DNA of 64,000 nt from a virus (lineage: Duplodnaviria > Caudoviricetes). Shown here one piece after another: positions 1 through 64,000 of this stretch. The stretch is taken from IMG/VR virus record IMGVR_UViG_2930248008_000005, positions 1 to 64,000 of that record, one strand, 5' to 3'. The notes under the pieces were generated by a model, which did not search any database, was not told where the DNA came from, and was given only the letters and a program-made list of their open reading frames with translations. Each line of letters opens with the position of its first letter. Within the stretch, counting starts at the first letter, position 1. Both the position numbers and the translations under genes were made by a program.

Positions 1-402
1 TCAGGCGGTGAAGCCGTCCGCCGGCGGCGTCGGCCGCGGTGCGGTCAGCGCCACCCTGACGGCAGGGTTCGGCGGATCGAGTCGCATCGGCAGCTGGGCG
101 AGCAGTGCCGCGACGATCATCGCCCCGTTGGTGACGTAGCCGATCTTGCCGGAGCGCTCGCCATCGTGCTTGAGGCTGTAGCTCGTGGGCCACAGCCCGC
201 CGTCCGGCAGCGGGTGCAGCGTCAGGAGCCAGTCGTAGGCCGACTGGATGTCGGCGACCTGTCGGCGAAGCCTCCGCCGCGAGATGTCCAATTCCTCCGC
301 GGTGTCGGCATCCGGGTGGTTGTAGCCGTATTCGCCGAGGGTTGGGTGTTCGTTGAGGATCCGGTCGACGTCGTCGAGGGTGATCTTGCGGGGCTCGCTC
401 AC
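1..402 (-). CDS. Hypothetical phage protein (SYxLKH...YVTNGAMI motif)
   Basis: ORF 1..456; AAGGAG RBS precedes GTG at 402. Confidence 0.7.
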   Translation of the reverse strand: MSEPRKITLDDVDRILNEHPTLGEYGYNHPDADTAEELDISRRRLRRQVADIQSAYDWLLTLHPLPDGGLWPTSYSLKHDGERSGKIGYVTNGAMIVAALLAQLPMRLDPPNPAVRVALTAPRPTPPADGFTA

Positions 403-610
403 GGGTCGCTCCTTCGGGGACGGTCCGGTCGTCAGGGTAGTCCGGCCATGTCTCATGTAGGCGATGTCGGCTCACAGCCAAACCCGATCACGAAGGGTGC
501 TCGGGCGGCTGCAATCTGCTCTGGGCGCTAGGAGTCACCGTGTGGTAACAGATGGCAACGACGGCTCGTCTTGGGCATCGTCCGTACCTAACAACCATTA
601 GGATGCATTC

Positions 611-1777
611 GTGAGCACAGTGGAAGTAGCGACTTTCGTCGATGAAGCCGAGGCTCGATTCTGGGACGCGGTGAATCGGGCATACGAGTTCACAGACGGT
701 CTTTCCAACCTCAAGACCCGCGAAGAGTACAGAGGCGATCTCTTCGGGTGCAGGTACCCAAAGCATGGGTGCAAGCACGAAAACCCCGACAGGCACAATC
801 CCCTAGCTTTCCTCCCATGGTGTCACCGATGGGGCATCAACCCCATGTCGGTCACCAAGGCTGAGCTGAAGCGGTGGGTGGCCGAGTTGGCATCCAGCGG
901 GCAGGCGTCCGGCACCCAGGCGCGTCGAGTCTCTGCGGTCTCCTCGTTCTACGACTCGCTCTTCGCCGACGAGATCATCGACGTCAACCCCACCCACCGA
1001 CTCCGGGCGAAGGAGAAGCCGAAGCGGCGCACCCCGGGCACCGCCGGGCGCGCCCTCAACGACGCGCAGGCTCTGGCGCTGCTCGACGCGGCCGAGACCG
1101 ACTCCGGCCCGCGTCGCATGCCCGAGCGCAGCGCACTGCTCATCGCGCTCATGCTGTGCGCCGGCATGCGCGTGTCGGAGGCGATCAATCTGAAGATCGA
1201 GGGCTACCTGGCCGAGGGTGACCAGGGAGCGCAGATCACCTACGTGGCCAAGGGCGGCAAGACCATCACCAAGGCAGTGGACCCATACGTCGACGAGAAG
1301 ATCCGGGCCTGGCTGGCGGTCCGGCCAGCGACCAGCCAGCTGCCCGCCCTGCAGGCCGGCGCCCGCACCGCCAAGCGAACCCTGCTGTCCACTGAGGGCG
1401 GCCAGCCCCTGACGAGGCAGACTGCGTACCGCCTGGTCAGGCGACTGGGTGAGGCTGCTGGCATTCCCGGCACACTCTCGCCGCACGACCTGCGTCGCAC
1501 CTACGCCTCCATCAGCATCCAGGAGGGCGTCTCGATCCGTGCGCTGCAGCTGGACATGGGCCACGCCAAGTCGGAAACCACCGAGGGCTACGACCGCAGC
1601 CACCATCGCCCGGAGAACGCTCCGACCTTCACGGTCGGCCGCCGACTCGCCCGGGTCCGCGAGGAGCGCGAGCGCCTGGGCAGCGCCTTCGAGGAGTGGG
1701 CGGAGGAGAGCGTCGAGCTGGCCGAGGCCTCCGTCGCCGTCGCTGCCGAGCTGTGGGAAGACCTCGACGACGACTGA
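611..1777 (+). CDS. int: Tyrosine recombinase/integrase (XerC/D-like)
   Basis: Catalytic motifs GMRVSE, KGGK, PHDLRR, MGHA, TEGY; SAM-like N-terminal region (TQARRVSAVSSFY). Confidence 0.92.
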   Translation: MSTVEVATFVDEAEARFWDAVNRAYEFTDGLSNLKTREEYRGDLFGCRYPKHGCKHENPDRHNPLAFLPWCHRWGINPMSVTKAELKRWVAELASSGQASGTQARRVSAVSSFYDSLFADEIIDVNPTHRLRAKEKPKRRTPGTAGRALNDAQALALLDAAETDSGPRRMPERSALLIALMLCAGMRVSEAINLKIEGYLAEGDQGAQITYVAKGGKTITKAVDPYVDEKIRAWLAVRPATSQLPALQAGARTAKRTLLSTEGGQPLTRQTAYRLVRRLGEAAGIPGTLSPHDLRRTYASISIQEGVSIRALQLDMGHAKSETTEGYDRSHHRPENAPTFTVGRRLARVREERERLGSAFEEWAEESVELAEASVAVAAELWEDLDDD

Positions 1778-1904
1778 GAACCGAGCACTCTGACCTGCGA
1801 CAACGACTTCAGCGCGCTTCTGGCGGCCAGTCGGGCGGGCGGTACCGGGGACACCGGCGACCGCCCGTTCGGCCGCCTGCGGCCACACCCCCGGAAGCGT
1901 CGGG

Positions 1905-2285
1905 CTACCGCTCAACGAAGAGGGGCAGCCGATTCCGCTCGTATCGTGCAACTGCGGCGCTCATGAGCCGCTGGCGTTCCTTCGTCGTCAGCGACGCGCG
2001 GTCGTTGTTCTCCAGCCAGGTTGTGTCTTCCAGATGGCGTGGATTCACGCACCTCTGCCGCTCACAGAGGTGGTCGACGCTGGTTGGCCATGCCCCGTGG
2101 AACACGACGAAGCTGAGGCGGTGCCCTCGGATGCGCGATGTGCTGGCGACCCAGTTGTCCGCGTTCGGATGTAGGTGCGCGATGTGCCGCCTGACGGCCG
2201 GCAGCGCCGAGTAGGGCTTGCCGTACACCCCGGGCGCTATCCAATGACTCAGCTCGCGACCCTCGCGGGGTAGCAGTCGGATCAT
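1905..2285 (-). CDS. HNH endonuclease (free-standing, homing type); start uncertain
   Basis: GHRLSF...VDHLCERQRCVNPRHLEDTTWLENN motif; locally lower GC. Confidence 0.8.
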   Translation of the reverse strand: MIRLLPREGRELSHWIAPGVYGKPYSALPAVRRHIAHLHPNADNWVASTSRIRGHRLSFVVFHGAWPTSVDHLCERQRCVNPRHLEDTTWLENNDRASLTTKERQRLMSAAVARYERNRLPLFVER

Positions 2286-2351
2286 CTGTCGAGTCCTTGC
2301 GACGTAGAAGGCTACGTCCTGGCTGGGCCAGTAGGTTGGCCAATACCCTTC

Positions 2352-2621
2352 GTGATCGCGGACAAGGAAGCCTCGTTCGCCAGCTGGCTCGACCAAGTCG
2401 AGCCGGACGTCTGCGTCGCTGTTCAGCGCGATGGCGAAGCCCTCAGGGGCCAGCTCGTGCACTGCTGCGCGCGGGGCGTCCCTCAAGATCCTGCGGACCC
2501 AACGGCTCGCGACGGCATCCGCCACATCCTGACGGCTGCCAACGGTGTGGGTGCGCACCGTCGGCAGGTACGCGGCGCGGCCGGGGAGCATGCGCGACAG
2601 TCTACGGCGGCGACCGCGTGA
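2352..2621 (+). CDS. Hypothetical protein
   Basis: 89 aa ORF with CC/C-H residues, co-oriented with the downstream run. Confidence 0.45.
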   Translation: MIADKEASFASWLDQVEPDVCVAVQRDGEALRGQLVHCCARGVPQDPADPTARDGIRHILTAANGVGAHRRQVRGAAGEHARQSTAATA

Positions 2622-2666
2622 CCCGCCGGATTGCCGGAACCAGCGAAGATCGTCACCCTCGCCCCC

Positions 2667-3038
2667 ATGACCACGCCGCATCCCCTGGCGGGCCCTACGC
2701 TCGGCGGCTGGCTTCAGGAGCAGATCTACGCCGACCAGCGCGAGGCCGCCGCTGCACACGCCGACGACTGCGCGGCCTGGACGATCGCCAGGCAGCAGGA
2801 CGACGCCCAGAAGCTCCTCGGTCCAGCCTGGTGCACGTGCCCGGCGAAGCAGGCGCTGCGCGAGGCCTCCAGCAAGGCGCACATCCTCGGGGCCGCAAGG
2901 CCGATGCACCTGTTCGAGGATGAGACCGCCTCCAGGTGGGGCTGGCAGATCATGCTCCACCTGTCCATCCCCTACGTCGACCGCCCCGGCCGCTCGACGG
3001 TGCTCCCGCAGGGCCGCTTCACGAGGTGGCGGCGATGA
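2667..3038 (+). CDS. Hypothetical protein
   Basis: ORF whose stop overlaps the next start (ATGA). Confidence 0.65.
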   Translation: MTTPHPLAGPTLGGWLQEQIYADQREAAAAHADDCAAWTIARQQDDAQKLLGPAWCTCPAKQALREASSKAHILGAARPMHLFEDETASRWGWQIMLHLSIPYVDRPGRSTVLPQGRFTRWRR

Positions 3039-4165
3039 GCGACGACGCACTGGCCAGCATCGACGCCGCAGTGGCCGAGGCCCGCCAGGACGAGTGCGCC
3101 TGCGGCTGCGACGTCGCGCTCACCGACGCCAGCCCCAGCCTCTACTTCGCCAGCGAGGCCTGCGCGACGAGCTACCGCCGCCAGCAGGCCGCAGTGGCCG
3201 ATGGCGACACCGAGCGCGCCGAGGAGATGCGCCGGCAGCGGCGCGAAGACCCGGTCGAGCGCATGCACCGACAGGCCGACGAACGCTGGTCGACGGCGCT
3301 GCGGGAGCGACCGGATGCCCCCGAGCGAGCGCCCGGCGAGCTAGCCATGACCGTCGAACAGGCCGTCTCCATGCTCGGCGACGGCGACCTAGCGGACGCG
3401 CTGCGAATGGAGTCGGACAACCCGCTGGCGTACCTGCCCCCCTGTGCTGGCTGCGCCCGCCGGGACGCCCCGGACATCCTCGTCGTCCAGGGCTTCGGCT
3501 GCGAGCGCCCGTTGCGCACCTGGCGGCGATGCCCGCACTGCGGCGGCACGATGCCGCCGGCCGACCTGTCGGCGACGGTAAGGCGCAGACTCACCAGCGG
3601 AGGTCTGCAACTGGCGCTGCGCTACGGCGACGACACCGTGCTCATGCTTCTTGCTCCGGACAGTCTGTCCCGCTACGCCAGTCTCGACCGTCCATGGCGG
3701 GAGCTGGAGACGATGCTGTCCCTGGCGGTCCGCCTGCCCTGGGACTACCCGCTGTCGGACGTTCTCGCCGACGTGCAGCAGGAGGCCATCCGCGTCGCCG
3801 AAGAGGGGCAGGGGCGGGTGTTCTGGGCACCCCTCGACGAGGGGGGCCGCCCGAGCCGCGACGGCTGGGTTGAGGTCGGGTACACCTCCGACGAGGGGCT
3901 CGTGGTCGACGAGTCGCGCGGCTGGCATGGCCGCGAAGGCGCGTCAATGGACGCCACCGTGAGGTCGAGGCACCGGATCCCCCAATCGATTGCTGTCTCC
4001 GTCCGCCTGGCCGCAGAGCAGATGCGCAGGCTCGTCGCCCTCATGTCCGGCATGACCGACGCCTTCGCCGCGCAACGAGCCATCGACGCGAAGCGGAACC
4101 GCCAGCACGGGCCGCAGCGCACGCAACGAGCGCCGAGGCGCATCGACCCCACCCGACGGCGATAG
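3035..4165 (+). CDS. Hypothetical protein with CxCGC and CxxC Zn-binding motifs
   Basis: ATGA coupling; CACGC, CAGC, CPHC motifs. Confidence 0.7.
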   Translation: MSDDALASIDAAVAEARQDECACGCDVALTDASPSLYFASEACATSYRRQQAAVADGDTERAEEMRRQRREDPVERMHRQADERWSTALRERPDAPERAPGELAMTVEQAVSMLGDGDLADALRMESDNPLAYLPPCAGCARRDAPDILVVQGFGCERPLRTWRRCPHCGGTMPPADLSATVRRRLTSGGLQLALRYGDDTVLMLLAPDSLSRYASLDRPWRELETMLSLAVRLPWDYPLSDVLADVQQEAIRVAEEGQGRVFWAPLDEGGRPSRDGWVEVGYTSDEGLVVDESRGWHGREGASMDATVRSRHRIPQSIAVSVRLAAEQMRRLVALMSGMTDAFAAQRAIDAKRNRQHGPQRTQRAPRRIDPTRRR

Positions 4166-4185
4166 CCGACCGACAGGAGCAGAGC

Positions 4186-4434
4186 ATGAGCATGATCGAC
4201 TACGCCGGCCAGCGGCGGTTCGTTGCCGGGCGCATCCGCTACGCCACCGCGCCGGAGCCCGGCACCATTCTCGGCCCGAACGCGACCCGGGAGCACCTCG
4301 TCGTGCTCGGCCAGGACGGCCAGGACACGCTGCTCGGGTACGCCACCGACGAGGACCGCAGCCTGGCCTTCCGGCACGCCCTGCTCGGGCCCGGTCCGCG
4401 CAGCGTCACCGAGTTCCAGATGGCCCGGGGATGA
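4186..4434 (+). CDS. Hypothetical protein
   Basis: AGGAG RBS; ATGA overlap with next gene. Confidence 0.7.
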   Translation: MSMIDYAGQRRFVAGRIRYATAPEPGTILGPNATREHLVVLGQDGQDTLLGYATDEDRSLAFRHALLGPGPRSVTEFQMARG

Positions 4435-4613
4435 TCGACCTCAAGCCGAACAGGGAGTACGGCGAGGGCGGATGGGTCTCGCTGGAGTCCGTGATGGAGC
4501 AGTTCAGCACCGACCAGTGCGAGTTCGATGCCAGCAGCTGGCCCTGGCGGTGCGAGCGTGGGCAGCACGTCGCGTCCTGCGCCAACCGGCGCCGGGAGGA
4601 GCCCGGGGCGTGA
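4431..4613 (+). CDS. Small hypothetical protein
   Basis: Coupled by 4-nt overlaps on both sides. Confidence 0.6.
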   Translation: MIDLKPNREYGEGGWVSLESVMEQFSTDQCEFDASSWPWRCERGQHVASCANRRREEPGA

Positions 4614-5200
4614 GCGGCCACGAGGCAGAGATCGCCGCCCTGCTCGCCTTCGTCGAGAAGCGCCTGGACGAGGTCGAGCTGGTTGCCCGGATGGCCGACG
4701 CCGGCCGCGTGTGGCGCAACGGCAGCGACATCGAGGCGGGTCACTTCGAGCCGGAGACCGTCATCGCCATGAACCATGCCGGCCAGCCCGGATGGTTGGT
4801 GGCCGAGGCGTACGCCGGCGACGTGGCACGCAGCGCCGGCGCGGTCGCCGCGCACATCGCCCGCCACAGCCCGTACCGCACGCTGCGGGAGGTGGCCGCC
4901 GTCCGGCATCTGCTCGCCCGCTGGCGGAAGGAGATCCGCCGCCGCGACGCCAACGCCGAGCTGCTCAGCGCGCTGGTCGCGCTGCCGCAGGAAAAGCCCT
5001 ACGACCACACGATGATCGAGCAGACCCGGGCCGAGGCCTGGATGCTGCGCGGCCGGATCTGGGCCCTGACGTACGCCCTGATGCTCGAAGGCCGCAAGCA
5101 CGAGGACCATCCCGACTGGCGGCCCAGGTGGTGCCCCGAGCGGCTATTCCCGCCGGCCTACACCTGCCCCTGCCACCCGCCGCTGATCGAAGAGAACTAA
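4610..5200 (+). CDS. DUF6221-like actinophage protein
   Basis: AHIARHSPxRTLREVAAxRxLL and HEDHPDWRPRW motifs; GTGA overlap. Confidence 0.7.
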   Translation: MSGHEAEIAALLAFVEKRLDEVELVARMADAGRVWRNGSDIEAGHFEPETVIAMNHAGQPGWLVAEAYAGDVARSAGAVAAHIARHSPYRTLREVAAVRHLLARWRKEIRRRDANAELLSALVALPQEKPYDHTMIEQTRAEAWMLRGRIWALTYALMLEGRKHEDHPDWRPRWCPERLFPPAYTCPCHPPLIEEN

Positions 5201-5203
5201 GGC

Positions 5204-5503
5204 ATGCATGCCCGTCGCCCCCTGATCGACATCTACCCCGTCGGCGTCCTGGCGTGCCTGCTCGGCTTGGGTCGAGCCTTGCGCGCCCGCCACCGGGACG
5301 CGATCTACGCGGCCTACAGCAACTGCCGGCGCGAGGTCCGCTACGTCGTCCGCAGCGTTCGGGCCCGCAACTGGCGTGTGGCGAAGAACTCGTTCAACGG
5401 CTACCTAGCCGAACACCGCTTCAGGGGCACCCGCTGCGGCCACGGCTGGACGAGACGCCGTGCGCTTCGAGACCTACGCCGGCACCTGGCCGGGCGCGAC
5501 TGA
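5204..5503 (+). CDS. Hypothetical basic protein
   Basis: ORF directly after previous stop. Confidence 0.55.
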   Translation: MHARRPLIDIYPVGVLACLLGLGRALRARHRDAIYAAYSNCRREVRYVVRSVRARNWRVAKNSFNGYLAEHRFRGTRCGHGWTRRRALRDLRRHLAGRD

Positions 5504-5625
5504 CCGGTGGTGCGGCGGGCGCTCCAAGCCCCCCGAGCGCCCGCCACGGTCCCCCCAGTGCGCCTCACGGCGCTGGACCACCACCCACGATAACGGCACC
5601 GCCGCCGGCGGGATCGGAGAAGAGC

Positions 5626-6504
5626 ATGATCGAGCACGCGTGCGTGCTGTGCGCCGTCTACCGGCGCGACGCCGAGCCCCGGACCTACGAGCGCGCCCAC
5701 GTCGACGAGGGCTGCCGCCACCGACTTCGGACCGAAATCAGCAGCGTTGAAGAACTGTTCGAGCGGCTGAACCACGGAGACCTGGCCGAGGTCGACGACC
5801 GCGTCTACGCGGTCCGCGACGCCAAGGGTCAGCTCACCGGAGAGGTCCGGCGCGCCGACCCGACGTCACTGCTGGGCGGCATGGCCCCCACCCCCGCGAG
5901 GTCAACGCAGCCGGCGGTGTCCGGATCCCGGGAGCGGCAGCTGCCCATCAACCCCGACGTCATCGACCTGCTCGCACCTTCGCGGCGAGGTGTCGTCCGC
6001 GACCCCGAGGGCGACCAGGTCGGACGACTGTCTGTCGCCACCGTTCTCGACGACATCGTGCACGACTGGCGAGACGAGCTGTTCCCCGACAAGCACCTGC
6101 CGCCGGCGACGGTGCCGCTGCTGACGAGCTGGATGCTCGACCGGTACGACGTGGCCTGCGATCGACACCCCGCCATCGCCGACCACGCCGGCGAGATCCG
6201 CCAGCTGCGCACCGCACTACACGGGGCACTCGGCGAGACCGAGCCGCTGCCCGAGGTGATGTGGGGCGTGCTGTGCCGCACGGAGGGCTGCGATGACGTC
6301 TCCCAGCTCGTCCGCAGGCCGGGCAGCGACTACATCGAGTGCGACGCGTGCTTCCGGCTCTACACCGAGGAGGAGTACCGCGAGTGGACCCAGCTGCTGG
6401 CCAGGCAGGTTCGCCCGAAGGGGCGCCGACGCGCGACGGGCCTTCCCGAGTGGGCGACCACCACGGCCGCGGCGGCCGAGCCCAGCGGAACGGAGCAGAT
6501 GTGA
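5626..6504 (+). CDS. Zn-finger-containing phage protein (possible transcription regulator)
   Basis: GGAG RBS; N-terminal CxxC and C-terminal C..C/CxxC motifs. Confidence 0.65.
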   Translation: MIEHACVLCAVYRRDAEPRTYERAHVDEGCRHRLRTEISSVEELFERLNHGDLAEVDDRVYAVRDAKGQLTGEVRRADPTSLLGGMAPTPARSTQPAVSGSRERQLPINPDVIDLLAPSRRGVVRDPEGDQVGRLSVATVLDDIVHDWRDELFPDKHLPPATVPLLTSWMLDRYDVACDRHPAIADHAGEIRQLRTALHGALGETEPLPEVMWGVLCRTEGCDDVSQLVRRPGSDYIECDACFRLYTEEEYREWTQLLARQVRPKGRRRATGLPEWATTTAAAAEPSGTEQM

Positions 6505-6896
6505 GCACCCCGAAGAGCGTCGAGGGCATCGCGCGCAGCTACGCGCATGAGCTGATCCGCCTCGGTGACGGTCTGTGTGAGCGTGCCGGGGTCGCGCCAG
6601 CGCTGAGGCGTCCTGCCGGCGCCAGTCCTGTCGATCACGCTCTCGCAATGATCGATCTGCTCGCCTACGAGCGGCGGATCCTCGGCCAAGCCCGGCGGGT
6701 GCTCGACAGGGTGGCTGACCACTTGCACGATCCCGCACTGCGGCGCGCGGCCGGCGGGATGGCGCAGGCGATCGTCGACGAGATCGGCCATGCGGTCACT
6801 GACGAGCCGGCGCTCGGGCAGTCGTACCGCGAGCAGCTCGCCAAGGTGCAGGAGTGGCTGGACGCGTGCCCGATGCCGAGCGGGTGGCGGCCGTGA
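6501..6896 (+). CDS. Hypothetical protein
   Basis: GTGA overlaps on both sides. Confidence 0.65.
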   Translation: MSTPKSVEGIARSYAHELIRLGDGLCERAGVAPALRRPAGASPVDHALAMIDLLAYERRILGQARRVLDRVADHLHDPALRRAAGGMAQAIVDEIGHAVTDEPALGQSYREQLAKVQEWLDACPMPSGWRP

Positions 6897-7153
6897 GCGA
6901 CTACCTGCACATGCCGCTGGCGCTCACCTACCTCGCGGTGGCGATCGGCATCAACGCCGGCCCTCGTCCCGCAGACCGGGACCTGCTGTGGGCGTCCTCC
7001 GTGCTCGCCGCGGCCGAGGCTGCCGTGACGATCGACCTGGATCGGTGGGCCGCCGCCGCCGTGTGGATCCTCCTGTTCGGGCTGCACTGCGAGGAGCTGG
7101 GGCGGGCGTACCGCCCCAGCCTGTACCACGAAGTCGGGCCGTGCCGTGCCTAG
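6893..7153 (+). CDS. Small membrane protein
   Basis: Hydrophobic segments; GTGA overlap. Confidence 0.6.
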   Translation: MSDYLHMPLALTYLAVAIGINAGPRPADRDLLWASSVLAAAEAAVTIDLDRWAAAAVWILLFGLHCEELGRAYRPSLYHEVGPCRA

Positions 7154-7538
7154 CATCGTCATCAAGCCGGACCGCGATCGGGACCTCTACGTCTACTGGT
7201 CGACGGTCGTCGAGGCGCCGGTCGCGTGGGGAGATCGGGCGTCGATGCTCGACCATCTCACCAGCGAGTTTCGGCGACACCATCCCGGCGCCATCCCCGA
7301 CTCGATTTCCGACCCTGGCCGGCGTCTTGATCGAGCCGACCTGAATGGCACCTCCGCCGCTGGTGGCTTCGCGTTCTTCGGTCGATGGGACGACGACGGG
7401 CTCATCTACGAGCAACGCGGCATCCTCCCCCGTCACCACCTGGCGCGAGCGTGCGAGCTGTTGGAGGCCGGCCAGGACGCCGAGGTGTGGGACCTCCTGG
7501 AGCCGTTCGAGGACGAAACGGAGGTGCGCCGTGGGTGA
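7146..7538 (+). CDS. Hypothetical protein
   Basis: Overlapping coupled ORF, normal composition. Confidence 0.7.
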   Translation: MPSIVIKPDRDRDLYVYWSTVVEAPVAWGDRASMLDHLTSEFRRHHPGAIPDSISDPGRRLDRADLNGTSAAGGFAFFGRWDDDGLIYEQRGILPRHHLARACELLEAGQDAEVWDLLEPFEDETEVRRG

Positions 7539-7752
7539 GCCACCCTTCCGCGTGGTCAGGATCCACGCCTCGCACCTACCCGAAGCTGAAGACGAGCGCC
7601 TGATCGTCGACGTCACCTACTGCAAGGTGTGCTGCCGCGCCGTCGCAACCGCCCTGCGTGGGCCGACGCGAGCAGGAAAGGCGGGCTGCGAGGGGCCCGG
7701 CCGGATCGGGTTCCGGTTCAACGGGCAGGTCGTTCAAGGAGAGGTCGTGTGA
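7531..7752 (+). CDS. Small hypothetical protein (CxxCC)
   Basis: GGAGG RBS before GTG at 7531. Confidence 0.5.
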   Translation: MGEPPFRVVRIHASHLPEAEDERLIVDVTYCKVCCRAVATALRGPTRAGKAGCEGPGRIGFRFNGQVVQGEVV

Positions 7753-7937
7753 GCTTCATGGACTGGTTCGTTGCCATCGGGATCACGCTGACCGTCGTCG
7801 AGCTTGCGGCGCTCGCCGTCATGGCCGGGTGGTGGTTCGGCAGGACGCTCTCGGAGGTTCGGCAGATCGACCGGAAGGTTGCCGCGGAGCGCGCAAGGCT
7901 TGCCGCCGAGTGCCGGGCTCGTGAGAGGCGCTCGTAG
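7749..7937 (+). CDS. Small single-pass membrane protein
   Basis: N-terminal hydrophobic helix; GTGA overlap. Confidence 0.6.
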   Translation: MSFMDWFVAIGITLTVVELAALAVMAGWWFGRTLSEVRQIDRKVAAERARLAAECRARERRS

Positions 7938-8039
7938 CCGCGCGGCCAAGGCTCGATTCATGAGTCGACCTCGCGGTATGCTCTCTTCGGTCAAGCGTTC
8001 TAATGGGGACACCCACCTGGTCGGCGGAGGACGGTCAGC

Positions 8040-8816
8040 ATGGAGAGGTTCTTCGTCGCAGACGGCGCCCTTTACGGCCCGCCCCCACCCGCGTACTGCG
8101 AGCTGTGCAAGATGGGCACGCAGAAGGTGGTCACCTCAACTCCTCACGGATGGGCCTGGCAGTGCCGCCGCTGCATGACCATCTGCGACGAGCACCGGTG
8201 GGAGTTCGACCCGACCGTTGCGCCGGACGGCCGCGCGGAGTCCATGCTCGCGATCAAGACCTTGCAGCAGCTCGTCATCGGGTTGCGTCAGGGACAGGAA
8301 GGGCCCATCGACCCCGAGGACCTCTACGAGGTCGTGCGTCCGTACTTCGCGGCCGGCTGGTGCGTCCGCGACGTCCACTACGCGCTGAGCCACCTGCCTG
8401 ACGGGGAGGAGCACGAAGACTCCGGCTGGAACAGCCGACTTCCCCGCAAGTATGCCCTCTACCGGGTGCGCCGCAGGCTGCGCGCCTGGCGCTGGTCGGA
8501 CCGCGAGGATAGCGACGAAGACCACGTCCTGGAGGGCGGCTGGACCTCCATGCGCAAGGCCATGGAGCGCGCCGCCCGGGAGCAGGCGGCCCACCGCGCG
8601 GAGATCGAAAATGATTGGCACATGCAGCGCACCGCCGCTCGCGCTGCAGTCAATGGCGGCGGTCGAGCCACCGCGCAGGCTGTGGCTGCGGGCATCGCGG
8701 CCCGGTCCCGGCTCCGCAAGTCTCAGAGCAGGGAGCGCGAGCTGGCCAACGTGCGGCGCGAGCTGGAGGAGGCCCGTCACTACCCGGGCCCGCTGGGCGG
8801 GCTCCGGCCAATCTGA
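8040..8816 (+). CDS. Hypothetical protein with N-terminal Zn ribbon
   Basis: GGAGG RBS; CELC...CRRC. Confidence 0.7.
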   Translation: MERFFVADGALYGPPPPAYCELCKMGTQKVVTSTPHGWAWQCRRCMTICDEHRWEFDPTVAPDGRAESMLAIKTLQQLVIGLRQGQEGPIDPEDLYEVVRPYFAAGWCVRDVHYALSHLPDGEEHEDSGWNSRLPRKYALYRVRRRLRAWRWSDREDSDEDHVLEGGWTSMRKAMERAAREQAAHRAEIENDWHMQRTAARAAVNGGGRATAQAVAAGIAARSRLRKSQSRERELANVRRELEEARHYPGPLGGLRPI

Positions 8817-8828
8817 ACGCCGCAACGC

Positions 8829-8872
8829 AAAAAGCGCCCCCGCCCGGACCCGGAGGTCCAGACGGGGGCGCT
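8829..8872 (-). terminator. Intrinsic terminator of the minus-strand late operon (possibly bidirectional)
   Basis: AGCGCCCCCG...CGGGGGCGCT hairpin with A-tract on + (U-tract on -), between convergent genes. Confidence 0.75.
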
Positions 8873-8885
8873 GACATGGTGCGGT

Positions 8886-9257
8886 CTACAGCTCGGCGAC
8901 CGAGGCGTCCTCGACGGGCGCGGCCGGCCTGACCGGCGCGGTGATCTGGGTGCGTTCGAACATGCCGAGCGCGACGCCGACGAAAGAGAGCAGGACGGCC
9001 TGGTCCTCGGCGGACATGTCGAGCCCGAAGCCCACCGCGGCGGCGAGCGCCGCCTGGGCGAGACCGAGCAGCGCGGCGACCTGGCCGTCCTTGACGGCGA
9101 TGAACGCGACCAGGACGCCGACTGCGGCAGCGGCCACCGTGTTCAGCACGGCCTGCTGGTCCACGGTGAGGTCGAAGAGAAATGCGGCGACCATCTTGAT
9201 CACCGCGGCGGCGAGGGCCAGGAAGATGGCCGGGTCGCGGCCGAACAGCTTGGGCAC
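8886..9257 (-). CDS. Holin-like membrane protein
   Basis: FGRDPA N-terminus, several TM helices, RxQITAP C-terminus; lysis region. Confidence 0.75.
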   Translation of the reverse strand: MPKLFGRDPAIFLALAAAVIKMVAAFLFDLTVDQQAVLNTVAAAAVGVLVAFIAVKDGQVAALLGLAQAALAAAVGFGLDMSAEDQAVLLSFVGVALGMFERTQITAPVRPAAPVEDASVAEL

Positions 9258-9352
9258 GGATGCTCCTTGAATGGAGGGGCCGCCAGCCGGGCGGCGTAGC
9301 GCTTTTGTCGCTCACCGGACAGTTCGATGTCGCCCGAGTGAGGTATGGTCAC

Positions 9353-9513
9353 GGCATCCCCGCCAACGCGGGGGTAACCCAGGGGAACGGCCTAGCTAGA
9401 ACCCCTGTCCCCACGCACGTGGGGGTGATCCACTGATGTGTTTGTTGAGAGAGGTTGCCGTCCCGGCCGATTCGCGGGACTGCAAGATTCCCCGCCCACG
9501 CGGGGTGCGCCCT
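9353..9513 (+). CRISPR. Degenerate mini-array of three type I-E-like CRISPR repeats, no cas genes
   Basis: GGCATCCCCGCCAACGCGGGGGTAACCCA (9353-9381), CCTGTCCCCACGCACGTGGGGGTGATCCA (9404-9432), AGATTCCCCGCCCACGCGGGGTGCGCCC (9485-9512); gaps of 22 and 52 nt. Confidence 0.6.
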
Positions 9514-9570
9514 TCGAGGCGAGGCTCGCAACACCATCGCAGCGCCGGATGGCCGGCGCAGTCGCACATG

Positions 9571-9605
9571 ACGACGACCCCTCGGCGACTCGCCGGGGGG
9601 TCGTC
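9571..9605. terminator. Strong hairpin, probable terminator
   Basis: GACGACCCCTCGGCG...CGCCGGGGGTCGTC just after the stop of 9617..9886. Confidence 0.55.
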
Positions 9606-9616
9606 TCGTTGCGGCG

Positions 9617-9886
9617 TCAGACTCGCTCAGGCCAGTGCCACGTGCCGCCGTGGTACGAGGGCGTATCCGGGGCGCCGGGGGTGTCACTGGCGTCGCCGTC
9701 GTGGCGCTCGCAGCCGCCGTCGGCCAGGGAGTGGAAGAACACCCCGGTCGGGTTAAGCACGGCCAGGCCGAGCCGGTCGTCGTCGCCGACCTCGGTGATC
9801 ATGGCGGCGCGGCACTGGGAGGTGTACTCCCCGCCCGGCGTGCCGTACGAGACGTAGTGAACAATGCGGCCGACAGTGGGGGTCAC
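9617..9886 (-). CDS. Conserved phage protein (PTVGRIVHY...WHWPERV family)
   Basis: Recognisable N- and C-terminal motifs; overlaps upstream stop. Confidence 0.8.
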   Translation of the reverse strand: MTPTVGRIVHYVSYGTPGGEYTSQCRAAMITEVGDDDRLGLAVLNPTGVFFHSLADGGCERHDGDASDTPGAPDTPSYHGGTWHWPERV

Positions 9887-10233
9887 CGCTCACCTCGCAG
9901 GGCGTCCACGACCGCCATGAACAGGCGGTCCTTGAGTCGCTCTCCCTCTGGCAGTTCCGCGTACGGAACCAGACACGGGTGGGTCATCGCCTCGGGGTCC
10001 TTCACCGGGCCGTAGCTCCAGCCGGCGGCGCGCTTGGCCTCGCACCACGCCTCGTGCAGCTCCTCCGGGCCGGCTCCATTCAGGGCCTCCAGCACGCCCG
10101 CCACTGCCGATTCGCGCTGCCAGTCAGGGGCGTCGTCCCATGGCGGCGACGGCGACGGGTCCTGGAGTAGCGCCTGGATGGCGCGGTTGGCCTCGTGGCA
10201 GACACGGGCGATGTCCTCGGCCGAGAGCTGCAT
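9883..10233 (-). CDS. RyR-domain phage protein
   Basis: IARVCHEANRA...HEAW..KRAAGWSYGPVKD...THPCLVPY.ELP motif; GGAGG RBS. Confidence 0.85.
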   Translation of the reverse strand: MQLSAEDIARVCHEANRAIQALLQDPSPSPPWDDAPDWQRESAVAGVLEALNGAGPEELHEAWCEAKRAAGWSYGPVKDPEAMTHPCLVPYAELPEGERLKDRLFMAVVDALRGER

Positions 10234-10258
10234 GAATAACCTCCAGTACGGTGGGTGG

Positions 10259-10585
10259 ATGGAGTTCGGTGAGCTGATCCGGGTCTGGGAGCACCCAGGG
10301 GCTCGGCGGATCCGGCGGTGGCAGAGCGGCCACACGTCCGGATCCGACTGCCTGTACCTCGCCGTCGGGCGACTGCCGAACGGCTGGTGGTTCGCCGAGC
10401 GCGGGTCGTACGCGCGGGCGTACCCCCGCGAGGAAGTCGCCTTCGAGGTGGCCGAGCGGCTACGAGAGGTGCGCGACGACTGGCGCGAAGTGCCGGCCGA
10501 GATCGGCGCCGACCTCAACCCGCCCGGGTGGAGGCTCAGCGGGCAGACCTGGTTCCGCACCGACGACTCCGACACGCCCTCGTAG
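10259..10585 (+). CDS. Hypothetical protein, antisense to the late operon
   Basis: 108 aa Trp-rich ORF filling the gap between minus-strand genes. Confidence 0.55.
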   Translation: MEFGELIRVWEHPGARRIRRWQSGHTSGSDCLYLAVGRLPNGWWFAERGSYARAYPREEVAFEVAERLREVRDDWREVPAEIGADLNPPGWRLSGQTWFRTDDSDTPS

Positions 10586-10606
10586 CCCGCACTTGGCGTC
10601 GGTTGG

Positions 10607-11224
10607 TCAGAGCACGCAGCCCAGCAGCGGCAGGCAGATCAGCCCGTCGTCCTCGGGCGGCGTCGGAGGCCGCGTCGGGTCTGGAGAGGGCGGAGCCGGT
10701 GCGGGTGGCGGGTTCGGGGCCGGCCGTGGCGGCTGGGGTGCGCCCGGTGCTGGAGGCGCGTCCGGCGATCCTCCGCCCTGAGTGCCGGCGGGCCGGCCCG
10801 GGCGGTTCGTTGCGGGTTCGCCGGTGGGGCCCGGGCTCGGCCGGGCGTCGCCGGTGCAGCCGTATCGCTGCCTCAACGCCTGCACGGCCGCGTCTCGGGG
10901 AACGATCCGGTCGGCGAGCGTGCAGGCGTCCCGTCGCAGCTGCTGCAGGGAGGCGTCCTGCCGAGCGGCTTCGGCGTCGCGCGCCTTGCGCCGCTCCTCC
11001 AGGTCGGCGGCGAACTCGCGGTTCAGCGCCTCTAGTCGGGCGCGGGTGTTTCGTTCGGTTTCCGTCCGCACGGCCTGACCGATCAGGTACGAGGTCAGGT
11101 TCGTCAGGACGACGGTGATGACCACCGAGATCAGCACGACCCGCAGCCTGCGGGTCAGTCCCTGGCCGATAATCGGCTCGTCGGTCAGAACCGGGGAGAG
11201 GGGCTTGTGCCTACTCCTTGGCAT
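10607..11224 (-). CDS. Lysis-region membrane protein with coiled coil and Pro-rich tail
   Basis: One TM helix, coiled coil, Pro-rich C-terminus; GGAGG RBS. Confidence 0.7.
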   Translation of the reverse strand: MPRSRHKPLSPVLTDEPIIGQGLTRRLRVVLISVVITVVLTNLTSYLIGQAVRTETERNTRARLEALNREFAADLEERRKARDAEAARQDASLQQLRRDACTLADRIVPRDAAVQALRQRYGCTGDARPSPGPTGEPATNRPGRPAGTQGGGSPDAPPAPGAPQPPRPAPNPPPAPAPPSPDPTRPPTPPEDDGLICLPLLGCVL

Positions 11225-11585
11225 CGGTCACCTCCCGCTTTCCGCTTTCAAGATCGATGCCGTGGCGTAGCAGGTAGGACTCGTAGCGCAAGGCCTTCTG
11301 GTGCTCGGCGGTCCAGGACTCCTGCCACTGCCGAGTCAGAGCGCGCTGGTCGTCCAGTTCCTCGTCGAGGCGCTTCTCGAAGCGCGCCTGGCGGCTGTCA
11401 CCGACCTCGGTCTTCTTGCTGCGCAGGGCGAACCATCCGGTCCCTAGTGCCACCAGCAGAGTGACGGCCTGTCCGACCCAGAGCAGCTCAACGGGCGACT
11501 GGGGTGCGGCAGCTCCCGGGGCGGCCATCACCCACAGGGCCTGGACAGTCGCCCGAGTGCGGGCCGGCAGCACATCGATCCACAC
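11211..11585 (-). CDS. Lysis-region membrane protein (TM plus coiled coil); start may be 11528
   Basis: Hydrophobic helix followed by a charged helix. Confidence 0.65.
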   Translation of the reverse strand: MWIDVLPARTRATVQALWVMAAPGAAAPQSPVELLWVGQAVTLLVALGTGWFALRSKKTEVGDSRQARFEKRLDEELDDQRALTRQWQESWTAEHQKALRYESYLLRHGIDLESGKREVTDAKE

Positions 11586-12032
11586 TCAGCCACCTCCCAC
11601 CTGCCGCGGTGTGGCGCGTGCGGCGACGATGGCCAGCACGGCGACTACGAGCACGGACGCCGGCGCGCTCCAGGACAGGACGCGCTCGTGGTAGATCCAG
11701 GCGCTGGCAACGCCGGCCGCCCAGGTCATGTACCAGATGGCATAGAGCCATAGGCACACGCGCAGCAGGCGTTCCCGTCCGGCGCGGCCTGCGCGGTGCG
11801 CGCCGACGAAGGCCAGCACGGTGAGGGCCGTCAGGGCGACGCCCTGTAGACGCATGCCACCGAACGGGGAGAAGCTGCGCAATACGTCGTAGGACGGCCC
11901 GGCATAGGCGGCGTCGCCGGCGAGGAGCCCGACGGCGTCCCACGCAGCCTTGGCCAGGATGATCGTGACGACGGTGCGCCAGCGGATGGTGGGGACGCTG
12001 GGGAGCGAGCGCGGCCAGTCGATGGAGACCAC
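11586..12032 (-). CDS. Multi-pass membrane protein (holin candidate)
   Basis: About four TM segments; directly downstream of the endolysin. Confidence 0.7.
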   Translation of the reverse strand: MVSIDWPRSLPSVPTIRWRTVVTIILAKAAWDAVGLLAGDAAYAGPSYDVLRSFSPFGGMRLQGVALTALTVLAFVGAHRAGRAGRERLLRVCLWLYAIWYMTWAAGVASAWIYHERVLSWSAPASVLVVAVLAIVAARATPRQVGGG

Positions 12033-12036
12033 GCGC

Positions 12037-12738
12037 TCAGCTCCTCAGCGCGCCGACCGTCTGCGGGCCGGCCAGCCCGTCGACACTCAGCCGGCGAGCC
12101 TTCTGGAAAGAGCGGACGGCGGCCTGGGTGGCGGGACCGAAGTCGTCGTCGATGTTGATCTTGGCGCCGCGCTTGTTGAGTAGCTCCTGCAGGTCGCCGA
12201 CGTCGCTTCCCCGCGCGCCGATCTTCAGCGTGCGAGACCCGAGCGCGACCGGCTTGGGTGAGGCCGGGGGCTTCGGCGTCTTGCCCACCAGCGACGCCAG
12301 GCCGAACGGGCGGCGGTCGTTGTCGCCGTCCGGGTGTCCGGACAGGTGGATGTGCCTGTCGTGCGGGTTCGACCCGGTGTACCGCCGGGCCTGCCAGCCA
12401 GTGGATGCCGACCAGATGGTCCGGTTGAAGATGATGTAGATCAGCCTGCGCTCGCGGCCGGCGCGGCAACGCCCGACCAGGTACGCCACGATCATCTCCG
12501 CGGTCAGGCCGGTCACCCGCAGGTCCTTGTCGACGTCGATCGCCCTGACTTCGTTGATCCGGTCGGCGTCGCTGCGCTCCGCGCGGCCCGTCTCGTCGGG
12601 GTTGTGGCCCGACCTGGATCCCTGGTGCGCCTGGTCGCCGATCGACCCGTCGGACGCCTTGTCTCGCTTCGGGGCGATGGCGTTCAGCTCCGAACGGAAC
12701 TGCTCCGCCCACGCCACCAGCACCCACGGTGCGCCCAT
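12037..12738 (-). CDS. Endolysin: Zn peptidase-like catalytic domain plus C-terminal peptidoglycan-binding domain
   Basis: SGHNPD...AIDVD...PHDRHIHLS; LKIGARGSDV..LQ...DDDFGPAT..AV..FQ..L.VDGLAGP.T PG-binding motif. Confidence 0.88.
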   Translation of the reverse strand: MGAPWVLVAWAEQFRSELNAIAPKRDKASDGSIGDQAHQGSRSGHNPDETGRAERSDADRINEVRAIDVDKDLRVTGLTAEMIVAYLVGRCRAGRERRLIYIIFNRTIWSASTGWQARRYTGSNPHDRHIHLSGHPDGDNDRRPFGLASLVGKTPKPPASPKPVALGSRTLKIGARGSDVGDLQELLNKRGAKINIDDDFGPATQAAVRSFQKARRLSVDGLAGPQTVGALRS

Positions 12739-12739
12739 C

Positions 12740-12892
12740 TCAGGCCACCCCCTGATGCTCGGCCGGGTCGGCGAGGTGCGTGGCGTCGCCGAGCACCTCC
12801 GCCTCGTCGACCGGCTCGCCGGTGACGTCCTCCGGGTTTTCGTCGTCGCCGGGCGTGATGACGACGGTCGGCTTGAGTTCCTGCTCGGACAT
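12740..12892 (-). CDS. Small acidic protein
   Basis: GGAAGGAG RBS; stop abuts the endolysin start. Confidence 0.5.
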   Translation of the reverse strand: MSEQELKPTVVITPGDDENPEDVTGEPVDEAEVLGDATHLADPAEHQGVA

Positions 12893-12983
12893 GGGCAGGC
12901 TCCTTCCGCTGCGCTTGTGAGAGGGCATGAAGAGGCCGCCCACCCCGAAGGGGGTGGACGGCCTGGTAGGTGGGTGCCGGCGG

Positions 12984-13289
12984 CTACGCCGCGGCGGGCG
13001 TGGCGGTGTACCGGGACGGGTCGGTCGGGTCCTGCTCGACCGCGTAGCCCTCGGCGGCGAACGCGCCGTAGGTGATGTCGTCGACCACGCGGGTCGACCC
13101 GGTGACCGGAACGGTGTTCTGGCCGGGCAGCACGACCGAGCCGTTGACGGTGACGTCCTTGGTCACCGTGGTCGGCTCGCCCTCGACGACGACCTGAAAA
13201 CTGATCTGCTCGTCGGGCCGGTAGGTGGCCTTGCTGAAAACGACGCTGACGGTCAAGGAGACTCCTGTCGTACGGATGGCGAGAGGCAT
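12984..13289 (-). CDS. Small beta-rich protein; start uncertain
   Basis: 3' part of ORF 12984..14108 has normal, Val/Thr-rich composition. Confidence 0.55.
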   Translation of the reverse strand: MPLAIRTTGVSLTVSVVFSKATYRPDEQISFQVVVEGEPTTVTKDVTVNGSVVLPGQNTVPVTGSTRVVDDITYGAFAAEGYAVEQDPTDPSRYTATPAAA

Positions 13290-13306
13290 GGGTGTGTGGT
13301 CCTGCC

Positions 13307-15262
13307 TTACAGGTGGATGCCCCAGCGGGCGGGCAGGGCGGAGGCGGCCGGCACGTCGAGAGTCATCGACAGGCGAGTGGCGCCGTCGAGCGCCGTGATG
13401 CCGGAGTAGGTGACGGTGATGCTGGCGCCGGAGTCCTGGATGTCGAGCCACCCATAGGCGCGCATGTTGCCGCCGGTGTAGTAGTAGCCGTGCGACCAAA
13501 CTTCGAACGGGGCGGATGTTCCCTGGTCGAAGGGGGCGCCCGACACATTGGGCCAGTAGGTGCCGCCGGTGTCGGCGGCGGCGCTGCCGTCGTCGGCGTA
13601 CAGCGCGTGCCGGTCGCCGCTGACAACGATGACCTTGCCGATGCCGGAGGCGTTGGCGGCCACCCAGTCGCGGATCTCCGCCCACTCGGTGGCGTAGGAC
13701 CCCCACCGGTCGCCGGTGGTCGAGTCCCGCCGCCAGTAGATGCCGGAGACCACGACCTTGAGAGGCTCCGGCTGGAGCAGCTCGTTGCGGAACCACTGCT
13801 TCTGCTCGGGGCCGAGCATGGTCTTGCTGGGCGACTCGGCGTCGGTGCGCGGCGAGCGCTGGCTGCGGGTGTCGAGCTGGATGAACCGGACGCGGCCGAT
13901 GACCCAGCTCTGGTGGATCGCGGTATCGCCAGAGGTAGCCAGCGGGTAGTGCGGCACCACCTGCCGGTAGGCGGCGGCGACCAGTGGCCCCGCCGGCGCG
14001 GCGGCGTCGGAGTTGGGGCCACCCCAGTCGTGGTTGTCCCACGTGTAGGTCGTCGGGACCGTGGAGGTCAGCTGCCGCATGCGCGCCGGCGCGAGCGAGG
14101 ACTTCCACTGCGCGACGACGTCGGCATAGGTGGCTCCGGCACCGAAGTCCCTGTAGTGGATGTCGCCCTCATAGAGCATCCGGCGGGCCCTGCCGTACGG
14201 GCCCTCCCGCTCGGCGATGGCCTGGAACGTCTCGGAGTTGCTGTTGGTCTGCGCGCACGAGCCGAAGGCGATGCTGAACGACGTGGGCGAGCCCGGTGTC
14301 GGGTCGCTCGTGAACGAACCCCGGCCCGCCTCGATCAGCGCCCCGTCCGCCTGCACCCCGTAGTGGTAGAGCGTGTTCGGAGCTAGGCCGGTGCAGGTGA
14401 GCTTGACGATGCCGTCGGCATCGGGCGTGCCGGCAGGCGACAGCAGCGGCGCCGACAGGTCCGGCGAAGCGGACACGACCAGCCGGGCCGACGCGACATT
14501 CTCCAAGCCGCACGACACGGTTGCGGAGGTGCTGGTCACCGCACCGATCCAGGAGTGGGTGACCGCAGGCAGTGCGATGGCAGGGCCGAGCCAGCCGACT
14601 GTGGACGCGCCGACGTCGTCCATGTGGATCGTCCAGGCCGTCGCGAGACCCACGAAGTTGCCCACACCGCAACGGACCCGGTCGATCGGGCCGCCCATCT
14701 TGATGCCGGAGTAGGACAGCGTCTCGGTCGGGGTCAGCGAGTCCCCGGCGTAGATCCGCACCTCGATGGTGGTGCTGGCCTGCGTGGCGCTTGCCACCGC
14801 AGATGCCTCGACACGCCACCATGAGCCCGGAGTAAGGGTGGTGGTCGAGACGCCGGCCTGCGTGGAGGCGTCGCCCCAGACGACCAACTTCCCGTCGTTA
14901 CGCAGGCGCGTCGCCCACCTCTGGTTGGTGCCGAGCAGTCCCCGGAGGATCGCCAGCTCGCCGTTGCTGGGCAGCACGTCGTAGTGGACGTAGATCCGGG
15001 AGTAGGTAGCCCCGGAGTAGGGCGCGGTGACCAGCGACGTCGACCATTCCCAGTAGGCAGGCTGCCCACTCGACTGCCCCATGGTGATGAGCGCACTGAG
15101 CGTCCCGTGCGCCGAGCGGACATCGGAGTACGTCATCGCGTTGCCCGCGCCGACGTCGATCAGATCGGCGGGGTTTCCGGCCGCGCTGGCGCCGGAACCG
15201 GCTGCAGTGACCGTGGTGCCGTTTGCGGCACCGGTCTCGAAGGTGTTGAGAAGGGTAGGCAC
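13307..15262 (-). CDS. Tail-region protein with C-terminal PhoD-like metallophosphoesterase domain
   Basis: FGSC, GDIHY, WDNHD, LDTRSQR, MLGPEQKQW, SGDRH motifs; beta-rich N-terminal domain. Confidence 0.82.
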   Translation of the reverse strand: MPTLLNTFETGAANGTTVTAAGSGASAAGNPADLIDVGAGNAMTYSDVRSAHGTLSALITMGQSSGQPAYWEWSTSLVTAPYSGATYSRIYVHYDVLPSNGELAILRGLLGTNQRWATRLRNDGKLVVWGDASTQAGVSTTTLTPGSWWRVEASAVASATQASTTIEVRIYAGDSLTPTETLSYSGIKMGGPIDRVRCGVGNFVGLATAWTIHMDDVGASTVGWLGPAIALPAVTHSWIGAVTSTSATVSCGLENVASARLVVSASPDLSAPLLSPAGTPDADGIVKLTCTGLAPNTLYHYGVQADGALIEAGRGSFTSDPTPGSPTSFSIAFGSCAQTNSNSETFQAIAEREGPYGRARRMLYEGDIHYRDFGAGATYADVVAQWKSSLAPARMRQLTSTVPTTYTWDNHDWGGPNSDAAAPAGPLVAAAYRQVVPHYPLATSGDTAIHQSWVIGRVRFIQLDTRSQRSPRTDAESPSKTMLGPEQKQWFRNELLQPEPLKVVVSGIYWRRDSTTGDRWGSYATEWAEIRDWVAANASGIGKVIVVSGDRHALYADDGSAAADTGGTYWPNVSGAPFDQGTSAPFEVWSHGYYYTGGNMRAYGWLDIQDSGASITVTYSGITALDGATRLSMTLDVPAASALPARWGIHL

Positions 15263-15265
15263 GGG

Positions 15266-15958
15266 TCAGCCCTGCATCATCAGGAGCTGCACCACGAGGT
15301 CACCGGCGCCGCCGCCTGTCTGGTCGACGTCGACGGTGATGTAGTCGCCAGGGTTGAGCTGCACGACCTCAAGCGGGGCCATCTTCCCGGAGGTGTTCTG
15401 GCCGGCGGCGATCGTCAGCCGGCCCGTCTGGGCGGGGAAGATCGAAGAGCCGTTGCGGTTGATGTCGAGAACCGTGTCGACACTGCCCGGCGTGCCCAGC
15501 GTCGCCCGCGCGGAGGCGAGCGTCAGGTTCGACTCGGTGTCGTTGTACAGCCGGTGCCTGCCGGTGCCGACCGACAGTAGGCCCGCGATCGACAGCGGCG
15601 GCCAGACGGTGCCGGGGTCGTTGGTGGTGTCGGCCGCGTCCGTGGTCACCATCAGCGCGCGAGGCCCGTTGTCGCCCGCCTGCGCCCACATCTTGGTGAT
15701 GCCGTCGGGGCCGCGGAAGGGCGCGATCTGGCCCTTGGAGCGGAAGCCAGCGCCGTCCTCGGAAAGGACGACCGTGATGGGCTGCCCGTCGGTGTCGAGC
15801 AGGTCGTCGTACTGCGTGCCGGCCTGCTCGTCCGACCAGAAGGTGATGGCCACCCCGCCGACCACCACGGCGTTGTTGCCGGTGAAAGCCCCGATGACGA
15901 CCTCGTCGCCGTGGGCAAAGGTCCAGTCGGCGATTCCGCCGCCGAAAGAGAAGCGCAT
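15266..15958 (-). CDS. Minor tail protein
   Basis: Position in the tail cluster; beta-rich. Confidence 0.7.
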   Translation of the reverse strand: MRFSFGGGIADWTFAHGDEVVIGAFTGNNAVVVGGVAITFWSDEQAGTQYDDLLDTDGQPITVVLSEDGAGFRSKGQIAPFRGPDGITKMWAQAGDNGPRALMVTTDAADTTNDPGTVWPPLSIAGLLSVGTGRHRLYNDTESNLTLASARATLGTPGSVDTVLDINRNGSSIFPAQTGRLTIAAGQNTSGKMAPLEVVQLNPGDYITVDVDQTGGGAGDLVVQLLMMQG

Positions 15959-15968
15959 GGAGCCCCGT

Positions 15969-16901
15969 TCAGATTGCCGCCGGGAAGACCAGCGGGTGGA
16001 TATTGACGAACTTGTCGACGGCGAGGCCGCCGTAGCAGGCGACCTGGCAGACACCGTTGGTGTTGATCACGACGCGGCACTCGCCGCTCGACGGGGCGAA
16101 GGCCACGCCCTCGAACGGCCGGGTGGGCCGGAATCCCTCTGGCAGCTGGGCGAAGGTGACGAGGCCGGTGCCGATGGCCCGGACCTTGCGCTGGATGGTG
16201 ACGCCGACGTACACCAGGCCGTTGACGCGGCGCATGGTGTTGAAGCCCGCCGCCCATCCAGATGCCAGTGGCAGGGTCAGGTCTCCGCTGTCGTCGGCGG
16301 CGACCAGCCATCGGGTGCCGTTGTGCACCAGCCACCGACCGACCTCGGTGTCGAACACGCTGCGGCCGACCTGCCCTGGAGGGCGGGTCGACGTCTTGCA
16401 GCGGATCTGGCCGTCCTCGCCGAGGTGCCAGGCGCGAGTGGTGACGGTGTCCGCAGGCAGCGCCGTCACGCCCGAGTTGACTCGGACCTCAGCCAGCGGG
16501 AAGTCGTAGACGCCGGTATTGCCGGTGTCGAAGGTCAGCGCCGGCGCGACGGGATTGGCCGCTGGCGTGCCAGTGATGACGTGTTCCTTGATCTCGTACG
16601 TCGACCGGTCGAGACGGAGCACGACCATGTCGATGCGCGGGGAGCCGCTGGTGTTCGCCTCCAGCGACGGCAGTGCGATGTCCGTCGGGCCGGACTCCCA
16701 GTAGCTGCCGCGCAGCCAGACCACGAGGCCGGCGCGGACCTTGACCACCCGCGTTCCGGTGCCGTCCGCAATGACGGGCGCCGGGTCGTTCGGGTGGCCG
16801 CCGAGCCCGTCGGGCAGGGAGGTGTGAACGAGGCGCTCGTGCTCCACGCTGGTCAGCGACCCGCTGTTGTAGCCGGGGCGTGGGTAGGACTTGGATGCCA
16901 C
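15969..16901 (-). CDS. Minor tail/baseplate protein
   Basis: ANTSGSPRIDMVVLRLD...YDFPLAEVRV motif typical of actinophage minor tail proteins. Confidence 0.8.
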   Translation of the reverse strand: MASKSYPRPGYNSGSLTSVEHERLVHTSLPDGLGGHPNDPAPVIADGTGTRVVKVRAGLVVWLRGSYWESGPTDIALPSLEANTSGSPRIDMVVLRLDRSTYEIKEHVITGTPAANPVAPALTFDTGNTGVYDFPLAEVRVNSGVTALPADTVTTRAWHLGEDGQIRCKTSTRPPGQVGRSVFDTEVGRWLVHNGTRWLVAADDSGDLTLPLASGWAAGFNTMRRVNGLVYVGVTIQRKVRAIGTGLVTFAQLPEGFRPTRPFEGVAFAPSSGECRVVINTNGVCQVACYGGLAVDKFVNIHPLVFPAAI

Positions 16902-16947
16902 AGCACTCCTTCCGAGCTGCTGGGTGAAGGGGTGAGGCCGCGGCTGG

Positions 16948-18111
16948 TCAGGCGCTGGGCGTGGACGGCAGGGCGCGGCGCTCCAGGAGGGCGAGCCGGC
17001 GGCTCATCTCGCGGAGGCGATGGATCCACTGCGGGTCGGTGCTGGCCTCCTGGCCGCCGACCATGGCGCTGACCAGCTCGCCGGCTGTCGCCCATGCCTG
17101 CAGGTGCACCAGGCGGACCAGGTCCGAGACCTGCTCGCCGGGGCCGACCTCGATGGACACTCGGTCGCCGAGGCCGTAGTGGATGCCGTAGCGCTGGTCC
17201 TCGGTGTCCCAGGCGGACGACTGCAGTCGGGCGGTGGCGGCTTCGCGGGTCAGGACTTCGTCGCCGGCCTGCTGCAGTTCGGCCAGCGGGTCGCTGCCGG
17301 GTCGGGCCACGTACGTTTCGCGCCGACCCCACACGGACTCCAGGGCCGCGTCGGTGCGGCCGATGATGTAGCGGTCGCTGCCCTCGCCCTGGCCGCCGAC
17401 GATCGCCGTGGTGATGGCCGGGGCGCTCTCTTCGTACGCGAGGTACCGCAAGTTGTTGAGCCCGAAGCCGAAGCGGACCACGTTGCTCAGGTCTCGTGGG
17501 CCGTATGTCTCGAAGACGATGTCCCGTCCGACCTGGCGGGTGCGGAAGCCGATGCCGCCGCCGGCGAGGGCGATCGAGCGCATGCCGTCGCCGAGCTGGT
17601 CGAGGCGCAACTTCCCGGCGACCGTGGTGCCCACGCCGGTGGGGCCCGCGACGACCAGGCGAGGGATCCTGCGGATGGCCTGCGCGGCGGGGCCCGCGTT
17701 GCCGTTGACCAGGTCCAGCAGGACCAGCTCGGCGTTGTTGTTGTACTCCCAGAAGTCGGTGTCCTGCGCTTCCGGCGTGAGCGCCGGCTTGGGGTAGGAG
17801 TTGCGGGAGACGACCAGGCTCAGGTCGTCGGCGAACTCCACCGTCAGCTTCCCGATCCCCGAGTTCTCGCCGTCGTCGCTGCGCTCGATGAGCCGGCGCT
17901 CCCACGGGCCGGCCGCGAAGATCTGGCCGTCGCGGATCACGACGATGCGGGCTCCGGGGGTGAGGATCTCCCGGATCCACGGGTACGCAGGGCAGGTGAA
18001 CTGGCCACTGCTGACCTCGTTGAACCGGAGGGTGACGTCGACGGTCTCCCAGCCGGTCAGGTCGCTCAGGACGTTGAGGTTCCGGTCGGTGACGAGCAGT
18101 TTGATCGCCAT
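16948..18111 (-). CDS. Siphovirus Gp37-like (ReqiPepy6) tail hub protein
   Basis: Follows Dit; VGGQGEG..R and YGIHYGLGDRVSI motifs. Confidence 0.8.
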   Translation of the reverse strand: MAIKLLVTDRNLNVLSDLTGWETVDVTLRFNEVSSGQFTCPAYPWIREILTPGARIVVIRDGQIFAAGPWERRLIERSDDGENSGIGKLTVEFADDLSLVVSRNSYPKPALTPEAQDTDFWEYNNNAELVLLDLVNGNAGPAAQAIRRIPRLVVAGPTGVGTTVAGKLRLDQLGDGMRSIALAGGGIGFRTRQVGRDIVFETYGPRDLSNVVRFGFGLNNLRYLAYEESAPAITTAIVGGQGEGSDRYIIGRTDAALESVWGRRETYVARPGSDPLAELQQAGDEVLTREAATARLQSSAWDTEDQRYGIHYGLGDRVSIEVGPGEQVSDLVRLVHLQAWATAGELVSAMVGGQEASTDPQWIHRLREMSRRLALLERRALPSTPSA

Positions 18112-18114
18112 CGA

Positions 18115-19071
18115 CTACGCCGTCTCGTAGCGCGGGAAGTACGACAGCTCGACCTGCGTGCCGGCGCCGGATCCGTTGACCTCGAAGTTGACGTCGTTGA
18201 CGCCGGGCACCAACCCCCAGAGGATGGCGCCAGGCCAGTTCAGGGAGCCGATCAGGTTCTCGCCGGCCGGCCCGCGCACCAGCGTCCGTTCGGGCGCGAT
18301 CGTGATGGTGGCGGTCTGCCCCGCCGCCAGCGTGTGGGTGAGGGTGAAGCTCTCACCCGTGGTCCCGTTCGTCGCCACCAGCTCAGTGGCGGGGCCGGTG
18401 ATCTTCCAACTCGGCCACGCTTCGACGTCACCGGGGTTGTTGATCGTCGACTCGCCGAGGATCTGCGAGCTGGAGACGGTCAGGTAGGGGCTCAGGTAGG
18501 GCACCGTCGCGCCGACGTAGGAGCGGCGCACGAACTGCGGCTCGACGTCCTGCCAGAACCCGTCGGGCGCAAACAGGGTCAGCACCGGGTTTGCGAACCT
18601 GAGGTTCTCGCCCGGCTCACCGCCCCAGCCGTCTTCGAGTAGACACCGGATGGACCTGGCCTTGCCGTCGGGGCGCGCCACCGTCAACAAGCCCGGGCCC
18701 TTGTACTTCGTCAAGGTGAAGGCCCGCATGAGCCGCCGGTACCGGTCGAGGAACTGCAGGTGGGTGTCGCCGTAAATGTGCAGCGGCCACGTCAGCCGAC
18801 GCGGCTCGGCCCGCTGGTGGCGCACGGTGACGCCGCCACGAGCCAGAGGGTCGGTCACGATCGTGACGGGGTTGGCGCCCCAGCCGCCGATCTCCGGTCG
18901 GGTGAGCCACCCGTGCACCGTGTGGGGGCCGGTCAGCTCCCACACGGTGCCGTTGGGGTCGGTCCAGGTGGCACGCATGGTGCCGACCCGGGGCCGCTGC
19001 GGCGGCGGCGTGACGACCGGAGGAGTGACCGGCGGGGGAAGGGTCTGGATCGCTCGTACTGCAAGAGGCAT
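18115..19071 (-). CDS. Distal tail protein (Dit)
   Basis: Directly after the tape measure gene; NPGDVEAWP, LVPGVN motifs. Confidence 0.82.
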   Translation of the reverse strand: MPLAVRAIQTLPPPVTPPVVTPPPQRPRVGTMRATWTDPNGTVWELTGPHTVHGWLTRPEIGGWGANPVTIVTDPLARGGVTVRHQRAEPRRLTWPLHIYGDTHLQFLDRYRRLMRAFTLTKYKGPGLLTVARPDGKARSIRCLLEDGWGGEPGENLRFANPVLTLFAPDGFWQDVEPQFVRRSYVGATVPYLSPYLTVSSSQILGESTINNPGDVEAWPSWKITGPATELVATNGTTGESFTLTHTLAAGQTATITIAPERTLVRGPAGENLIGSLNWPGAILWGLVPGVNDVNFEVNGSGAGTQVELSYFPRYETA

Positions 19072-19107
19072 GCAGACTCCCTCCCTCGCCGGTCACCCCG
19101 GGTGGTG

Positions 19108-22100
19108 TCAGTTGGGTCGGCCAGGCCTCCCCCTCGCGTCGCGGGCGTTGGCCCACGCGTTGAGCCGAGGGATGTCGAGGTCCTGCTTGGCGAAGTGCCA
19201 GTGGTGGGTTTCGCCGCCGCGCGGGTTGTCCTGCGCGTTGCGCACCAGGGCGCTGATGTCGCTCCACTGGCCGTCGGTGAAGACCGGTTCCGGGCGGCCG
19301 GTGCCGTTGAAGACCGTGCTGACGCCCGGCGGCAGGAAGCCACCGGAGTCGTAGGCCCAGTGGATGTGTGCGTTCGGCTGACCGGCGACACCGTGGTTGG
19401 CCAGCAGTGATGCGCTGTACCGGTGGTGCCTGCCGTTGTGGATGTTGCGGTTCGGGTCGCCGGCCCAGATCAGCTCCCGGGTGCCCCGGAAATAGCGGTC
19501 GTGGATCCAGTTGAAGACATCCCGGCGCGGGGGCAGGTCGACCGCGCGACCCTTGTCGCCGTCGGCGGCCGTCATCGCGTGGTACGACAGGTTCCCCGAC
19601 GGGGTGCGCGAGCCCTGCCGGTAGCCGGAGTACAACGCGAGGCCCGGGAAGACGACCCGCAGCAGCCGCATCATGTCGGCAGACCCGATGCCGCCGCTGC
19701 TGGCCCCGCCCTTGGCGATCTGGGCGAGGACCACACTGCGGACCTCGTCCATGGCGGGGATCCGGGTGGACAGCGCGGTGACGCTGTACGGCCAGGTCAC
19801 CGAACCACCGCGGGCGAACCCCGGGAGCATCTCCTTGGGTACCAGCCGGTGGCGCAGTGCCTCCATGAAGGACTCGCCGTAGTAGTCGACCGAGCTGACC
19901 GGCTGCACGAACTCGCGGTTCGACAGCCATGCCAGGTTCGAGTCCGACGTCGAGGTGCCCTCGCCCCAGACCCGGCCGCCGGCGGAGAAGAACTGCGCCG
20001 AGACGCCGTATCCGTCGCCGCGGGGCTTCAGGCCGGCGTTGCCGCCACCCTGCGGGTAGTCGCCCTTCGCAGCAGCCTTGGCTCGGTTGTACTCGGCCCA
20101 GGCGTCCGAGGGCTCGATGCCGTGCTTCAGGGCGTACTGGGCGACCTGGAGCATCTCCAGCTCCTTGTAGACATCCGTGAAGCCCTTGGTCGTGTAGACC
20201 GTCTTGACCTCGTCGGGAATGTCTCCGTAGGCGTCGATCAGCTCGCGCGCCTTCTTCTCGTCGTAGCCGAGCTTGTCGGCCTCCTTGATCAGGGCCTCGA
20301 TGCGCTTGTTGTGCAGCTCCGTGGCCTCCGCCATCGGCACACCCGCCTCGATGTCGGCGAGATACCGGTCGCGCACCGCGCCAGCCGCCGCCTCCAGGGC
20401 ATCCCTGTTGCGCAGTCCGGAGTCGGACTGGGTGTCCAGGCTGCGGGCCGCCTTGTCGGCCGCAGCCGCGCTCAGCCGGTTCGCGTCGACCTGAGACTGC
20501 AGGCTGCTGCGGTTCTGCTCGATCGTCGAGGTGAGTCCGAGGACGCCCCGTGCGTGGGCCTCCTCCGCCTCGATTGCGCCGATCTTCGCGGCCGTCTGCT
20601 GCTCGATGGCCCGACGCAGCGCGTCGACGCGCTGCGCGGCGGTCGACTCGGCATTCCCGAAGACCTCCACGAGCCCCTTGAGGTAGGAGATCCTCTCCGC
20701 GTTCGCGCCGAGCTTCTCGTTGAGCCGGAACTGCTCCGTCGTCAGCTTCGGCGTCGATTCGGCCAGCCGCAGCTGCGCCTCGTCGAGAGCCTGCTGAGCC
20801 CGGGTCGCCGCGTTCAGCTCCGCGAACTGCCGCTGCAGGGACTCCACGGTCCCGTCGATCGCCTTCGCCTGCTTGTCGTACTCCTCCAGCCGGCGGATGC
20901 GCTCGTTCGGGTCCTTACTGAAGGCCAGCGCCTCCTCTTCGAGGGCCTTCTTCTTCGCCTGCAGCGCGGCGATGACGCGCTGCTGCGCGGCGTGCTCGCC
21001 AGCCGCCGCCCGGGCGATGTCCTCGACCGCGATCCCGTACTCGTTGGCACGGTTGATCAGCTGCTCAAGCTCGTCGGACTGGGCGACGATGTCCTTGACG
21101 CTCTGCGAGGAGACGTCCCGGGTCTCCCGGTACGCCTTGCCCAGCAGCATCAGGGCCTGGGTGAGGTTGTCGACCCGCTGCTTCTGCTCCGCCGCCTTGG
21201 CGGAGAAGTAGCCGGCGGCCAGGATCGCGCCGGTGATCGCGATACCCCACGGTCCACCCAGGAAGCCGACGAGGCTGCCCAGCCCCTGAACAGCCAGGCC
21301 AGCTCCGGCCCGAACGCCCGCGAGGGTCGAGGTCATCGTCCTGGTCACCGCGTCGGACTCGACGATCCGCGTCCGTGTGGCGGCCAGCTGCTGGCCGAGA
21401 GCGGAGAACGCCGTCGTGGTGCGGTCCACCGCGCTCCTCGCGGTGTCCTGCATGCCGATGCTGGACTGCTGCGCCTGGATGGCGTTCTGCCACTCCATGC
21501 GGAACAGCGACACCTGAGAGCCGGCGTTGTAGAACGCCGTCCGGGTGCGGTCCAGCGCGCCGGTCAGCATGTTCTGCGAGGTGGTCGCCGACCGCTGCGT
21601 GTCCGCCGTGACGGACAGCTGGTTGCGGTAGCTGGCCATCTGCGTGCCGGCGGTAGCCATGGCGGTCCGGTTGCGCTCCGTGGCAGCGATGTGCTCGCGC
21701 TGCTCCGCCACCGCCGACTTCCACGAGTCGTTGAGGTGGGCCACCGCGTCACGGAAGCCCGACGCGACGGTGCGCCCCCGGTCGGCCGCCTTGTTCCAGG
21801 TGTTCTGGGTCAGGGCCGACAGCCGCTGCGCGCTGCTGAACAGCAGCATCAGCCCGGCGAACGAGCCGAGCACGAAGACCAGCGCCGTGAGCATCGGCAT
21901 CGGGATGCCGTTGAGCAACTCGATGAAGGAGGTGAACACCGCCAGGACCACGGAGCCGATCGGCGCCGCGGCCTCAACGAAGCGGGCGACGAAGCTGATC
22001 AGCTCGCCGATCAGGTCGACCGCCACCGGCCCGTTCTCCCGCACGTAGGCCAGGAACTCCTGGAAAGACGGGTTGGTCTCCAGGGTCGAAGCCCACTGGG

Positions 22101-24909
22101 CGAAGTCGCGCGCCAGGTTCTCCAGGCCGCCACCGACGTCGCCGTTGAACGGCGTGAAGGCCAGGTAGAGCCCTGCGAGCCCGGTGGCCACGTCGCGACC
22201 GATCCGGTACAGCTGCTGCAGGGTGGGCACCGCGCTGTCGCCGACGAAGCCGAAGAAGTCCCGCCACGTCTCGTCGGTGCTCAGGAACCGCGCCGACTCG
22301 GCGAACAGGTCACCCACGGCGCCGGCGACCGAGCCCATCCACTCGGTGAAGGCGGGCAGGTACGGCAGGGCCGTCTCGATGGCCGTCTGCACCCCGGGCA
22401 GCAGGTTGTCCGCCGCCGCGGCGCGCAGGTCCTTCAGCTCGTCGCGCAGCTCGAAGATGAACCGTGCGAAGTCGCGGGCCCGAGGCGACAGCTTGTCCAG
22501 GGCGTCCTGGACCTTGTTGTACGCCTCGCCGCCGGCGATGCCGGCCTGCATCTGTGCCATCTCGGCCTGGCGGGCCGCCGAAGCGACCGCCTGCTGACCC
22601 TGTGCCACCGCGAACGCGGCCTGCCGGGCCTGGGCCTGCTGTGCGTACCGGCTGTCGGCCAGCCGCCGCTCGGCGTCGGCCACGCGGCGAGCCCCGTCCA
22701 GCTGGGCCCGCTCGATGGCCTCCTGGTTGCGCTGCGCCGAACGCTGCGCATCCTCGCGGATGCGAGCCAGGGTCCGCTGGGCATCGGCCACGCGCTCGTC
22801 GGCGGCGGCGATGCGCTCCTGCGCGGCCACCACCTCGTCGGAGCCCTTGACCCCCTTGCGGTTCGCCTCGGCCTGCTGGTCGGCCAGTTCCTTGCCCTGG
22901 CGCTTCAGGTCCTCGATCTGCAGCAGTCGCCGCTCGTAGGTGATGCGGGCCTGCTCGCGCTCCTCCTCCGTGGCGCGGGGGTTGAGCAGGACCTTGTCCA
23001 GCTCCTCCTTGGCCTTCTTGACCTCAAGGGTCGCTGCGCGCTGGTCCAGCGCGTTCTTCTTGACCGCGGAATCCAGGTCGGCCAGGGCGGAAACGGCGTC
23101 GCGGTAGGCAGCCGTCAACGCCTCGCGGGCCTCGCGGGCGTCGACCTGGGCGCGAGCGAGGGTCCGCTCCGCGTCGGCCTGCCGCTCGGCGTAGGCCCGA
23201 GCCTCGTCCTTGGCGCGCTCCAGCGCGGCCCGCGTCGACTCGGCCGCCTCCCGGCGGGCATCGGCAACGGCGCGCTCCGCGTCGGCGACCGCCTGAGCGG
23301 CTCGCCGGGCGGAGTCGGCGTTGTTGGCGCGGGTGTTGGCCAGCGACCGCTCCGCCGAAGCCAGCGACTCCAGGGCGGACTCCTGCTGGTTGGCCGAGCG
23401 GGCGAACGAGGCCGCGGACTGGTTGGAGGCATCCTCCAGCTGCTGCATCGCGCCGACGGCGTCGCCGATGCCGGAGAATCCGAGCACCATCGCGCCGACG
23501 CCGGCACCGGCCGCGAGCGCGGCCGTGCCGATGAAGCCGATCGCGGCGGCGGCAGACAGAGCCACCGGCACCAGGCCGGTGCCCAGCGACAGGCCACCTG
23601 CAACCAGGGCCTCGATGCGCGACAGCGACACGGTGGCCGCGTCACCGACTCCGCGCAGCTCGTCCTGGCCGGACACCTTCAGGTCGATCGACTTGCCGTC
23701 CAGCCGCTCCGCCATACGCTCGGCCTTGGCCAGCTCGGCGGCGGCAGCGACGGCGTCGACGTGGATCTCCAGCGACGGGTCGGAGTTGGCCAGCTCGACG
23801 AGCGCACCGCGGATCTGCGCGATGTAGCGCAGCGCCTCGGCCGCGTCGATGTCGACGCCGATCTCCAGGTCCTTGAGTCGCTGCAGGTCGTCGCGGATCT
23901 GCTTGACGGCCAGCTCGCCCTGCGACGGGTCGACCGGCAGCTTGAAGTCAGGCAGCGACTTGAACGCCTCTTCGAGCTGCTTGGCGACCCGGCCAGCGAA
24001 GGTCTTGCCGAACGCCTCCTCGGCCTCGCGCCGCAGTCGCTCGGCAACCTTCTTGGCCTCGGCGGCAGCGCGGTCGTCCTTGCGCTTCTGGTCGGCCTTG
24101 TCGCGCTCCTCCTGCCGCTTGCGGTTGCGTTCCTCCTGGTCGGCCAGCCGCTTCTGGCGGGCGGCCTCCAGGTCGGCAAGGCGCTGCTCGCGGGCGGCAG
24201 CCAGGTCAGCGAGGCGCTGCTCGCGGGCAGCGGCCTGGTCGGCGAGGCGCCGCTGACGCGCCTGCTCCTGGTCGTCGAGACGCTGCAGGCGGGCCCGCTC
24301 GCGCTCGTCCTGGGCGGCCTGCAGCTTGCGCAGCTGCTCGGCAGCGGCCTGCTCGGCGCGCTCGATGGAGGTGACGGTGGCGTCGAAGACCTTGTCGATC
24401 GACTGCAGGGCGATGTCGGCGTTGTGCCGCATCTGCGTCGACGGGGAGGTCCTGGCAACCTTCTCCAGCGAACCGCGCAGGCGCTCCAGGTGCGCCATCG
24501 ACTGCTCGCTGCCGACCTCGCCCACAGGCAGGCCGGCCAGGCGCAGCATCTCCCGACGCAGGGCCTCGATGCGCTTCTCGGCGACGCTGGTGTCAGCGTC
24601 GATCTTGATGGTGGGCAGGGAAGCGGCACCGCGGGTCAGCTCGGACTGCCACCTGCGCCGGAAAGCTCCCAGCTGGTCGTCCATGCCCTTGGCGATGGCC
24701 TTGCCGGTGGCCTGCCCCGCCTCGCGGGCCGCGGCCTCCGTGCGCGTGGCGGCCTCGCGGACGCTCTTGGCCAGAGCCTCCGGAAGCGCCTTCTCGGTGG
24801 CCTCGCCCAGCCCCTGCGCGATCTGCCGCGCGCCCTCCTTCAGTTGGGCGTCGATCCGGTCGAAGCTCGGGACGATCTGAATGAACGCCGTACCGATGTC
24901 GTAGGCCAC
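19108..24909 (-). CDS. Tape measure protein
   Basis: 1933 aa, Ala-rich helical, GTAFIQIVP N-terminus, TM segments, follows tail chaperones. Confidence 0.93.
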   Translation of the reverse strand: MAYDIGTAFIQIVPSFDRIDAQLKEGARQIAQGLGEATEKALPEALAKSVREAATRTEAAAREAGQATGKAIAKGMDDQLGAFRRRWQSELTRGAASLPTIKIDADTSVAEKRIEALRREMLRLAGLPVGEVGSEQSMAHLERLRGSLEKVARTSPSTQMRHNADIALQSIDKVFDATVTSIERAEQAAAEQLRKLQAAQDERERARLQRLDDQEQARQRRLADQAAAREQRLADLAAAREQRLADLEAARQKRLADQEERNRKRQEERDKADQKRKDDRAAAEAKKVAERLRREAEEAFGKTFAGRVAKQLEEAFKSLPDFKLPVDPSQGELAVKQIRDDLQRLKDLEIGVDIDAAEALRYIAQIRGALVELANSDPSLEIHVDAVAAAAELAKAERMAERLDGKSIDLKVSGQDELRGVGDAATVSLSRIEALVAGGLSLGTGLVPVALSAAAAIGFIGTAALAAGAGVGAMVLGFSGIGDAVGAMQQLEDASNQSAASFARSANQQESALESLASAERSLANTRANNADSARRAAQAVADAERAVADARREAAESTRAALERAKDEARAYAERQADAERTLARAQVDAREAREALTAAYRDAVSALADLDSAVKKNALDQRAATLEVKKAKEELDKVLLNPRATEEEREQARITYERRLLQIEDLKRQGKELADQQAEANRKGVKGSDEVVAAQERIAAADERVADAQRTLARIREDAQRSAQRNQEAIERAQLDGARRVADAERRLADSRYAQQAQARQAAFAVAQGQQAVASAARQAEMAQMQAGIAGGEAYNKVQDALDKLSPRARDFARFIFELRDELKDLRAAAADNLLPGVQTAIETALPYLPAFTEWMGSVAGAVGDLFAESARFLSTDETWRDFFGFVGDSAVPTLQQLYRIGRDVATGLAGLYLAFTPFNGDVGGGLENLARDFAQWASTLETNPSFQEFLAYVRENGPVAVDLIGELISFVARFVEAAAPIGSVVLAVFTSFIELLNGIPMPMLTALVFVLGSFAGLMLLFSSAQRLSALTQNTWNKAADRGRTVASGFRDAVAHLNDSWKSAVAEQREHIAATERNRTAMATAGTQMASYRNQLSVTADTQRSATTSQNMLTGALDRTRTAFYNAGSQVSLFRMEWQNAIQAQQSSIGMQDTARSAVDRTTTAFSALGQQLAATRTRIVESDAVTRTMTSTLAGVRAGAGLAVQGLGSLVGFLGGPWGIAITGAILAAGYFSAKAAEQKQRVDNLTQALMLLGKAYRETRDVSSQSVKDIVAQSDELEQLINRANEYGIAVEDIARAAAGEHAAQQRVIAALQAKKKALEEEALAFSKDPNERIRRLEEYDKQAKAIDGTVESLQRQFAELNAATRAQQALDEAQLRLAESTPKLTTEQFRLNEKLGANAERISYLKGLVEVFGNAESTAAQRVDALRRAIEQQTAAKIGAIEAEEAHARGVLGLTSTIEQNRSSLQSQVDANRLSAAAADKAARSLDTQSDSGLRNRDALEAAAGAVRDRYLADIEAGVPMAEATELHNKRIEALIKEADKLGYDEKKARELIDAYGDIPDEVKTVYTTKGFTDVYKELEMLQVAQYALKHGIEPSDAWAEYNRAKAAAKGDYPQGGGNAGLKPRGDGYGVSAQFFSAGGRVWGEGTSTSDSNLAWLSNREFVQPVSSVDYYGESFMEALRHRLVPKEMLPGFARGGSVTWPYSVTALSTRIPAMDEVRSVVLAQIAKGGASSGGIGSADMMRLLRVVFPGLALYSGYRQGSRTPSGNLSYHAMTAADGDKGRAVDLPPRRDVFNWIHDRYFRGTRELIWAGDPNRNIHNGRHHRYSASLLANHGVAGQPNAHIHWAYDSGGFLPPGVSTVFNGTGRPEPVFTDGQWSDISALVRNAQDNPRGGETHHWHFAKQDLDIPRLNAWANARDARGRPGRPN

Positions 24910-24948
24910 CGGACCTCGCTTTCAGGTCAGACGGCCGGCGGGGCGGGC

Positions 24949-25431
24949 TCAGGCGTTCGAGCCCGCCCCCTCAGCGGCCTTGTGCGGCAGCAGTCGCGCG
25001 GTCAGGGAGTTGTGCTGCCTCCAGCGGCGGCGGTTGCGCTCGCGGTCCAGCGCGGTCCTTGGCCGCGGCATGCGCCTCGCCGGTCCGGGCTTGACGCCCT
25101 TGAGCGACGCCATCGCGCGGATCGCCTCGGAGAGCAGATCGCACAGGTCGGTGAGCCGCTCCACTTCCGGCGACCAGTCCGACATGCGGGCGCGCGGCGG
25201 CGCATCGGCCGGCGAGTGGGCCATGACCTGCTTCGCCCACTCCGGGTCGGCGGTCATCGCCTCGATGAAGTAGCTGTTGCGCGGGAGGTGGTCGATCCAG
25301 TTGAGCAGTCGACGCCACCGGCGGGCCCGCCACTCCGTGCCGAGGTCATGGCCCGGGTAGTGGTGCGGAAGGTCGGCCTCGATGGCTCGCCCGTACCTGC
25401 GGATCAGGAGGGCGAGCCGGCGGCTTCCCCC
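24949..25431 (-). CDS. Tail assembly chaperone, frameshifted C-terminal part (gpT-like)
   Basis: Open -1 frame (GSRRLALLIRRYGRAIEADL...) overlapping the end of 25404..25760 at GGGGGAA. Confidence 0.75.
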   Translation of the reverse strand, partial: GGSRRLALLIRRYGRAIEADLPHHYPGHDLGTEWRARRWRRLLNWIDHLPRNSYFIEAMTADPEWAKQVMAHSPADAPPRARMSDWSPEVERLTDLCDLLSEAIRAMASLKGVKPGPARRMPRPRTALDRERNRRRWRQHNSLTARLLPHKAAEGAGSNA

Positions 25432-25760
25432 GGGCTCGGCAGCCCGTAGTGCTCGCTGTACGCCTTGACGAGGCGGTTCATCTTCCAGCTCGGCATGTCG
25501 AGGCTGAAGAACTCCTCGCGGTCGTCGGCGGGGAGGGCCAGCGTCATGAAGAACACCGGGTCGCGGAGGGCGACGAGCAGCTTCTGCCAGTCGATTTCCT
25601 GCGGGTCGCTCATCATGAACCGCTTGCCGCCGTGGCGGAACGTGAACGGATCCTTGGCGCCCTCGCGCTCCAGGGTGTCGAGGTCCAGGGCGACGTCGGT
25701 GCGCGGCCCGTCCGGGCGCTCCTCCGGCAGGCGGTCGGGGCTGCGGTCGTCGGTGGTCAT
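25404..25760 (-). CDS. Tail assembly chaperone (gpG-like)
   Basis: Between major tail and tape measure genes; slippery site near its 3' end. Confidence 0.8.
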   Translation of the reverse strand: MTTDDRSPDRLPEERPDGPRTDVALDLDTLEREGAKDPFTFRHGGKRFMMSDPQEIDWQKLLVALRDPVFFMTLALPADDREEFFSLDMPSWKMNRLVKAYSEHYGLPSPGEAAGSPS

Positions 25761-25790
25761 GGAGATGTGGGCTCCTTCTGCTGAGGTGGG

Positions 25791-25988
25791 TTACTTGCTG
25801 GCGTCGGTGTCGGCCTTGGCGGCGCTGGTGCCGCCGGAGGTCCGGGTCGCGCTGCTGCTGGGCGGCTGGCGGGGCGTGACCTTCTCGGTCCAGCCGTCGA
25901 AGCGCAGGGCGACGACGTCGGAGGGCGAGTACGCGACCCGCTCCTTGCCGTCCTTGACGAAGGTCTTGAACTGCTCCTTGGCGGCCAT
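25791..25988 (-). CDS. Small hypothetical protein
   Basis: GAGGAG RBS; 65 aa. Confidence 0.6.
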   Translation of the reverse strand: MAAKEQFKTFVKDGKERVAYSPSDVVALRFDGWTEKVTPRQPPSSSATRTSGGTSAAKADTDASK

Positions 25989-26080
25989 CGCCGTCTCCTC
26001 GCGGGGGTCGTGGCGTGGGCTGGGGTGATGGCCGGGACGGCCCGAGCCCACAGCGGGCCGCCCCGACGGTCGTGGGCACG

Positions 26081-26112
26081 AAAAAGGGGCGACGCAGTGA
26101 TGCGTCGCCCCT
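26081..26112 (-). terminator. Intrinsic terminator after the major tail gene
   Basis: AGGGGCGACGCA/TGCGTCGCCCCT hairpin plus U-tract on the minus strand. Confidence 0.8.
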
Positions 26113-26125
26113 GTGTTCGTGCTGG

Positions 26126-26791
26126 TCAGGCGGTGGCCTGATCGATGCCCATCTTGTCCAGAAGGGCGAGCCAGCCGGGCCCTCCGAAGATCCACCGGTG
26201 GCTGTATCCAGCCGTCGAGTCATCGAAACCGGTAAATGTCATCGGGTAGCCGATCGGCTCGTCTCCCTCGCCGTACGCCTGCTCGCCGTACTCGGTAATG
26301 CGCGCGTTCGGCATGTATCGAGCGATGTAGATTTCTCCGTCGCTCGACTGGTCCACGAACAGGCCCAGCGCGTGGTAGTACCGCGGGTTGGGCAGGTTCG
26401 GCTTCTCGATCGAGACCTCGCCGGTGACGGCCTTGGCCAACACTCCGGACGTGTCGACGCCCGTGTAAAGGCCGACCGTCAGCAACTTGGTCTCATAGGC
26501 GACCACCTGCATGGTGATCGTGTCCCGGGTGATGTCCTCCCGGATCGGCTCGGTCGAGCCGAAGGCCTGCACCTGGGACGACTCGGTGGTGCGGCCGTAG
26601 CTCGCGCCGGCCGTCGACATCCAGCCGAGGTCCTCGTAGCCGGTCGGCAGCGTCGCCAGGTCCGCGGTCGCGCCGGTGGTGAGTTCGCCGAGGACGGCGG
26701 TGACGGTGGCCTTGTCTGCGATGAAGACGCTGCCGTCCTTGGCCTTCCTCACCAGCTCCTGCTTCTTGTCCCGCAGAGCGGAGTAGGGCAC
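26126..26791 (-). CDS. Major tail (tube) protein
   Basis: LPTGYEDLGW...G, AFGSTEP.REDIT motifs; position. Confidence 0.85.
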   Translation of the reverse strand: MPYSALRDKKQELVRKAKDGSVFIADKATVTAVLGELTTGATADLATLPTGYEDLGWMSTAGASYGRTTESSQVQAFGSTEPIREDITRDTITMQVVAYETKLLTVGLYTGVDTSGVLAKAVTGEVSIEKPNLPNPRYYHALGLFVDQSSDGEIYIARYMPNARITEYGEQAYGEGDEPIGYPMTFTGFDDSTAGYSHRWIFGGPGWLALLDKMGIDQATA

Positions 26792-26855
26792 AGTGCCCCC
26801 TTTCGGGTCGAGGCATGAAAAAAGCCCCGACATGCGGGGCGAATGGGGTGTGGGC

Positions 26856-27248
26856 TCAGCTCGGGGCGTAGCGCCGCGAGACAACTCGGTAGGTGGCACC
26901 GAAGCGGCGCACACCAGGACCCCAGGGCCGTTCGACAGGCCCGTTGGGGCAGGTGATGCGATCGATCACCGCGCGGCCGACCGTGATCGGCGTGCCGGTC
27001 AGCAGCTCCCGGACTGCCTCGGCCAGAGGTTCGGCGACGTCGTAGCGGCTGGCGAAGACATCGACCTCGACGCTCGCGTAGTCACTGAACCGGTCGCTCG
27101 GGCCGCCCCGGCGCCGGACCCGGATGTACGGCAGTCGGTCCTGCAGGTCGTCGGGCGTCTCGCTGCCGGTGTGCTCGGGCCCACCCACCAACGCGGCCAG
27201 GGCCGCTGCGAGCACCTTCTGGACGTCCGGGAAGCGCGGGGCGGTCAT
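26856..27248 (-). CDS. Tail terminator protein
   Basis: FPDV..., LPYIRV.R.GG, VEVDVFA motifs; position. Confidence 0.8.
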   Translation of the reverse strand: MTAPRFPDVQKVLAAALAALVGGPEHTGSETPDDLQDRLPYIRVRRRGGPSDRFSDYASVEVDVFASRYDVAEPLAEAVRELLTGTPITVGRAVIDRITCPNGPVERPWGPGVRRFGATYRVVSRRYAPS

Positions 27249-27694
27249 TCGTCCGTCCAGTCGTGGACGGACATCGACCCCTCGTCACCGTCGTCGTAGT
27301 CGAACTCCGACGCGTCGATTCGGCCGTCGAGGCTCCAGAGGAAGTCCAGCGTCCGGCCGAGCACCTCCTGGCCCTCGGCGCGGGTGAACAGGCCCTGGTA
27401 GCCGAACTCGATGGCGCCCGCGTGCGGCGCGGAGTTCCACAGTCGGGAGCCGGCGCGGCTCATCGGCCACTCCGGCGTGATGCCATGGACCGTGAGCACG
27501 TCCAGCTCAAAGGAGTCGCGGTAGTGGATGCCGTCGTCGTCATCGGCACCGCTGTAGATCTCGGAGGCGAGGCCCTCGGCGTACGCCTTGGCCATCTCGC
27601 CGTGCTGGCGCACCATCTGCCGGCACTCGGAGCCGACGGCGATGCGCTCGACCTCCGAGCGGTTGAGGTTGAACCTGAGCAGGAACGCGGGCAC
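27245..27694 (-). CDS. Neck/tail completion protein (HK97 gp10-like)
   Basis: APHAGAIEFG motif; position. Confidence 0.7.
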   Translation of the reverse strand: MPAFLLRFNLNRSEVERIAVGSECRQMVRQHGEMAKAYAEGLASEIYSGADDDDGIHYRDSFELDVLTVHGITPEWPMSRAGSRLWNSAPHAGAIEFGYQGLFTRAEGQEVLGRTLDFLWSLDGRIDASEFDYDDGDEGSMSVHDWTDE

Positions 27695-27706
27695 CGCGTC
27701 ACCCCC

Positions 27707-28018
27707 TCAGCCGGTGACCTCGCGCAGGACGACCACGACGCCGGCGCGCCCCCAGTCCTGGGGCCGGCCGACCACCTCGTAGATCACCCCGCGCACCTTG
27801 ACCTTGTCGTCGGGGCGGACATCGGCACCGGCCGGCGCGTACACGGTGCCGTCGGTGCGCACCTGGTTGGCGCCGTCGACGATCTCGGCGCTCGGGCCCG
27901 GAGCGAACAGGCAACCCGGGATGAGGAAGTCGTCCGGCGGACCCGGTAGCGGGTCGCCGAAGGTGTCTTTCGCCGGCGGCCGGATCACCTCGACGGTGAT
28001 CTGGTCACCGGAGGCCAT
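27707..28018 (-). CDS. Head-to-tail stopper
   Basis: DV.PDD.V.VRG..YEVVG.P..W motif. Confidence 0.8.
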   Translation of the reverse strand: MASGDQITVEVIRPPAKDTFGDPLPGPPDDFLIPGCLFAPGPSAEIVDGANQVRTDGTVYAPAGADVRPDDKVKVRGVIYEVVGRPQDWGRAGVVVVLREVTG

Positions 28019-28712
28019 GCCACGTCCTCAGGCGGTACTCGATGGAGTCGCCCCAGACGTTGTCCGCCAGGCCCGCCCTGGCGATGACGCTGCCGACCGG
28101 CAGCGCCGTCTCGTCTGCGGGCACGCCGCTGGTCATCAGCGCCAGCTCGCCGTCGCTGACCACGAGCAGACCGGCTGCCACGGTGGTGTCGTAGGTGCGG
28201 CTGAACGGGCCGGTCGTCTCGGCGCGCAGGCCGTCGGGGTTGCGCAGTACGCGCAGCACCATGTTGATCACGGCCATGGCCGGGGCTTCGGCGCTGAGCA
28301 TCCCGCTGGCCACGCGAGCGGCCAGGTCAGGGAAGTGCGCCCGCACCATCTCCGAGGCGCGCCGCAGAAGGGCGGCCGTCAGAGATTCCTGCGCCGGAGT
28401 CATGGTGCCGAACAGCTCCGCGACCTCGCCGACGGTGGCCAGCGGAGGCGGCCCATCGAGCGCCCGAGCGCGCACGAAGTACCGCTCGACGGCGGTCGTC
28501 GTGCCGGTCGCACGGAACCGCGCCTCCCACACGCCGGGCACGGTCGGCGCGTACGCGGCCAGGTACTGGCCGGATCCCGCCGGCGTCTCGACCGTCGGAG
28601 CGTCCAAGACCGCGGGCACGCCCTCCGGATCCAGCCAGGTGACGGTCACCGTCGCGCCGGCTGCGGTAGAGAAGGTCACCTCGACGACATCGCCGACATC
28701 GACGACGCTCAT
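28005..28712 (-). CDS. Head-to-tail adaptor with extra N-terminal beta domain
   Basis: MVLRVLRNPDG.R.ET.GPFS motif. Confidence 0.8.
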   Translation of the reverse strand: MSVVDVGDVVEVTFSTAAGATVTVTWLDPEGVPAVLDAPTVETPAGSGQYLAAYAPTVPGVWEARFRATGTTTAVERYFVRARALDGPPPLATVGEVAELFGTMTPAQESLTAALLRRASEMVRAHFPDLAARVASGMLSAEAPAMAVINMVLRVLRNPDGLRAETTGPFSRTYDTTVAAGLLVVSDGELALMTSGVPADETALPVGSVIARAGLADNVWGDSIEYRLRTWHGLR

Positions 28713-28781
28713 CCAGCCTCCCCTCGGACGGTAGGCGCCCGAGGGTCAGGGGTGACCTGACCCCCGGGCGGGCTCGTCGAC

Positions 28782-29390
28782 CTACTTACCGTCCTCGGCG
28801 ATCACGCCGGCGCGCACGCACGCGGCGATGATGTCGTTGCGGCTGGCGTCGGCATCGACCTGGACGCCGTTGGCGGCAGCGAAGGCTGCCCACGCGTCGG
28901 CGCCGGAGCCCGCGCCCGCACGCGGCGGGGCCTGGATCCGGGCCGAGTCGCCGTCCGCGGTCGCAGTGCCCTCGGCGTCAGGCTCGGCGGCCTGCTCCGT
29001 GGCTCCGGCGTCGCCGCCGGAGGCCTGAGCAGAGGCGGTGGTCGGCTGTGCCGGCTCGGGGCCGCGCAGCGGGCTGCTGGCCTCGACGCCGGCGGGCAGC
29101 TCGCCGCCCTCCCACGCCTTCGGGTTGCGGATCCGTGCGGCCACGTCGGCCGGGATCCGGTCGTTCGGGCCGTAGGCCTGGCCGTCGACGTAGACGGTGG
29201 AGGCCAGGCGGACGCCGGACGAGGTGCCGGCGCGCTTGGCCTTCGCCTCGGTGGGCTCCTCCACGTCGTCGGAGGCCCACGCCTTCGGGTTCTTGATCAG
29301 CTCGGCCACCTCGGCCGGGACGTCGTCGGCCGGGCCCCAGGCCCGACCGGCGACGTACACGGTGGTGGCGAGCCTCTTCGGCTTCGCCAT
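28782..29390 (-). CDS. Virion-associated protein with duplicated LATTVYV..YGP.D..P...I.NPKAW module
   Basis: Internal duplication; C-terminal PPRAG.GS..DAW..FA domain; follows capsid gene. Confidence 0.7.
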   Translation of the reverse strand: MAKPKRLATTVYVAGRAWGPADDVPAEVAELIKNPKAWASDDVEEPTEAKAKRAGTSSGVRLASTVYVDGQAYGPNDRIPADVAARIRNPKAWEGGELPAGVEASSPLRGPEPAQPTTASAQASGGDAGATEQAAEPDAEGTATADGDSARIQAPPRAGAGSGADAWAAFAAANGVQVDADASRNDIIAACVRAGVIAEDGK

Positions 29391-29404
29391 CAGCTCTCCC
29401 CCGA

Positions 29405-30436
29405 TCAGAGGACGTCGGCGACCATGAGTCGCCGCGGGTTGGTGATCAGGGGCATGCCGACCGCGCCGACCTTGGTCCAGATCCGCAACGGGTCGCCCTC
29501 CTTGAGCACGACGCCGACGAGGCCGGGCAGCTGGGTGAACTCCAGCGACGGGTTCTGGCCGGCGGCCAGCTCCAGGGACTCGGCGGTCACACCCCAGGCA
29601 GTGAAGCCCAGGGAGCTGGGGTCGGCCGGGAGGAAGATGATCCGGTCCTCGGCGATGACCCGGGTGTCGACGTCGTCGACGTCGATGCGGGTGTCGTACT
29701 CCACCAGCACCGGCAGGCGGTGCGCGGTGAGGACCTGGTTGAGCTGCTGCTCGGTGACCAGCGTCGGCACGCCAGCGAGACTGCCGGCCAGCTCCCGGAT
29801 CTCCCGCGACATCAGCAGGTTGCTGATGACGGTGGAGGAGGTGAGCATGTAGGCCGGCCGCACGCCGTTGGCGTCGACGTAGTTCTTGACCCACGCCTTC
29901 AGGTCCGTCAGCGGGCTGGCGTCGGCGTGGTCGGACCACACGACGCTGGCCGTGACGGCGTGACCCGCGGGCATCCCGAAGTCGGCCTCCAGGCTGAGGT
30001 TGCCCTCGCCGGTCAGCGTGAACTTCCAGTCCTGGAGCACGTCGCCGCGGGCGATCTCCATGCGGTTGTAGACCGCGCGGGCGTTGTTGGCCGCGTCGTC
30101 GTAGATCGCGTCCACGTAGCCGTTGCGGTTGTCGCCGCCGGTGCGGATGCGCTCCAGCAGCAGGCGCTCCTGCTCGCCGATCGGGGTCTTGACTCCGAGC
30201 GGGGGCAGCTTGATGCGCGAGCGCTGGAAGCGGTCCCGCTCGCCGACCTTGGTCTCGGCGTCCCAGGCGCGGAAGCTCGCGGCCCGGTTGACCTTGGTGA
30301 CCTGGTCGAACGCCGCCTCGATGTCCGCGATGTAGCGGTCGGGGAGGAAGCGGTTGAGGATCAGCTCCGCCGGGGCGGGGACCTCACGGACGAAACCGGT
30401 CAGGACGGCCGGCTCGATGTACTCATCGACGATCAT
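29405..30436 (-). CDS. Major capsid protein (lambda gpE-like)
   Basis: 343 aa; after the decoration gene; LPPLG, W.D...A.PL.DL..W motifs. Confidence 0.88.
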   Translation of the reverse strand: MIVDEYIEPAVLTGFVREVPAPAELILNRFLPDRYIADIEAAFDQVTKVNRAASFRAWDAETKVGERDRFQRSRIKLPPLGVKTPIGEQERLLLERIRTGGDNRNGYVDAIYDDAANNARAVYNRMEIARGDVLQDWKFTLTGEGNLSLEADFGMPAGHAVTASVVWSDHADASPLTDLKAWVKNYVDANGVRPAYMLTSSTVISNLLMSREIRELAGSLAGVPTLVTEQQLNQVLTAHRLPVLVEYDTRIDVDDVDTRVIAEDRIIFLPADPSSLGFTAWGVTAESLELAAGQNPSLEFTQLPGLVGVVLKEGDPLRIWTKVGAVGMPLITNPRRLMVADVL

Positions 30437-30453
30437 GGTTTAGTTGCCGCCCC

Positions 30454-30846
30454 TCACTGGAACCGGAACTTGGCGGCGAGGTCCGTGCGGGCCGCGGCGT
30501 CGAGGCCGCTGTTGGCCGGCAACTTCGCCGTGCGGATGACGCCCCGCCAGTGCAGGGGGGCGCCGACCCGCGGGCCGCCCGTACGCATCGGGGTCGAGTT
30601 GAAGAGGAAGCCCTCGGCCACTTCCTGGCCGTTGGTCTTGGTGTTGTCGTAGGGCCCGTAGAAGCCGGTCGCGGTGACCTTCGCCAGGACCGTTCCCGAC
30701 GGCACGAAGCCGTCCGGGAAGTGCGTGGCGGCCGTGAACAGGGCCGGGTCGAGGGTGATTCCCTGGGTGACCTCAGTGCCGTCGCGCGAGCCGAGCCACG
30801 CCCGGTTCTCGACGACGTAGGCCTCCGTCTGGAGGGAGATGTCCAT
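30454..30846 (-). CDS. Head decoration protein
   Basis: PSGTVL.K.TATG.YGPYD.....GQE...GFL motif. Confidence 0.85.
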   Translation of the reverse strand: MDISLQTEAYVVENRAWLGSRDGTEVTQGITLDPALFTAATHFPDGFVPSGTVLAKVTATGFYGPYDNTKTNGQEVAEGFLFNSTPMRTGGPRVGAPLHWRGVIRTAKLPANSGLDAAARTDLAAKFRFQ

Positions 30847-30894
30847 GCTGGACGTGTCCTTTCGAATGCTGGAGGCGCCCAGCGCGGACCGCGG

Positions 30895-31809
30895 CTACTG
30901 CGCGGGCGCGGGCTGCTTCGCGGTGCCGAAGCGCTGCTGGGCGATGAGCCGGCCGGCCTCCAGGCCGTTCGGCTTGCTGGTCGTCGGCGTGCCCTGGCCC
31001 ATGTCGAGCGGAGAAGCCGGGGCGCCCGTGGCGGGCGGCGCGGCGGGGGCGGCCGGAGCCGGCGTGGTCGCCGGCGGCGGAGCCTGCACGGCCGGTGCGG
31101 CCTGCACAGGCGCGGCCACCGAGGCCCAGGCGTTCACCTTGGCGGTGTCGACCCGGAGCCCGTCGGCCGCGAGGAACTGCTTGCGATCGAGCGGGGAGAT
31201 CAGCGCGGTCTTCTGCTCCGGTGTCAGCCGGTCGCCGAGGGCCGCGATCATGAACTGCTCGACGAGCTGGGCGCCGGACTCCGCCAGTGCGGCGGCCCGG
31301 CCCTCCTGACGCGCGGCCTCCACCGCGCGCTGCTGCTCGGTCATCGAGGCCTGTCGGAGCTGCTCCAGCTCCGCGGCCTGGGCCTTGAGCTGGTCGTAGT
31401 CGGACATGGACTCGGCGCGGCTCTGCCACTTGCGCGAGTGGTAGCGCCAGTACGCGGCCTGCTGCCCTTCGGTCATCTGCGCCAGCGGCGTGCCCTCGGG
31501 GAATCCGTGCTCACCGTTGCCCGTGGCGGGCGCGGGGTTGGGCTGCGGAACCGGAGGGTTCGTCGGCGGCTGCGGCGCCGGCGCGGGGGCCGGCGGCTGC
31601 GGCGTCGGCGCAGGCGGCGTCGGGACCGGGGCAGGCGGCGTCGACGCCTGTTCGCCGGTCGGGGCCGGGGGCTCACCGGTCGGCTGGGAACCGCCCATGA
31701 CGGGCCAGATCTCGGTGCCGCGCTTGGTGACGCCGAGTGCCCGCAGAGGCTCGCCCGTGCGCGGGTGAGTCAGGTGCGGGTGAACCGGCAGGTCGGGCTG
31801 AAAACGCAT
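30895..31809 (-). CDS. Scaffolding protein
   Basis: AYWRYHSRKWQSRA, coiled coil, Pro-rich ends; position. Confidence 0.8.
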   Translation of the reverse strand: MRFQPDLPVHPHLTHPRTGEPLRALGVTKRGTEIWPVMGGSQPTGEPPAPTGEQASTPPAPVPTPPAPTPQPPAPAPAPQPPTNPPVPQPNPAPATGNGEHGFPEGTPLAQMTEGQQAAYWRYHSRKWQSRAESMSDYDQLKAQAAELEQLRQASMTEQQRAVEAARQEGRAAALAESGAQLVEQFMIAALGDRLTPEQKTALISPLDRKQFLAADGLRVDTAKVNAWASVAAPVQAAPAVQAPPPATTPAPAAPAAPPATGAPASPLDMGQGTPTTSKPNGLEAGRLIAQQRFGTAKQPAPAQ

Positions 31810-31900
31810 GATCTCCCCATGTCGGGTTGGTCGGATAAGCGCCCATGGCGGGCATGAAAAAACCCGCCTCGATGGGCGGGTGAGCGGCGCGTTGCGCCTG

Positions 31901-32389
31901 CTAGGAGCCGGAGATGATGCCCCGGGCTCGAAGGGCGACCAGCAAGGCGTTGAAGTCCGCCACCAAGCCGGCGATGTCCGTTGCGGTGCTGTTGTTGACG
32001 GCAGTCGCCGAACCGGTAAGCAGCCCAGCGTGTCCGTGGCTGCCAGCGGCGGCCTGCTGCGCCCCGGTGCCCAGCGTGCGCACCGACGCAGTCGCTGCCG
32101 CCTGGTCGGCGGTCAGACCGGCGTGGCTGTGGTTACCGGCGGCGGCCTGCTGCGCCCCGGTGCCGAGCGTGCGCACCGAGGCTGTTCCTGCCGCCTGGTC
32201 GGCGGTCAGGCCAGCGTGGCTGTGGTTACCGGCGGCTGCGGTGGTGGCTGTTGTGCCCAGCGAGCGCAGGCTGGCGACGCCCGCCGCGGCGTTGGCGGCC
32301 AGCGGGTCGCTGCCGCCCGGCTCGTGAGTGGCGGCGTGCGCTTCCAGGGCGCCGTCGCCTGCGGCCGGTCCGTACACGGTGCGGGTCAC
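31901..32389 (-). CDS. Head-fibre-like protein with 31-aa (93-bp) tandem repeats
   Basis: SVRTLGTGAQQAAAGNHSHAGLTADQAA repeated about 3 times; C-terminal LVADFNALLVALRARGII. Confidence 0.7.
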   Translation of the reverse strand: MTRTVYGPAAGDGALEAHAATHEPGGSDPLAANAAAGVASLRSLGTTATTAAAGNHSHAGLTADQAAGTASVRTLGTGAQQAAAGNHSHAGLTADQAAATASVRTLGTGAQQAAAGSHGHAGLLTGSATAVNNSTATDIAGLVADFNALLVALRARGIISGS

Positions 32390-32664
32390 GCGATCCCCCT
32401 CACCGACACCCGGGGCGTCCCGGTGGAGATGAGCTTGACGATCGTGTTGCCGCTGGTCCTGGGGTGCACGATCAGACCACCGATGACTGCGGGGATCACC
32501 TGCGAGCCGGTGCCGCCTACGGTCGGGTTCTGTCCGTCGGTGCGGAAGTAGACGGCTTCGGCACCGTCTACGTTCAGGACCTCCACCTCGGGGAAGTCCT
32601 CGTCGAAGGTCAGCGTGGTGACGGTGTTCGCGGCCAAGGTCGCGTGCTGCGGAGATCCGGCCAT
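32386..32664 (-). CDS. Small beta-rich hypothetical protein
   Basis: GAGG RBS; overlap coupling with next gene. Confidence 0.7.
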   Translation of the reverse strand: MAGSPQHATLAANTVTTLTFDEDFPEVEVLNVDGAEAVYFRTDGQNPTVGGTGSQVIPAVIGGLIVHPRTSGNTIVKLISTGTPRVSVRGIA

Positions 32665-32727
32665 GTCACACCACCTCTCGTGATGCGGCGGGGTTGGGAA
32701 CTGGCATGTCGCGACCGGATCCGTCGC

Positions 32728-33135
32728 CTAGGCGGACGCCGGCCGCTCCGCGGTGACCCGGGCGCGTCGACTCGCCTCGCACATCCACCGCACGGTGTCC
32801 TCGTGGGGCCGCTGCGGGACCGTGACGCCGTGGACGTGGAACGACGTGCGCGCGGCCACGTGCTCGTCGAGTCGGCGAGAGATCAGCTCGTCGAGCTGGC
32901 GGACGATCTCCGTCAGCATCTCGGCGGACGCCGTCGGCTCCTCGATCTCCACCGGTTCGCGGGAGACGAGACCGCCAGCGGCACCCACGGATCGCGCGAA
33001 CTCGTCGAACCGGCGCGCGAACGCATCGCCCTGGGAGGTGCCGGCGGCCGGATGTCCGTCCACGACGAGCAGGAAGCGGTTGTGCATCGCTCCGTCGATC
33101 ATCTGGTCGGGAAGGTTCATGACCTGAATGCGCAC
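32728..33135 (-). CDS. Hypothetical protein
   Basis: ORF co-oriented within the head module. Confidence 0.55.
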   Translation of the reverse strand: MRIQVMNLPDQMIDGAMHNRFLLVVDGHPAAGTSQGDAFARRFDEFARSVGAAGGLVSREPVEIEEPTASAEMLTEIVRQLDELISRRLDEHVAARTSFHVHGVTVPQRPHEDTVRWMCEASRRARVTAERPASA

Positions 33136-33232
33136 GTCGGCGGGACTCCAAGCTGGGACGCGTGGGGATGGAGAAGGGCCGGACGGCGCGCATCCCCTCG
33201 CGCCGCCCGACCCTGGTCTGTGGACGTGACGG

Positions 33233-34540
33233 CTACACGCGGGCCAGCTGCCCGCGCACGTCGTCGATGAGCCGGTCGGCGTGCTCGATGGCCAGCGCCA
33301 GGTTCTGCTCGCCGGCGAGATAGCGGCGGCGCAGGTCGGCGGCGTACCGCTCCAGGCCGGGCAGGCGCTCCTCGGGCGGCAGCACCCGGTAGCGTCGCTG
33401 CGCCCGGGCGGCCTGCTTGGCGGTGCGTCGACGGGAACGGCCCCGCTTCAGGGTGTCTGGGGCCTCGGCCACGATCGGACCCAGCTCGCCGTCCTCGGTA
33501 ACGACCACCCTGACGTACTTCAGGGCGCCGAACTGCCGCTTGCCGCCGCCGGTGCTGCCGGCAGCCTTGTACAGCCGCTGCAGGTCCTCGTCGTTGAGCT
33601 GCAACCCCGGGTCCGCGGTGCGCCGCACCGGCAGGACTGCGCAGTTGCAGTTGGCGTGGATCTCCTTGAGGTGCTCGCGGTGGTAGAGCCGGTCGGCCGC
33701 CACCACACACAAGCCGCACGAGAGCTTGCTCTTCGACAGCTCGGGCCGCAGGATCCGACGCCAGCCGATGATCTCCCGGTCGTCGAGCTGGGTGAAGAAC
33801 TCGTGCTCCTGCTCGCGGGCGGCCAGCGCGATGTCGGTCTTGGCGATGGTCTCCGCCCGGTCGAGCGCGGCCTTCTTCGCCTTCTCCTTCGTCACGCCCG
33901 TCGACACCTGGTAGCGGTACTCGGCGGCGATGCGCGAGTAGACCTCGACCATGTCGATCGGCTCGAAGTCGCCCAGCCGCGGATCCGGCTCGCGCAGCAC
34001 AGGGCGGCGCGGCCGGTCGACGTCCTCGCGCTCGGGCTCCACGTCCGGGTCGAACGCCGGGTCCTCCCAGATCCCGTCGTCGTCCCAGGTGTCGTCGTCG
34101 GCCCACACATCGTCGTCGAACGGGTAGTCGTCGTCGAAGTAGTCGCCGATGCCCAGCTCGCCGGACGGAATGACCTCCAGGTCGTCGATGTCGTCGACCA
34201 CGTCGGCCAGCTCGTCGGTGAGGGCTCGCCGCAGCCGGGTGACATCCACCGCGCCGACCGGACGGTGCGTCCGGCCGGTCATCGTGGTCATCACCCGCGC
34301 CAGGTAGGCGTCGGTGACCTCAGCCATGCGCCGCTGCGCGGGCTGCACCACCCGCAGCGCCTCCAGGGCGGCCACGGCGATCAGCCCGGTGTCGTACCAG
34401 TTGCGCAGCACCCGGAACGGCGCCAGCGCACCTGTCACCGCGAGCTGCGTGAGCTGCTCCCGGATCGTCGCGTACGTCTCGACCAGCGCGTAGATCTGCG
34501 CCAGCTCGGCGGCCGTGAGCTGACCGTCGCGGGTGGGCAC
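33233..34540 (-). CDS. Minor capsid / MuF-like protein
   Basis: WRRILRPELS...CGLC.VAADR.Y....L..IH.NC.C motif; follows portal. Confidence 0.8.
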   Translation of the reverse strand: MPTRDGQLTAAELAQIYALVETYATIREQLTQLAVTGALAPFRVLRNWYDTGLIAVAALEALRVVQPAQRRMAEVTDAYLARVMTTMTGRTHRPVGAVDVTRLRRALTDELADVVDDIDDLEVIPSGELGIGDYFDDDYPFDDDVWADDDTWDDDGIWEDPAFDPDVEPEREDVDRPRRPVLREPDPRLGDFEPIDMVEVYSRIAAEYRYQVSTGVTKEKAKKAALDRAETIAKTDIALAAREQEHEFFTQLDDREIIGWRRILRPELSKSKLSCGLCVVAADRLYHREHLKEIHANCNCAVLPVRRTADPGLQLNDEDLQRLYKAAGSTGGGKRQFGALKYVRVVVTEDGELGPIVAEAPDTLKRGRSRRRTAKQAARAQRRYRVLPPEERLPGLERYAADLRRRYLAGEQNLALAIEHADRLIDDVRGQLARV

Positions 34541-34541
34541 G

Positions 34542-36146
34542 TCAGCTCACCTCCGCGCGGCTCCTCCTGGCTGTCGGCAAGCCCTGCGTCGGGTTGGCCA
34601 GCGGGTCATCCGGCGTCGGAACGTCCGGCACGCCCGGCGCGGCGCGACCGCGCTGCGGCCGAGAGCCCGGCGGACCCTGTGGCGCCAGATCTGTGCCTGC
34701 CAGCTGCGCGGCCTGCGCGGCCAGCTGAGCCTCGAAAAGCAGCTCGTCGGCGCGCTCCGCGGCCATCCGGTCGATGTCGCCGGGCGAGAACTCCCAGATC
34801 GTCGACATGCGGGTGCGCCACGGGATGTCGGTGGCCTTGCTCGCGGAGTCCGCGCGCTCGATCAGTGACAGCCGGTGCGGGGAGCGCCACAGCACCTGCA
34901 GCTTGGCGAGGTCTGCGCGATCGACCTGGCGCAGCTGCTCGAAGGCGAGGCTCATCACCCACGCCCACGGGTGGGACGTGCGGGTGATCCGGTCCTCGAC
35001 CTTGAACACCAGCTCCTCGCGCTGCAGCATCGCGCCCTCGGCGCTCTGGTTCGCGCCGCTCGGCATGAAGCTGTGCATCGGGGTCTTGGACACGCCGGCG
35101 AGCGTCTGGATGTCGTCCTTGACGGCGCTGAGGATGCCAGTCAGGTCGACCTGGCCGGACTCCCAGATGTCGGCGCTGGCCGGCAGCAGCCAGAGCGCCG
35201 CCGGGTCCATGGAGAAGACCTGGCTGTAGTCGATCCTCTGGCCCGCCTTCGGGTGTCCCGCCGGGTACTCCAGCGGGACGCCTTTCACGGCCCGCTGCTT
35301 GTAGGCCTGCAGGACGGTGATCGTCATCCGCTGCAAGATCACGTTGTTGATCCGGTTGAGCAGATCGATGTGCTGCTCGAACTCGCCGAGCCCGTCCTCG
35401 TTGACGAACCGGACCACCGGCATGCGGTTGTGCGGGAGCGTCTGCCCCTCCGCCCCGCCGCGCTCGGTGTCCCAGTCCCAGGTGCGCGGATCGAACGACA
35501 GCACCAGCGACGAAAGCACCTGGTGGGGCGAACGATCGGTCGGCGCCCACCCGGCCAGGCCGAGCCTGCTCTTCCGTGTCGCCACGTAGACCTTGCCCGG
35601 CAGGTAGACGTACGCGCGGTCAACGCCGTCGACGTCGTCATGCTGGATCTTGAGCGCCGCCAGTGGGCGCCACGGGATCCGAGGGTCCGGCTCGGCGACC
35701 ATCGTCCGCGGGTCTTCGGCGGTGATAACCGGAGCGCCGGTCTCCTCGTCGACGGGGCCCACGATGACGTAGGCCTCACCCATCGTCAGCATCATGCGGT
35801 GCAGGTCGGCCGAGCGGACGTCCATGCCGGCGCGCTTCCACAGCGCGGCGGCGTCGGCGTCACCGGTCTCGTCGTCGTCCACCGCGGTCCTGAATCCAGT
35901 CGGCGTCATCCGTTCCGACACCGCGCTGACGATCAGGCCCGCGAAGTTCGAGCGGCTCTGCTTGAGGAAGATCCGGAAGCTCTCTCGGGCCGCTTCCAGC
36001 CCGTCGGGCAGAGGGGCCTCGCCGCGGCCGAAGTCGTACAGCAGCTGTAGCCGGTTGCGCCGGTTGCGGTCCGCGAGCTGGTTGAACAGCCTGTGCAGCC
36101 ACCACCCCGGAGAGCGCCGCTGACTGACGTCGATCGCCACCGACAC
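34542..36146 (-). CDS. Portal protein (SPP1 gp6-like)
   Basis: NFAGLIVSAVSER, GEFE.HIDLL.RIN, NQSAEG motifs; position. Confidence 0.9.
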   Translation of the reverse strand: MSVAIDVSQRRSPGWWLHRLFNQLADRNRRNRLQLLYDFGRGEAPLPDGLEAARESFRIFLKQSRSNFAGLIVSAVSERMTPTGFRTAVDDDETGDADAAALWKRAGMDVRSADLHRMMLTMGEAYVIVGPVDEETGAPVITAEDPRTMVAEPDPRIPWRPLAALKIQHDDVDGVDRAYVYLPGKVYVATRKSRLGLAGWAPTDRSPHQVLSSLVLSFDPRTWDWDTERGGAEGQTLPHNRMPVVRFVNEDGLGEFEQHIDLLNRINNVILQRMTITVLQAYKQRAVKGVPLEYPAGHPKAGQRIDYSQVFSMDPAALWLLPASADIWESGQVDLTGILSAVKDDIQTLAGVSKTPMHSFMPSGANQSAEGAMLQREELVFKVEDRITRTSHPWAWVMSLAFEQLRQVDRADLAKLQVLWRSPHRLSLIERADSASKATDIPWRTRMSTIWEFSPGDIDRMAAERADELLFEAQLAAQAAQLAGTDLAPQGPPGSRPQRGRAAPGVPDVPTPDDPLANPTQGLPTARRSRAEVS

Positions 36147-36242
36147 CCCCTCTCGGGCTGGTTGCTGCACTCAGGCCCACAACACCGTCTCGGGACGCAC
36201 TGGGCGGTGGACTGGCCCGCCGGCTCGCATCTGGCGGGCCGG

Positions 36243-36638
36243 TCACTTTTCGCGGCCCTGCAAGGCCAGCTCGCCGGCGCGCTCGATGGCGCGCCAGCAG
36301 GCGGGGTGGTTCCGGAGACATCGCCCGGCATGCCACCGGGCGTCGCACACGGCGCAGCAGCCCGGCAGGTCGTAGTCGATCTGTGGCCAGCGGCGCCCGC
36401 TGCGCACCCTGCGACTCAGCGCCACATCCCATGGCGCCGGCAGCGGAGCCCACCTGTCGAAGGCGACGCATGCGGCCGTCCAGGCGCTCTGCAGCTCGCT
36501 CTCGATGCTCCAGCGCAACCAGTCCATCGGCCCGCCGAAGACGCCCGCAGGATGCCCGCGCGCAGCGGCCCATCGGGCGCGCCGGCGGGCCTGGCGATAG
36601 TCGCGGAGGATGATCACGGGCACCCCCTCAGCGGACAC
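36243..36638 (-). CDS. Hypothetical protein between terminase and portal
   Basis: Overlaps the terminase stop; Cys/His cluster. Confidence 0.5.
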   Translation of the reverse strand: MSAEGVPVIILRDYRQARRRARWAAARGHPAGVFGGPMDWLRWSIESELQSAWTAACVAFDRWAPLPAPWDVALSRRVRSGRRWPQIDYDLPGCCAVCDARWHAGRCLRNHPACWRAIERAGELALQGREK

Positions 36639-38325
36639 GCATCGGGACGAAGCTCATCCCGTCGTCAGCGCCGACGCCGGCCGCGACGCAGTCGCCCCGA
36701 GCTTCGTAGGCGAGCACGGCAGCCATGGCACCATCGATCTTTTTCGGACTTTTCGGAAAATCCTTCGAGATGGTGATGCCCGCCCGAGAGACGCGACGGC
36801 GAGCATTAAGAACGTGCGTCTTCAGCGTTGACGCGCGGGCCTTGGCGTCCTCGTCGTCCAGCTCGAACTCGGGGGTGTAGGACAGTGTCTGCAACTGGAC
36901 CGCCTCGTAGAAGCGCTCCAGGGCGGCCACGATCGCCCGAGGTCGGTTCGTCCACCATTCCAAGGGTCGACCCTGGGTGGCCTTGACGAGCATCTGCTCG
37001 CCGTACTCCGAGGTCCACTTGTCGCACCACTCCTGCATGTACGGCGGGTCCATGAAGAAGGCCGCGACGCGGAAGCGCTGCATCGTGCTCGTTACCAGGG
37101 CGTCGACAGCGGCGCTGTCCACGCGCCAGTCGTCGCCGAGGTAGTCGGCCGGCCGCTGGAAGACGCCGAGAAGCTCCAGATGCCCGTCGGAGATCCTGCA
37201 GGCAACGAGCGCGACCGCATCGTCCCGGACGGCGCCGTCGAGTCCGAGCGCGACCAGGTCGCCGTCGACGAGGCGCTTGTCCGGACGCTTGCACGCCGCC
37301 CACTCCTCTGCCGCGATCCAGGCGTCGGATGCCGAGGTCTGGGCGTTCAGGAAGTACCGACGGGAGTCCGCGACCTGCTTGCGCGGGTCGTAGAACTCGT
37401 CGATGATCGCTTCGATGTCCTGCCAGGCAATCGCCTCGCCGAACGCTTCCTCGATCGCGACCCGCAGCTGGTCGGCCTTCGTCAGGTCGCTGACCTCGCC
37501 CCAGCGATGGTCATAGAGCAACCTCGATCGCCTGGTGCGGCCCTCCTTGATGGCCTCGGCCAACTCGAAGGTGCTCTCCGCGACGCTGTTCTCCCCAGGG
37601 GCGAACATGGTCGTCGTTTCCAGGTACCAGGTGCCCTCGGCCTTGCGCTTGAGCAGGTTGCGGCTCGTGGTGTCGTACATGCGCCGCAGCTCAGGGGTCG
37701 TATAGAGATGCGTCTCATCGAAGGCCACGAATGTTTCGAGGCCACCGTCCTTCGAGGCGGACGACGCGGTCGACGGCCGAATTTCCCCGCCCTCCGGCAG
37801 GAACACCCGGGTCAGGCCGGCGTCAACGCCAGGGACGTGCGCGAGCGGGCACGACGGGTCGGTCAGGTTGTAGTAGACCGAGTCGTAGATATTCCCGCTT
37901 TGCCCCTCTTCGGTCGCCATGATCCGGACCATCGGGTACGCCACCGGCTTGCCCATCGGCTCGCCCGGCTCGTAGCGGTAGGTGAAGCCGAGCCCCCACG
38001 GGTCCCGGTAGACTTCGCCGCCCTTCGCCCAGCCAGCGAACCGACACGGACCGAGCGCCTCGAAGAGCGCGAACCGCGCCGCCAAACCGCTTTTGTCGCA
38101 ACCCTTCGGCCGCGAGAAGAACACCGAGTCGTACGGTGAGCGGCCGTTCTCATCGAGCGCGTAGACGTCGACGACGAAGCCCATCATCTCGTCGCCGTGG
38201 CGGATCGGCTGGCCGATAACGCCGCCCCTGCCGTGGCGGACGAACCACTCCATCCAGGCATTGGCGAGCCACCCAAGGCTGCGGGTGCGGGTGGTGCCCG
38301 GGGCGCGCACCAGTGTGCGCGGCAT
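36628..38325 (-). CDS. terL: Terminase large subunit
   Basis: SRPKGCDKS Walker A, FVAFDETH Walker B, LGLDGA nuclease Asp, KKIDGAMA. Confidence 0.95.
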   Translation of the reverse strand: MPRTLVRAPGTTRTRSLGWLANAWMEWFVRHGRGGVIGQPIRHGDEMMGFVVDVYALDENGRSPYDSVFFSRPKGCDKSGLAARFALFEALGPCRFAGWAKGGEVYRDPWGLGFTYRYEPGEPMGKPVAYPMVRIMATEEGQSGNIYDSVYYNLTDPSCPLAHVPGVDAGLTRVFLPEGGEIRPSTASSASKDGGLETFVAFDETHLYTTPELRRMYDTTSRNLLKRKAEGTWYLETTTMFAPGENSVAESTFELAEAIKEGRTRRSRLLYDHRWGEVSDLTKADQLRVAIEEAFGEAIAWQDIEAIIDEFYDPRKQVADSRRYFLNAQTSASDAWIAAEEWAACKRPDKRLVDGDLVALGLDGAVRDDAVALVACRISDGHLELLGVFQRPADYLGDDWRVDSAAVDALVTSTMQRFRVAAFFMDPPYMQEWCDKWTSEYGEQMLVKATQGRPLEWWTNRPRAIVAALERFYEAVQLQTLSYTPEFELDDEDAKARASTLKTHVLNARRRVSRAGITISKDFPKSPKKIDGAMAAVLAYEARGDCVAAGVGADDGMSFVPMRVR

Positions 38326-38328
38326 GCG

Positions 38329-38808
38329 TCAGCCCGCCGCGACGCGGGCGCGACGCGAGTCGATACCCACGACGTTCCCGCCGAACTCGCCAGGAGCCGT
38401 CGCCGGCGACGGCTCCTCCTCGACCTCGTCGACCGGGTCTACGTACCGGATCATCAGCTTGCGGCGCGCCTCGCGGGTGGTGCCCATCTGGTCCTCGCGC
38501 CGGCGGATCTCGGTGCTCTTGGTCGAGTGCACGACGCCCGAGTGGTACTCGGCCCACCAGTCGTTCTTCATGTACGCCGTCTCCAGGGCGAACACCCAGT
38601 CCGACGGCTCCCAGAGAACGCAGTGCGGCATGCGACACACCTGCTCCCACCACGCCTCCACCTCGGGCAGCCACTTCGGGCCACCACGCTTGGGCTTCGG
38701 CAAGTCGAGGGACGGACCCTCGTACGGCAGGTTGACGACCTCGGTCCAGTCCCCAGAGGGGGCCCGTCCGTGCTTGTTGGCCTTGGCGGCCGGGCCGGTC
38801 TTGGCCAT
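38329..38808 (-). CDS. terS: Terminase small subunit
   Basis: Directly upstream of TerL; EIR.RE..MGTT...RRKL.IRY motif. Confidence 0.8.
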   Translation of the reverse strand: MAKTGPAAKANKHGRAPSGDWTEVVNLPYEGPSLDLPKPKRGGPKWLPEVEAWWEQVCRMPHCVLWEPSDWVFALETAYMKNDWWAEYHSGVVHSTKSTEIRRREDQMGTTREARRKLMIRYVDPVDEVEEEPSPATAPGEFGGNVVGIDSRRARVAAG

Positions 38809-38881
38809 GATGATCAACTCCCATGGCGGGAAGGAGCCGCGGCGCCCATGCCGGGGCCGCGACTCGTGGAAGGTGCAGAAG

Positions 38882-39250
38882 TCAGGGCTGCAGAAGCGGC
38901 GTCTGCGCCGTCAGCGGCACCTCGTCGAGGTGCTCGCCCTCCACCACCAGGTGCAGCAGGTGGGGATCGTTGGTGACGTACATCCGGACCGCGCGAGTCC
39001 CAGGCGGCAGCCGCAGGGCGTTGGCGAGCTGCGGCATCGAGAGCGTGACCTTCGCCCGTCGAGACGTCTCCGGCGTCAGCGCGCTCGTCAGCTCTGCGCA
39101 CGTCGAGCAGTCCCGGTGCGCCTCGACCACCGCCGGGTTCTTCGTCATCGCCCGCAGGGTCGCCCCCGGGTTCGCGCGCATGTCAGCGTGGACCTCGTCC
39201 GGCGCGAACGGGCTGTACCTGCGCATCTCCATGCCGCCGAAGCCGCTCAT
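38882..39250 (-). CDS. Hypothetical protein
   Basis: GGAGG RBS; ATGA overlap. Confidence 0.6.
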   Translation of the reverse strand: MSGFGGMEMRRYSPFAPDEVHADMRANPGATLRAMTKNPAVVEAHRDCSTCAELTSALTPETSRRAKVTLSMPQLANALRLPPGTRAVRMYVTNDPHLLHLVVEGEHLDEVPLTAQTPLLQP

Positions 39251-39804
39251 GCTGCCTCCTCGGGGGCGTCGAGAACCTCGACCTGGACCGGGCCCTGGGA
39301 GTAGATGTCGCGCCGGCAGGCAATGTCGGCGGCACCCGCCACCGCGGCAGCCGTCGGCACGTCGGTGGCCAGGAAGGCGTCCAGCGCGCCAAGCGCGACC
39401 GCCTCACCGGAGCCGATCGCCGCGCGGCCGTCCAGGTGCGCCAGGGCGGTGTGGTGGTGCAGCGTCCAGAGCAGGCCGTTCCAGCCGAGCAGCAGATGGT
39501 TGTCCATCTGCCCGTCGTCGACGATGCCAGCCTCGACCGCGGCCTTCGTGATGACGCCAGCCAGCTCGTGCGCCCAAGCCTGATAGCTCTCGCTCTCATC
39601 CGGCGCAACCGGCAGCTTCAGCTTCGACAGGAAGCCCGACAAGCCCCAGTGGCCGGACAGTCCGAGCAGGACCTCGTCGTCGCCAGCGTCCAGGCGCAGG
39701 ATCTTCATGCCGAGTCCGACGACCGGCCGGTTGTAGAGCGTCAGGCAGCTGTCCGCCGCCATGAAGACCTTGCCGTCGACCGCAGCAGCGACCACCGTCG
39801 TCAC
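39247..39804 (-). CDS. HslV/proteasome-beta-like Ntn-hydrolase fold protein
   Basis: N-terminal TTVV...MAADS, MKI, AIGSG..VALGAL, D.YS.GP motifs. Confidence 0.75.
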   Translation of the reverse strand: MTTVVAAAVDGKVFMAADSCLTLYNRPVVGLGMKILRLDAGDDEVLLGLSGHWGLSGFLSKLKLPVAPDESESYQAWAHELAGVITKAAVEAGIVDDGQMDNHLLLGWNGLLWTLHHHTALAHLDGRAAIGSGEAVALGALDAFLATDVPTAAAVAGAADIACRRDIYSQGPVQVEVLDAPEEAA

Positions 39805-39825
39805 CGTACCTCCAGAGGCTCGGGA

Positions 39826-40128
39826 CTACAGCAGTCCGGGATGCTTGCCGACCGGTCGGCGCTCGCGCGGTCGCGCGGCAGCGCCCTCTCGGCCACTCTT
39901 CGAGCTGTGGTGTCCAGGGCAGAGCCACTGGAGGTTGTCGAGGGTGTGCAGGTCTCCGGCCTCGACGTGGTCGCAGTCTCGGCCAGCCAGCGGGCAGCGG
40001 CGACCGTCGTCGCCGACGTGCTCACATCGGCCGCCGGCGCGCTCACGCACCTCGGCCCGCAGCTGCTGCCAGTTCGGCGGCAGGCGCCGCCGGCGAGTGC
40101 TTCCCGCCCACTTCCCGGACACCGACAC
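39826..40128 (-). CDS. Packaging-associated HNH endonuclease
   Basis: W..LR..V.ERAGGRCE...DCDH......H.LDNLQWLC..HH..KS; near terminase. Confidence 0.88.
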   Translation of the reverse strand: MSVSGKWAGSTRRRRLPPNWQQLRAEVRERAGGRCEHVGDDGRRCPLAGRDCDHVEAGDLHTLDNLQWLCPGHHSSKSGREGAAARPRERRPVGKHPGLL

Positions 40129-40146
40129 CTCCTTGCCGGCGCGCGG

Positions 40147-40380
40147 TCAGCCGCGGTCGCCCTCCCCCTGGTCCTCGTGCACCTGGGAGGTAGTCAGGAA
40201 GTCGGCGGCCACGATCGTGATGGCCAGGCATGAGAGGAACAGCATCAGCTGCTCGAATGGAGCGAACTTGCCCTGGTACGACCAGACCCACCAGGCCGAC
40301 GCCGGCCAGCCGACGATCGACCCGATCAACAGCACCCAGGCGACCCGGGTGCGGATCCTCTTCGTTCGTGGCGACGTCAC
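40147..40380 (-). CDS. Small two-pass membrane protein
   Basis: Two hydrophobic helices; overlap coupling. Confidence 0.65.
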   Translation of the reverse strand: MTSPRTKRIRTRVAWVLLIGSIVGWPASAWWVWSYQGKFAPFEQLMLFLSCLAITIVAADFLTTSQVHEDQGEGDRG

Positions 40381-40748
40381 GCAGCGACCAGGGTGGAACG
40401 AGAACGCGGCGGGCGGGCTTCCTGCTGGGCCGCCCCAGTGCTCGGCGCCTGCCGCTCCTCGTGCGCGCGGACGCGGGAGGAAGAAGGAGTCGCTCGGAGC
40501 TGGGCTGCGGGCCTCGTGCCGCCTCGCCGCGAGTTCGGGTTGTGCGCGGTATCGCGCTCGGCGTCGAGGATGTCCCCGAGCCTGTAGAGCAGGTTGCCGT
40601 TCGCCAGCCGCTTCGTGGTCAGGAACTGGCGCTCTCCAGCGTCGTTCAGCCAGCCCCGAGCACGCCACTTGCCGATCGAATCGGGGCTCACGGCGGTCAC
40701 CATCGCGGCTTGGGCGCGGGTGACGAAGGCGTCCCGGTTGATCCGCAT
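40377..40748 (-). CDS. MerR/Xis-like HTH DNA-binding protein
   Basis: VTRAQAA....VSPDSIGKWRARG...LYRLGDILDAE; GGAGG RBS. Confidence 0.7.
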   Translation of the reverse strand: MRINRDAFVTRAQAAMVTAVSPDSIGKWRARGWLNDAGERQFLTTKRLANGNLLYRLGDILDAERDTAHNPNSRRGGTRPAAQLRATPSSSRVRAHEERQAPSTGAAQQEARPPRSRSTLVAA

Positions 40749-40945
40749 CAGTCACCTCCCATGGAAACACTGAAGCCCCAGACCACTGTTGGCCTGGGGC
40801 TTCGTGCGCCGTGTGGGTAGAGATCACCCGTGAGCACACGATGACACGAACCGGGCAGAAACGGCAACTGACACGGAAATTCGATCACCCAAAGTTTTCG
40901 AACCCGGACGCACCGCGAGGCCCAGAACGTACCGGTGCCGCGCGG

Positions 40946-40973
40946 CCCCGGGGGGGAGGGTACCCCCCCGGGG
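40946..40973. repeat. 11-bp G/C inverted repeat (possible packaging or genome-end signal)
   Basis: CCCCGGGGGGG-AGGGTA-CCCCCCCGGGG in the divergent non-coding block. Confidence 0.5.
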
Positions 40974-41306
40974 TATGGCGGGCAGGGTTGGGCATCGTCC
41001 GGCAGGCAGGTCGGCCGGGTCAATCGTCCGAACGGGGGACAGCGAAATTCATACGTTCGTCAGCGTGTCCGATTCGGGGGGATACGTGGGTATCTAGATA
41101 AACGTCTAAAAGGCCCTCAGAGCCACGCTGAACGACTTTCACGAGGTGGCCGGTATGGAGACATGCACGGAGTCAAGATCAATTCGATATCGGTAAATGT
41201 CCTCTAGCTATTGACTACCGGTCGGTAATGGTGTTCGATCGCGCGCCGCGCGCCGCGCACAACGCACACAAGACAACACAGTCTCAGGTCTGAAAAGGCG
41301 ATCCGA

Positions 41307-41416
41307 TTGTGTCAGGGGTTGTATCAACCGGGCCGCCCCGGGGTGGAGCTGGTTTGTGTCACCCGTTGTGGCAACCAACAGGGAGGGATCGGGTTTGTAT
41401 CAAGGTTTGTGTCAAC
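41307..41416 (+). promoter_or_regulatory. Three pairs of TTGTRTCA direct repeats (12-bp period), putative operators
   Basis: Half sites at 41307/41319, 41354/41366 (TTGTGGCA), 41395/41407, directly upstream of the first TTGACA. Confidence 0.6.
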
Positions 41417-41419
41417 TTT

Positions 41420-41756
41420 GAAAACCTGGGTTGACAGACTGGCGTACCGCATCGTTTACTACTTGCGCCCCGGGCAACCGGGGCCGGTCGGATCTTTCGA
41501 TTGGGCAGGCCGAAAACTCAGGTTGACAGCTAGCTCGAACGGGTGAGAGGATCGAATCCCCCGGGAAACCGGGGGCGGTCGGATCTTCCGATTGGGCAGG
41601 CTGAAAACTCAGGTTGACAGCTAGCTCGAACGGGTGAGAGGATCGAATCCCCCGGGAAACCGGGGGCGGTCGGATCTTCCGATTGGGCAGGCTGAAAACT
41701 CAGGTTGACAGCTAGCTCGAACGGGTGAGAGGATCGAATCCCCCGGGGAACCGGGG
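41420..41756 (+). promoter_or_regulatory. Four tandem housekeeping-sigma promoters
   Basis: TTGACA at 41431, 41523, 41614, 41705; 18-bp spacer to TTTACT (first) or TG-a-GAGGAT (other three); each followed by a CCCCGG-loop-CCGGGG hairpin. Confidence 0.75.
41485..41756 (+). repeat. 91-bp tandem repeat, three near-identical copies
   Basis: Unit CGGTCGGATCTTYCGATTGGGCAGGCYGAAAACTCAGGTTGACAGCTAGCTCGAACGGGTGAGAGGATCGAATCCCCCGGG... starting 41485, 41576, 41667. Confidence 0.95.
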
Positions 41757-41806
41757 CGACCCCCCTGGGGGAGCCGTTTCGGCGGTGACCCTGGATGGTG
41801 TGTCGT

Positions 41807-41824
41807 TGTTTGTTGAGAACTCAA
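41807..41824 (+). promoter_or_regulatory. boxA-like antitermination site of rRNA-leader type
   Basis: TGTTTGTTGAGAACTCAA resembles the TTGAGAACTCAA conserved leader of actinobacterial rrn operons; ~70 nt after the last promoter. Confidence 0.65.
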
Positions 41825-42740
41825 GAGCAGTGGCTGCGTTCCCCGCTTTGCGACGGGGGAACTAGATTGCCAGAGCTGAACGGCCCGGGGTGCTATTGCC
41901 CGGGTGGAGACAGGGCCACCCCGTTAGGGGTGAGGGACCCTGTGGCCTGTTCAGACACCGTGACTAGGCACGTTGTGCTAGGCAACGTCACGAACCATTC
42001 CCCCGGGGCGGAACCGGGGGAGCGACCGGCCGGTGAGATGGCGGGGTGCGTTAATGGGACCTTAGTAGGTGCATTATGCCGAACGGTACTCCCTGTATCC
42101 CTATATCCGGCACGGCGCGCGGAAGATAGAACCTGCTACCCGGTTAGACCCGGCGCGCGTAATCGCGTGGGATGGCTATCAACGTATGGGATAGATGACG
42201 GATCAAGAGACACGCACACGTAACGGCGGATACCGAACAATCAGAACGGCGCGGGTAACCGTGCGCGGGATTGTTTCGGGCGTGGAAGCCATGGCTGCAA
42301 CGTTACCGGTCGGGGGGAGTGAATGATGGGGGGAATTATACCCCGGTGGAGGCATGCGCAATTGCCATAGACGATTGCGGGATAATGCTGAAACACAAGT
42401 CGCACGGATTAATCCACGTAATAGGATTGTCTCTTCAGTGAACAAATCCGCTTAGCATGCGGGAGCATTCAAAGACAGTACCGGAGTCTGTCGGACTATC
42501 CATCCGACGGGCAAAGGCTGGCACGAGCGTGAACGCATGCGGCGCGGGCGCAAGTCTGTCCGCCACCCGGGCCGTGTCTTCCTGGCACGGATTCCCCCGG
42601 GTGGCGTACGGGATAAATCTGATCCCACCCGGGACCGTTGCCAACCTGGCACGGTCCCGGGTGGCGTTCGGTACGCGATTTGTGGAGACGGTGCCGGGTG
42701 GTCTGGCTCAATCGGCCATCCGGCACCGTGCCTATACCTC
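41825..42740 (+). ncRNA. Candidate large structured non-coding RNA or leader; boundaries approximate
   Basis: Low GC, no ORF with phage-like codon usage, dense nested inverted repeats, directly downstream of promoters and boxA. Confidence 0.5.
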
Positions 42741-42765
42741 ACGTAACGAACACAAGGGGTGCATC

Positions 42766-43143
42766 ATGCGCGCTGACATCCTCAAGCCGGGCCTGGTAAT
42801 CGACGGCGTCCGGATTCGGTCCCGGGTTCCGTTCGTGCAGAACCGGGCCAAGATGATCCGCGTGGTCATGGAAGACAGGACCACGCGCACCTTTCTGGCC
42901 TCCGCCGAAGTGACGGTCGGTGGGCCGCGTCAGGAGTGGTTCCCGGCCGGTCCGGTCCGGGAGAAGGATCACCGCAGCCCGCAGCCGAACCGGAAGCCTC
43001 GCGCGTCCGACGGCCGGTGGGAGGGCGAGTCGGGCGGGTTCCACGTGACCATGGTCAGCCGGATCTCCGCGTACGACCTGACCGGGCGGCAGCTTGCCCG
43101 GTCCGCGCAGGGTCCGTCCGGTCGCCGCTACAGCAGGCGCTGA
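42766..43143 (+). CDS. Hypothetical protein, first gene of the array
   Basis: AAGGGG RBS; its stop is the start of the first repeat. Confidence 0.7.
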   Translation: MRADILKPGLVIDGVRIRSRVPFVQNRAKMIRVVMEDRTTRTFLASAEVTVGGPRQEWFPAGPVREKDHRSPQPNRKPRASDGRWEGESGGFHVTMVSRISAYDLTGRQLARSAQGPSGRRYSRR

Positions 43144-43230
43144 CCCTCCGTGCACCCCTGATGGTGTGCCGGCCCGCTCGCGGTCCGGTCGCCGTCACCT
43201 GCTGCACGGCAGGAGAATCGAGGGATCATC

Positions 43231-43623
43231 ATGCGCGGAATCGGTCAGCACATGCTTCCGGCGGCGACTCAGCCGGAGCCGGCCGACAACACGAGCATGT
43301 ACGTCTACGCCCAGGTGGAGGAGTGGCAGCGGAGCTGCCTGCCCGTACACCCGGAGATCGCCCGCGAGATCGCGGCGTGGTGGCACGCCCCCGCGCCGCA
43401 CTACGCCGGCCTGACGGCGTTCGCCAGCACCGGGACCCTACTCCAGCGCGAGTGGGAGCCGGAGGACGAGCCGACCCGGGTCGAGCGCGAGCGGCCCGTG
43501 ATCCTGGACGAGATCGACCGGGAGATCGGGACGGAGGACATGTACCGGCCGGAGATCACGCCGCTGTGGGCGCTGCGCCACTACGTGCAGAACGCCTGCC
43601 GCGCCGCCGGGTGGGCGTACTGA
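43231..43623 (+). CDS. Array gene, hypothetical
   Basis: Fills the space exactly between two family A repeats. Confidence 0.8.
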   Translation: MRGIGQHMLPAATQPEPADNTSMYVYAQVEEWQRSCLPVHPEIAREIAAWWHAPAPHYAGLTAFASTGTLLQREWEPEDEPTRVERERPVILDEIDREIGTEDMYRPEITPLWALRHYVQNACRAAGWAY

Positions 43624-43730
43624 CCGTGTGCTGACGGTGGGGCACCGTGCCCCGGTCGCGAACGATGCGGCCGGCCGGACCGGTGCCACCGCCACCTGCC
43701 GCACGGGCAGGAGACTGGCGAGGTGAAAAC

Positions 43731-44099
43731 ATGGGCGCTCGGACCATCACCGAGGAGACCATCGGCGGCCTGTTCAACGAGGGCAAGCTGACCCCCCTGG
43801 AGTTCGGCCTGCGGTGGGTGGAGGTGCGCCAGTACGGCGACTGCCACCCGTCGGAACTGACCCCCTGCAAGCACGACGACGAGACCAACACGGTCACCGT
43901 GTCGGTCTACCACGTCTACGGGGAGCAGCGGCTCGGCCAGCCCTGGTCGGAGTACACCTGCCCGAACGTCTGGGCTACGGGTGGCGACGTCGAGGGCATC
44001 GGCGGCGAGTACGTGAACGGTGGCACGTTCAGCTACCTGGGCGACGACCGGGAGCTGTGCGACCGGATCTACCGGCGGGCGGCCGAGGTCGCGGACTGA
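43731..44099 (+). CDS. Array gene, hypothetical
   Basis: Between repeats; RBS in repeat. Confidence 0.8.
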   Translation: MGARTITEETIGGLFNEGKLTPLEFGLRWVEVRQYGDCHPSELTPCKHDDETNTVTVSVYHVYGEQRLGQPWSEYTCPNVWATGGDVEGIGGEYVNGGTFSYLGDDRELCDRIYRRAAEVAD

Positions 44100-44178
44100 C
44101 CGTGCGAGTGATGGTGGGAGCCGGGCGCGCCCCGGCTCTCCGCCACCGTCGCATGGCGGAGAAAGCGAGGGACGAGTC

Positions 44179-44547
44179 ATGTCCGTCACGATCAACCTGT
44201 CCGACATCCTCTGCGTCACCTGCGGGCAGTCGCCAGAGGAGGGCGCGCCGCGCAAGATTGGCGAGTGGGACGATGCCGGGCACACCGACAGCGCCCACCA
44301 CCCGGCCTGGTCCCAGCGGTCGTTCCCGGGCAGCATCTGGGCCGCGCACCCGCAGCAGGCGCTGTGGTACGGGGAGGTCGTCGTGGCCAAGCCGGGCGAG
44401 GACACCGACTACTTCTACGGCTACGCGGACTGCGAGTACGAGCCGTCCGTGGACGAGCTGGTGCCAGCCGGGTGGGAGGTCCTGGAGTCCAAGGTCAAGC
44501 CCACCCCGAATAACCCGGCCTGGGAGCCGGAGCCGGAGCAGGACTGA
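44179..44547 (+). CDS. Array gene, acidic hypothetical
   Basis: Between repeats. Confidence 0.8.
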   Translation: MSVTINLSDILCVTCGQSPEEGAPRKIGEWDDAGHTDSAHHPAWSQRSFPGSIWAAHPQQALWYGEVVVAKPGEDTDYFYGYADCEYEPSVDELVPAGWEVLESKVKPTPNNPAWEPEPEQD

Positions 44548-44626
44548 CCGTGCATCGATGGTGGGGCACCGACTGCGCGTCGGTGCCGCCGCCACCCGTG
44601 CATGGCGGGAGGAAGTGAGGGCAATC

Positions 44627-44809
44627 ATGCCCGACGGCAACCTGTACGACGCGCTGAAGGCCATCGAGCGGTGCGACCCGGACGGCGGGGAGCGTCAGCC
44701 CACCGAGGCGGACTATGTCGCACACGAGCGGTGGGCCGTCCAGACGTTCGGGCAGAGCGTCTGGGACACGTACCGGCGGGGCGGCTGGGGCGAACCCAGC
44801 TACGCCTGA
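44627..44809 (+). CDS. Array gene, 60 aa hypothetical
   Basis: Between repeats. Confidence 0.75.
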   Translation: MPDGNLYDALKAIERCDPDGGERQPTEADYVAHERWAVQTFGQSVWDTYRRGGWGEPSYA

Positions 44810-44887
44810 CCGTGCGGGTGATGGTGCGGCATCGGGTGTGCCCGGTGCCGTGCCACCGTCGCATGGCGGAGAGACGAGGTGGAGACC

Positions 44888-45457
44888 ATGGGTGGCAAGC
44901 TGCACGAGAACCCGCACGTCGAGCGGGTGCTGGTCGCGCTGGACACGGCGCGCCGGGAGGCGAACCTGGCGGGTCATCCGTACGACATCGGGTTCACTGG
45001 TGTGGACGAGCCGTACGGGATGATCGAGCGGGCGCTGAAGCGCACGCTGACCCACGCCTTCCCGGACGTGGACGCGGACGCGGTCTACCACGCGCTGATC
45101 GACTCCGGCGAGGACATCGGGTACTGCGTGGACGCGCTGCGCCGGGAGAAGGCGGACCGGGCCAAGCTGCTCGACCCCTACCGGGAGTACGAGCGGCCGG
45201 CGGAGTCCGGGCGCTACGGCGCGCGGATGTGGGAGCTGCCGAACGGGTGGGGCGTGTCCCTGGTGCCGTACGCCCGTCACGACGAGGAAGCGGAGCGGCA
45301 CGCCATCGCGCGGGAGGACTTCGGGATGGCGATCGGGGCGTTCGTAGGCGGCGGGTTCGTGATCGACAACGAGCGGTCGGCGACCATCGCGCGGGTGGGC
45401 GGCCTGGACTTCGTCGAGACCATCCTGTCCGACACGATGGAGCTGCCGCCGCGCTGA
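44888..45457 (+). CDS. Array gene, hypothetical
   Basis: Between repeats. Confidence 0.8.
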   Translation: MGGKLHENPHVERVLVALDTARREANLAGHPYDIGFTGVDEPYGMIERALKRTLTHAFPDVDADAVYHALIDSGEDIGYCVDALRREKADRAKLLDPYREYERPAESGRYGARMWELPNGWGVSLVPYARHDEEAERHAIAREDFGMAIGAFVGGGFVIDNERSATIARVGGLDFVETILSDTMELPPR

Positions 45458-45536
45458 CCGCGTGTGGATGGTGCTGGCCGGGCGAGAGTCCGGCCGGTGC
45501 CACCTGCCGCGCGGGCAGGAGATTGGCGAGGTTGAC

Positions 45537-45962
45537 ATGACCACGACGACGGCCGTCAGGCACTGGCACGTGGCAACGGGCCTGGTGGGCTACGGCCCGG
45601 ACGGGGCGGACGGGTACGGCACGGCGATCGAGCTGACCGACGTGGCGGACCTGATCCGCGACGAGCTGCGGCAGGCTGCCGACTCCGAGGACGAGGGGTC
45701 CCGGAGCGAGGCCGAAGCCGCGGACTTCTCGGAGGCGTGGAAGCTCAAGACGCGCGCCGAGCACCTGTCGATCCTGGCGGAGACGTTCAGCAACGACCGG
45801 GCCAACGCGCCGCTGTACGCCGGAAAGCCGGAGATGTGGGCGGACACGATCGAGACACTGATCCGGCAGCACTTCCCGCTGGACATCAGCGACCGCTCCC
45901 GGTTGTACGTGTGGCCGTGTGCGGAGCCGGGCTGCGAGCACCTGGCCGACCTGGAGCGGTGA
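45537..45962 (+). CDS. Array gene, acidic hypothetical
   Basis: Between repeats. Confidence 0.8.
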   Translation: MTTTTAVRHWHVATGLVGYGPDGADGYGTAIELTDVADLIRDELRQAADSEDEGSRSEAEAADFSEAWKLKTRAEHLSILAETFSNDRANAPLYAGKPEMWADTIETLIRQHFPLDISDRSRLYVWPCAEPGCEHLADLER

Positions 45963-46052
45963 CCTTCGGCGTGCGCTGACGGTGCCGGCCGGACCGACGC
46001 GGTCCGGCCGGTCGCCGCCCGCTACACGGCGGGAGATTGACGAGGTCACCCG

Positions 46053-46433
46053 GTGAACATCGCCGAGACGAGGGAAGAGATCCGCGCGCAGGTCGCGGAG
46101 CACCTGACCATGTGGGCGGGCAAGTGCATGTCGATCGAGGTCGGGGGGCTGTCCCTCGAACTCGCGCCGAGGGTTGGCGGACACATCGAGATCAGCCGCT
46201 TCGTGGTGCCGCGCGCCATGCGCGGCGAGGGGGTCGGCACGGCCGTCATGTGGTCCGTGGCGGCCTGGGCGGACCGGATGGGGTACACCCTGACCCTGAC
46301 GCCGTCGAAGGGCTTCGGCGCGACCTCCGTGGCGCGCCTGGAGAAGTTCTACGGGCGGCACGGGTTCATCAGGAACCGGGGCCGGTACGCGGATCTCACG
46401 ATCAGTGAGGCCATGCGCCGCGTGCCGCGCTGA
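46053..46433 (+). CDS. GNAT-family acetyltransferase
   Basis: VVPRAMRGEGVGTAVM acetyl-CoA motif; LEKFYGRHGF. Confidence 0.82.
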   Translation: MNIAETREEIRAQVAEHLTMWAGKCMSIEVGGLSLELAPRVGGHIEISRFVVPRAMRGEGVGTAVMWSVAAWADRMGYTLTLTPSKGFGATSVARLEKFYGRHGFIRNRGRYADLTISEAMRRVPR

Positions 46434-46512
46434 CCGTGCGCACCTGGTGCGGGCCGGGCGGAAGTCCGGCCCGTGCCACCTGCCGCGCGGCAGGAGATTG
46501 GCGAAGATCATC

Positions 46513-46878
46513 ATGTGTGAGCAGGACATCGTCGACGCCTTCAACAAGGTCGCGGACAATTACCCAGGCGGGGAGCTGTACCGGCGGCTGACCGAGGCGT
46601 CGCGCAGGGCCGTGCTGGAGGGCATGGCCACCGGCTTGACGCTGGACGACTACCGGAAGGCGAAGGAGGGGCGCGGCGACCTCCGGGAGTACGCCGACGT
46701 GGTTGGCATCTACGTCCGGGACGAGCTGCGCGAGTACATCGACGAGGTGCTGCCAGCCAACGCGCTGCGGGACATCCTGTTGAAGCTGCTCGACCTGGAT
46801 GACCGGAGCGTGTCGCTGGCGCTCGGGCAGCACTACCTGCCGGACCCCGACGACATCGACGCCGGGGCGCTGGTCTGA
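46513..46878 (+). CDS. Array gene, acidic helical hypothetical
   Basis: Between repeats. Confidence 0.8.
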   Translation: MCEQDIVDAFNKVADNYPGGELYRRLTEASRRAVLEGMATGLTLDDYRKAKEGRGDLREYADVVGIYVRDELREYIDEVLPANALRDILLKLLDLDDRSVSLALGQHYLPDPDDIDAGALV

Positions 46879-46959
46879 CCGTGCGCACCTGGCGCGGGCC
46901 GGGCTATCGTCCGGCCCGTCGCCACCTGCCGCGCGGGCAGGGATTGACGAGGGAGGGCC

Positions 46960-47091
46960 ATGTTTCCAGGAGCGTATGCCTCGGTGGAACGCAACGAGGC
47001 TGGGGAGCCGATCGGGTGGGACTACCCGTCCTACGACGAGCCATACGACCCGGACGACTACCTACCGCAGGACGACGAGGACGAGGACTGA
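46960..47091 (+). CDS. Array gene, 43 aa very acidic peptide (absent from the ORF track)
   Basis: MFPGAYASVERNEAGEPIGWDYPSYDEPYDPDDYLPQDDEDED, exactly between two repeats. Confidence 0.7.
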   Translation: MFPGAYASVERNEAGEPIGWDYPSYDEPYDPDDYLPQDDEDED

Positions 47092-47168
47092 CCGTGCGCC
47101 GATGATCCTGGCCGGGCTGCTGTCCGGCCGGGGTCACCGCTGCATGGCGGAGAGAGTGAGGAACGGAC

Positions 47169-47735
47169 ATGCACATCACGTCGCGTGACTTGACGAACCT
47201 GATCGAGGACGTGAGCCGTGGGAAGCTGACGCCGGCCGAGGGGCATCGGGGGTCGAGCTGGGCGTACCGCGAGGTGATCGACCTGGCGAACTCGGTCCTG
47301 ACGGGCGCGCCGATCGGTGCGGTCGTCATCGACTACGAGCGACGGCACCTGATCGACGGGCGCGAGCGACTGATGACGCTCGCCGCCATGTTCCTGCCGG
47401 CCGACGAGCGCCCGGCAATGCCCGTGGACGGCAGCGCGCCGCACCTGGTGGTGCGCGGGCTCGCCGAGGGTGACGGGTTCGAGGTGCTCATGGTGCGGGA
47501 GGAAGACCGGGAGCCGGCCGACCTGCCGCTATCCTGCCTGCTGCGCACGAGGCGGTTCCTCGCGTGGGAGCGGGCCGTAGACGGCGCGCACCCCGAGCAG
47601 GCGACAGGCATCAAGCGGCGCGGCGGGCGGCTCGCGCAGCGCCTGCACACGGCCAAGGTGGCCGTGATCGAGCTGGACGCCGAGGTGAGCCCGGACCGGG
47701 TCGCGCGGTTGGTGAACCGGCACCGGATCGGCTGA
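47169..47735 (+). CDS. DUF262/GmrS (ParB-Srx fold)-like protein, divergent
   Basis: W......LANSVLTGAPIG...LIDGRERLMTL resembles DSI..G.PIG / IDGQQRLTT. Confidence 0.7.
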   Translation: MHITSRDLTNLIEDVSRGKLTPAEGHRGSSWAYREVIDLANSVLTGAPIGAVVIDYERRHLIDGRERLMTLAAMFLPADERPAMPVDGSAPHLVVRGLAEGDGFEVLMVREEDREPADLPLSCLLRTRRFLAWERAVDGAHPEQATGIKRRGGRLAQRLHTAKVAVIELDAEVSPDRVARLVNRHRIG

Positions 47736-47812
47736 CCGTGCGCTGATGGTGCTCGCCCGGCTTCGGCCGGGCGGGTGCCACCGCCGCACGGCGGAGGAAG
47801 TGAGGCGCTGAG

Positions 47813-48169
47813 ATGGCGCGGATTACCGACGAGATGGTCAGCGAGATGAACGACCGGATCGCGCAGGCCCCGACGACCGCGCAGGCGTTCCGGCTTGCGA
47901 TGGGCGTCAGCGACAGGATGCTGTGGCTGCTGCTCGACCTGAACCACATCAACCAGGACGAGGTCGGGTTGGGCAGGGGTGGGCGCGAGGCACTCGCGGT
48001 GGAGGCGCACGGCTGGCACCTGTACTACCGGGACGACGACACGCCGGCTGACGGGTACGGTCCGTGCGAGCTGGGCGGGTTCGAGGCGCACAGCCTGCGG
48101 CCGTGGGAGTGCCGGGGATGCAAGCGGCGCCCCATTGACCACCGGCGGGTGCCGGTGGCCGTGCGCTGA
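47813..48169 (+). CDS. Array gene, hypothetical with Cys/His C-terminus
   Basis: Between repeats; ends at the internal TGA of the repeat. Confidence 0.75.
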   Translation: MARITDEMVSEMNDRIAQAPTTAQAFRLAMGVSDRMLWLLLDLNHINQDEVGLGRGGREALAVEAHGWHLYYRDDDTPADGYGPCELGGFEAHSLRPWECRGCKRRPIDHRRVPVAVR

Positions 48170-48235
48170 TGATCCTGGCCGGGCGCGAGTCCGGCCGGGG
48201 TCACCGCTGCATGGCGGAGGAAGTGAGGGCTGACC

Positions 48236-48526
48236 ATGCGGTACGTGATGGTGACCGCCACCGCTCTGGCAGCGATGCTGCCGGAGCAATACGAGCAGTG
48301 CAAGAACGACGATCGGTGGACCCTGGTCACCTCGACCGAGGAGACGTGCGCCACGGTCGGGCGCCGCGAGAAGGTGACGCACGTGGTCACCTGGGGTCCG
48401 CCGGACGGCAGGACCAGAGAGGGGTGCTGCGACGAGTGCGCCGGGTCCTACTCCCGACGGCCAGCGCTGGCCGCGCAGGTGCTCTGCATCTGGGCGGGCT
48501 GGGGCTGCACGCACGCGCAGCTCTAA
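48236..48526 (+). CDS. Array gene, Cys-rich hypothetical
   Basis: Between repeats. Confidence 0.75.
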   Translation: MRYVMVTATALAAMLPEQYEQCKNDDRWTLVTSTEETCATVGRREKVTHVVTWGPPDGRTREGCCDECAGSYSRRPALAAQVLCIWAGWGCTHAQL

Positions 48527-48605
48527 CCGTGTGCTGATAGTGGCGGCCGGGCCGAGGGTCCGGCCGCTGCCACCACCGCACGGGTGGAGAGAGGCAGGGC
48601 GGATC

Positions 48606-49202
48606 ATGCCGCGCACCATCACGACCACGCGCACCGTGTTCAAGTTCGAGGAGTTGAGCGAGGACGCGCAGCAGCGGGCGGTTGAGCGGATCGCCGAGAA
48701 GATGGCGACGACCTGGTGGGACCAGCACGACAACGACGACATCGGCGCGACCATCGTCTACAAGATGGCCGAGAAGCTGCGCACGCGGGGCTGGGACACC
48801 TTCGGGGAGGGAGACTTCCCCGGAATCCCCGGGGTCGAGCTGGTCGAGTGGGACCTGGGGCGCGGGCAGGCGGTCAGCTTCAAGGGAGCGCTGGACCGTG
48901 AGAACGCCCCCGCGCTGCCCTGGGCCGATGGAGTCGAGGCCGTAACCCTCGGCGGCATCCCGGGCTACGGCATCGGCCAGTCCGTCTACGTCGAGACAGA
49001 CGGCGAGGCCGAGACCGACGAGGAGGTGGCGCGGGTCGGCGCGGCGGCGGAGGCGATGAAGAGCGCCGTCGAGGATGCCATCCACGCCGCCTGGCAGGCA
49101 GGCAAGGAGCAGGAGGAGTGGAAGGGCGGCGAGGAGCGCGCCCGCGACTGGATCGAGGCGAACGAGCCCGAGTTCGACGAGTCAGGCAACCTCGACCACT
49201 GA
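48606..49202 (+). CDS. Array gene, acidic phage protein (FEELSEDAQQRA...NEPEFDESG family)
   Basis: Between repeats; recurrent phage early-protein motifs. Confidence 0.8.
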   Translation: MPRTITTTRTVFKFEELSEDAQQRAVERIAEKMATTWWDQHDNDDIGATIVYKMAEKLRTRGWDTFGEGDFPGIPGVELVEWDLGRGQAVSFKGALDRENAPALPWADGVEAVTLGGIPGYGIGQSVYVETDGEAETDEEVARVGAAAEAMKSAVEDAIHAAWQAGKEQEEWKGGEERARDWIEANEPEFDESGNLDH

Positions 49203-49282
49203 CCGTGCGCTGACGGTGGCCGCCGGGCCGATGGTCCGGCGGCTGCCACCTCCGCACGGGAGGGGAAAGCAGGGGTAGGCAC

Positions 49283-49612
49283 ATGATCATCAACCTGGAG
49301 TCGCCGCAACGGCAGGCGTCGACCTACACGCCGGGCACCGTTCAGGACGCGGCAGAGCGCGAGCTGCGCATCATGCTGGAGGAGTTGCGCGACGAGGGCA
49401 AGGTCGAGCAGTACGGCCGGGAGCTGCGCCGGGCGGTGGTCTTCACGAGGGCCGGCAATGGTCCGACCTGCCTGGTGGTGTTCCTCATGGACTCCGACGG
49501 CGACCCGATGTCGGCGTTCGTGGACTACAGCGAGCGGCACGACGCCGCCATGCCGGTCCCGGAGCCGTACGTCCAGGAGCTGTACGACGCACTGCGCGCC
49601 TACGGGCGCTGA
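49283..49612 (+). CDS. Array gene, hypothetical
   Basis: Between repeats. Confidence 0.8.
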   Translation: MIINLESPQRQASTYTPGTVQDAAERELRIMLEELRDEGKVEQYGRELRRAVVFTRAGNGPTCLVVFLMDSDGDPMSAFVDYSERHDAAMPVPEPYVQELYDALRAYGR

Positions 49613-49692
49613 CCGCGCGCTGATGGTGGTGCACCGACCCCGGGTCGGTGCGCTGCCACCACCGCACGGGTGGAGAGAGGCAGGGCCGACCA

Positions 49693-49938
49693 ATGGCCGA
49701 CAGCGTGGAGAATTGCACGGAATGGGTCCGCAAGTGGGTGCTCAACGACCCCTCGGAGATCCTGTTCGAGGCGCAGCGACACGCCCGGCGCAGCCCGGAG
49801 GACCTGGAGGAGTTCATCGTCGGGGTGCTGCGCGCACCGAAGGAGGGTACGGCGGCGTGGTACACGCGCCGCGAGCTGTCCGACGTGGAGCTGGAGACCA
49901 GGATCGACTGGTCCGCGTTGGCCGACGACATCCTGTGA
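49693..49938 (+). CDS. Array gene, acidic hypothetical
   Basis: Between repeats; W..ND...IDWSALA motif. Confidence 0.8.
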   Translation: MADSVENCTEWVRKWVLNDPSEILFEAQRHARRSPEDLEEFIVGVLRAPKEGTAAWYTRRELSDVELETRIDWSALADDIL

Positions 49939-50019
49939 CCACGCACTGATGGTGGCGCACCGCCCCCCGAGGTCGGTGCGCTGCCACCACCGCGTGGTGG
50001 AGGGAGTGAGGGCAACATT

Positions 50020-50733
50020 ATGGGCCGCACCTTCGTCGAAATCGGCGAGGCGACTTACCGCGGACGGCACCCACTGCCGCACCAGTCGCGGCAGATCCGC
50101 CGCGACCTGCACGGGGAGGACATCCTCATGAACCCGGGCGCGGAGGCGCGCGGGTACCGACTCACGGCCGAGCAGATCGAGGACCGGCGACAGGGCCGGA
50201 CGCCTCGGGCCGAAGCGCCGTACGAGTTCCTGATCTACTTCCCGGGTCGGCCGTCGCTCAACTGGACGGCGTTCTACAGCCGGGCCGAGCTGGACGCCTG
50301 GCTGGACGCCTACGCGCTGACCCTGGACGGCGACCCGGAGCCCGGCGGGTATTTCGAGGTCCGCCTGCCGGCGACGGACGCCGACTGGCAGCCGGCGACC
50401 CTGGCGACGGCGTTCGAGACACTGGACGACCTGCGCCGGATGGGCGCGGCCATCCAGTGGAAGGGGACGCGGCACCTGGTCGGGCAGTGGAGCGCCACGC
50501 ACGACGATGGCAAGCTGACCAGCGCCAGCGTCTGGAGCAAGACCGAGCGGCGGTGGTTGACGCTGGTCGAGCCGCGCGGCCTGCCGATCCCGGAGCATCA
50601 GCGGTGCGCGGCGACGCACCCGGACTTCCCAGAGATGCGCTGTGAGCGCCACGTACACCCCGACACCCCGAACTACCCGAACCACGTGACCGAGCACCAG
50701 AACGGGCTCAACAAGTGGGAGTCCTGGCACTGA
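50020..50733 (+). CDS. Array gene, hypothetical
   Basis: Between repeats. Confidence 0.8.
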   Translation: MGRTFVEIGEATYRGRHPLPHQSRQIRRDLHGEDILMNPGAEARGYRLTAEQIEDRRQGRTPRAEAPYEFLIYFPGRPSLNWTAFYSRAELDAWLDAYALTLDGDPEPGGYFEVRLPATDADWQPATLATAFETLDDLRRMGAAIQWKGTRHLVGQWSATHDDGKLTSASVWSKTERRWLTLVEPRGLPIPEHQRCAATHPDFPEMRCERHVHPDTPNYPNHVTEHQNGLNKWESWH

Positions 50734-50812
50734 CCGTGTGCCGATGGTGGCGGCCGGGCTTGCGCCCGGCCGCGCGCCACCTGCCACACGGGCAGGAGAA
50801 AGCGAGGCAGCG

Positions 50813-51070
50813 ATGGACAGCAAGACGATCCAGGAGGCATACACCGGGCGGGAGGAGGCCACCATGGACCGCGTGGTGCGCTTCCTGCGGGACAACTACG
50901 GCCACTCGGACGGCTCCCCGCTCACCGAGGAGCGCCTGCTGGAGCTGACGATCAAGCACGCCGACGTCATCCGGACCGCGATCACCCTGGGCTCGTTCGC
51001 CTACTACCCGGGCGACAAGATCGCCGCCGCAGAGAGGCTGGAGTACATCGGTCCCGACGACGAAGGCTGA
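50813..51070 (+). CDS. Array gene, hypothetical
   Basis: Between repeats. Confidence 0.8.
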   Translation: MDSKTIQEAYTGREEATMDRVVRFLRDNYGHSDGSPLTEERLLELTIKHADVIRTAITLGSFAYYPGDKIAAAERLEYIGPDDEG

Positions 51071-51146
51071 CCGCGCATGGACGGTGGCCGCCGGGTTCGC
51101 CCGGCGGCTCGCCGCCCGTCGCACGGACGGGAGAGATGAGGGCGAC

Positions 51147-51566
51147 ATGCGTAAGCCGACGTACGACGACCTGATGACGGCCCGGGGTGACCGGATCGAC
51201 CCGGAGGGGGTCTTCGACATCCTGCGCGATCTCCAGCGGACGGCAGCCGCCGCTGAGGCAGAGGAGGAGCCCGAGGACTTGGACTTGCTCGACCGGATCG
51301 AGTCGGTGAAGGCGCTGATCGAGGGACTGAACGGGACCGGCCTCGGCGCGGCGTACATCGCCGACCACCGGTGCACCCTGATCGCCGCCGACTACTTCGA
51401 GGAGTTCGCCCGCGACGAGGTCGAGGACACCTCGGGCATCCACCGCGACCACCCGGTGCTGTCGCACGTCAACTGGGCGGACTTCGCGGACGCGCTGCGC
51501 CAGGACTACAAACCCGTGACGGTCGAGCTGGGCGAGTTCGCCGGCACGTGGTGGGTGCGCGGCTGA
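51147..51566 (+). CDS. Acidic protein resembling the ArdA antirestriction C-terminal region
   Basis: FEEFARDEVEDTSGI...VLSHVNWADFADALRQDY resembles ArdA FAEEL...YIDYEA.ARDL. Confidence 0.55.
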   Translation: MRKPTYDDLMTARGDRIDPEGVFDILRDLQRTAAAAEAEEEPEDLDLLDRIESVKALIEGLNGTGLGAAYIADHRCTLIAADYFEEFARDEVEDTSGIHRDHPVLSHVNWADFADALRQDYKPVTVELGEFAGTWWVRG

Positions 51567-51647
51567 TCGTGCGGCTAATGGTGGTCGCCGGGCCGAGGTC
51601 CGGCGGCACGCCACCTGTCGCACGGACAGGAGGAAGGGAGGATCGAC

Positions 51648-51947
51648 ATGGAGCTGATCGACACTCGGCGCGAGTTCGTGGCCTTGGCCCGGCGGCTCGG
51701 AGTGCGACCGGACTGGCACGAGCCGGACGAGCGGGAGGTGGCCGCCCGCGTGCAGGGCAGCCACCTGGACAACGCGATGGGCGCAACCGGCGAGTGCGGC
51801 GAGCTGCGCGTGATCTTCTCGCAGGACGGCGAGGACATCGCAGCGGTCAATCTGGCGAACCTGTGCGCCTGGGCGAGTGTGCCCGCCGACGAGGTGGCGG
51901 AGCGCGAGCGAGCCGAGGAGCAGATGTACGGGCGGGAGCGCGCCTGA
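51648..51947 (+). CDS. Array gene, conserved actinophage hypothetical (LGVRPDWHEPDE)
   Basis: Between repeats. Confidence 0.8.
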   Translation: MELIDTRREFVALARRLGVRPDWHEPDEREVAARVQGSHLDNAMGATGECGELRVIFSQDGEDIAAVNLANLCAWASVPADEVAERERAEEQMYGRERA

Positions 51948-52029
51948 TCGTGCACTGACGGTGCTGGCCGGACCGCGAGGTCCGGCCGGTGCCGCCCGCT
52001 GCACGGCGGGAGGATGCGAGGTCGGGACG

Positions 52030-52221
52030 GTGCCGGAGAAGACCTACGGCGAGCACAGCGCCGAGATGCGCGAGAAGTACGGAGAGGGTCTGACTGAAGC
52101 CCAGCACAACAAGGTGTACGCCTTTGCCTACGAGCGGGGGCACGCCTTCGGGTACAGCGAGGTCGAGAGCCACTACGAGGAGGTAGCCGAGTTGGCCCGA
52201 GGGCTGCTGGGGATCGACTGA
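52030..52221 (+). CDS. Array gene, 63 aa (AYERGHAFGYSEV family)
   Basis: Between repeats. Confidence 0.75.
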   Translation: MPEKTYGEHSAEMREKYGEGLTEAQHNKVYAFAYERGHAFGYSEVESHYEEVAELARGLLGID

Positions 52222-52297
52222 CGTACGCCGACGGTGCCACGCGGGCCGCAGGGTCCGCGCGGTGCCGCCCGCGCACGGCGGGAGAATGAGGGCACTC

Positions 52298-52777
52298 GTG
52301 GACGAGAAGTTTCACAGCAGGCACCTGGGCCACGACATCTACCGGAAGCACGGGACGGGCTACTTCACGGTGTGGCTCTCCGGTAAGGGCAACCGGGTAG
52401 CGGACACGCTGGACGGCGCGCACGAGTGGGTGCGCGAGCACCTGACCGAAGAGATGCGGAAGGCCATTGACGCCGCCCGGGGGCGCGGACTGGCGACGAT
52501 GGCCCGCGAGGAGATCGAGAGCCACGCGCGGCACTCGCTGTTCTTCGTGCGGGTCGCCGACGACCTGGCCGCCGGGAGGGTGGCGGTCAACGAGTTCTAC
52601 GTCTACGCGACCCGAGACGGCGACCGCCTGGAGGCGACGCTCGGGGCGTACAGCAGGGGTGCCGACGAGGCGATCGAGCTGGCGCAACGCGAGGGCGTTT
52701 ACGCCGACGAGGTGTGGGTGCTGGCGGGCCACGCCGGTGCCTGGTGTGAGGTGGAGCCTCGTCAGGGCATCGCCTGA
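52298..52777 (+). CDS. Array gene, hypothetical; start 52286 or 52298
   Basis: Between repeats. Confidence 0.75.
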   Translation: MDEKFHSRHLGHDIYRKHGTGYFTVWLSGKGNRVADTLDGAHEWVREHLTEEMRKAIDAARGRGLATMAREEIESHARHSLFFVRVADDLAAGRVAVNEFYVYATRDGDRLEATLGAYSRGADEAIELAQREGVYADEVWVLAGHAGAWCEVEPRQGIA

Positions 52778-52856
52778 CCGCGCGCTGATGGTGGTGCCCG
52801 GCCGCGTGCCGGGCACTCGCCACCTCCGCGTGGGAGGAGAGAGACGAGGTAGCACC

Positions 52857-53327
52857 ATGACCATGCCGCTGACCCGGGGTGGCGTCATGCCGATCCCGGT
52901 CCCGACGACCATCAACCACCTCGTGGTGATGGGGGCCATGCCCGTCCAGGCGCGCCACGGCGAGCGCTGCCACCAGTGGGTCGTGATGTGCCACGACCCG
53001 GAGCGACCGGCGGGGCGCGACTACGTCACCTGGCGGGTCGGCTGCGACGGGCCGGGAGACCACTACGGCGCGTTCGTCGCCTTCGAGGGTGAGTACGACC
53101 TGAGCGAGGATCGGGCTCTGCGGAGCATGGTCAAGCGGGCCAAGTTCCGGCCGGTCCGAGAGGGCGAGATCACGGAGGGCGAGGAGGCCCTGGCGGCGGT
53201 GCTCGACATGGTCGCCCGGGTGCGCAACTCCCCCGACTGCGAGGAGATCACCGTCGAGGACGTGCGGGAGCTGGTACCGCACAGCGTCTTCAAGCTGCTC
53301 TGTCCGTTCCGGGTGGAGGGCGACTGA
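52857..53327 (+). CDS. Array gene, hypothetical
   Basis: Between repeats. Confidence 0.8.
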   Translation: MTMPLTRGGVMPIPVPTTINHLVVMGAMPVQARHGERCHQWVVMCHDPERPAGRDYVTWRVGCDGPGDHYGAFVAFEGEYDLSEDRALRSMVKRAKFRPVREGEITEGEEALAAVLDMVARVRNSPDCEEITVEDVRELVPHSVFKLLCPFRVEGD

Positions 53328-53409
53328 TCCGTGCGCGAACGGTGCTCGCCGGGCCGAGGTCCGGCGGGATGCCGCCCGTCGCACGGACGGGAGGAAGCGA
53401 GGCTCGACC

Positions 53410-53706
53410 ATGAGCGACGACGAGTACGTGAACCACACCTACACCTTCGACGCACCGGCCACCGTGACGCTGCACGTCGAGGCGGACAGCGAGCAAGAGG
53501 CGTGGGCCAAGGTGCGGGCGGCGCTCGGGGCGGAGAACCCCGACATCGAGTTCGCCCCCGGGGTGATCGTGCACGAGCTGGCAATCGGCGAGGCCCACGT
53601 GGACTGGAGCGTGGCCGAGGTGGCCCTGTCCAGCGGGCCGGCGGACACCGAGGACGACGGCGGGGACGACCCGGACGACGAGGTCGACCACGACTCCACG
53701 CGCTGA
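53410..53706 (+). CDS. Array gene, very acidic hypothetical
   Basis: Between repeats; ends at the internal TGA. Confidence 0.8.
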   Translation: MSDDEYVNHTYTFDAPATVTLHVEADSEQEAWAKVRAALGAENPDIEFAPGVIVHELAIGEAHVDWSVAEVALSSGPADTEDDGGDDPDDEVDHDSTR

Positions 53707-53770
53707 TGGTGCTGGCCGGGTGCTGCCCGGCCGGTGCCACCGCCGCGTGGCGGAGAAAGGCAGGGAAGCG

Positions 53771-54298
53771 GTGACTTCCTACAGCATCTACTACCCGCAG
53801 TCCGACGACCCGCAGGAGGTGTGGCGGTCGCGGGTGGAGACCTTCCTGAGCGGCGCCGCCCGAAGCTTCCTCGACACGGCCGAGGTCGTCACCGAGGAGG
53901 AGGACCCTGCCGAGACGGAGGAGGCGTACGCCGTGTGGTGGCACTCCGAGCGGCGGGGCTGGGAACTGGACGCGATCCACCCGGACGACCGGCCGCGGTT
54001 CGTCAAGCGGCTCGGAGACTTCGCGGGCGAGAACCCGGGCGACCTGGCCCTGGTGGTCAACCAGATCCTGGAGGACGCGCGTCGGCTCGGGCACGCCTAC
54101 GTCCACGACGTCGACACCGCCTGGTACCGGGCGGGCGAGCTGTACATCTACAACTCGCAAGGCCAGGGCATCGGGCTCTGGGAGCACGGCGACGCCGGCA
54201 AGCGACTGAGCGAGCGCATCGGCTACCACCCGGTGCGCGGGTTCACCTACCCGCCGGGCGACGAGCGCGGCCGATACGTGCAGATCGAGGAAATCTGA
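53771..54298 (+). CDS. Array gene, hypothetical
   Basis: Between repeats. Confidence 0.8.
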   Translation: MTSYSIYYPQSDDPQEVWRSRVETFLSGAARSFLDTAEVVTEEEDPAETEEAYAVWWHSERRGWELDAIHPDDRPRFVKRLGDFAGENPGDLALVVNQILEDARRLGHAYVHDVDTAWYRAGELYIYNSQGQGIGLWEHGDAGKRLSERIGYHPVRGFTYPPGDERGRYVQIEEI

Positions 54299-54378
54299 CC
54301 GTGCGCTGACGGTGGGGCATCCGGTGCGGCCGGGTGCCCGCGCCACCACTGCATGGGTGGAGGAAGAGAGGGCCGGTC

Positions 54379-54771
54379 ATGGCCAACCTGTTCAGCTTCG
54401 TCGCCGAGATTCGCCGAATGGCGACCGATGGTGACCTGGCCCGCCTGGCGATGCCGGGGGTCAGGCTTTCGCAGATCAACAGGCTCAGCCTCAGCGGTAC
54501 GTCGTACCTCGCCGAGGTTCGTGACGAGCTGGCCGACTTCGTTGAGGAGCACGGCCGACTCCCGCGCGAGGCGGAGCCGGACGAGATTGCCGCAGCCCCG
54601 CTGGGCACCCGCGACGACGCCCACGTATGGGCGCTGTTCGTCGGGCTGGGCGGCTGGCTCGATGAGGACGCGCCGAACCGCTCTCTGACCACCGACGGGG
54701 CCACCCGCACGCTGGAGGGCATCGGGCGGCGGCTGGTCTACGCCCTGCTCGAACAGGCAGAGGAAGCCTGA
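54379..54771 (+). CDS. Array gene, hypothetical
   Basis: Between repeats. Confidence 0.8.
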   Translation: MANLFSFVAEIRRMATDGDLARLAMPGVRLSQINRLSLSGTSYLAEVRDELADFVEEHGRLPREAEPDEIAAAPLGTRDDAHVWALFVGLGGWLDEDAPNRSLTTDGATRTLEGIGRRLVYALLEQAEEA

Positions 54772-54863
54772 ACGCTCCCCGCTCGGGTGATGGTGGCCGC
54801 CGGACTCCAGCCCGGCGGCGCGCCACCGTCGAGCGAACAACTGGACGGAGAGGGAGCCGAGAG

Positions 54864-55325
54864 ATGGGCAACAACATTGCGGACCGGCGCGACGTGGCGG
54901 TGCTGACGGTTCGCGGCCGAGGCTTCCGCGTGGAGCGGATTGCCTGGAAGAACAGCGACGGTCTGTCGTTCGACGTGCACGACGTGGCGACGGGCGTCTG
55001 CCTGACGGCCGAGTCGTACGACTGGCAGCCGCGCGAGGGTGACGTGGTGGAGTTGCTGGACCGCCTCAAGAGCGGCCTGGAGGACGGGACGCTCGACCCG
55101 CTCGACCACGACAGAGCCGAGCTGGCCACGGTGCTCGGCATCGAGTTGCTGCACGAGGGCGACGAGGACGGCGGCGACGACGAGGGAGGCGCGGACGGGC
55201 GCGAGGTGAACTGGCAGTGCCCGGGGTGCTTTGCCGTCTTCTACGTCGGTGAGGAAGACCTGGCGGTCGACCACGTGCAGATTCACTGCGACAAGGTCGA
55301 CGGCGCGGGTCGGGCGCTGAGCTGA
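54864..55325 (+). CDS. Array gene, acidic with C2H2-like finger
   Basis: CPGC...H...H motif; between repeats. Confidence 0.8.
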   Translation: MGNNIADRRDVAVLTVRGRGFRVERIAWKNSDGLSFDVHDVATGVCLTAESYDWQPREGDVVELLDRLKSGLEDGTLDPLDHDRAELATVLGIELLHEGDEDGGDDEGGADGREVNWQCPGCFAVFYVGEEDLAVDHVQIHCDKVDGAGRALS

Positions 55326-55410
55326 CCGTACGAGTGATGGTGGCCGCCGGGCTGAGGTTCGGCGGCGCGCCACCGTCGAGCGGATGACTGACACGGAGAG
55401 AGGGCCAACG

Positions 55411-55686
55411 ATGAAGACGCCGCCGAGGGCTCGGCAGGAGACCGCCGAGGAGATGCGGAGGCACGGCTACACACAGGGTGCGGTCGACGGCATCCTGCAC
55501 ATCCGCAGCCTGGACGACGAACAGGTCCTCGCGGCAGCACGGAGCGTCGACAGCGACGCTCACAAGGCGATCCTCGCGCGCATGGGTCCCCGTACCAACC
55601 CGTTCTGGATCACCGGTGCGTGCGCGGAGGAGGCGTACCTGCGCGGGCTGATTGACGAACGGGAGTTCGATCACCTCAGCGACTGA
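55411..55686 (+). CDS. Array gene, hypothetical
   Basis: Between repeats. Confidence 0.75.
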   Translation: MKTPPRARQETAEEMRRHGYTQGAVDGILHIRSLDDEQVLAAARSVDSDAHKAILARMGPRTNPFWITGACAEEAYLRGLIDEREFDHLSD

Positions 55687-55771
55687 GCACCCCGCTCGGG
55701 TGATGGTGGCGCACCGGCTTCGGTCGGTGCGCTCGCCACCTGTCGAGCGGCAGGAGGAAGTGAGGACGATC

Positions 55772-56245
55772 GTGAACGGGCGGGACATCCGGAGGACGGG
55801 GGTCGGCTACCTGGCCGACGGCTACTTCTCGGCAGCCGAGGTCGGCGAGGAGAACATCTGCGACCACGTGACCGTCGGCGAGGACGACGGCGGACGTATC
55901 CCGGTCACCATGGTCGAGATCATCCGCTGGTCGGAGTTCGAGATCGGGCCGTGGGCGAGAGCGACGGTGCGCCAGCTCGACGCGGTGAAGCGGACGATCT
56001 GCGTCAACTACGGCGCGGCCGGGGTCAACCACCGGGACGAGGACTTCACCGGCGACGGGCTGCTGGAGGTCGAGTGGGTGGCGTGGGCCGAGGGGCACAA
56101 GCCCCTCGGCGAGGTGCTGGATTTCATCCGGAGGATCGTCCCCGAGGGGCCGGTCGGCTTCCACAACAACTCCAACGGAGCGTACGGAGCGACCGGCAAC
56201 GTGGTCCGGGAGGTCCGCGAGGCCGTAGCTGCGGTGGAGGGCTGA
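55772..56245 (+). CDS. Array gene, hypothetical
   Basis: Starts after a repeat. Confidence 0.8.
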   Translation: MNGRDIRRTGVGYLADGYFSAAEVGEENICDHVTVGEDDGGRIPVTMVEIIRWSEFEIGPWARATVRQLDAVKRTICVNYGAAGVNHRDEDFTGDGLLEVEWVAWAEGHKPLGEVLDFIRRIVPEGPVGFHNNSNGAYGATGNVVREVREAVAAVEG

Positions 56246-56248
56246 GCG

Positions 56249-56590
56249 GTGGACGCGCTCACGCCGGCATACGAGATCGAGCACCCGCGCGGATGGCGGC
56301 GGCTGTACCGGATGCCCAACGGACTCGGCGCGTCGGTCATCCCCCGCCAGCCAGCGATCCCCGGATACGCGGCTGGCACCGTGGACGTACTGGTCGTCGA
56401 GTGGACCGGGAACGACCCAGACGACCACATCGAGCACCTGCCCAAGGACTGGCAGGTGGTCGAGGACTTCGTGCGAGCGGTCGACAGTCAGGGGGGTGAT
56501 GTCTACTACGGCAACGGCGGATGCGAGTTGCAATGCGTCCCGGAGCACGAGCTGCTCGGGCTGCTGACGCTGATCTCGCGAATGCCCTGA
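56249..56590 (+). CDS. Array gene, second gene of a two-gene unit (PNGLGASVI motif)
   Basis: GGAGG RBS inside the upstream gene; no repeat at this junction. Confidence 0.75.
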   Translation: MDALTPAYEIEHPRGWRRLYRMPNGLGASVIPRQPAIPGYAAGTVDVLVVEWTGNDPDDHIEHLPKDWQVVEDFVRAVDSQGGDVYYGNGGCELQCVPEHELLGLLTLISRMP

Positions 56591-56666
56591 TCGTGCGCTG
56601 ATGGTGGCGCGCCGGGGTGACCGGCGCGCTCGCCACCGCCGCACGGGCGGAGAGGCGAGGTGCAAG

Positions 56667-56990
56667 GTGAGCGACAGGAAGACGGAGATTCAGGTCGGGC
56701 TGCCTGAGCAGGAGGCGCGGCGGCCCGAGTCGGGCTACGGCCTGAGCCTGATCGCCGACGGTGTGAGCTGGCAGGGGACGAAGGCCACGATCATCGAGAA
56801 GGCGATCAGTGACATGCTGCGCCACGACTACGACGGCGCGGTGGAGGACGTTGTGGTCTACGAGGAGGGTCCGACTAGCAGAACGGTCACCCGGATCAGC
56901 GGCGACGTGGTCGAGGTCAACAGCCTGAGGCTCACGTTCGCCGGTGGCCGCGAGGTCGAGCTGGACGGCATCCTCGCGATCCACTTCTGA
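56667..56990 (+). CDS. Array gene, hypothetical
   Basis: Between repeats. Confidence 0.8.
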   Translation: MSDRKTEIQVGLPEQEARRPESGYGLSLIADGVSWQGTKATIIEKAISDMLRHDYDGAVEDVVVYEEGPTSRTVTRISGDVVEVNSLRLTFAGGREVELDGILAIHF

Positions 56991-57065
56991 CGTGCGCTGA
57001 TGGTGGCCGCCGAGCATGGCTCGGCGGCGCGCCACCGCCGCACGGCGGAGAGGTGAGGTGACGAA

Positions 57066-57500
57066 GTGAAGATCAGCGAGTACATGGCGGCGGGAACGGC
57101 CGAGCGCGCGAAGGCACGGGCGGCGCTGAGCCGGCGGGTCAACAACGGGACGCGGCGACTGCGGCGCATGACCGAGGTCGAAATCGCCGATGCCGCCAGG
57201 GCGCGCTTCCCCGAGGCCGTCAAGGTGCGCGTGTCGGTGGATGAGGGCGACGACGTGTGGTGCATGGCGGCAGGGATCTACGGGCCGCGCGGCAGGCGGC
57301 TGGTCCTGGAGGACTACGACCTCAACCCCCAGCTCGACCGCACCATCCAGGACCTGGTCGAGGAAGCCTGGGAGGAGGGCGGCAAGGACGACTGGCCCCA
57401 CATCGACCGCGAGGACGACGAGGACTACCCCGACAGCTTCGACGTGCGCGAAATCCGACTGCCCCGGCGGCCGAGTGGCGCAGGGCTGACGGAGGGCTGA
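57066..57500 (+). CDS. Array gene, hypothetical
   Basis: Between repeats. Confidence 0.8.
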   Translation: MKISEYMAAGTAERAKARAALSRRVNNGTRRLRRMTEVEIADAARARFPEAVKVRVSVDEGDDVWCMAAGIYGPRGRRLVLEDYDLNPQLDRTIQDLVEEAWEEGGKDDWPHIDREDDEDYPDSFDVREIRLPRRPSGAGLTEG

Positions 57501-57578
57501 ACCGTACGGGAGATGGTGCCGGCCGGGTGACGCCCGGCCGGTCGCCACCGCCGCACGGGCGGAGGAAGTGAGGCGGAG

Positions 57579-57992
57579 ATGGATGACAGGGAGTTCCTGT
57601 TCGACGCGGCGGTGACGGCGACCTTCGCGGTGACCGCACCGACGCTGCTCGATGCGGCGGCCAAGGTCCGCGAGATCCAGGAAGCCGACCCGGACGACCT
57701 CGACGACGGCGTGCTGCTGCGCTCGCTGTCCTGGGGCATCCAGGTCGACGGTGAGCTGGTCCAGGTAATCGACGGGGGCATGAGCGATCCGGTCACCCTC
57801 GACCGGATGAGCGACCCGGCCACGCGGGGAGAAGATGTCGACCCCGAGCGGCTGGTCGCTGCCATCGGCGAATACCGCGCCGCGCTACGGACGGGCCGGG
57901 TGGACGCGGAGGCGGGCGCGCTGCGGCTGCTGGCCAACCTGGCGCTGGAGCGATGGCCGGAGGTCGCAGAGCGACTGCCGGACGGGCTCTGA
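57579..57992 (+). CDS. Array gene, acidic hypothetical
   Basis: Between repeats. Confidence 0.8.
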   Translation: MDDREFLFDAAVTATFAVTAPTLLDAAAKVREIQEADPDDLDDGVLLRSLSWGIQVDGELVQVIDGGMSDPVTLDRMSDPATRGEDVDPERLVAAIGEYRAALRTGRVDAEAGALRLLANLALERWPEVAERLPDGL

Positions 57993-58073
57993 TCGTGCGG
58001 GTGATGGTGGTGCGCCGGGCTGCGGCTCGGCGCGCTCGCCACCGTGGCACGACGGAGGAATGGAGGGCGGAGC

Positions 58074-58310
58074 GTGGCGGAGAGGTTCGGGCCGCTGAAT
58101 GCGGCTCAGGAGCGAACGCTGGAGCATTACGAGGCGCTCGGGAGCGTGCAGACGTGGTACGCCGGCCGAGTGCGGGATGACGACTCGGTGGAGGTCGTGG
58201 GTCTGGGCGAGGACTTCATCTGGGCGCTGGTCATCGAGCACGACGGCGAGGTGGCCACCTACGAGGCGCACATCGATCCAAAAACCTGGCAGACCGGCAT
58301 CACCTGCTGA
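58074..58310 (+). CDS. Array gene, hypothetical
   Basis: Between repeats. Confidence 0.75.
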   Translation: MAERFGPLNAAQERTLEHYEALGSVQTWYAGRVRDDDSVEVVGLGEDFIWALVIEHDGEVATYEAHIDPKTWQTGITC

Positions 58311-58391
58311 CCGTGTGCTGACGGTGCGGCATCGGGCGAAGGTCCGGTGCGGCGCCGCCCGCCGCACGGACGGGAGGAAGCGAGGAGTCTG

Positions 58392-58859
58392 ATGGAGATG
58401 TACACGGTCGTCGGGGTGTGGCTGAACAATGCGCCGCTCGCGGTCGCCTCGCTGGGCCGCCCGACCCGCACCGACTGGGCCGGCGGCCTGACCGATGCCT
58501 TCCCCAGTGAGTTTCCGCAGGGATCGTGGGTGGAGCTGGTCCTTGCCGACTCGCACGATGCGGCGCAGCGGCGGGCCGAGGAGCTGATGCGGGCGAACGA
58601 CGAGAGCGGCGACGACGGCCAGGAGGGCGACGCGGGCGACGACGAGGGTGACGAGGACGGCCACTCCGCTGGCGACGGCTGCGGCATCTACGACACGGGC
58701 TATTGGGTCGAGACCGATGACGGCGGCTGTGCGGTCGAGGACCTGGAGGTGGGCGACGTCTTCGAGGACCGCGCTTACCCGGGTGACCGCTGGATCGCCA
58801 GCGAGGTCGTGGTCGTGGGCGACGACGTGCACGTTGACGTCGAGCGAGCCGACGACTGA
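58392..58859 (+). CDS. Array gene, very acidic hypothetical
   Basis: Between repeats. Confidence 0.8.
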   Translation: MEMYTVVGVWLNNAPLAVASLGRPTRTDWAGGLTDAFPSEFPQGSWVELVLADSHDAAQRRAEELMRANDESGDDGQEGDAGDDEGDEDGHSAGDGCGIYDTGYWVETDDGGCAVEDLEVGDVFEDRAYPGDRWIASEVVVVGDDVHVDVERADD

Positions 58860-58946
58860 TCCACCGCGCGCTGACGGTGACGGCCGGGCTACGAGCCCGG
58901 CCGGTCGCCGCCCGCCGCGCGGCGGGAGAAGGTGAGGATGGGATCG

Positions 58947-59330
58947 ATGGCGGTTCCGAGTGCGGATGAGCTGGACCGGATGTCGGACGACGAGCTGTTG
59001 GCGGCATTGAGGGCCTACCAGGACGCATACGACCGGCGGACGGAGAGCAAGTTGCTGCGGGTCGTCACAGAACAACTGGCGGCCTCCGGCGAGCTGGAGG
59101 CCGACGAGGAGCCGATCAAGGTCCTGTTCGACCCCTACAACTACCCCAACGGCTGGTACTACAAGGAGCGCAGCGCCCGGGTCTACCTCAAGGGCGATGA
59201 GGAGCCGTTCCTGTTCGACTTCGAGGGCGATGAGGTCAGCGGCCTGCTCGGCACGCTGAGCTACGAGGCCGGGGAGAAAACGGAATTGGTCGTCAACCTG
59301 GTTGACGGCACGGTCGACCACCTGGGATGA
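58947..59330 (+). CDS. Array gene, acidic hypothetical
   Basis: Between repeats. Confidence 0.8.
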   Translation: MAVPSADELDRMSDDELLAALRAYQDAYDRRTESKLLRVVTEQLAASGELEADEEPIKVLFDPYNYPNGWYYKERSARVYLKGDEEPFLFDFEGDEVSGLLGTLSYEAGEKTELVVNLVDGTVDHLG

Positions 59331-59411
59331 CCGCGCACTGACGGTGGCCGCCGGGCTTCGGGTCCGGCGGCTCGCCGCCTGCCGCGCGGCAGGAGAAAGG
59401 AGCGCCGAAGG

Positions 59412-59645
59412 ATGGCGCAGGCAAGCACGATCGAGTACGCGATCAGCCGGGACGGCGGCGAGACCTTCACGGTCCTGGAAGCGGGGGTGCCGTCGGAGCG
59501 GTTCACTCCGATCGTCGAACGGATCACCACGAACCGGAACACCCAGCCCGAGCTGAACAACGACGCCCTGCTGATCCGCGACCTCGACTCTCGGACCGTC
59601 TGGCGCCTGCGGGCCGAGGGAGCCGCACTGCCCGCCGCTTCGTGA
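59412..59645 (+). CDS. Array gene, hypothetical
   Basis: Between repeats; ends at the internal TGA. Confidence 0.75.
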   Translation: MAQASTIEYAISRDGGETFTVLEAGVPSERFTPIVERITTNRNTQPELNNDALLIRDLDSRTVWRLRAEGAALPAAS

Positions 59646-59710
59646 TGGTGGGGCACCGGCCGCCGCCGGTGCCCTCGCCACCTCCGAGCGGAGGAGAGAG
59701 TGAGGACGAC

Positions 59711-60118
59711 ATGGGAGCCTTGTCCGACCTGGAGATCGTCCTGCGGGGCCTGCGGTGCCTCCAGCCGGAAGAACTGGCCGACCTGGCCCCGATGGCCGGC
59801 ACGGGTCGCCCGAGCGGGCCGGAGACGCCCGGGGCGCACTACCTGGCGAGCCTGCGCGACGTGCTGGCCGACAAGATCGAGAGAGACGGCGGTGCGCCGG
59901 ATCCCGAGCTGGTGCCGGCGACGGTCAGCGTCTGGGACGTGGTTCCGGATGGGCGCACCGCCTGGGACACCTTCCTCGACCTGGAGGCGTTCCACACCGA
60001 CCACGCGCGCAAGCACCACCTGACGACAGACGGCGTGCGCATCGTGCTCGAACTGATCGGGTGCGACTTCTGGCGGGAACTGCTCACCGCCCACGTGCCG
60101 GAGCGGTTCTACCTCTGA
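59711..60118 (+). CDS. Array gene, hypothetical
   Basis: Between a family A and a family B repeat. Confidence 0.8.
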   Translation: MGALSDLEIVLRGLRCLQPEELADLAPMAGTGRPSGPETPGAHYLASLRDVLADKIERDGGAPDPELVPATVSVWDVVPDGRTAWDTFLDLEAFHTDHARKHHLTTDGVRIVLELIGCDFWRELLTAHVPERFYL

Positions 60119-60194
60119 CCTGACCGCTTCCGCCGCGCCTCGAACTGCCGGGGCGCGTGCGGTGGCCGCCAGGGCCAAGATGGAGGAGATGAAC

Positions 60195-60494
60195 GTGAAG
60201 CTGACGTTCGAGTGGGACGTGGCAGAACAGCACAAGCTGGAGATCGAGCTGGACGACCTGTTCGACTGGCTGGTCCGGGAGGGCGTGCTCGACAAGAACG
60301 ACCCGCGAACCCTGGAGACGCTCCAGGAGGTCTACAACGACACATGCGAAATCGAGAAGTTGCTGTGGATCTCGCAGGGCAAGGACACCGTCGTCCGTCG
60401 CGGCGTGAGAGGACTGACCTCCCACCCGTTCGAGACGCCGGAGCCCCGGGCGGAGCACCCGCACGACCACGGCGACTACAGCGACGTGCAGTGA
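60195..60494 (+). CDS. Array gene, acidic hypothetical; start 60189 or 60195
   Basis: Between family B repeats. Confidence 0.75.
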   Translation: MKLTFEWDVAEQHKLEIELDDLFDWLVREGVLDKNDPRTLETLQEVYNDTCEIEKLLWISQGKDTVVRRGVRGLTSHPFETPEPRAEHPHDHGDYSDVQ

Positions 60495-60568
60495 TCGCCT
60501 GACCGCTTCCGTCCGGCCCGCCTGACGCGGGCCGGGCAGTGGCCGCCAGGCCAGGACGAGGAGGAGAG

Positions 60569-60745
60569 ATGGACGAGCAGCAGCCGGAGGAGCCCGCCAA
60601 GCTGGACCACCAGCAGCTCATGAACATGCTGCGTGACAAGGCCGCAGAGCACGGCTGGTCGGTCGACTGGAGCTTCAAGGGCGACCAGTACGGCAACGGC
60701 GACCAGGAATACCAGGTCTGGTTCACGCCGACGAGCAGCACCTGA
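60569..60745 (+). CDS. Array gene, 58 aa hypothetical
   Basis: Between family B repeats. Confidence 0.75.
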   Translation: MDEQQPEEPAKLDHQQLMNMLRDKAAEHGWSVDWSFKGDQYGNGDQEYQVWFTPTSST

Positions 60746-60820
60746 CCGCTTCCGCCGCGCCCCGGGAACCGTGCGCCCCGGGGCGTGCGCGGTGGCCGCC
60801 AGGGCCAAGATGGAGGAGAA

Positions 60821-61141
60821 GTGGATCCGAAGACGAACGGCTCGACCGTGCGGCAGTTTCTCGACCTGTCGACGAGCCACCTGCCCGAGAAGGTCTGCGA
60901 CGGTCTCGGCGGCTACCCCGGCGTGACGGCGTACGAGCACACGGCGTACGGCTGGTTCGTGTGGGCGCCGAGTGACCCGAACCTCGACATCTACGAGAAG
61001 GTGCCCGAGGAAATCAAGGCGATCTGGCGGCATGCGCGCAAGCTCGGCTGCGAGTACGTGCTGCTGGAGCGGGACGCTGATGACGACCCCAACCTGCCGA
61101 CGTGGAACTGGAGTACGGGCGAGCGCCACGACCCTGCCTGA
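60821..61141 (+). CDS. DUF5983-like protein
   Basis: FLDLSTSHL...YGWFVW...P..I..I...AR..GCEYVLL..DA motif. Confidence 0.7.
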   Translation: MDPKTNGSTVRQFLDLSTSHLPEKVCDGLGGYPGVTAYEHTAYGWFVWAPSDPNLDIYEKVPEEIKAIWRHARKLGCEYVLLERDADDDPNLPTWNWSTGERHDPA

Positions 61142-61213
61142 CCGCTTCCGTCCGGCCCGCCCTTCGGGGCGGGCCGCGGCGGTGGCCGCCAGGGCCAGGA
61201 CGGAGGCAGCGAG

Positions 61214-61540
61214 ATGGAACGCGAGCCGCGACGGTGGCGAATGTACGCGGGAAGACTGAAGAGCCCGGTTGAGGGCCGGGAGTTCATGAACTTCGGTGAC
61301 CCGTGGTACGTGCGGGCGTACGGCCGAGAGCCGGTGCCCGTCGAGCTGACCGAGGACCCCGAGGGCACCTACTGGGGGTGGATCGACGCACCGGGTCACC
61401 CGCAGGCCGATGGCATGCCGGAGATGGTCCAGCCGCACTACGGCATGTTCACGATGCAGTTCCCCTACGGCCCCGAGGCCGAGCAGGAGCGAGGGAAGGG
61501 CGAGATCGTGCGCATGTCGGTGCGCGAGGTGTCGGAATGA
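61214..61540 (+). CDS. Array gene, conserved phage hypothetical (YWGW...F.MQFPYG...E...GKG)
   Basis: After a family B repeat. Confidence 0.8.
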   Translation: MEREPRRWRMYAGRLKSPVEGREFMNFGDPWYVRAYGREPVPVELTEDPEGTYWGWIDAPGHPQADGMPEMVQPHYGMFTMQFPYGPEAEQERGKGEIVRMSVREVSE

Positions 61541-61971
61541 CGCGCGAGGCGGTGCGGGAGATGCTACGCAACAACCCGCGCCGCTTCGGTTACGCACTGC
61601 GCAGGGCGCTCTGGACCCACGAGGCGATGGCGTTGCTACCCGGCCCGTACGGCTGGAATGACGGCGGCTGCCTGCTGCTGGCCGAAGGGCTGGTTGAGCT
61701 GCTGGGGCGAGAGGCGCGCGTCAGGGCGGTCGTCCGGGGCGGCACGCTGTACGCCCAGCACTTCGTGGTGCAGGAGGGGCGCTGGCACCTGGACGCGGAC
61801 GGGGCATGCCTGGAGGGCACCCTGCTGCGGCGCTGGGAAGAGCAGGAGTTGGTGCCGTCACCTCGGACGGCGCCGTTGCGCGCCGTCGACATCAGCGCAG
61901 GCACCCCTCGTAGCGCTGAGGTGTCCGCCTCCGTGCGGGACTTCCTCTGTGCGCGCCTGCCTTCGGCCTGA
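61537..61971 (+). CDS. Array gene with C-H-D triad-like motif (GGC..LA / QH.VV / LDADG), papain/transglutaminase-like candidate
   Basis: ATGA overlap; Cys, His, Asp in the expected order. Confidence 0.55.
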   Translation: MTREAVREMLRNNPRRFGYALRRALWTHEAMALLPGPYGWNDGGCLLLAEGLVELLGREARVRAVVRGGTLYAQHFVVQEGRWHLDADGACLEGTLLRRWEEQELVPSPRTAPLRAVDISAGTPRSAEVSASVRDFLCARLPSA

Positions 61972-62042
61972 CCGCTTCGGTCGGACTCGGGGCGACCCGA
62001 GTCCGGCTGTGGCCGCCAGGGCCAGGAAAGTGAGGCGAGGTA

Positions 62043-62330
62043 ATGAAGGGCGACAGCAGCCGGTGCGACCTGCCGGTAGGAACCTTCGTGGAGGTGACCG
62101 AGTACGGGGACGGCCAGCGGTACATCGCCGTGATCGTTGGCTACGACCTGGGGCGCAGCAAGTACGAGGTGGGGCACCGATACGCAGGCTGGGGCGAGTG
62201 GAGGTGGCTCGACGGTGGCGCCTGGGTCTTCCCGGGCGAGGTCGAGGAGATCAAAACCAAGGAGGTCAGCTTCGAGTCTGAAAACGTCGACGAGAAGCCG
62301 GGCGTCGTCACCTACACCATCCCCGCCTGA
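62043..62330 (+). CDS. Array gene; frame stays open past the TGA to 62432
   Basis: After a family B repeat; 33 further sense codons end at the TGA of the next repeat. Confidence 0.7.
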   Translation: MKGDSSRCDLPVGTFVEVTEYGDGQRYIAVIVGYDLGRSKYEVGHRYAGWGEWRWLDGGAWVFPGEVEEIKTKEVSFESENVDEKPGVVTYTIPA

Positions 62331-62506
62331 GTGACGGTGAGGTGCGAGCCCGACGCGAGCGACGTGGCACTGCGCACCCGATGGGTGCTCGACGAGGGAA
62401 CGACGTGGGACTCCTTCGACCACAACACCTGACCGCTTCGGGCGGACTCGGGGCGCACCCCCGAGCCCGCCAGTGGCCGCCAGGGCCGAGAGGGAGGACG
62501 CGAGCG

Positions 62507-63412
62507 ATGACGGAGGACAAGCGGCCCGTAACTGCCGATAGCACCCCGGCCGAGATTGACCAACGGCTGCTGGGGCTGGCGTGGGACAAGGCTCACCACC
62601 AGGCGATCCTGGGCGGCCGGAACGTCAGCGAGGAGCAGCGGGCAGCTGCGGAAGAGGCGTTGGCGCGGATCGCCGACGAGGAGAATCCGCTGGAGGCGGC
62701 ATATGAGCGCCGGCGGTGGACTCGGTGGTGGTGGGTGCCGAACGGGCACCTACACCGGGAGGGTGAGTGCTCGACGCTGTTCGAGAGCACCGAGCGGAAC
62801 CTGACCCCGCGGGCTAGCGGACTGAGCGACGAGGAGTTGGTCGGCAAGTTCGGGTGGCACGTCTGCACCGCCTGCTACCCCGACGCCCCGAAGGACCCCA
62901 ACTTCCGCACCCCGGGCACGTACGCGGCCGAGCAGGCAGCCGCCGACGGGTGGTGCCTGAACAAGGTGCCGGCGAGGATGAGCCGCAGATGGCACGGCTA
63001 CGGCAGTTGCGGGGAGTGTGACGCGGGCGGGGTGCCGGTGTCCAGCCGGGGCAACCTGCGCAAGCACAAGCACCAGCGGATGGCCGATGACGCCGCCCGC
63101 GAGGCGCGGATCAACGACCCGAAGCTGATTGGCGCCGCCACTGGCGAGCCGCTGAAGGTGGACGGCTCGGAGATCAGAACCCGCCGCACGGCCGAGATCG
63201 AGTGGGTGCGGCACATGGAGAACGGCGATGAGCGCGGTTGGGCCAGTAACCGCGCTTGGCAGGCCGAGCAGCGAGAGTTCGCTCGACAGATCGCGGAGGC
63301 GCTGGCCGCCAAGGACGGGGTGAGCGTCGAGGAGATCGAGGCTCGACTCCAGCCGAAGCTGGAAGCCAAGATCCGCAAGTTCGAGCGCGACCGGGAAACG
63401 GCCGGACGCTGA
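62507..63412 (+). CDS. Array gene, Cys/His-rich hypothetical (GHLH...CSTL...CTACYPDAP)
   Basis: Between a family B and a family A repeat. Confidence 0.8.
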   Translation: MTEDKRPVTADSTPAEIDQRLLGLAWDKAHHQAILGGRNVSEEQRAAAEEALARIADEENPLEAAYERRRWTRWWWVPNGHLHREGECSTLFESTERNLTPRASGLSDEELVGKFGWHVCTACYPDAPKDPNFRTPGTYAAEQAAADGWCLNKVPARMSRRWHGYGSCGECDAGGVPVSSRGNLRKHKHQRMADDAAREARINDPKLIGAATGEPLKVDGSEIRTRRTAEIEWVRHMENGDERGWASNRAWQAEQREFARQIAEALAAKDGVSVEEIEARLQPKLEAKIRKFERDRETAGR

Positions 63413-63491
63413 CCGTACGGGTGATGGTGTGGCATCGGGCGCGAGCCCGGTGCCGCGCCACCTCCGTGCGGAGGAGAGAGTGAGGTCAGGG

Positions 63492-64000
63492 ATGACCTAC
63501 GCGGTGATTGAGCGACTCCCGGATGGTCGGGAGTGCATCCTGGGCGTCGGCTTCACGGACGCGCCGGGATACCCCGACGACAGTCAGCTGTGGGCGCCGA
63601 AGCGGTGGGCGGTGCTGCTGACGCACGAGGACGTCCTGGTCGACGGGGTCTGGCGGGAGGTGGCACCGGCCGAGCCGACGGACCATGGCGTGGTGGGCGG
63701 CGACGGGCAGCTCAGTACGGCCTGGGGCCGGAGGTTCGCCCGCCGAATGCCCGACGGGTTGTGGGCGGTGATCGACCACTTCTTCTACGTCGAGACCGAC
63801 GTGATGCACGAGAGCGGCGAGCGGTGGCTGACCGAGGGGATCTGGCGCACCGCCTGCCGGGACCTGCGCGACGTGGGTGGCACCGAGGAGTGGGCCGACA
63901 CCCCCGAGTACAAGGGCCTGGACACGGTCGGCGAGGTCACCGACCGGGACGCCTACGGCCGGTGCGACCTGCTGACCGGCGAGTACGACTGGAACGGGGA
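63492..64000 (+). CDS. Array gene, truncated by the window end
   Basis: ATG after the repeat at 63410; frame open to the end. Confidence 0.75.
   Translation, partial: MTYAVIERLPDGRECILGVGFTDAPGYPDDSQLWAPKRWAVLLTHEDVLVDGVWREVAPAEPTDHGVVGGDGQLSTAWGRRFARRMPDGLWAVIDHFFYVETDVMHESGERWLTEGIWRTACRDLRDVGGTEEWADTPEYKGLDTVGEVTDRDAYGRCDLLTGEYDWNG

What the first reader, a model, noticed from the sequence alone, without database searches (positions are those of the whole stretch)
9340..9605. Orphan type I-E CRISPR-like repeats hidden antisense in the lysis region (Racr or mini-array candidate)
Seen: three ~29-nt units with the TCCCCRC-N4-GYGGGG hairpin, one with a compensatory change (CCCCAC/GTGGGG against CCCCGC/GCGGGG). 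Gaps are 22 and 52 nt, a TATGGT -10-like hexamer lies at 9344, a strong hairpin at 9571-9605, and there are no cas genes in the window. Established: this is the shape of actinobacterial type I-E repeats, whose spacers are normally ~32 nt; phages encode crRNA-mimic anti-CRISPRs (Racrs) and mini-arrays. Inference: the abnormal spacer lengths and degenerate repeats suggest a Cas6/Cascade decoy or a regulatory guide rather than an immune array.
Basis: partly seen in the sequence, partly recalled or inferred. Interest (0 to 1): 0.72.

Follow-up and report, generated by a model that had tools for sequence, protein, structure and literature searches.

The report
Prophage mimic of host CRISPR array
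A prophage of a Micromonospora-like actinomycete carries a tiny, cas-less imitation of its host family's type I-E CRISPR array, most likely an RNA that jams or redirects the host's CRISPR proteins; this phage trick was described recently, so this is a new example and not a new principle.

Summary
Three type I-E repeat-like units lie at 9353-9381, 9404-9432 and 9485-9513, all on the + strand. They are the only ones in the 95-kb provirus (3 found, 0.11 expected). Unit 2 shares 24 consecutive bases, hairpin and 5'-handle included, with a genuine 71-repeat array in a genome of the family of Micromonospora matsumotoense. Units 1 and 3 resemble that family's second repeat variant.

The gaps are 22 and 52 nt, against 32-33 nt in genuine arrays. 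No cas genes are in the record. The units fill a 359-nt gap between a late gene and the holin, antisense to both, and two holin relatives lack this gap.

Fifteen of 66 other viral loci with such repeats have the same short period. This anatomy fits the published viral "Cracr arrays" and Racr RNAs, which are crRNA mimics that sequester or reprogram Cas proteins.

I found no target or host CreR counterpart for either guide-like gap, no relative that conserves the array, and no RNA data. Decoy and regulatory guide therefore cannot be separated, and a decaying relic is not excluded.

This scan has already reported similar arrays on other DNA. Verdict: new member of a known kind, moderate interest.

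The parts
9328..9349 (+). Candidate promoter: TGTCG-N11-TATGGT. This is the core of the actinobacterial RecA-independent DNA-damage promoter motif, and its -10 ends 3 nt before repeat unit 1.
   Evidence: It is the only match of TGTCR-N11-TANNNT in the 64-kb window on either strand; 0.47 are expected and 38 of 100 shuffles have at least 1. The consensus tTGTCRgtg-8nt-TannnT was read in a passage of PMC5656591. A host CreR in L137 has the same layout. The strict sigma-70 scan found no promoter. None of 44 unit clusters in 23 other high-GC viral loci has the motif.
9353..9381 (+). Repeat-like unit 1 (psiR1): 7-bp hairpin, 4-nt loop, then a 5'-handle-like GTAACCCA.
   Evidence: It is 20 of 29 identical to both natural repeat variants of the family. 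The hairpin forms in the minimum-energy fold.
9382..9403 (+). Spacer-like gap 1 (psiS1), 22 nt, holding the only CTAGCTAG of the provirus.
   Evidence: No target was found.
9404..9432 (+). Repeat-like unit 2 (psiR2), with the CCCCAC/GTGGGG stem and the handle GTGATCCA.
   Evidence: Twenty-four consecutive bases are identical to the 71-copy array repeat of G040 contig C70.
9433..9454 (+). First 22 nt of gap 2 (psiS2a), 45% G+C.
   Evidence: No target was found.
9455..9485 (+). Hairpin X inside gap 2. It starts exactly 51 nt after the start of unit 2, the same period as unit 1 to unit 2. It may be a decayed repeat or an added structure.
   Evidence: Inverted repeat I10, arms 9455-9465 and 9475-9485, 91% complementary. 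It forms in the fold. It is only 11-12 of 29 like the natural repeats.
9485..9513 (+). Repeat-like unit 3 (psiR3), the terminal unit. The hairpin is intact, one G is missing after the stem and the handle is not conserved.
   Evidence: 18 of 29, or 19 with a gap, to variant B. Terminal units of other viral mini-arrays also lose the handle.
9573..9605 (.). Strong GC hairpin, a likely two-way terminator. It would end the + strand array transcript and sits 11 nt after the stop of the minus-strand gene 9617-9886.
   Evidence: (I1) and the folds. The terminator scan did not call it because there is no T-run.
8886..9257 (-). Context: holin gene, last gene of the minus-strand late operon.
   Evidence: phrog_9752, E 9.6e-25; GC3 0.94.
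9617..9886 (-). Context: 89-aa late gene of unknown function upstream of the gap.
   Evidence: phrog_2293, E 1.2e-23; no Pfam family.

Best explanation
A phage-encoded, cas-less imitation of the host family's type I-E CRISPR array: an RNA anti-CRISPR of the Cracr/Racr class.

Inferred working:
1. A transcript of about 250 nt starts near 9355 on the + strand, antisense to the late/lysis operon, and ends at the hairpin 9573-9605.
2. Host Cas6e binds and cuts after the 3' arm of each repeat hairpin (after 9373, 9424 and 9505). This gives a 51-nt RNA (8-nt handle, 22-nt guide, 21-nt hairpin) and an 81-nt RNA.
3. These RNAs load host Cas6e/Cascade in place of immune crRNAs.
4. Guides that depart from the canonical 32-33 nt length would, by inference, not license Cas3. 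They either tie up Cas proteins (decoy) or steer Cascade to a promoter of the host's cas or guard genes and repress it (regulatory guide).

Shown here: the repeat mimicry, the non-immune geometry, the absence of cas genes, the insertion relative to other holin loci, and the recurrence of the same design in other viruses. Inferred: transcription, processing, loading and effect.
For: (1) Three units occur only here. All are on one strand, which is the crRNA-sense strand by comparison with genuine arrays that have a leader.

(2) The likeness goes beyond the hairpin. Unit 2 has 24 consecutive bases identical to G040's 71-copy repeat, handle GTGATCC included. Units 1 and 3 are 20 and 18 of 29 identical to variant B of G351 and G388.

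(3) All three stems stay perfect although the units are only 16-20 of 29 alike.

(4) The periods are 51 and 81, against 61 in 131 genuine repeats of three genomes.

(5) Fifteen of 66 viral loci that hold such repeats contain 47-53-nt periods. These typically have dissimilar repeats, a degenerate last repeat and a terminator hairpin.

(6) The published type I-E Cracr array has psiS of 24 and 21 nt and a defective third psiR.

(7) Host CreR mini-arrays with 21-nt guides exist in Micromonospora-genus I-E loci and match nearby promoter-side sites. One has the same TGTCR-N11-TAnnnT promoter abutting its first repeat, as in the window.

(8) The 359-nt gap is absent before the holins of phage ZL12 (21-nt gap) and of L004.

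(9) No Cas6e, Cas7e or Cse1 is in the record.

(10) The + strand folds with z = -4.59, and 0 of 200 shuffles fold as well, with every unit as its own hairpin.
Against: No target and no host CreR counterpart was found:
- psiS1 with up to 3 mismatches hit 3 of 401 family genomes, against 24 hits of the reversed control.
- The handle plus psiS2a hit 0 of 401.
- In 201 kb of I-E loci the best scores, 15 of 19 and 13 of 19, lie inside the shuffled range.
- Seed scans found nothing, in the provirus either.
- Viral and metagenome scans found nothing relevant.

Other points against:
- Gap 2 is 52 nt, not short, and holds a non-repeat hairpin.
- Unit 3 lacks a G and the handle.
- No relative conserves the array. 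None of 3 holin relatives (L004, ZL12, L006) and none of 4 lysin relatives has it, so selection cannot be shown.
- The strict promoter scan found nothing, and the DNA-damage motif is only a core match chosen after seeing the sequence.
- Rfam gives no CRISPR-DR match to the units.
Confidence: 0.6

Rival explanations
1. A decaying relic: a piece of a host array or of an older phage mimic array that was inserted before the holin gene and no longer works.
For: Unit 3 is degenerate, with one G lost and no handle. Gap 2 is irregular and hairpin X sits where a repeat would be expected. No target was found. No relative conserves it.
Against: All three stems and 4-nt loops are intact, and two handles are well kept, despite 31-45% divergence between units. 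A 22-nt gap cannot come from normal 32-33-nt acquisition. A candidate promoter and a terminator frame the unit. Degenerate last repeats are the rule in the other viral mini-arrays.
Confidence: 0.2
2. A working immune mini-array that borrows host Cascade-Cas3 to destroy competing phages or plasmids.
For: The repeats are of the host type and cas genes are absent, as in virus-borne mini-arrays used in inter-viral conflict. That use is mentioned in the Racr paper's introduction. Some viral loci found here carry 32-nt spacers.
Against: The gaps are 22 and 52 nt, not 32-33. The 50,697 phage records give no relevant match to 9340-9620; the only hit is a 25-nt match at E = 3. psiS1 has none in viral contigs. 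The psiS2a hits lie in low-GC phage genes, 6 of the 7 in one homologous gene. The two metagenome scans gave 0.
Confidence: 0.05
3. Elements of the minus-strand late mRNA or DNA, such as stabilising or attenuating hairpins or protein-binding sites that control holin expression, which resemble CRISPR repeats only by convergence.
For: The gap lies inside the late operon just upstream of the holin. The minus strand also folds well, z = -3.76. The hairpins are palindromic, so they form on both strands.
Against: The likeness to I-E repeats includes the non-palindromic handle GTGATCC on the + strand and 24 identical consecutive bases. The units occur nowhere else in the provirus. Holin relatives manage without the gap.
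Confidence: 0.07

Closest known systems
[quoted passage not shown]
   Same: Both are on a prophage with no cas genes. Both have three repeat-like units that differ from each other and frame two guide-like gaps. One gap is short (22 nt here, 24 and 21 nt there). The third unit carries a one-base deletion. Both sit in one small transcription unit. Host CreR elements of the same design exist in the host genus.
   Different: The defining match of the guide to a host CreR or to the cas promoter was not found here. Gap 2 is 52 nt with an internal hairpin. The units copy two different natural repeat variants. The array lies antisense inside the lysis cassette. The host is an actinomycete. The paper lists Actinomycetota among its targets, but its tables are supplements that I could not open.
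Racrs, RNA anti-CRISPRs made of solitary repeat units, including RacrIE1 and RacrIE2 (Camara-Wilpert et al., Nature 2023, PMC10651486; I read the abstract and passages)
   Same: Both are phage-encoded mimics of the host repeat without cas genes. Sequestering Cas6/Cas7 into useless complexes needs no target, which fits the lack of a target here.
   Different: Racrs are solitary units. That paper's finder sets aside repeats that lie within 100 bp of each other as arrays or mini-arrays. Here three units lie within 161 nt and have guide-like gaps. No acr gene is recognisable nearby.
Host CreR mini-CRISPRs that auto-repress cas genes (bioRxiv 10.1101/2023.03.10.532045, abstract seen in a listing only), and the CreR-like elements found here in Micromonospora-genus loci L126, L132, L133, L134, L135, L137, L138
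   Same: The layout is psiR-short guide-psiR. The handle ends in ...GTGATCCA in 4 of 5 host elements (L132, L133, L137, L138; L126 ends in G; L134 and L135 left out), as in window unit 2, and unit 1 also ends in ...CCA. One host element has the same promoter core 3 nt before its first repeat.
   Different: Host CreRs sit inside cas loci next to cas3 or cse1, and their guides match a site 60-210 nt away. The window's array is on a provirus and its guides match none of these.
Canonical type I-E CRISPR arrays of the same family (G040, G351, G388)
   Same: The repeat hairpin, the loop length and the 5'-handle sequence are the same.
   Different: Genuine arrays have near-identical repeats, a period of 61 nt, tens of spacers and adjacent cas genes. 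The window has three dissimilar units, periods of 51 and 81, and no cas genes.

Membership tests
Cracr array (viral crRNA-like regulatory anti-CRISPR RNA) | Encoded on a virus or plasmid, outside any CRISPR-cas locus | tested here: met
   The record is an IMG/VR provirus, with phage late and lysis genes around the array. No Cas6e, Cas7e or Cse1 is in the 95-kb record.
Cracr array (viral crRNA-like regulatory anti-CRISPR RNA) | Repeat-like units (psiR) that resemble the repeats of a host-type CRISPR-Cas system | tested here: met
   The units are 24, 20 and 18 of 29 identical to natural I-E repeats of the family of Micromonospora matsumotoense, hairpin and handle included.
Cracr array (viral crRNA-like regulatory anti-CRISPR RNA) | Two or more different spacer-like sequences in one unit, shorter than immune spacers (21-24 nt in the tested I-E case) | tested here: inconclusive
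   Gap 1 is 22 nt, which fits. Gap 2 is 52 nt, which does not, unless hairpin X at the 51-nt register is a decayed repeat.
Cracr array (viral crRNA-like regulatory anti-CRISPR RNA) | The guide matches a host CreR/CreA guide (at least 9 PAM-proximal bases) or the cas/creT promoter | tested here: not met
   Not found in those searched: 401 family genomes, 201 kb of 30 I-E locus stretches, viral and metagenome scans. The provirus's own host genome could not be examined.
Cracr array (viral crRNA-like regulatory anti-CRISPR RNA) | Cas-dependent maturation, and repression of the cas or creT promoter | not testable with these tools
   No RNA run holds the stretch. This needs small-RNA sequencing and reporter assays.
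Racr (solitary-repeat RNA anti-CRISPR) | A solitary repeat unit, not part of an array | tested here: not met
   Three units lie within 161 nt. The Racr paper's finder sets such clusters aside.
Racr (solitary-repeat RNA anti-CRISPR) | Lies immediately downstream of a promoter and is often next to acr genes | tested here: inconclusive
   A -10-like TATGGT lies 3 nt before unit 1 within a partial DNA-damage promoter core, but the strict scan finds no promoter. The neighbours have no known family that marks an acr or aca gene.
Racr (solitary-repeat RNA anti-CRISPR) | Binds Cas6 and Cas7 and forms aberrant subcomplexes | not testable with these tools
   This needs biochemistry.
Canonical type I-E CRISPR array | Near-identical 28-29-nt repeats at a constant period of about 61 nt | tested here: not met
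   The units are 16-20 of 29 alike and the periods are 51 and 81. Genuine arrays have periods of 60-62.
Canonical type I-E CRISPR array | Match to a curated CRISPR direct-repeat RNA family | tested here: not met
   Rfam gives no match at gathering score. At E up to 10 the units match only unrelated hairpin models.

The most novel reading that the evidence does not exclude
The array is a damage-triggered, two-variant CRISPR jammer wired into lysis.
- It would fire from the same RecA-independent (PafBC-type) promoter class that heads some host cse1 operons and a host CreR, so it switches on together with the host's cas genes at prophage induction.
- Its chimeric RNAs would join the handle of one natural repeat variant to the hairpin of the other, so that it captures Cas6e/Cascade of both.
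- The embedded non-repeat hairpin would derail Cas7 filament assembly.
- Its antisense passage across the holin leader would tie counter-defence to lysis timing.
Probability: 0.1. Interest if true: 0.6.

Novelty: new member of a known kind. Interest (0 to 1): 0.36.

Why it matters
It adds an actinomycete (Micromonospora-type) prophage to the recently described RNA anti-CRISPRs that imitate CRISPR arrays.

Three further points came out of the work:
- The design recurs: 15 of 66 viral loci with this repeat type have short-guide periods.
- The matching host regulators (CreR mini-arrays with 21-nt guides) exist in the Micromonospora genus.
- Both host and phage elements may share a DNA-damage-type promoter, which is a testable hint.

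For people who engineer actinomycetes or their phages, such arrays could explain failed CRISPR interference, and they offer compact natural guide scaffolds. The principle itself is already in print, and this scan has met it several times on other DNA.

Tried and rejected
- Rfam, gathering and permissive: no CRISPR family.
- Exact unit 1 in viral and genome collections: 0 matches.
- Holin relatives L004, ZL12 and L006, and 4 lysin relatives: none has the gap or the units. Conservation could not be tested.
- Target hunts, all negative or at chance level:
  - psiS1 in 401 genomes: 3 hits against 24 control hits.
  - Handle plus psiS2a in 401 genomes: 0.
  - cse1 upstream regions of G351, G388 and G040.
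  - 201 kb of I-E loci against shuffled guides.
  - Seed plus PAM scans, including the provirus itself.
  - Viral contigs: psiS1 0 hits; psiS2a 7 hits, all in 32-42% G+C phage contigs, 6 of them in one homologous gene, rejected as chance.
  - Phage records: only a 25-nt hit at E = 3.
  - Metagenome contigs: 0 and 0.
- The octamer CTAGCTAG, shared by psiS1 and a site upstream of a gene start in L137, is not flanked by further identity. I rejected it as a target.
- 381 unique spacers from the fetched host arrays against the provirus: best 25 of 32, none with an AAG PAM, rejected.
- Sequencing runs: no RNA holder is listed.
- Laying the one DNA run's contigs on the G388 I-E locus gave only 19-41-nt scraps. 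This says nothing about whether the host has an I-E system.
- L097 is not a relative of this provirus.
- The DNA-damage promoter core was absent from 44 unit clusters in 23 other high-GC viral loci.
- Supplementary tables of Liu et al., which list the 219 Cracrs, were closed. They may already hold this or a related array.

Full report
**What is there**

The window is the first 64 kb of a 95,389-bp IMG/VR provirus with 70% G+C. The motif TCCCCRC-N4-GYGGGG occurs three times, at 9357-9373, 9408-9424 and 9489-9505, all on the + strand. The expectation is 0.11, and 0 of 100 shuffles reach three. The rest of the record has none, and a looser regex finds no further unit that carries a handle.

The repeat finder groups the three as one family with start-to-start spacing of 51 and 81 nt. 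In the register of genuine arrays the anatomy is:
- units at 9353-9381, 9404-9432 and 9485-9513;
- gaps of 22 nt (9382-9403) and 52 nt (9433-9484);
- a further hairpin inside gap 2 (9455-9485);
- a strong 16-bp hairpin at 9573-9605.

**Setting**

A GC3-based ORF map puts the late genes on the minus strand, from about 38.8 kb down to 8.9 kb. The gap 9258-9616 separates an 89-aa late gene (9617-9886, phrog_2293) from the holin (8886-9257, phrog_9752, E 9.6e-25). A lysin with a peptidoglycan-binding domain lies at 12037-12738. The units are thus antisense to the operon around them.

Two holin relatives do not have this gap. In Streptomyces phage ZL12 the preceding gene ends 21 nt before the holin homologue. 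In the IMG/VR contig L004 the holin also follows its neighbour closely. The closest holin in the genome collection is a truncated copy in Micromonospora matsumotoense DSM 44100, 82% identical over residues 52-116, next to a transposase-like stretch. The provirus holds no Cas6e, Cas7e or Cse1.

**Are the units really type I-E repeats?**

Yes. The M. matsumotoense genome (G001) has a two-repeat orphan array whose core equals unit 2.

I searched 401 genomes of the family of G001 with window 8886-9900. One genome, G040, gave 72 matches at 97% identity to 9408-9436. Its contig holds 71 repeats at a period of 61. Two other genomes, G351 and G388, hold arrays of 32 and 28 repeats of a second variant. 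All four of G040, G351, G388 and G001 have Cse1 matches.

| Window unit | Likeness to natural repeats |
|---|---|
| Unit 2 | 24 consecutive bases identical to variant A: whole hairpin, loop GCAC and handle GTGATCC; 24 of 29 overall |
| Unit 1 | 20 of 29 to either variant |
| Unit 3 | 18 of 29 to variant B, 19 with one gap |

The + strand is the crRNA-sense strand, judged by the genuine G388 array, which has an A+T-rich leader upstream.

However, it corresponds to the two natural repeat variants of the family and need not have arisen in place. Rfam does not recognise the units.

**Why it is not an immune array**

- The three units are only 16-20 of 29 alike, while genuine repeats are near-identical.
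- The periods are 51 and 81 instead of 61.
- The last unit has lost one G and the handle.
- No cas genes accompany it.

**The same design elsewhere**

A scan of viral contigs with a pattern that covers units 1 and 2 returned 66 loci:

| Class | Loci of 66 |
|---|---|
| At least one period of 47-53 nt | 15 |
| A single unit | 11 |
| Only periods of about 61 nt (or twice that) | 34 |
| Other | 6 |

The short-period arrays look like the window's. They have two to seven dissimilar repeats and guide-like gaps of 20-21 nt, which in several loci resemble each other within one array. The last repeat lacks the handle, and a terminator hairpin follows.

**Known counterparts**

Liu et al. (bioRxiv 10.1101/2024.10.29.618823; I read sections 7, 8 and the discussion) describe "Cracr arrays". 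These are viral copies of host CreR/CreA mini-arrays. [quoted passage not shown] - In the tested Salmonella prophage array the guides are 24 and 21 nt.
- The third repeat of that array has a one-base deletion and is poorly processed.

Camara-Wilpert et al. (PMC10651486; abstract and passages) describe Racrs, which are solitary repeat units that sequester Cas6/Cas7. Two of them act on a type I-E system.

The window's array has the anatomy of the first and could work like either.

**Host regulators in the same genus**

Cse1 was found in 22 of 151 genomes of the genus of G001. I fetched 7 kb upstream of 20 of the 21 full-length cse1 matches.

Seven of these stretches hold solitary or paired repeat-like units beside cse1 or cas3, on the opposite strand. 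They have the layout psiR-guide-psiR, with guides of 21 nt (L126, L132, L133) or 31-32 nt (L134, L135, L137, L138).

Their guides match a second site 60-210 nt away, next to an AAC or AAG motif. The match is continuous from the PAM-proximal end, ignoring each sixth base:
- 14-15 bases in L133 and L132;
- 7-8 bases in L126, L137 and L138.

This is what CreR elements are expected to do (abstract of 10.1101/2023.03.10.532045, seen in a listing). The circuit that a Cracr would hijack therefore exists in this genus.

**Promoter hint**

The core TGTCR-N11-TAnnnT of the actinobacterial RecA-independent damage promoter (consensus read in PMC5656591) occurs once in the window, at 9328-9349 on the + strand. 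Its -10 (TATGGT) ends 3 nt before unit 1. The expectation is 0.47 per window.

In 177 kb of host I-E loci the core occurs seven times:
- The full consensus lies upstream of cse1 in L114 (G040) and L137.
- A core copy abuts the first repeat of the host CreR in L137, with the same 3-nt distance.

Against this reading:
- The match in the window lacks the outer consensus bases.
- I chose the pattern after seeing the sequence.
- The strict sigma-70 scan finds nothing.
- None of 44 unit clusters in 23 other high-GC viral loci has the motif.

I treat it as a lead only.

**What could not be shown**

Neither gap has a target or a host counterpart. The searches are listed under Tried and rejected. No spacer of 381 from the fetched host arrays hits the provirus convincingly. 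No relative conserves the array, so selection on it cannot be measured. No RNA run is listed. The host assembly itself was not available to me.

The 52-nt gap is unusual. Hairpin X starts exactly 51 nt after unit 2, which is the period from unit 1 to unit 2. It may therefore be a decayed repeat, with unit 3 abutting it as in L072 and L082. Its sequence is only 11-12 of 29 like the natural repeats.

**Verdict**

The best reading, at 0.6, is a phage crRNA-mimic mini-array of the Cracr/Racr class aimed at type I-E systems of Micromonospora-like hosts. I cannot tell whether it acts as a decoy or as a guide.

Rivals:

| Reading | Confidence |
|---|---|
| Decaying relic | 0.2 |
| Minus-strand regulatory hairpins | 0.07 |
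| True immune mini-array | 0.05 |

It is a new member of a known kind. Earlier follow-ups of this scan reached the same class for arrays on other DNA. I used those notes as leads: the DNA-damage promoter, and a possible target at the start of cas8e. I tested both here. The first held partly, and the second gave nothing.

Noticed in passing
L097:1-1000 (IMG/VR contig of 93,913 bp, 73% G+C): A stand-alone Cas6e gene (L097:222-842, Pfam PF08798, E 6.9e-25) is flanked on both sides by I-E-like mini-arrays with periods of 61 and 41 upstream and 62 and 49 downstream, followed by a terminator hairpin. This looks like a virus that brings its own Cas6e for its mimic arrays. It is not a relative of this provirus.
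   Followed up: partly
L126, L132, L133, L134, L135, L137, L138 (Micromonospora-genus I-E loci): Host CreR-like mini-arrays lie beside cse1 or cas3, with 21-nt or 31-32-nt guides. Each guide matches a nearby site next to an AAC or AAG motif.
   Followed up: partly
L114:3457 (G040) and L137:6368 (G376): The full RecA-independent (PafBC-type) damage-promoter consensus lies about 125-215 nt upstream of the cse1 match. Core copies lie at about 3115 in L134 and L135. Some I-E cas operons in this family may be induced by DNA damage.
   Followed up: no
Viral loci L050, L054, L081, L092 and others: Guide-like gaps within one viral mini-array are often variants of each other, as expected if they aim at variant promoters of related hosts. 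Fifteen of 66 loci have short periods.
   Followed up: partly
window 9392-9399 and L137:3316: The octamer CTAGCTAG occurs once in the 95-kb provirus, inside gap 1. It occurs once in 177 kb of host I-E loci, just upstream of a ribosome-binding site at the site matched by that locus's CreR. No further identity flanks it.
   Followed up: yes
L009:1497-1590 (G001 contig C18): A two-repeat orphan I-E array with one spacer, far from the fragmentary Cse1 matches of the same genome.
   Followed up: no
window 41420-64000 and beyond: First-reader notes of this scan describe a long array of small genes separated by conserved structured repeats, and a tandem-promoter region, in the same provirus. I did not examine them.
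   Followed up: no

What the first reader, a model, noticed from the sequence alone, without database searches (positions are those of the whole stretch)
43141..64000. More than 20 kb cassette-like array: ~46 small unrelated genes, almost each delimited by a conserved structured stop-to-RBS element
Seen: 43 of the 45 gene junctions from 43141 onward hold an ~80-110 nt element (37 family A, 6 family B). It usually begins with the upstream stop (TGACCGTGCG) and ends with the downstream RBS (AGYGAGG). The genes are co-oriented, 43-301 aa, show no obvious similarity to each other, and no promoter motif is visible in the element. The array continues past the window. Established analogues: integron attC arrays, T4-type PeSL shuffling cassettes, T7 early-region RNase III sites, mycobacteriophage start-associated sequences. 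None of these matches this sequence; it lacks the RYYYAAC/GTTRRRY attC cores. Inference: an undescribed modular gene-array system in which the element is the unit of expression (processing or translational control), the unit of recombination, or both.
Basis: partly seen in the sequence, partly recalled or inferred. Interest (0 to 1): 0.93.

Follow-up and report, generated by a model that had tools for sequence, protein, structure and literature searches.

The report
Structured stop-to-RBS RNA joints between prophage genes
A prophage-like contig carries about 70 copies of a folded 80-base spacer that sits between almost every one of its small unknown genes, apparently to process or insulate each gene's message, and gene swaps between related prophages end at these spacers.

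Summary
Covariance models find 37 family-A and 6 family-B elements in the window, all on the + strand. They run from the upstream stop codon to the downstream ribosome-binding site. The array continues to about 89.3 kb of the 95-kb contig, giving 39 A and 30 B copies.

Both families share one design. Helix P1 pairs the bases at or just after the stop codon with the loop region of a small 3' hairpin, P4. Between them lie a short helix (P2) and a variable GC hairpin (P3). P1 and P4 exclude each other, yet both covary. G·U pairs place the fold on the sense strand, so it is an RNA structure.

The elements carry no sigma-70-type promoter and no U-tract. Tandem promoters and an rrn-leader-like motif lie upstream of the array.

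A Micromonospora maritima prophage has the same A/B array (30 + 30 copies). Only 36 of 86 called genes are shared. Gene order differs in at least three places, and homology blocks end inside the elements.

Best reading: intercistronic mRNA processing and insulation elements that double as homologous-recombination joints. No cleavage or RNA ends were observed.

Described analogues exist: Cluster M CR3/CR4 repeats with stem-loops, Cluster K SAS/ESAS, and T4 PeSLs. I therefore rate this a new variant of a known kind.

The parts
41420..41830 (+). Head of the array: four TTGACA-bearing units at a 91-92 bp period, then a motif like the host rrn leader. Context only, not part of the repeats.
   Evidence: Sequence read. 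The motif TTGTTTGTTGAGAACTCAA differs at 2 of 19 positions from a sequence 126-144 nt upstream of 16S rRNA in the related host genome G002.
41831..42765 (+). Leader of about 900 nt with no convincing ORF, lying between the promoters and the first array gene.
   Evidence: sequence; no high-GC3 frame. Not studied further.
43141..64000 (+). Window part of the gene array. The whole array runs from about 42.8 to 89.3 kb of the contig.
43141..43233 (+). Family A element
   Evidence: R1 52.9 bits
43621..43733 (+). Family A element with a long P3
   Evidence: R1 52.6 bits
44097..44181 (+). Family A element
   Evidence: R1 72.5 bits
44545..44629 (+). Family A element
   Evidence: R1 67.8 bits
44807..44890 (+). 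Family A element
   Evidence: R1 62.6 bits
45455..45539 (+). Family A element
   Evidence: R1 70.0 bits
45960..46055 (+). Family A element
   Evidence: R1 56.9 bits
46431..46515 (+). Family A element
   Evidence: R1 71.6 bits
46876..46962 (+). Family A element
   Evidence: R1 70.0 bits
47089..47171 (+). Family A element
   Evidence: R1 73.5 bits
47733..47815 (+). Family A element, closest to the consensus
   Evidence: R1 79.1 bits
48156..48238 (+). Family A element; the upstream gene stops at the second TGA of the 5' box
   Evidence: R1 73.1 bits
48524..48608 (+). Family A element; the stop lies at the second TGA
   Evidence: R1 72.1 bits
49200..49285 (+). Family A element
   Evidence: R1 76.1 bits
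49610..49695 (+). Family A element
   Evidence: R1 69.6 bits
49936..50022 (+). Family A element with a compensatory P1 variant (CCACGC with GCGTGG)
   Evidence: R1 63.9 bits
50731..50815 (+). Family A element
   Evidence: R1 80.6 bits
51068..51149 (+). Family A element
   Evidence: R1 66.5 bits
51564..51650 (+). Family A element
   Evidence: R1 74.3 bits
51945..52032 (+). Family A element
   Evidence: R1 69.6 bits
52219..52300 (+). Family A element
   Evidence: R1 46.7 bits
52775..52859 (+). Family A element
   Evidence: R1 75.9 bits
53325..53412 (+). Family A element
   Evidence: R1 70.6 bits
53691..53773 (+). Family A element
   Evidence: R1 64.5 bits
54296..54381 (+). Family A element
   Evidence: R1 68.4 bits
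54776..54866 (+). Family A variant. P1 reads CGCTCG with CGAGCG; no P4; longer spacer before the RBS.
   Evidence: R1 51.4 bits
55323..55413 (+). Family A variant without P4
   Evidence: R1 59.9 bits
55684..55774 (+). Family A element with a compensatory P1 variant (CCGCTCG with CGAGCGG)
   Evidence: R1 62.6 bits
56588..56669 (+). Family A element
   Evidence: R1 68.5 bits
56988..57068 (+). Family A element
   Evidence: R1 65.5 bits
57498..57581 (+). Family A element
   Evidence: R1 65.5 bits
57990..58076 (+). Family A element
   Evidence: R1 63.8 bits
58308..58394 (+). Family A element
   Evidence: R1 72.8 bits
58857..58949 (+). Family A element
   Evidence: R1 72.5 bits
59328..59414 (+). Family A element
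   Evidence: R1 80.7 bits
59629..59713 (+). Family A element
   Evidence: R1 56.0 bits
60119..60196 (+). Family B element
   Evidence: R2 70.2 bits
60498..60573 (+). Family B element
   Evidence: R2 65.7 bits
60741..60826 (+). Family B element
   Evidence: R2 67.1 bits
61137..61216 (+). Family B element
   Evidence: R2 77.2 bits
61967..62043 (+). Family B element
   Evidence: R2 75.9 bits
62428..62507 (+). Family B element
   Evidence: R2 65.3 bits
63410..63494 (+). Family A element; family A resumes here
   Evidence: R1 64.3 bits
611..1777 (+). Tyrosine recombinase at the contig's left end. It is the likely prophage integrase and is not part of the array system.
   Evidence: Pfam Phage_integrase, E 3.4e-24. 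The integron-integrase model TIGR02249 scores 51.2 bits against a cutoff of 265.

Best explanation
The elements are intercistronic RNA modules inside very long polycistronic transcripts of a temperate actinobacterial (Micromonospora-type) prophage.

Structure. Each element spans exactly the gap between one gene's stop codon and the next gene's RBS. Co-transcriptionally it can fold into a long interrupted hairpin:
- P1, 7 bp, starting 1 nt after the stop codon;
- an internal loop of about 4 x 4 nt;
- P2, 5 bp, with a nearly invariant U·G pair;
- P3, a hypervariable 8-13 bp GC hairpin.
I propose this hairpin is a recognition and cleavage site for a double-strand-specific endonuclease (host RNase III type), or at least a 3' stability hairpin for the upstream cistron.

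Refolding. P1 can be lost in two ways: cleavage on the 3' side of the internal loop, or a terminating ribosome covering the P1 5' strand. The freed 3' strand then refolds into the small hairpin P4, which sits directly 5' of the RBS. There it would cap and insulate the downstream cistron.

Overall effect. About 70 unrelated, mostly ORFan genes would each receive the same context-independent stop, spacer and translation start.

Recombination. Because the spacers are repeated 30-39 times per family, they also serve as patches of homology. General recombination at these patches deletes, inserts, swaps and reorders single-gene units, which produces the cassette-like mosaic.

Shown: the elements, their positions, both helices with covariation, sense-strand polarity, absence of promoter and U-tract, the upstream promoter/rrn-like leader, a second genome with the same array, and mosaic gene content with block ends in the elements.

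Inferred: transcription as one unit, cleavage, the identity of the nuclease, the protective role of P4, and recombination at the elements as the cause of the mosaic.
For: Structure:
- On 69 distinct family-A copies from two genomes, 93.1% of cells in P1-P3 form standard pairs, against 82.5% in shuffles. There are 143 cells changed on both sides, against 57. In all five measures 0 of 500 shuffles reach the observed value. Slid controls give 24-47% paired.
- Cognate versus non-cognate duplex energies: P1 -10.2 vs -7.8 kcal/mol, P3 -17.4 vs -11.5, P4 -6.3 vs -4.0 (0 of 5000 permutations each).
- P4 forms in 67 of 69 copies and covaries independently in the second genome (-7.0 vs -4.6, 0 of 5000).
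- P1 and P4 share nucleotides, so they cannot coexist.
- Family B, with a different sequence, has the same logic. Its 5' hexamer overlaps the stop codon and covaries with the loop and 3' side of the 3' hairpin (-6.55 vs -5.36, 0 of 5000).

Polarity:
- My tally's per-pair table gives 161 G·U cells, including a U·G pair kept in 66 of 69 copies. These would be A·C mismatches on the other strand.
- Minus-strand scores are at most 29 bits, against 46-81 bits on the + strand.

Not promoters or terminators:
- 0 sigma-70-like sites, and no + strand hairpin-plus-T-run inside the array.
- 68 of 69 elements have at most 4 T in any 8-nt window. By contrast, the unit boundary at 66034-66073 has a 13-bp hairpin followed by TTTGCTCT and then a promoter-like motif.

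Long transcript:
- Tandem TTGACA units plus an rrn-leader-like motif head the array. A similar head exists in the related prophage.

Recombination:
- 36 reciprocal-best gene pairs out of 86 genes called in each array.
- Order changes: G016/G017 swapped, G022 moved, and the 68871 and 69658 blocks swapped.
- 35 of 52 blastn block ends lie in an element (within 10 nt). Random placement gives a mean of 7.9 and a maximum of 21 in 2000 trials.
- Breakpoints fall at different places within elements.
Against: - No RNA data exist. No listed sequencing run holding this DNA is RNA, so no transcript, cleavage site or RNA end has been seen.
- RNase III specificity in this host is unknown.
- None of the 86 array proteins has a Pfam RNase or RNA-binding domain.
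- Predicted accessibility of the SD barely changes between the two conformations (0.52 vs 0.47 mean unpaired probability). So P4 has no computed effect on initiation.
- Block ends at gene boundaries are expected in any phage mosaic. BLAST also extends alignments into similar repeats, so the 35 of 52 figure overstates precision.
- Only two genomes carry the A/B array, so the comparative evidence is n = 2.
- Alignments fitted to the covariance model lean towards its structure.
Confidence: 0.45

Rival explanations
1. Ribosome-sensing translational switch or shared translational operator. A ribosome terminating on the upstream stop codon covers the P1 5' strand, which in family B includes the stop codon itself. 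P4 then forms. The P1/P4 state, or a protein that binds one of them, sets initiation at the next RBS. That would couple, or globally shut off, translation across a whole class of genes (class A, class B).
For: The P1 5' strand starts 1 nt after the stop in family A and overlaps the stop in family B. Blocking the first 16 nt switches the predicted MFE fold from P1-P2-P3 to P2/P3 plus P4 in most copies. Conserved unpaired bases and an invariant U·G pair suggest recognition by a protein. P4 ends about 18-20 nt before the start codon, at the edge of a 30S footprint (sequences).
Against: The SD and start codon are not sequestered in either state: 0.52 vs 0.47 and 0.57 vs 0.62 mean unpaired probability. 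Gene pairs that need coupling use ordinary overlaps or 3-nt gaps without an element (56245/56249 and 61537/61540). No candidate RNA-binding protein was found.
Confidence: 0.2
2. U-less transcription terminators or pause sites, read through only by RNA polymerase modified at the rrn-like leader. Any stray transcription in the lysogen would then die within one gene.
For: An rrn-leader-like motif lies behind tandem promoters at the head of the array. Strong GC hairpins follow every gene. Terminators without poly-U tails have been reported from the early region of actinophage phiC31; I saw that paper only as a title cited by others (listing), not its text.
Against: 68 of 69 elements have at most 4 T in any 8-nt window, and no + strand terminator-like site lies in the array. 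The same contig uses a hairpin plus T-run at the 66.03-kb unit boundary. The abstract start of PMC3993855 (listing) poses the question of non-canonical terminators, and its title states that mycobacterial RNA polymerase requires a U-tract. Termination does not explain why P4 and the P1/P4 exclusion covary.
Confidence: 0.12
3. Selfish or neutral repeats (MITE-like) or pure DNA-level recombination scaffolds, with no role in expression.
For: High copy number. Two stop codons in two frames within the family-A 5' box. Local clustering of subtypes and mosaic elements. Family-B-like copies in unrelated mobile elements in metagenomes.
Against: Compensatory changes maintain four helices on the sense strand only, with abundant G·U pairs. 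Every copy is in one orientation and in exact register with a stop codon and an RBS/start. None lies in the 40 kb of structural genes. No terminal inverted repeats or target duplications were noticed, but this was not tested systematically.
Confidence: 0.1
4. Integron-like site-specific cassette system in which the element is an attC analogue folded as single-stranded DNA.
For: The layout resembles attC: paired outer boxes, paired inner boxes, unpaired bases between them, and a variable centre. Gene content differs cassette by cassette.
Against: There is no integron integrase: TIGR02249 scores 51 bits against a 265-bit cutoff, and Xer-type models score higher. No recombinase domain was found among the 86 array proteins. 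Breakpoints fall at different positions in different elements. The RBS and start codon are in fixed register, which points to RNA. Box sequences are conserved, unlike attC.
Confidence: 0.03

Closest known systems
Cluster M mycobacteriophage conserved repeats CR3/CR4 with upstream stem-loops (Pope et al. 2014, J Virol 88:2461). That paper is not held and I did not read it. I saw passages of PMC7953290 and analysed phage Estes myself (MT657341).
   Same: Small co-oriented genes of unknown function are separated by 80-115 nt spacers. A stem-loop starts at or near the stop codon. Then comes a conserved purine-rich, RBS-bearing repeat (exact in 9 of 12 Estes junctions, variant in 2), followed by the start codon 5-9 nt later. 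Gene insertions come 'with associated copies of CR3' (PMC7953290). When the 5' strand is blocked, several Estes spacers also fold a small 3' hairpin from the lower-stem 3' strand (about 7 of 12, judged by eye).
   Different: No sequence relationship (R1 finds nothing in the Estes locus; R2 was not run on it). About 12 copies against 69. One repeat type per junction rather than two interleaved families. No covariation analysis of the Cluster M structures is known to me. Different host genus. No rrn-like leader was examined there.
Cluster K mycobacteriophage start-associated sequences (SAS) and extended SAS (PMC3203893, passages read)
   Same: An asymmetric conserved motif lies immediately upstream of start codons, nearly all in one orientation. 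About half the sites are preceded by imperfect 17-bp inverted repeats with a variable spacer. The authors state that the function is unclear and possibly translational.
   Different: SAS is a 13-nt motif. ESAS has a single pair of inverted repeats with a 4-13 bp spacer. It is not reported to begin at the upstream stop codon or to have two exclusive helices. The sites are scattered through the genome rather than at nearly every junction of a 46-kb block.
PeSL cassettes of T4-type phages (PMC2839356, abstract read)
   Same: Repeated small regulatory motifs with stem-loops lie between non-essential ORFan genes in hyperplastic regions. Recombination between copies causes insertion, deletion and replacement, that is, modular shuffling.
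   Different: PeSLs are a strong sigma-70-like promoter plus a working terminator. Here there is no promoter match and no U-tract. The motif carries the RBS instead, so each unit is a cistron rather than a transcription unit.
RNase III processing sites between the early genes of coliphage T7
   Same: Similar-looking interrupted hairpins with an internal loop lie between cistrons of a long early transcript. As I recall, cleavage leaves a 3' hairpin on the upstream mRNA.
   Different: A handful of sites in T7 against 69 here. Cleavage here is only inferred. The P4 refolding module has no counterpart that I know of.
Integron attC sites
   Same: A structure-defined element follows each promoterless gene in a co-oriented array, with paired boxes around a variable centre.
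   Different: No IntI. Conserved sequence. Register with the RBS and G·U pairs point to RNA. Breakpoints are variable.

Membership tests
Integron gene cassettes / attC | Integron integrase (IntI) next to the array | tested here: not met
   The only recombinase (611-1777) scores 51.2 bits on TIGR02249 (cutoff 265) and 28.2 bits on NF011946 (cutoff 435). Xer-type models score higher. No recombinase domain was found in the 86 array proteins.
Integron gene cassettes / attC | One fixed crossover point in the element, so that each cassette always carries the same part of it | tested here: not met
   At G012 the left break lies between P3 and P4 and the right break lies after the SD. At G014 the 5' box and P3 are kept while P4 differs. 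Few cases, read by eye.
Integron gene cassettes / attC | Conserved R''/R' core motifs | tested here: not met
The paired outer boxes read CCGTGCG with CGCACGG (family A) and CCTGAC with GTCAGG or GCCAGG (family B).
PeSL (promoter-early stem-loop) cassettes | Strong sigma-70-type promoter in each copy | tested here: not met
   0 promoter-like sites in 41000-60900 and 0 in 60001-80000.
PeSL (promoter-early stem-loop) cassettes | Stem-loop that works as a terminator | tested here: inconclusive
   The hairpins are strong, but 68 of 69 lack a T-run. Function is not testable here.
PeSL (promoter-early stem-loop) cassettes | Indels, replacements and shuffles between related genomes bounded by the motif | tested here: met
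   (35 of 52 block ends in elements; three order changes).
Phage intercistronic RNase III sites (T7 type) | Interrupted hairpin of roughly two helical turns, with an internal loop, between cistrons | tested here: met
   P1 (7 bp), internal loop, P2 (5 bp), P3 (8-13 bp), all with covariation.
Phage intercistronic RNase III sites (T7 type) | Cleavage by RNase III in vivo or in vitro | not testable with these tools
   No RNA run holds the sequence.
Cluster M CR3/CR4 plus stem-loop spacers | Architecture: stop codon, stem-loop, conserved RBS-bearing repeat, start codon, between small genes | tested here: met
   Compare.
Cluster M CR3/CR4 plus stem-loop spacers | Sequence of the CR repeats | tested here: not met
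   The conserved motif in Estes (CACACGGAGAAGGGA) is absent from the A and B consensus. R1 finds nothing in the Estes locus.
Any Rfam family | Score at or above the family's gathering threshold | tested here: not met
   0 matches over the whole window. At E up to 5 on 46800-50100 only miRNA-precursor-like hairpin matches appear, at 21-34 bits against gathering scores of 46-100.
Canonical intrinsic terminators | GC hairpin followed directly by a U-tract | tested here: not met

The most novel reading that the evidence does not exclude
A general, so far unrecognised class of actinobacterial mobile-element RNA joints. Each is a two-state intercistronic module in which a stop-codon-proximal strand competes with a small pre-RBS hairpin. 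The module senses ribosome arrival or nuclease cleavage. It converts an rrn-style antiterminated transcript tens of kilobases long into about 70 autonomous, insulated cistrons. It also acts as a portable joint through which ORFan genes are traded between prophages and pSAM2-type conjugative elements. Families A and B, and possibly the Cluster M and Cluster K repeats, would be independent versions of one design. That would explain what SAS/ESAS/CR-type repeats are for.
Probability: 0.25. Interest if true: 0.85.

Novelty: new variant of a known kind. Interest (0 to 1): 0.68.

Why it matters
Conserved spacers between small phage genes (SAS/ESAS, CR1-4) have been in print for over a decade without an accepted function. 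This array offers 69 + 60 copies in two genomes. That is enough covariation to define a secondary structure with two competing helices, and hence a concrete, testable mechanism.

The related prophage sits in a culture-collection strain (M. maritima JCM 17013). End mapping, RNase III assays and reporter tests are therefore ordinary experiments.

If the elements do process or insulate cistrons, they are natural counterparts of the synthetic insulators used in engineered operons for high-GC hosts. They also show how a phage can maintain, express and turn over a 46-kb store of ORFan genes.

Family-B-like copies beside the transfer gene of pSAM2-type elements hint at exchange between phages and conjugative elements.

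Tried and rejected
Known RNA family: rejected. Rfam gave 0 matches at gathering score over the window and only sub-threshold generic hairpin matches on 46800-50100.

Known phage or plasmid DNA:
- Megablast and blastn of array stretches against INPHARED gave no match.
- A single B element against phages and plasmids gave only partial hairpin-sized matches; 0 records covered 80% or more of the query.

Relatives, searches that found nothing or only chance hits:
- Exact-pattern scans of IMG/VR gave only single, probably chance hits: 3 stretches for the family-A pattern and 15 for the family-B pattern. R1 found nothing convincing in the 3 family-A stretches.
- Streptomyces phage Samy (TerL 61% identical) has tightly packed early genes and no R1 hit in its first 50 of 61 kb.
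- Four IMG/VR contigs encoding a 48-49% relative of one array protein have no A or B element. One of them has its own unrelated hairpin/T-run/promoter-like repeat.
- R1 in 151 genomes of the genus of G002 matched only G002 itself.
- R2 in a 151-genome phylum sample matched only G002.
- In both genome searches only the 29-31 best first-look candidates per genome were scored, so single copies could be missed.
- The other close TerL relative (G001, 87% identical) gave 0 R1 hits with 150 of about 28,700 candidates scored. Its contig ends 3.9 kb from TerL.

Expression data: no RNA holder was listed for the stretch. One DNA run is listed, possibly the source of this DNA. Read laying was not used, because contigs cannot show RNA ends.

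Translational masking: folding with the first 16 nt blocked did not change predicted SD accessibility.

P3 as a marker of co-inheritance: my junction-matching script was too noisy. Many P3 hairpins look alike, and my gene calls caught only 37 junctions in the relative. I dropped it in favour of the block-end test and reading of individual junctions.

Phage-encoded nuclease or RNA-binding protein: none was seen. Pfam on 86 array proteins gave 17 families, each in one protein. PHROGs on 20 array proteins matched 4 of them, all to families of unknown function.

ORFan status: one array protein (50020-50733) has no relative other than itself among 5.8 billion clusters. I tested only this one.

Papers:
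- Pope et al. 2014 (Cluster M) is not held. What I say about CR repeats comes from passages of PMC7953290 and my own reading of Estes.
- Supplements were not opened. Those of PMC3203893 hold further SAS/ESAS tables that could bear on the comparison.
- Searches for a description of this element found none: 'Streptomyces phage / intergenic / stem-loop / repeat', 'Micromonospora / prophage / intergenic', 'actinobacteriophage / intergenic / conserved repeat / stem-loop'.

Full report
WHAT IS THERE

The window is the first 64 kb of a single 95,389-bp record flagged as viral. Its layout, from GC3-based gene calls:
- a tyrosine recombinase at 611-1777;
- virion genes on the minus strand at about 10-40 kb, including a 1,938-codon frame and a large terminase at 36628-38328;
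- a non-coding control region at 40.8-42.8 kb;
- from about 42.8 kb onward, a run of + strand genes reaching the end of the contig.

One array protein is recorded on a 665,786-bp contig, so the record is a provirus cut out of a bacterial assembly. The terminase is 87-88% identical to prophage terminases in two Micromonospora genomes and 61% identical to Streptomyces phage Samy.

THE REPEATS

Printing the 125 nt after each stop codon shows the element directly.

A covariance model of family A (R1) recovers 39 distinct copies at 46.7-80.7 bits. All are on the + strand, all lie between 43141 and 64613, and 37 are in the window. The best score anywhere else is 29 bits, on the reverse strand of one of the same hairpins.

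A model of family B (R2) recovers 30 copies between 60119 and 89349, six of them in the window.

The two junctions without an element are a 3-nt gap (56245/56249) and a 4-nt overlap (61537/61540).

Elements cover 12.4% of the array. The genes between them have GC3 of 0.85-0.97. They are unrelated to each other: one weak paralogue pair among 86 called genes. Most have no family: 17 Pfam families, each in a single protein. PHROGs matched 4 of 20 proteins tested, all to families of unknown function. The one protein searched against 5.8 billion clusters found only itself.

STRUCTURE

RNAalifold on the 39 copies gives one long interrupted hairpin:
- P1: CCGTGCG, starting one base after the stop codon, pairs with CGCACGG.
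- An internal loop follows.
- P2: TGGTG pairs with CGCCA and includes a U·G pair.
- P3: a hypervariable GC hairpin.

On 69 distinct copies from two genomes:
- 93.1% of cells are standard pairs, against 82.5% in shuffles.
- 15 of 18 pairs show changes on both sides.
- 143 cells changed on both sides, against 57 in shuffles.
- No shuffle in 500 reaches any of the five observed measures.
- Sliding the partners by 1-3 columns drops pairing to 24-47%.

A second helix, P4, is not in that model. It is a 5-6 bp hairpin formed by the bases just 3' of P2 and the bases just before the purine-rich RBS region. Its loop and closing pairs are the 3' strand of P1.

I tested each helix by asking whether a copy's own two strands pair better than strands taken from different copies:

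| Helix | Cognate (kcal/mol) | Non-cognate | Permutations reaching observed |
|---|---|---|---|
| P1 | -10.2 | -7.8 | 0 of 5000 |
| P3 | -17.4 | -11.5 | 0 of 5000 |
| P4 (this contig) | -6.3 | -4.0 | 0 of 5000 |
| P4 (relative) | -7.0 | -4.6 | 0 of 5000 |

P4 forms in 67 of 69 copies. The two that lack it (54776 and 55323) are a sub-variant with a longer spacer.

P1 and P4 share bases, so they exclude each other. With the first 16 nt blocked, as under a terminating ribosome, the predicted fold switches from P1-P2-P3 to P2/P3 plus P4 in most copies.

Family B has a different sequence but the same plan. A 5' hexamer overlaps the stop codon (CC-TGA-C and variants). It covaries with the loop and 3' side of a TGGCC/GGCCA hairpin that precedes the RBS: -6.55 vs -5.36, 0 of 5000. 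Matched variants include CCTGAC with GTCAGG, CTGGC with GCCAG, TCGGGC with GCCCGG and CCGGTC with GACCGG.

WHICH STRAND AND WHICH MOLECULE

My tally's per-pair table gives 161 G·U cells. One U·G pair is kept in 66 of 69 copies. On the opposite strand these would be A·C mismatches. Every copy is in register with a stop codon on one side and an RBS and start codon on the other. This points to the mRNA. Top-strand single-stranded DNA is formally possible but has nothing else in its favour.

WHAT THE ELEMENTS ARE NOT

- Not a sigma-70-type promoter: none was found in 41-60.9 kb or 60-80 kb.
- Not a canonical terminator: 68 of 69 elements have at most 4 T in any 8-nt window. The contig does use a 13-bp hairpin followed by a T-run, then a TTGACG...TACCTT promoter-like motif, at 66.03-66.09 kb. 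The AT-rich motif recurs at 73729 and 90068 and is conserved in the relative. The array therefore seems to consist of a few long transcription units.
- Not a known Rfam family.
- Not linked to an integron integrase.

HEAD OF THE ARRAY

At 41420-41760 there are four TTGACA-bearing units at a 91-92 bp period. Then comes TTGTTTGTTGAGAACTCAA. In the related host genome, a sequence differing at 2 of 19 positions lies 126-144 nt upstream of 16S rRNA. A second version sharing the first 14 bases lies just upstream of 23S rRNA.

The relative's prophage has three similar promoter units and a T-rich motif at the same place. This fits, but does not prove, processive antitermination over a very long operon.

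A SECOND ARRAY, AND CASSETTE BEHAVIOUR

R1 finds 30 copies and R2 finds 30 copies in one 40-kb stretch of Micromonospora maritima JCM 17013, contig 3. It lies next to a syntenic virion module at 70-84% DNA identity. The succession of families is the same in both: an A block, five or six B copies, two or three A copies, then a B block.

Gene content differs sharply:
- 86 genes were called in each array. Forty in this contig have a blastp match, and 36 are reciprocal best hits.
- Between shared anchor genes lie different, unrelated genes, often in similar numbers. For example, three genes separate G002 from G006 on each side, and none of them are homologous.
- Order differs at least three times: G016 and G017 are swapped, the G022 homologue lies ahead of the G012 homologue, and the 68871 and 69658 blocks are swapped.

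Of the 52 ends of the 26 blastn blocks of 150 nt or more within the array, 35 lie in an element (within 10 nt). Random placement gives a mean of 7.9 and a maximum of 21 in 2000 trials.

Breakpoints are not at one position. At G012 the upstream break lies between P3 and P4, and the downstream break lies after the SD. At G014 the 5' box and P3 are shared while P4 differs. That pattern fits general recombination or gene conversion between repeats, as proposed for PeSLs, rather than a site-specific system.

Caveats: this rests on two genomes only, my gene starts are heuristic, and BLAST extends alignments into similar repeats.

DISTRIBUTION

The elements were not found in other genomes searched:
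- R1 in the 150 other genomes of G002's genus: none.
- R2 in a 150-genome sample of the phylum: none.
- Only the top 29-31 candidates per genome were scored in those two searches.
- Samy, Estes and four IMG/VR relatives: none.

A 23-base-specific family-B pattern did hit 36 metagenome contigs. Of these, 33 have R2 matches, 48 in all, at one to three per locus. In two of them the copies flank an FtsK/SpoIIIE-type gene next to a pSAM2-type RepSA replication gene. Family B is therefore not confined to this phage lineage. It also occurs in integrative conjugative elements.

In this contig, B copies likewise flank a TraB-like gene at 81779-84031.

MECHANISM

The facts to explain are these:
- a long interrupted hairpin rooted at the stop codon;
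- a competing small hairpin abutting the RBS;
- conserved unpaired bases and a conserved wobble pair;
- no promoter and no U-tract;
- the same logic in two unrelated sequence families.

I favour intercistronic processing and insulation. The long hairpin would be cut by, or would block, ribonucleases. A double-strand-specific enzyme cutting at the 3' side of the internal loop would leave P2-P3 on the upstream mRNA. It would also free the downstream strand to fold P4 at its new 5' end, just before the RBS. This makes sense of both helices as successive states.

It remains an inference. No RNA data were available, and no nuclease or RNA-binding protein was identified.

A ribosome-sensing switch or shared translational operator is the main rival. 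The position of P1 at or over the stop codon is exactly what that model needs. However, predicted SD accessibility does not differ between the two states.

HOW NEW

The sequences are new. The kind is not:
- In phage Estes I found 12 spacers of 80-115 nt, each made of a stop codon, a long stem-loop, a conserved RBS-bearing motif and a start codon. Several may have a competing 3' hairpin (by eye, no statistics).
- Cluster K SAS/ESAS are similar in spirit, and their function is stated to be unclear (passages of PMC3203893).
- PeSLs (abstract of PMC2839356) supply the precedent for shuffling.

What this case adds:
- scale (69 copies, nearly every junction of a 46-kb block);
- two interleaved families sharing one design;
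- statistical support for two exclusive helices;
- an rrn-like head;
- a link to conjugative elements;
- a culturable strain in which to test it.

Noticed in passing
window 41420-41830: Four tandem TTGACA-bearing units at a 91-92 bp period. They are followed by a motif differing at 2 of 19 positions from the host-type rrn leader sequence found 126-144 nt upstream of 16S rRNA in G002. The related prophage has three such units and a T-rich motif at the same place.
   Followed up: partly
window 41831-42765: Leader of about 900 nt with lower GC (0.64-0.66) and no high-GC3 frame, between the promoters and the first array gene. No Rfam match.
   Followed up: no
L001 6020-6090, L001 13700-13760, L002 12040-12090 (contig 66.03-66.09, 73.7 and 90.07 kb): A conserved AT-rich motif (CTACCTTGGATGTATTAAATA and variants) preceded by TTGACG/TTGCCT-like hexamers. 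At 66.03 kb it directly follows a 13-bp hairpin plus T-run. These are probably internal terminator/promoter boundaries that split the array into a few units. Two of the three are conserved in the M. maritima prophage.
   Followed up: partly
L001 17332-19125; L002 3779-6028; L001 6198-7412: Conjugative-element-type genes lie inside the array: DUF2637, a TraB/FtsK-like protein (weak matches only: NF041214 44 bits, cutoff 800) and DUF932/TIGR03299. Family-B elements sit on both sides of the TraB-like gene.
   Followed up: partly
L125 5114-6970; L147 4634-6444 (metagenome contigs): Family-B-like elements flank the FtsK/SpoIIIE gene of pSAM2-type integrative conjugative elements (RepSA, E 6e-150 and 4e-130).
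   Followed up: partly
L114 13500-19700 (Mycobacterium phage Estes, minus strand): In several Cluster M spacers, the 3' strand of the lower stem can instead form a small hairpin (GCUG...CAGC type) just before the conserved RBS motif. This resembles the P1/P4 competition seen here.
   Followed up: partly
L116 8430-16950 (IMG/VR contig): An unrelated, lower-GC phage contig has its own repeated hairpin / T-run / TTATCATGTACATGTG motif between genes, which looks PeSL-like.
   Followed up: no
G002:C3:470293-470369 (L159): One family-B match (63.6 bits) lies about 19 kb outside the left end of the region I took to be the M. maritima prophage.
   Followed up: no
window 43141-64000, family A 5' box: The 5' box carries TGA in two reading frames (positions 1-3 and 12-14). 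Five upstream genes end at the second one. The element can therefore terminate genes arriving in two of three frames.
   Followed up: partly

What the first reader, a model, noticed from the sequence alone, without database searches (positions are those of the whole stretch)
48524..59710. Family A element covaries in three helices and implies a pseudoknot or two-state switch on the mRNA strand
Seen, helix P1 (5' arm just after the stop / 3' arm): CCGTGC/GCACGG usually, but CCACGC/GCGTGG (49936, 53691), CCGTGT/ACACGG (50731), CGCTCG/CGAGCG (54769, 55684), CCGCGC/GCGCGG (58857, 59328), TCGTGC/GCACGA (57990), CCGTACGG/CCGTGCGG (63410). Helix P2: TGGTG/YGCCA becomes CGGTG/YGCCG in eight copies and TGATC/GGTCA at 47089 and 48156; it closes a sequence-variable GC hairpin. 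Helix P3: the 3' arm of P1 sits in the loop of a further covarying hairpin (CCTGCC/GGCAGG, CCTCC/GGAGG, CCACC/GGTGG, CCCGTC/GACGGG, CCTGTC/GACAGG) that abuts the purine-rich RBS. Deviations are often G-T on the + strand, which favours folding of the sense strand. Inference: P1 and P3 form a pseudoknot or compete. A ribosome terminating on the upstream TGA would cover the P1 5' arm, giving a serial translation-coupling relay. Alternatives are a nuclease processing or blocking structure, a protein-binding site, or a new self-cleaving ribozyme.
Basis: partly seen in the sequence, partly recalled or inferred. Interest (0 to 1): 0.85.

Follow-up and report, generated by a model that had tools for sequence, protein, structure and literature searches.

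The report
Folded RNA spacer between prophage genes
A prophage of a Micromonospora-type bacterium separates about forty small early genes with the same roughly 85-base spacer, which runs from one gene's stop codon to the next gene's ribosome site and can fold in two competing ways; it is a clear new RNA family of a kind already seen between early genes of other phages.

Summary
The window is part of a 95-kb provirus record. It has 37 family A copies, and the record has 39, all on the + strand at 43.1-64.6 kb. Each copy fills the gap between a stop codon and the next ribosome-binding site.

All three helices covary. P1+P2+apical stem are 94% paired against 79% in shuffles (0/500). P3 is fully paired in 118 of 122 distinct copies. 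Non-Watson-Crick pairs are G-T on the + strand 297 times and A-C 46 times, so the sense strand folds.

Arrays of the same family occur in a Micromonospora maritima prophage and in a group of metagenomic viral contigs. Rfam has no match.

P1 and P3 compete. The two predicted folds differ by about 4 kcal/mol, and blocking the P1 5' arm makes P3 form. The switch does not change predicted RBS exposure, so the coupling relay is not supported as stated.

My best reading (about 0.4) is an RNase III-type processing and stability signal: a 7-bp stem, a roughly 4x4 internal loop and an upper stem of 13 or more bp. P3 would cap the downstream cistron. No RNA data exist.

The elements are also the junctions at which gene cassettes are gained and lost. 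This scan has already found similar modules in other phages, so I class it as a new variant of a known kind.

The parts
42766..64000 (+). Array of about 45 small same-strand genes. It continues to about 89 kb of the record. Family A elements fill most gene junctions from 43.1 to 64.6 kb.
   Evidence: Gene calls by third-position GC of 0.85-0.97. No sigma-70-like site in 40500-60400.
43133..43233 (+). Family A copy 1
   Evidence: R1 54.6 bits
43609..43733 (+). Family A copy 2, with an enlarged apical hairpin
   Evidence: R1 45.2 bits
44085..44181 (+). Family A copy 3
   Evidence: R1 81.0 bits
44533..44629 (+). Family A copy 4
   Evidence: R1 74.1 bits
44795..44890 (+). Family A copy 5
   Evidence: R1 66.5 bits
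45443..45539 (+). Family A copy 6
   Evidence: R1 68.7 bits
45954..46055 (+). Family A copy 7
   Evidence: R1 55.7 bits
46419..46515 (+). Family A copy 8 (internal-loop variant CACC)
   Evidence: R1 69.9 bits
46864..46962 (+). Family A copy 9 (internal-loop variant CACC)
   Evidence: R1 67.7 bits
47077..47171 (+). Family A copy 10 (P2 variant TGATC/GGTCA)
   Evidence: R1 79.5 bits
47721..47815 (+). Family A copy 11, used as the exemplar. Stop 47733-47735; P1 5' 47736-47742; loop CTGA 47743-47746; P2 5' 47747-47751; apical hairpin 47752-47775; P2 3' 47776-47780; P3 5' 47781-47784; P1 3' 47785-47791; P3 3' 47791-47794; purine tract and SD 47795-47812; ATG 47813.
   Evidence: R1 81.7 bits. MFE -47.6 kcal/mol, z -5.0. 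Sequence read.
48144..48238 (+). Family A copy 12. The upstream gene stops at the internal-loop TGA (48167).
   Evidence: R1 70.6 bits; stop position
48512..48608 (+). Family A copy 13 (TAA stop)
   Evidence: R1 74.8 bits
49188..49285 (+). Family A copy 14
   Evidence: R1 78.1 bits
49598..49695 (+). Family A copy 15
   Evidence: R1 69.5 bits
49924..50022 (+). Family A copy 16 (P1 CCACGC/GCGTGG)
   Evidence: R1 61.3 bits
50719..50815 (+). Family A copy 17 (P1 CCGTGTG/CACACGG)
   Evidence: R1 83.2 bits
51056..51149 (+). Family A copy 18
   Evidence: R1 69.8 bits
51552..51650 (+). Family A copy 19
   Evidence: R1 78.0 bits
51933..52032 (+). Family A copy 20
   Evidence: R1 66.9 bits
52207..52300 (+). 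Family A copy 21
   Evidence: R1 47.7 bits
52763..52859 (+). Family A copy 22
   Evidence: R1 76.8 bits
53313..53412 (+). Family A copy 23
   Evidence: R1 70.5 bits
53680..53773 (+). Family A copy 24. The upstream gene stops at the internal-loop TGA (53704).
   Evidence: R1 65.8 bits
54284..54381 (+). Family A copy 25
   Evidence: R1 69.5 bits
54764..54866 (+). Family A copy 26 (P1 CGCTCG/CGAGCG; enlarged P3 loop)
   Evidence: R1 55.3 bits
55311..55413 (+). Family A copy 27
   Evidence: R1 66.2 bits
55677..55774 (+). Family A copy 28 (P1 CGCTCG/CGAGCG)
   Evidence: R1 68.6 bits
56576..56669 (+). Family A copy 29
   Evidence: R1 68.2 bits
56976..57068 (+). Family A copy 30
   Evidence: R1 67.3 bits
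57486..57581 (+). Family A copy 31
   Evidence: R1 68.7 bits
57978..58076 (+). Family A copy 32 (P1 TCGTGC/GCACGA)
   Evidence: R1 66.8 bits
58296..58394 (+). Family A copy 33
   Evidence: R1 70.9 bits
58849..58949 (+). Family A copy 34 (P1 CCGCGC/GCGCGG)
   Evidence: R1 71.3 bits
59316..59414 (+). Family A copy 35
   Evidence: R1 78.5 bits
59620..59713 (+). Family A copy 36. The upstream gene stops at the internal-loop TGA (59643).
   Evidence: R1 59.6 bits
63398..63494 (+). Family A copy 37. Two more copies follow just beyond the window, at record positions 64006-64092 and 64516-64613.
   Evidence: R1 66.6 bits; L176 hits of 48.0 and 44.3 bits

Best explanation
Family A is a cis-acting element of the sense-strand mRNA. 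It replaces the whole spacer between cistrons of one very long prophage early operon.

Ground state: one irregular hairpin. It has a 7-bp lower stem P1 that starts right after the stop codon. Next comes an internal loop of about 4x4 nt, usually ending in UGA on its 5' side. Then comes a 5-bp P2 with a near-invariant U.G pair, and a GC-rich apical stem of free sequence.

Most likely role (inferred): a signal for a host double-strand endoribonuclease of the RNase III type. That enzyme would cut the long transcript into single-gene pieces at or beside the internal loop.

Second state: when P1 is lost, through cutting or through a ribosome terminating on its 5' arm, the freed 3' half snaps into the small hairpin P3. 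This leaves a structured 5' end on the downstream cistron and keeps its C-rich strand away from the purine-rich ribosome site.

At the DNA level, the repeated modules are also the points at which relatives gain, lose and reorder gene cassettes.

Shown here: the three helices, the folding strand, the two near-isoenergetic folds, the fixed position relative to stop and RBS, and cassette indels at the modules. Inferred: the enzyme, the cut, and the capping role of P3.
For: Structure and strand:
- Covariation of P1, P2 and the apical stem.
- Covariation of P3.
- G-T 297 against A-C 46 on the + strand.

RNase III-like geometry:
- The internal loop is 4x4 in 49, 5x4 in 38 and 4x5 in 29 of 122 distinct copies.
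- The lower stem is 7 bp and the upper stem 13-15 bp. Folds are -45 to -48 kcal/mol with z of -3.1 to -5.0.
- E. coli RNase III cuts five signals in the T7 polycistronic early precursor, and single-strand cuts leave stabilising hairpins (PMC3867540, passages seen).
- The apical stem is free in sequence and ranges from 21 to 50 nt.

One long transcript is plausible:
- No promoter-like site in 40500-60400, and no + strand terminator-like site at any element.
- Promoter-like tandem repeats lie upstream of the first gene.

P3 as the fold after loss of P1:
- It forms in nearly all copies once the P1 5' arm is blocked.
- It recovers all but about 4 kcal/mol in each of three lineages.

Not RBS gating: predicted RBS exposure is 0.47 against 0.50.

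Cassette junctions:
- Both array indels between two 94-98% identical contigs (2 of 2) begin and end inside elements.
- The window's array and the M. maritima array share about 15 of 39 and 30 genes respectively, in mosaic order.
Against: - No RNA ends, no cleavage assay and no expression data exist for this element.
- RNase III does not require the stop codon to abut the stem. Yet 83 of 122 copies have it within 0-2 nt of P1, 20 use the internal-loop UGA, and none lies further downstream. That pattern points to a link with termination.
- Family B in the same operon uses another sequence but the same topology: a stop-adjacent 5' arm complementary to the loop of a small hairpin before the RBS. 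Its lower stem is only about 5 bp, often with a mismatch. This is a poor RNase III stem, and it suggests that the arm-loop contact itself is what is selected.
- Cutting on both sides of the loop would leave the upstream cistron without a 3' hairpin.
- The conserved U.G pair and the UGA are not explained by this reading.
Confidence: 0.4

Rival explanations
1. Termination-linked switch or pseudoknot. The contact between the stop-adjacent P1 5' arm and the loop of the pre-RBS hairpin P3 holds the stop codon next to the following ribosome site. A terminating ribosome melts P1, P3 forms, and the ribosome or its small subunit is handed to the next start. This would give serial coupling along the operon.
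For: - Stop codons sit within 0-2 nt of P1 in 83 of 122 copies and at the internal-loop UGA in 20. None is further downstream and none is more than 11 nt upstream. 116 of 119 are TGA.
- P1 pairing is kept even where its 5' arm is coding.
- The two folds are near-isoenergetic in three lineages.
- Family B repeats the same topology with another sequence, including compensatory CTGAC/GTCAG and CTGGC/GCCAG combinations.
- By my own geometric reasoning, a 6-7-nt loop that is fully paired is sterically possible, as in kissing loops. This is recalled knowledge, not tested here.
Against: - Predicted exposure of the RBS and start codon does not change between the two states.
- Every gene has its own purine-rich Shine-Dalgarno region.
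- Several junctions in the same array use plain overlap or a 3-nt gap without any element, for example 56243/56249 and 61537/61540.
- I know of no described bacterial precedent for such a relay. This is recall; my five literature searches were not aimed at this question.
- The large apical hairpin has no role in this model.
Confidence: 0.3
2. Binding site on the mRNA for a phage or host protein, such as a global translational repressor or activator, or an antitermination or chaperone factor. All genes of the array would then be controlled together.
For: - Several unpaired or non-canonical positions are conserved. The 5' side of the loop ends in TGA in 96 of 122 copies and in GA in 112 of 122. 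A U.G pair is kept in 116 of 123. CC follows P2.
- Sequence is conserved across three lineages whose shared proteins are only 42-76% identical.
Against: - No candidate partner was found. Of 72 non-array proteins, none matched an RNA-binding or ribonuclease Pfam family.
- Only one array protein family is shared by all three lineages, and it has no Pfam match.
- Protein binding does not by itself call for the P1/P3 alternative.
Confidence: 0.1
3. Primarily a DNA-level recombination module. The repeats exist because they let the phage swap gene cassettes, by relaxed homologous recombination as with T4-type PeSLs or by a site-specific enzyme acting on folded single strands as with integron attC sites. 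On this view the RNA fold is secondary.
For: - 2 of 2 array indels between near-identical contigs have both ends in elements.
- Gene content differs in a mosaic way between the window and the M. maritima prophage.
- In orthologous pairs the apical hairpin can differ while P3 and the RBS tail stay with the downstream gene. This implies breakpoints inside the element.
- There is a precedent in PMC2839356 (abstract and section 13 read).
Against: - Homologous recombination needs identity, not compensatory pairing. Three covarying helices and a 297:46 excess of G-T over A-C on the sense strand show selection on a folded + strand.
- P3 reaches towards the RBS.
- The only tyrosine recombinase lies at 611-1774, 41 kb from the head of the array.
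- attC sites fold on the bottom strand (recalled); here the top strand folds.
Confidence: 0.08
4. Transcription attenuators. Each GC hairpin would stop RNA polymerase that has not been modified at the leader, which would silence the array in the lysogen. Polymerase starting at the tandem promoters would read through.
For: - A strong hairpin lies right after each stop codon.
- PeSL stem-loops act as terminators (PMC2839356).
- A host intergenic palindrome of similar sequence lies between convergent genes.
- A first-stage note reports a boxA-like leader. I did not test this.
Against: - No U-tract follows any element. The terminator scan found none at the elements on the + strand.
- The model does not explain P1/P3 covariation or the conserved internal loop.
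Confidence: 0.07
5. A new class of self-cleaving ribozyme that separates the cistrons.
For: Pseudoknot-capable topology, conserved unpaired nucleotides, and an intergenic position in a phage.
Against: - No Rfam ribozyme family matches, even at E up to 1.
- The CUGAUGG stretch lacks the partner strand of a hammerhead core, as read from the sequence.
- Very few positions are invariant.
Confidence: 0.03

Closest known systems
RNase III processing signals between early genes of phage T7 (five sites in the ~7,000-nt precursor) and of Bacillus phage SP82, and the S. coelicolor rpsO-pnp intergenic hairpin
   Same: - Repeated irregular hairpins between cistrons of a long early transcript.
- A lower stem, an internal loop and an upper stem.
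- In Streptomyces, the cuts flank a [4/4] internal loop.
- Hairpins left at the ends act as stability determinants.
Sources: PMC3867540, PMC10126417, PMC4838370, which cites Panganiban and Whiteley 1983.
   Different: - No sequence relationship, and no Rfam match.
- 39 copies rather than 3-10.
- The stop codon is fixed at the foot of the stem.
- A third covarying helix encloses the 3' arm of the lower stem.
- Cleavage has not been shown.
PeSL (promoter-early stem-loop) cassettes of T4-type phages RB49 and phi1 (Arbiol et al. 2010, PMC2839356)
   Same: - Modules run from the stop codon of one gene to the Shine-Dalgarno sequence and start of the next.
- They are concentrated among small genes of unknown function.
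- About 50 occur per genome.
- Recombination between modules shuffles genes.
- Here, cassette indels also end inside elements.
   Different: - PeSLs carry a sigma-70 promoter. Here, no promoter-like site lies in 20 kb.
- PeSL stem-loops act as terminators and vary in position.
- Here the fold has three covarying helices in fixed register and no U-tract.
[quoted passage not shown] 2011, PMC3203893)
   Same: - Actinobacteriophage repeats in one orientation.
- Confined to the non-structural half of the genome.
- Located just upstream of start codons.
- ESAS consists of imperfect inverted repeats around a variable spacer.
   Different: - The authors state that departures in the two ESAS arms do not support RNA pairing, and they favour DNA-binding sites. 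Here compensatory changes are abundant.
- The 13-bp SAS consensus is absent: 1 match with 2 mismatches, against 2.1 expected by chance.
Integron attC sites and bacterial REP/REPIN repeats
   Same: - Imperfect palindromes with conserved outer boxes and a variable centre.
- They separate promoter-less same-strand genes (attC) or lie in operon spacers (REP).
   Different: - There is no integron-type integrase beside the array. The single tyrosine recombinase is at 611-1774.
- The ends are not of the GTTRRRY type, as read from the sequence.
- The folding strand is the sense strand.
- In the M. maritima genome the hairpin-bearing matches lie only in the prophage.
- No Y1 transposase family appears among the Pfam hits.

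Membership tests
RNase III processing signals of phage early mRNAs (T7, SP82 type) | Lies between cistrons of a long polycistronic early transcript | tested here: met
   Each copy lies between a stop codon and the next start. No promoter-like site in 40500-60400. The existence of a single transcript is itself inferred.
RNase III processing signals of phage early mRNAs (T7, SP82 type) | Irregular hairpin of about two helical turns with an internal loop | tested here: met
   7-bp P1, a 4-6 x 4-5 internal loop and a 13-15-bp upper stem.
RNase III processing signals of phage early mRNAs (T7, SP82 type) | Cut by RNase III in vivo or in vitro | not testable with these tools
   No RNA run is listed for this DNA.
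PeSL cassettes of T4-type phages | Strong sigma-70-like early promoter inside the module | tested here: not met
   0 promoter-like sites in 40500-60400, against 0.8 expected by chance. The scan covers sigma-70-type consensus only.
PeSL cassettes of T4-type phages | Recombination between modules creates gene-sized insertions and deletions | tested here: met
   2 of 2 array indels between L333 and L334 have both ends inside elements.
Cluster K SAS/ESAS | 13-bp SAS consensus 3-8 bp before start codons | tested here: not met
   1 match with 2 mismatches in the window, inside an apical hairpin. 2.1 expected by chance.
Cluster K SAS/ESAS | Inverted repeats whose departures do not preserve pairing (read by the authors as DNA sites) | tested here: not met
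   Here 16 of 18 pairs show changes on both sides and 94% of cells pair.
Integron attC array | Integron integrase and attI at the head of the array | tested here: not met
   The only Phage_integrase hit among 72 non-array proteins is at 611-1774. The array begins at 42766.
Integron attC array | Folding of the bottom strand with conserved R/L boxes (GTTRRRY) | tested here: not met
   G-T 297 against A-C 46 favours the top strand. The outer boxes are CCGTGCG/CGCACGG. The attC consensus is recalled, not taken from a call.
REP/REPIN genome-wide repeats | Dispersed through the host chromosome with a RAYT transposase | tested here: not met
   In the M. maritima genome, 30 of 31 R1 matches lie at contig 3, 533.5-548.8 kb. 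However, only 150 of about 30,100 first-look candidates were scored. Of the 100 pattern places listed, the 20 with a GC hairpin lie in that same stretch.
Known self-cleaving ribozymes and other Rfam families | Match to a curated covariance model | tested here: not met
   0 matches at gathering score over the whole window. In 47000-52000, only sub-threshold matches to two microRNA hairpin models and one Burkholderia sRNA model (22-34 bits against gathering scores of 59-79).
tRNA-like punctuation | tRNA or tmRNA-like fold | tested here: not met
   ARAGORN finds 0 genes in the window.

The most novel reading that the evidence does not exclude
The element, together with its look-alike family B, is a standard plug-in adapter for cistrons, and its working part is the contact between the stop-codon-adjacent arm and the loop of a hairpin just before the next ribosome site. 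Each terminating ribosome breaks that contact and is passed across the looped-out hairpin to the next start. This would be a bacterial counterpart of ribosome shunting or termination-reinitiation, chained about 60 times along one 46-kb operon. It would also travel with gene cassettes as they are swapped.
Probability: 0.25. Interest if true: 0.85.

Novelty: new variant of a known kind. Interest (0 to 1): 0.6.

Why it matters
- It adds a well-supported structured RNA family that is absent from Rfam. There are about 120 distinct copies in three phage lineages, and each of three helices has compensatory changes.
- It is a natural example of a standard, portable stop-to-start connector. Such a connector lets a phage express any newly acquired small gene from one long operon.
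- Two competing folds are placed exactly where a ribosome terminates. This makes it a tractable system for asking whether bacteria and their phages use RNA switches to punctuate or couple cistrons.
- A related prophage sits in a named culture-collection strain, M. maritima JCM 17013, so the question can be tested at the bench.
- The finding also supports a pattern seen repeatedly in this scan: early-gene arrays of unrelated phages use repeated folded spacers that double as recombination joints.

Tried and rejected
RNA evidence. The look-up of sequencing runs listed no RNA holder. It listed one DNA run, which may be the source of this DNA.

Phage database. blastn of window 48001-56000 against the phage collection found no match.

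Loose pattern scans.
- a 16-mer in viral contigs gave 52 single matches. Only 6 loci proved real by nhmmer.
Only L221 proved real.

tRNA-like, hammerhead-like and K-turn readings of the CUGAUGG stretch. Rejected because ARAGORN and Rfam give nothing and the partner strand lacks the required GA or GAAA (read from the sequence; the motif definitions are recalled).

A small ORF starting at the ATG of CTGATGG. Rejected because its frame relative to the next start varies and many copies have ACG there.

Strand choice from folding energy alone. Not informative, because both strands fold well. The G-T against A-C count was used instead.

Column-wise counting of P3. Not possible, because the arm register shifts with arm length. 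I used an alignment-free test with permutation.

A partner protein. Pfam and PHROGs scans of 72 non-array and 47 array proteins gave no RNA-binding or nuclease candidate.

A weak model match in the host chromosome (G001 C13:141350). It is a plain palindrome between genes, and Rfam finds nothing there.

Pseudoknot against switch. This could not be decided. No tool here folds pseudoknots or RNA in three dimensions.

Supplementary files of the cited papers were not opened. ESAS alignments in the supplements of PMC3203893 and PMC12699233 could bear on the comparison.

Full report
Where the window lies. The window is the first 64 kb of a 95,389-base IMG/VR provirus record. It is about 70% G+C.
- Third-position GC gives clear gene calls. 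Minus-strand virion genes lie at about 8.8-40.7 kb. Among them are matches to major capsid E, SPP1-type portal, small terminase and tail families.
- A gene-poor stretch lies at 40.8-42.7 kb.
- From 42766 onward there is an unbroken run of small plus-strand genes.
- A tyrosine integrase is at 611-1774.
- The flank at 37.5-41.3 kb is 78-90% identical to a prophage in Micromonospora maritima JCM 17013. The host is therefore probably a Micromonospora relative.

The observation. A profile built from 29 hand-picked copies finds 39 copies in the record, all on the + strand between 43139 and 64604. Nothing comparable lies elsewhere. Each copy fills one gene junction. Read 5' to 3', a copy consists of:
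- the stop codon;
- P1 5' arm (consensus CCGTGCG);
- four to six loop bases, usually ending in TGA;
- P2 5' arm (TGGTG);
- a GC-rich apical hairpin of free sequence;
- P2 3' arm (YGCCA);
- CC plus two or three variable bases (P3 5' arm);
- P1 3' arm (CGCACGG);
- the complement of the variable bases plus GG (P3 3' arm);
- a purine-rich tract with the Shine-Dalgarno sequence;
- the start codon.

Is it more than chance?
- On a MAFFT alignment of 36 window copies, made without reference to any structure, P1+P2 are 95.8% paired against 89.2% in column shuffles (0/500). Nine of 12 pairs change on both sides. Sliding the partners by 1-3 columns gives 20-58%.
- I built covariance model R1 and aligned 150 matches from the window, the rest of the record and three other sources. 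On 126 distinct rows, 94.0% of cells pair against 78.9% (0/500). Sixteen of 18 pairs change on both sides. Slid controls give 28-48%. That alignment is fitted to the model and leans towards the structure. The MAFFT result does not carry this caveat.
- P3 shifts register with arm length, so I tested it without columns. The whole 5' arm pairs with a downstream segment in 36/39, 30/30 and 52/53 distinct copies of the three lineages. Permuting partners within a lineage gives means of 12.8, 11.3 and 23.8 and never more than 22, 18 and 35 in 2000 trials.
- At least twelve arm combinations occur, among them CCGC/GCGG, CCGG/CCGG, CCTGC/GCAGG, CCTC/GAGG, CCAC/GTGG, CCCGT/ACGGG and CCTGT/ACAGG.
- The copies are paralogues and orthologues, so the counts are not independent events. 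The number of pair types and the slid controls are the better guides.

Which strand folds. At paired positions there are 297 G-T cells and 46 A-C cells on the + strand. Leaving out one near-invariant U.G pair in P2 (116 of 123), the count is 181 against 46. All 15 wobble pairs in P3 are G-T on the + strand. A symmetric DNA site or a minus-strand fold would not give this bias. Folding energies alone do not separate the strands.

Relatives. The model finds arrays in several other sources, all in the sense orientation:
- about 30 copies in the M. maritima prophage;
- 24-31 copies in each of three metagenomic viral contigs, which are close to one another, and in a 141-kb metagenome contig;
- a single copy between two genes of an unrelated provirus.
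A sub-type in the metagenomic group changes P1 to CCTGCG/CGCAGG, P2 to GGGTG/CGCCT and P3 to CCGG/CCGG, and keeps all three helices. Rfam has no match at gathering score, and only sub-threshold matches to two microRNA hairpin models and one sRNA model at E up to 1. In the M. maritima genome the hairpin-bearing matches are confined to the prophage, with the caveat that the first look scored only 150 of about 30,100 candidates.

Position relative to translation. In 122 distinct copies the upstream gene stops within 0-2 nt of P1 in 83. It stops at the TGA of the internal loop in 20, and 4-11 nt further upstream in 15. It never stops further downstream. One further own-lineage call, 83 nt downstream, I take to be a wrong frame choice by the script, and three copies gave no call. 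Of 119 stops, 116 are TGA. P1 pairing is kept even where its 5' arm is coding. Some junctions in the array have no element and use overlap or a 3-nt gap.

Two folds. P1 and P3 cannot both be drawn as nested helices, because the P1 3' arm is the P3 loop.
- With the P1 5' arm free, most copies fold as one long hairpin. With it blocked, as under a terminating ribosome, P3 forms in nearly all.
- The two states differ by -4.0, -4.2 and -3.8 kcal/mol on average in the three lineages.
- The predicted unpaired probability of the RBS (0.47 against 0.50) and of the start codon (0.53 against 0.49) does not change.
- By my own geometric reasoning, a fully paired 6-7-nt loop is possible, as in kissing complexes. 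A pseudoknot is therefore not excluded. Nothing here can test it.

What it most likely does. The ground-state hairpin has a 7-bp lower stem, an internal loop and a 13-15-bp upper stem. The loop is 4x4 in 49 copies, 5x4 in 38 and 4x5 in 29 of 122.
- This is the layout of the best-mapped actinobacterial RNase III mRNA site. In the S. coelicolor rpsO-pnp intergenic hairpin, the enzyme cuts on both sides of a [4/4] internal loop (PMC10126417, passages).
- It is also the general layout of the intercistronic RNase III signals of T7 (PMC3867540, passages) and of SP82 (cited in PMC4838370).
- The 20 kb examined holds no promoter-like site and no terminator-like site at the elements, so one long transcript is plausible.
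- On this reading P3 is the fold of the freed 3' half. It gives the downstream cistron a structured 5' end. The same review notes that Streptomyces RNase J prefers 5'-monophosphate ends.
I put this reading at about 0.4. The main rival, at about 0.3, is that the contact between the stop-adjacent arm and the hairpin loop is itself the working part and couples termination to the next initiation. In its favour are the stop-codon positions and the fact that family B repeats the same topology with another sequence and only a weak lower stem.

DNA-level behaviour.
- Two metagenomic contigs that are 94-98% identical differ in the array by two gene-plus-element units, and both indels begin and end inside elements.
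- The window's array and the M. maritima array share about 15 genes at 42-76% protein identity, interleaved with lineage-specific genes and with some changes of order.
- In orthologous pairs, P3 and the RBS tail tend to stay with the downstream gene while the apical hairpin can differ.
- This matches what was shown for the PeSL cassettes of T4-type phages (PMC2839356, abstract and section 13).
- Of the 47 array proteins scanned, three match a Pfam family (four models, two of them for one acetyltransferase domain) and nine PHROG families of unknown function are matched by one protein each.

Comparison with what is known.
- The nearest described actinophage repeats, SAS/ESAS of Cluster K, differ on the key point. 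Their authors found no support for RNA pairing, and the SAS consensus is absent here.
- PeSLs carry promoters; these elements do not.
- T7 and SP82 signals share the layout and the likely role, but they lack the third helix and the fixed stop codon.
- Follow-up reports of this scan describe comparable stop-to-RBS folded modules in several other uncultured phages, with the same closest relatives named. The kind is therefore recurrent. What is new here is the three-helix, two-state architecture, the copy number, the host group and a new RNA family.

Verdict. The element is a new variant of a known kind. Interest is 0.6.

Noticed in passing
window 60116-62500, and record positions 66150-89330: A second element family (B) has about 22 copies. 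Its layout is CTGAC-CGCTTC, a variable hairpin, then TGGCC-GCCAG-GGCCA, then the RBS. The 5' CTGAC or CTGGC is complementary to the loop GTCAG or GCCAG of the small hairpin, which is the same topology as P1/P3 of family A. The commonest combination, CTGAC with GCCAG, has one A-C mismatch.
   Followed up: partly
window 41420-41780: Three near-identical tandem units of about 91 bp. Each has TTGACA, a GAGGAT-like box and a CCCCCGGG...CCGGGGG hairpin. They lie upstream of the array and are probably stacked early promoters.
   Followed up: no
window 41790-41825: The stretch GTTGTTTGTTGAGAACTCAAGAGC follows the tandem units. From memory it resembles the conserved antitermination leader of actinobacterial rRNA operons, and a first-stage note says the same. 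I did not test it here.
   Followed up: no
window 41830-42730: About 900 bases with lower G+C (0.64-0.66), no convincing ORF and many local inverted repeats, lying between the promoters and the first array gene.
   Followed up: no
L345 1860-1920 (G001 contig 13, about 141350-141425): A host intergenic perfect palindrome, CCGTGCGGTGGTG...CACCACCGCACG, resembles the P1+P2 arms of family A but lacks the internal loop. It may be chance, or it may hint at the origin of the element in host terminator-like hairpins.
   Followed up: partly
L335 3281-3400, minus strand (G004): A single family A copy lies between a lipoprotein-like gene and the next gene of an otherwise unrelated 49.8-kb provirus. The module therefore also occurs singly.
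   Followed up: partly
window 48606-49199: This 198-aa protein has no Pfam match. It is the only array gene with homologues (38-46% identity) in all three element-bearing lineages.
   Followed up: partly
record positions 77332-79128 and 81725-84031: Large plus-strand proteins with DUF2637 and a weak FtsK/SpoIIIE match lie next to DUF932. These families are more usual in actinomycete conjugative elements than in phages.
   Followed up: no
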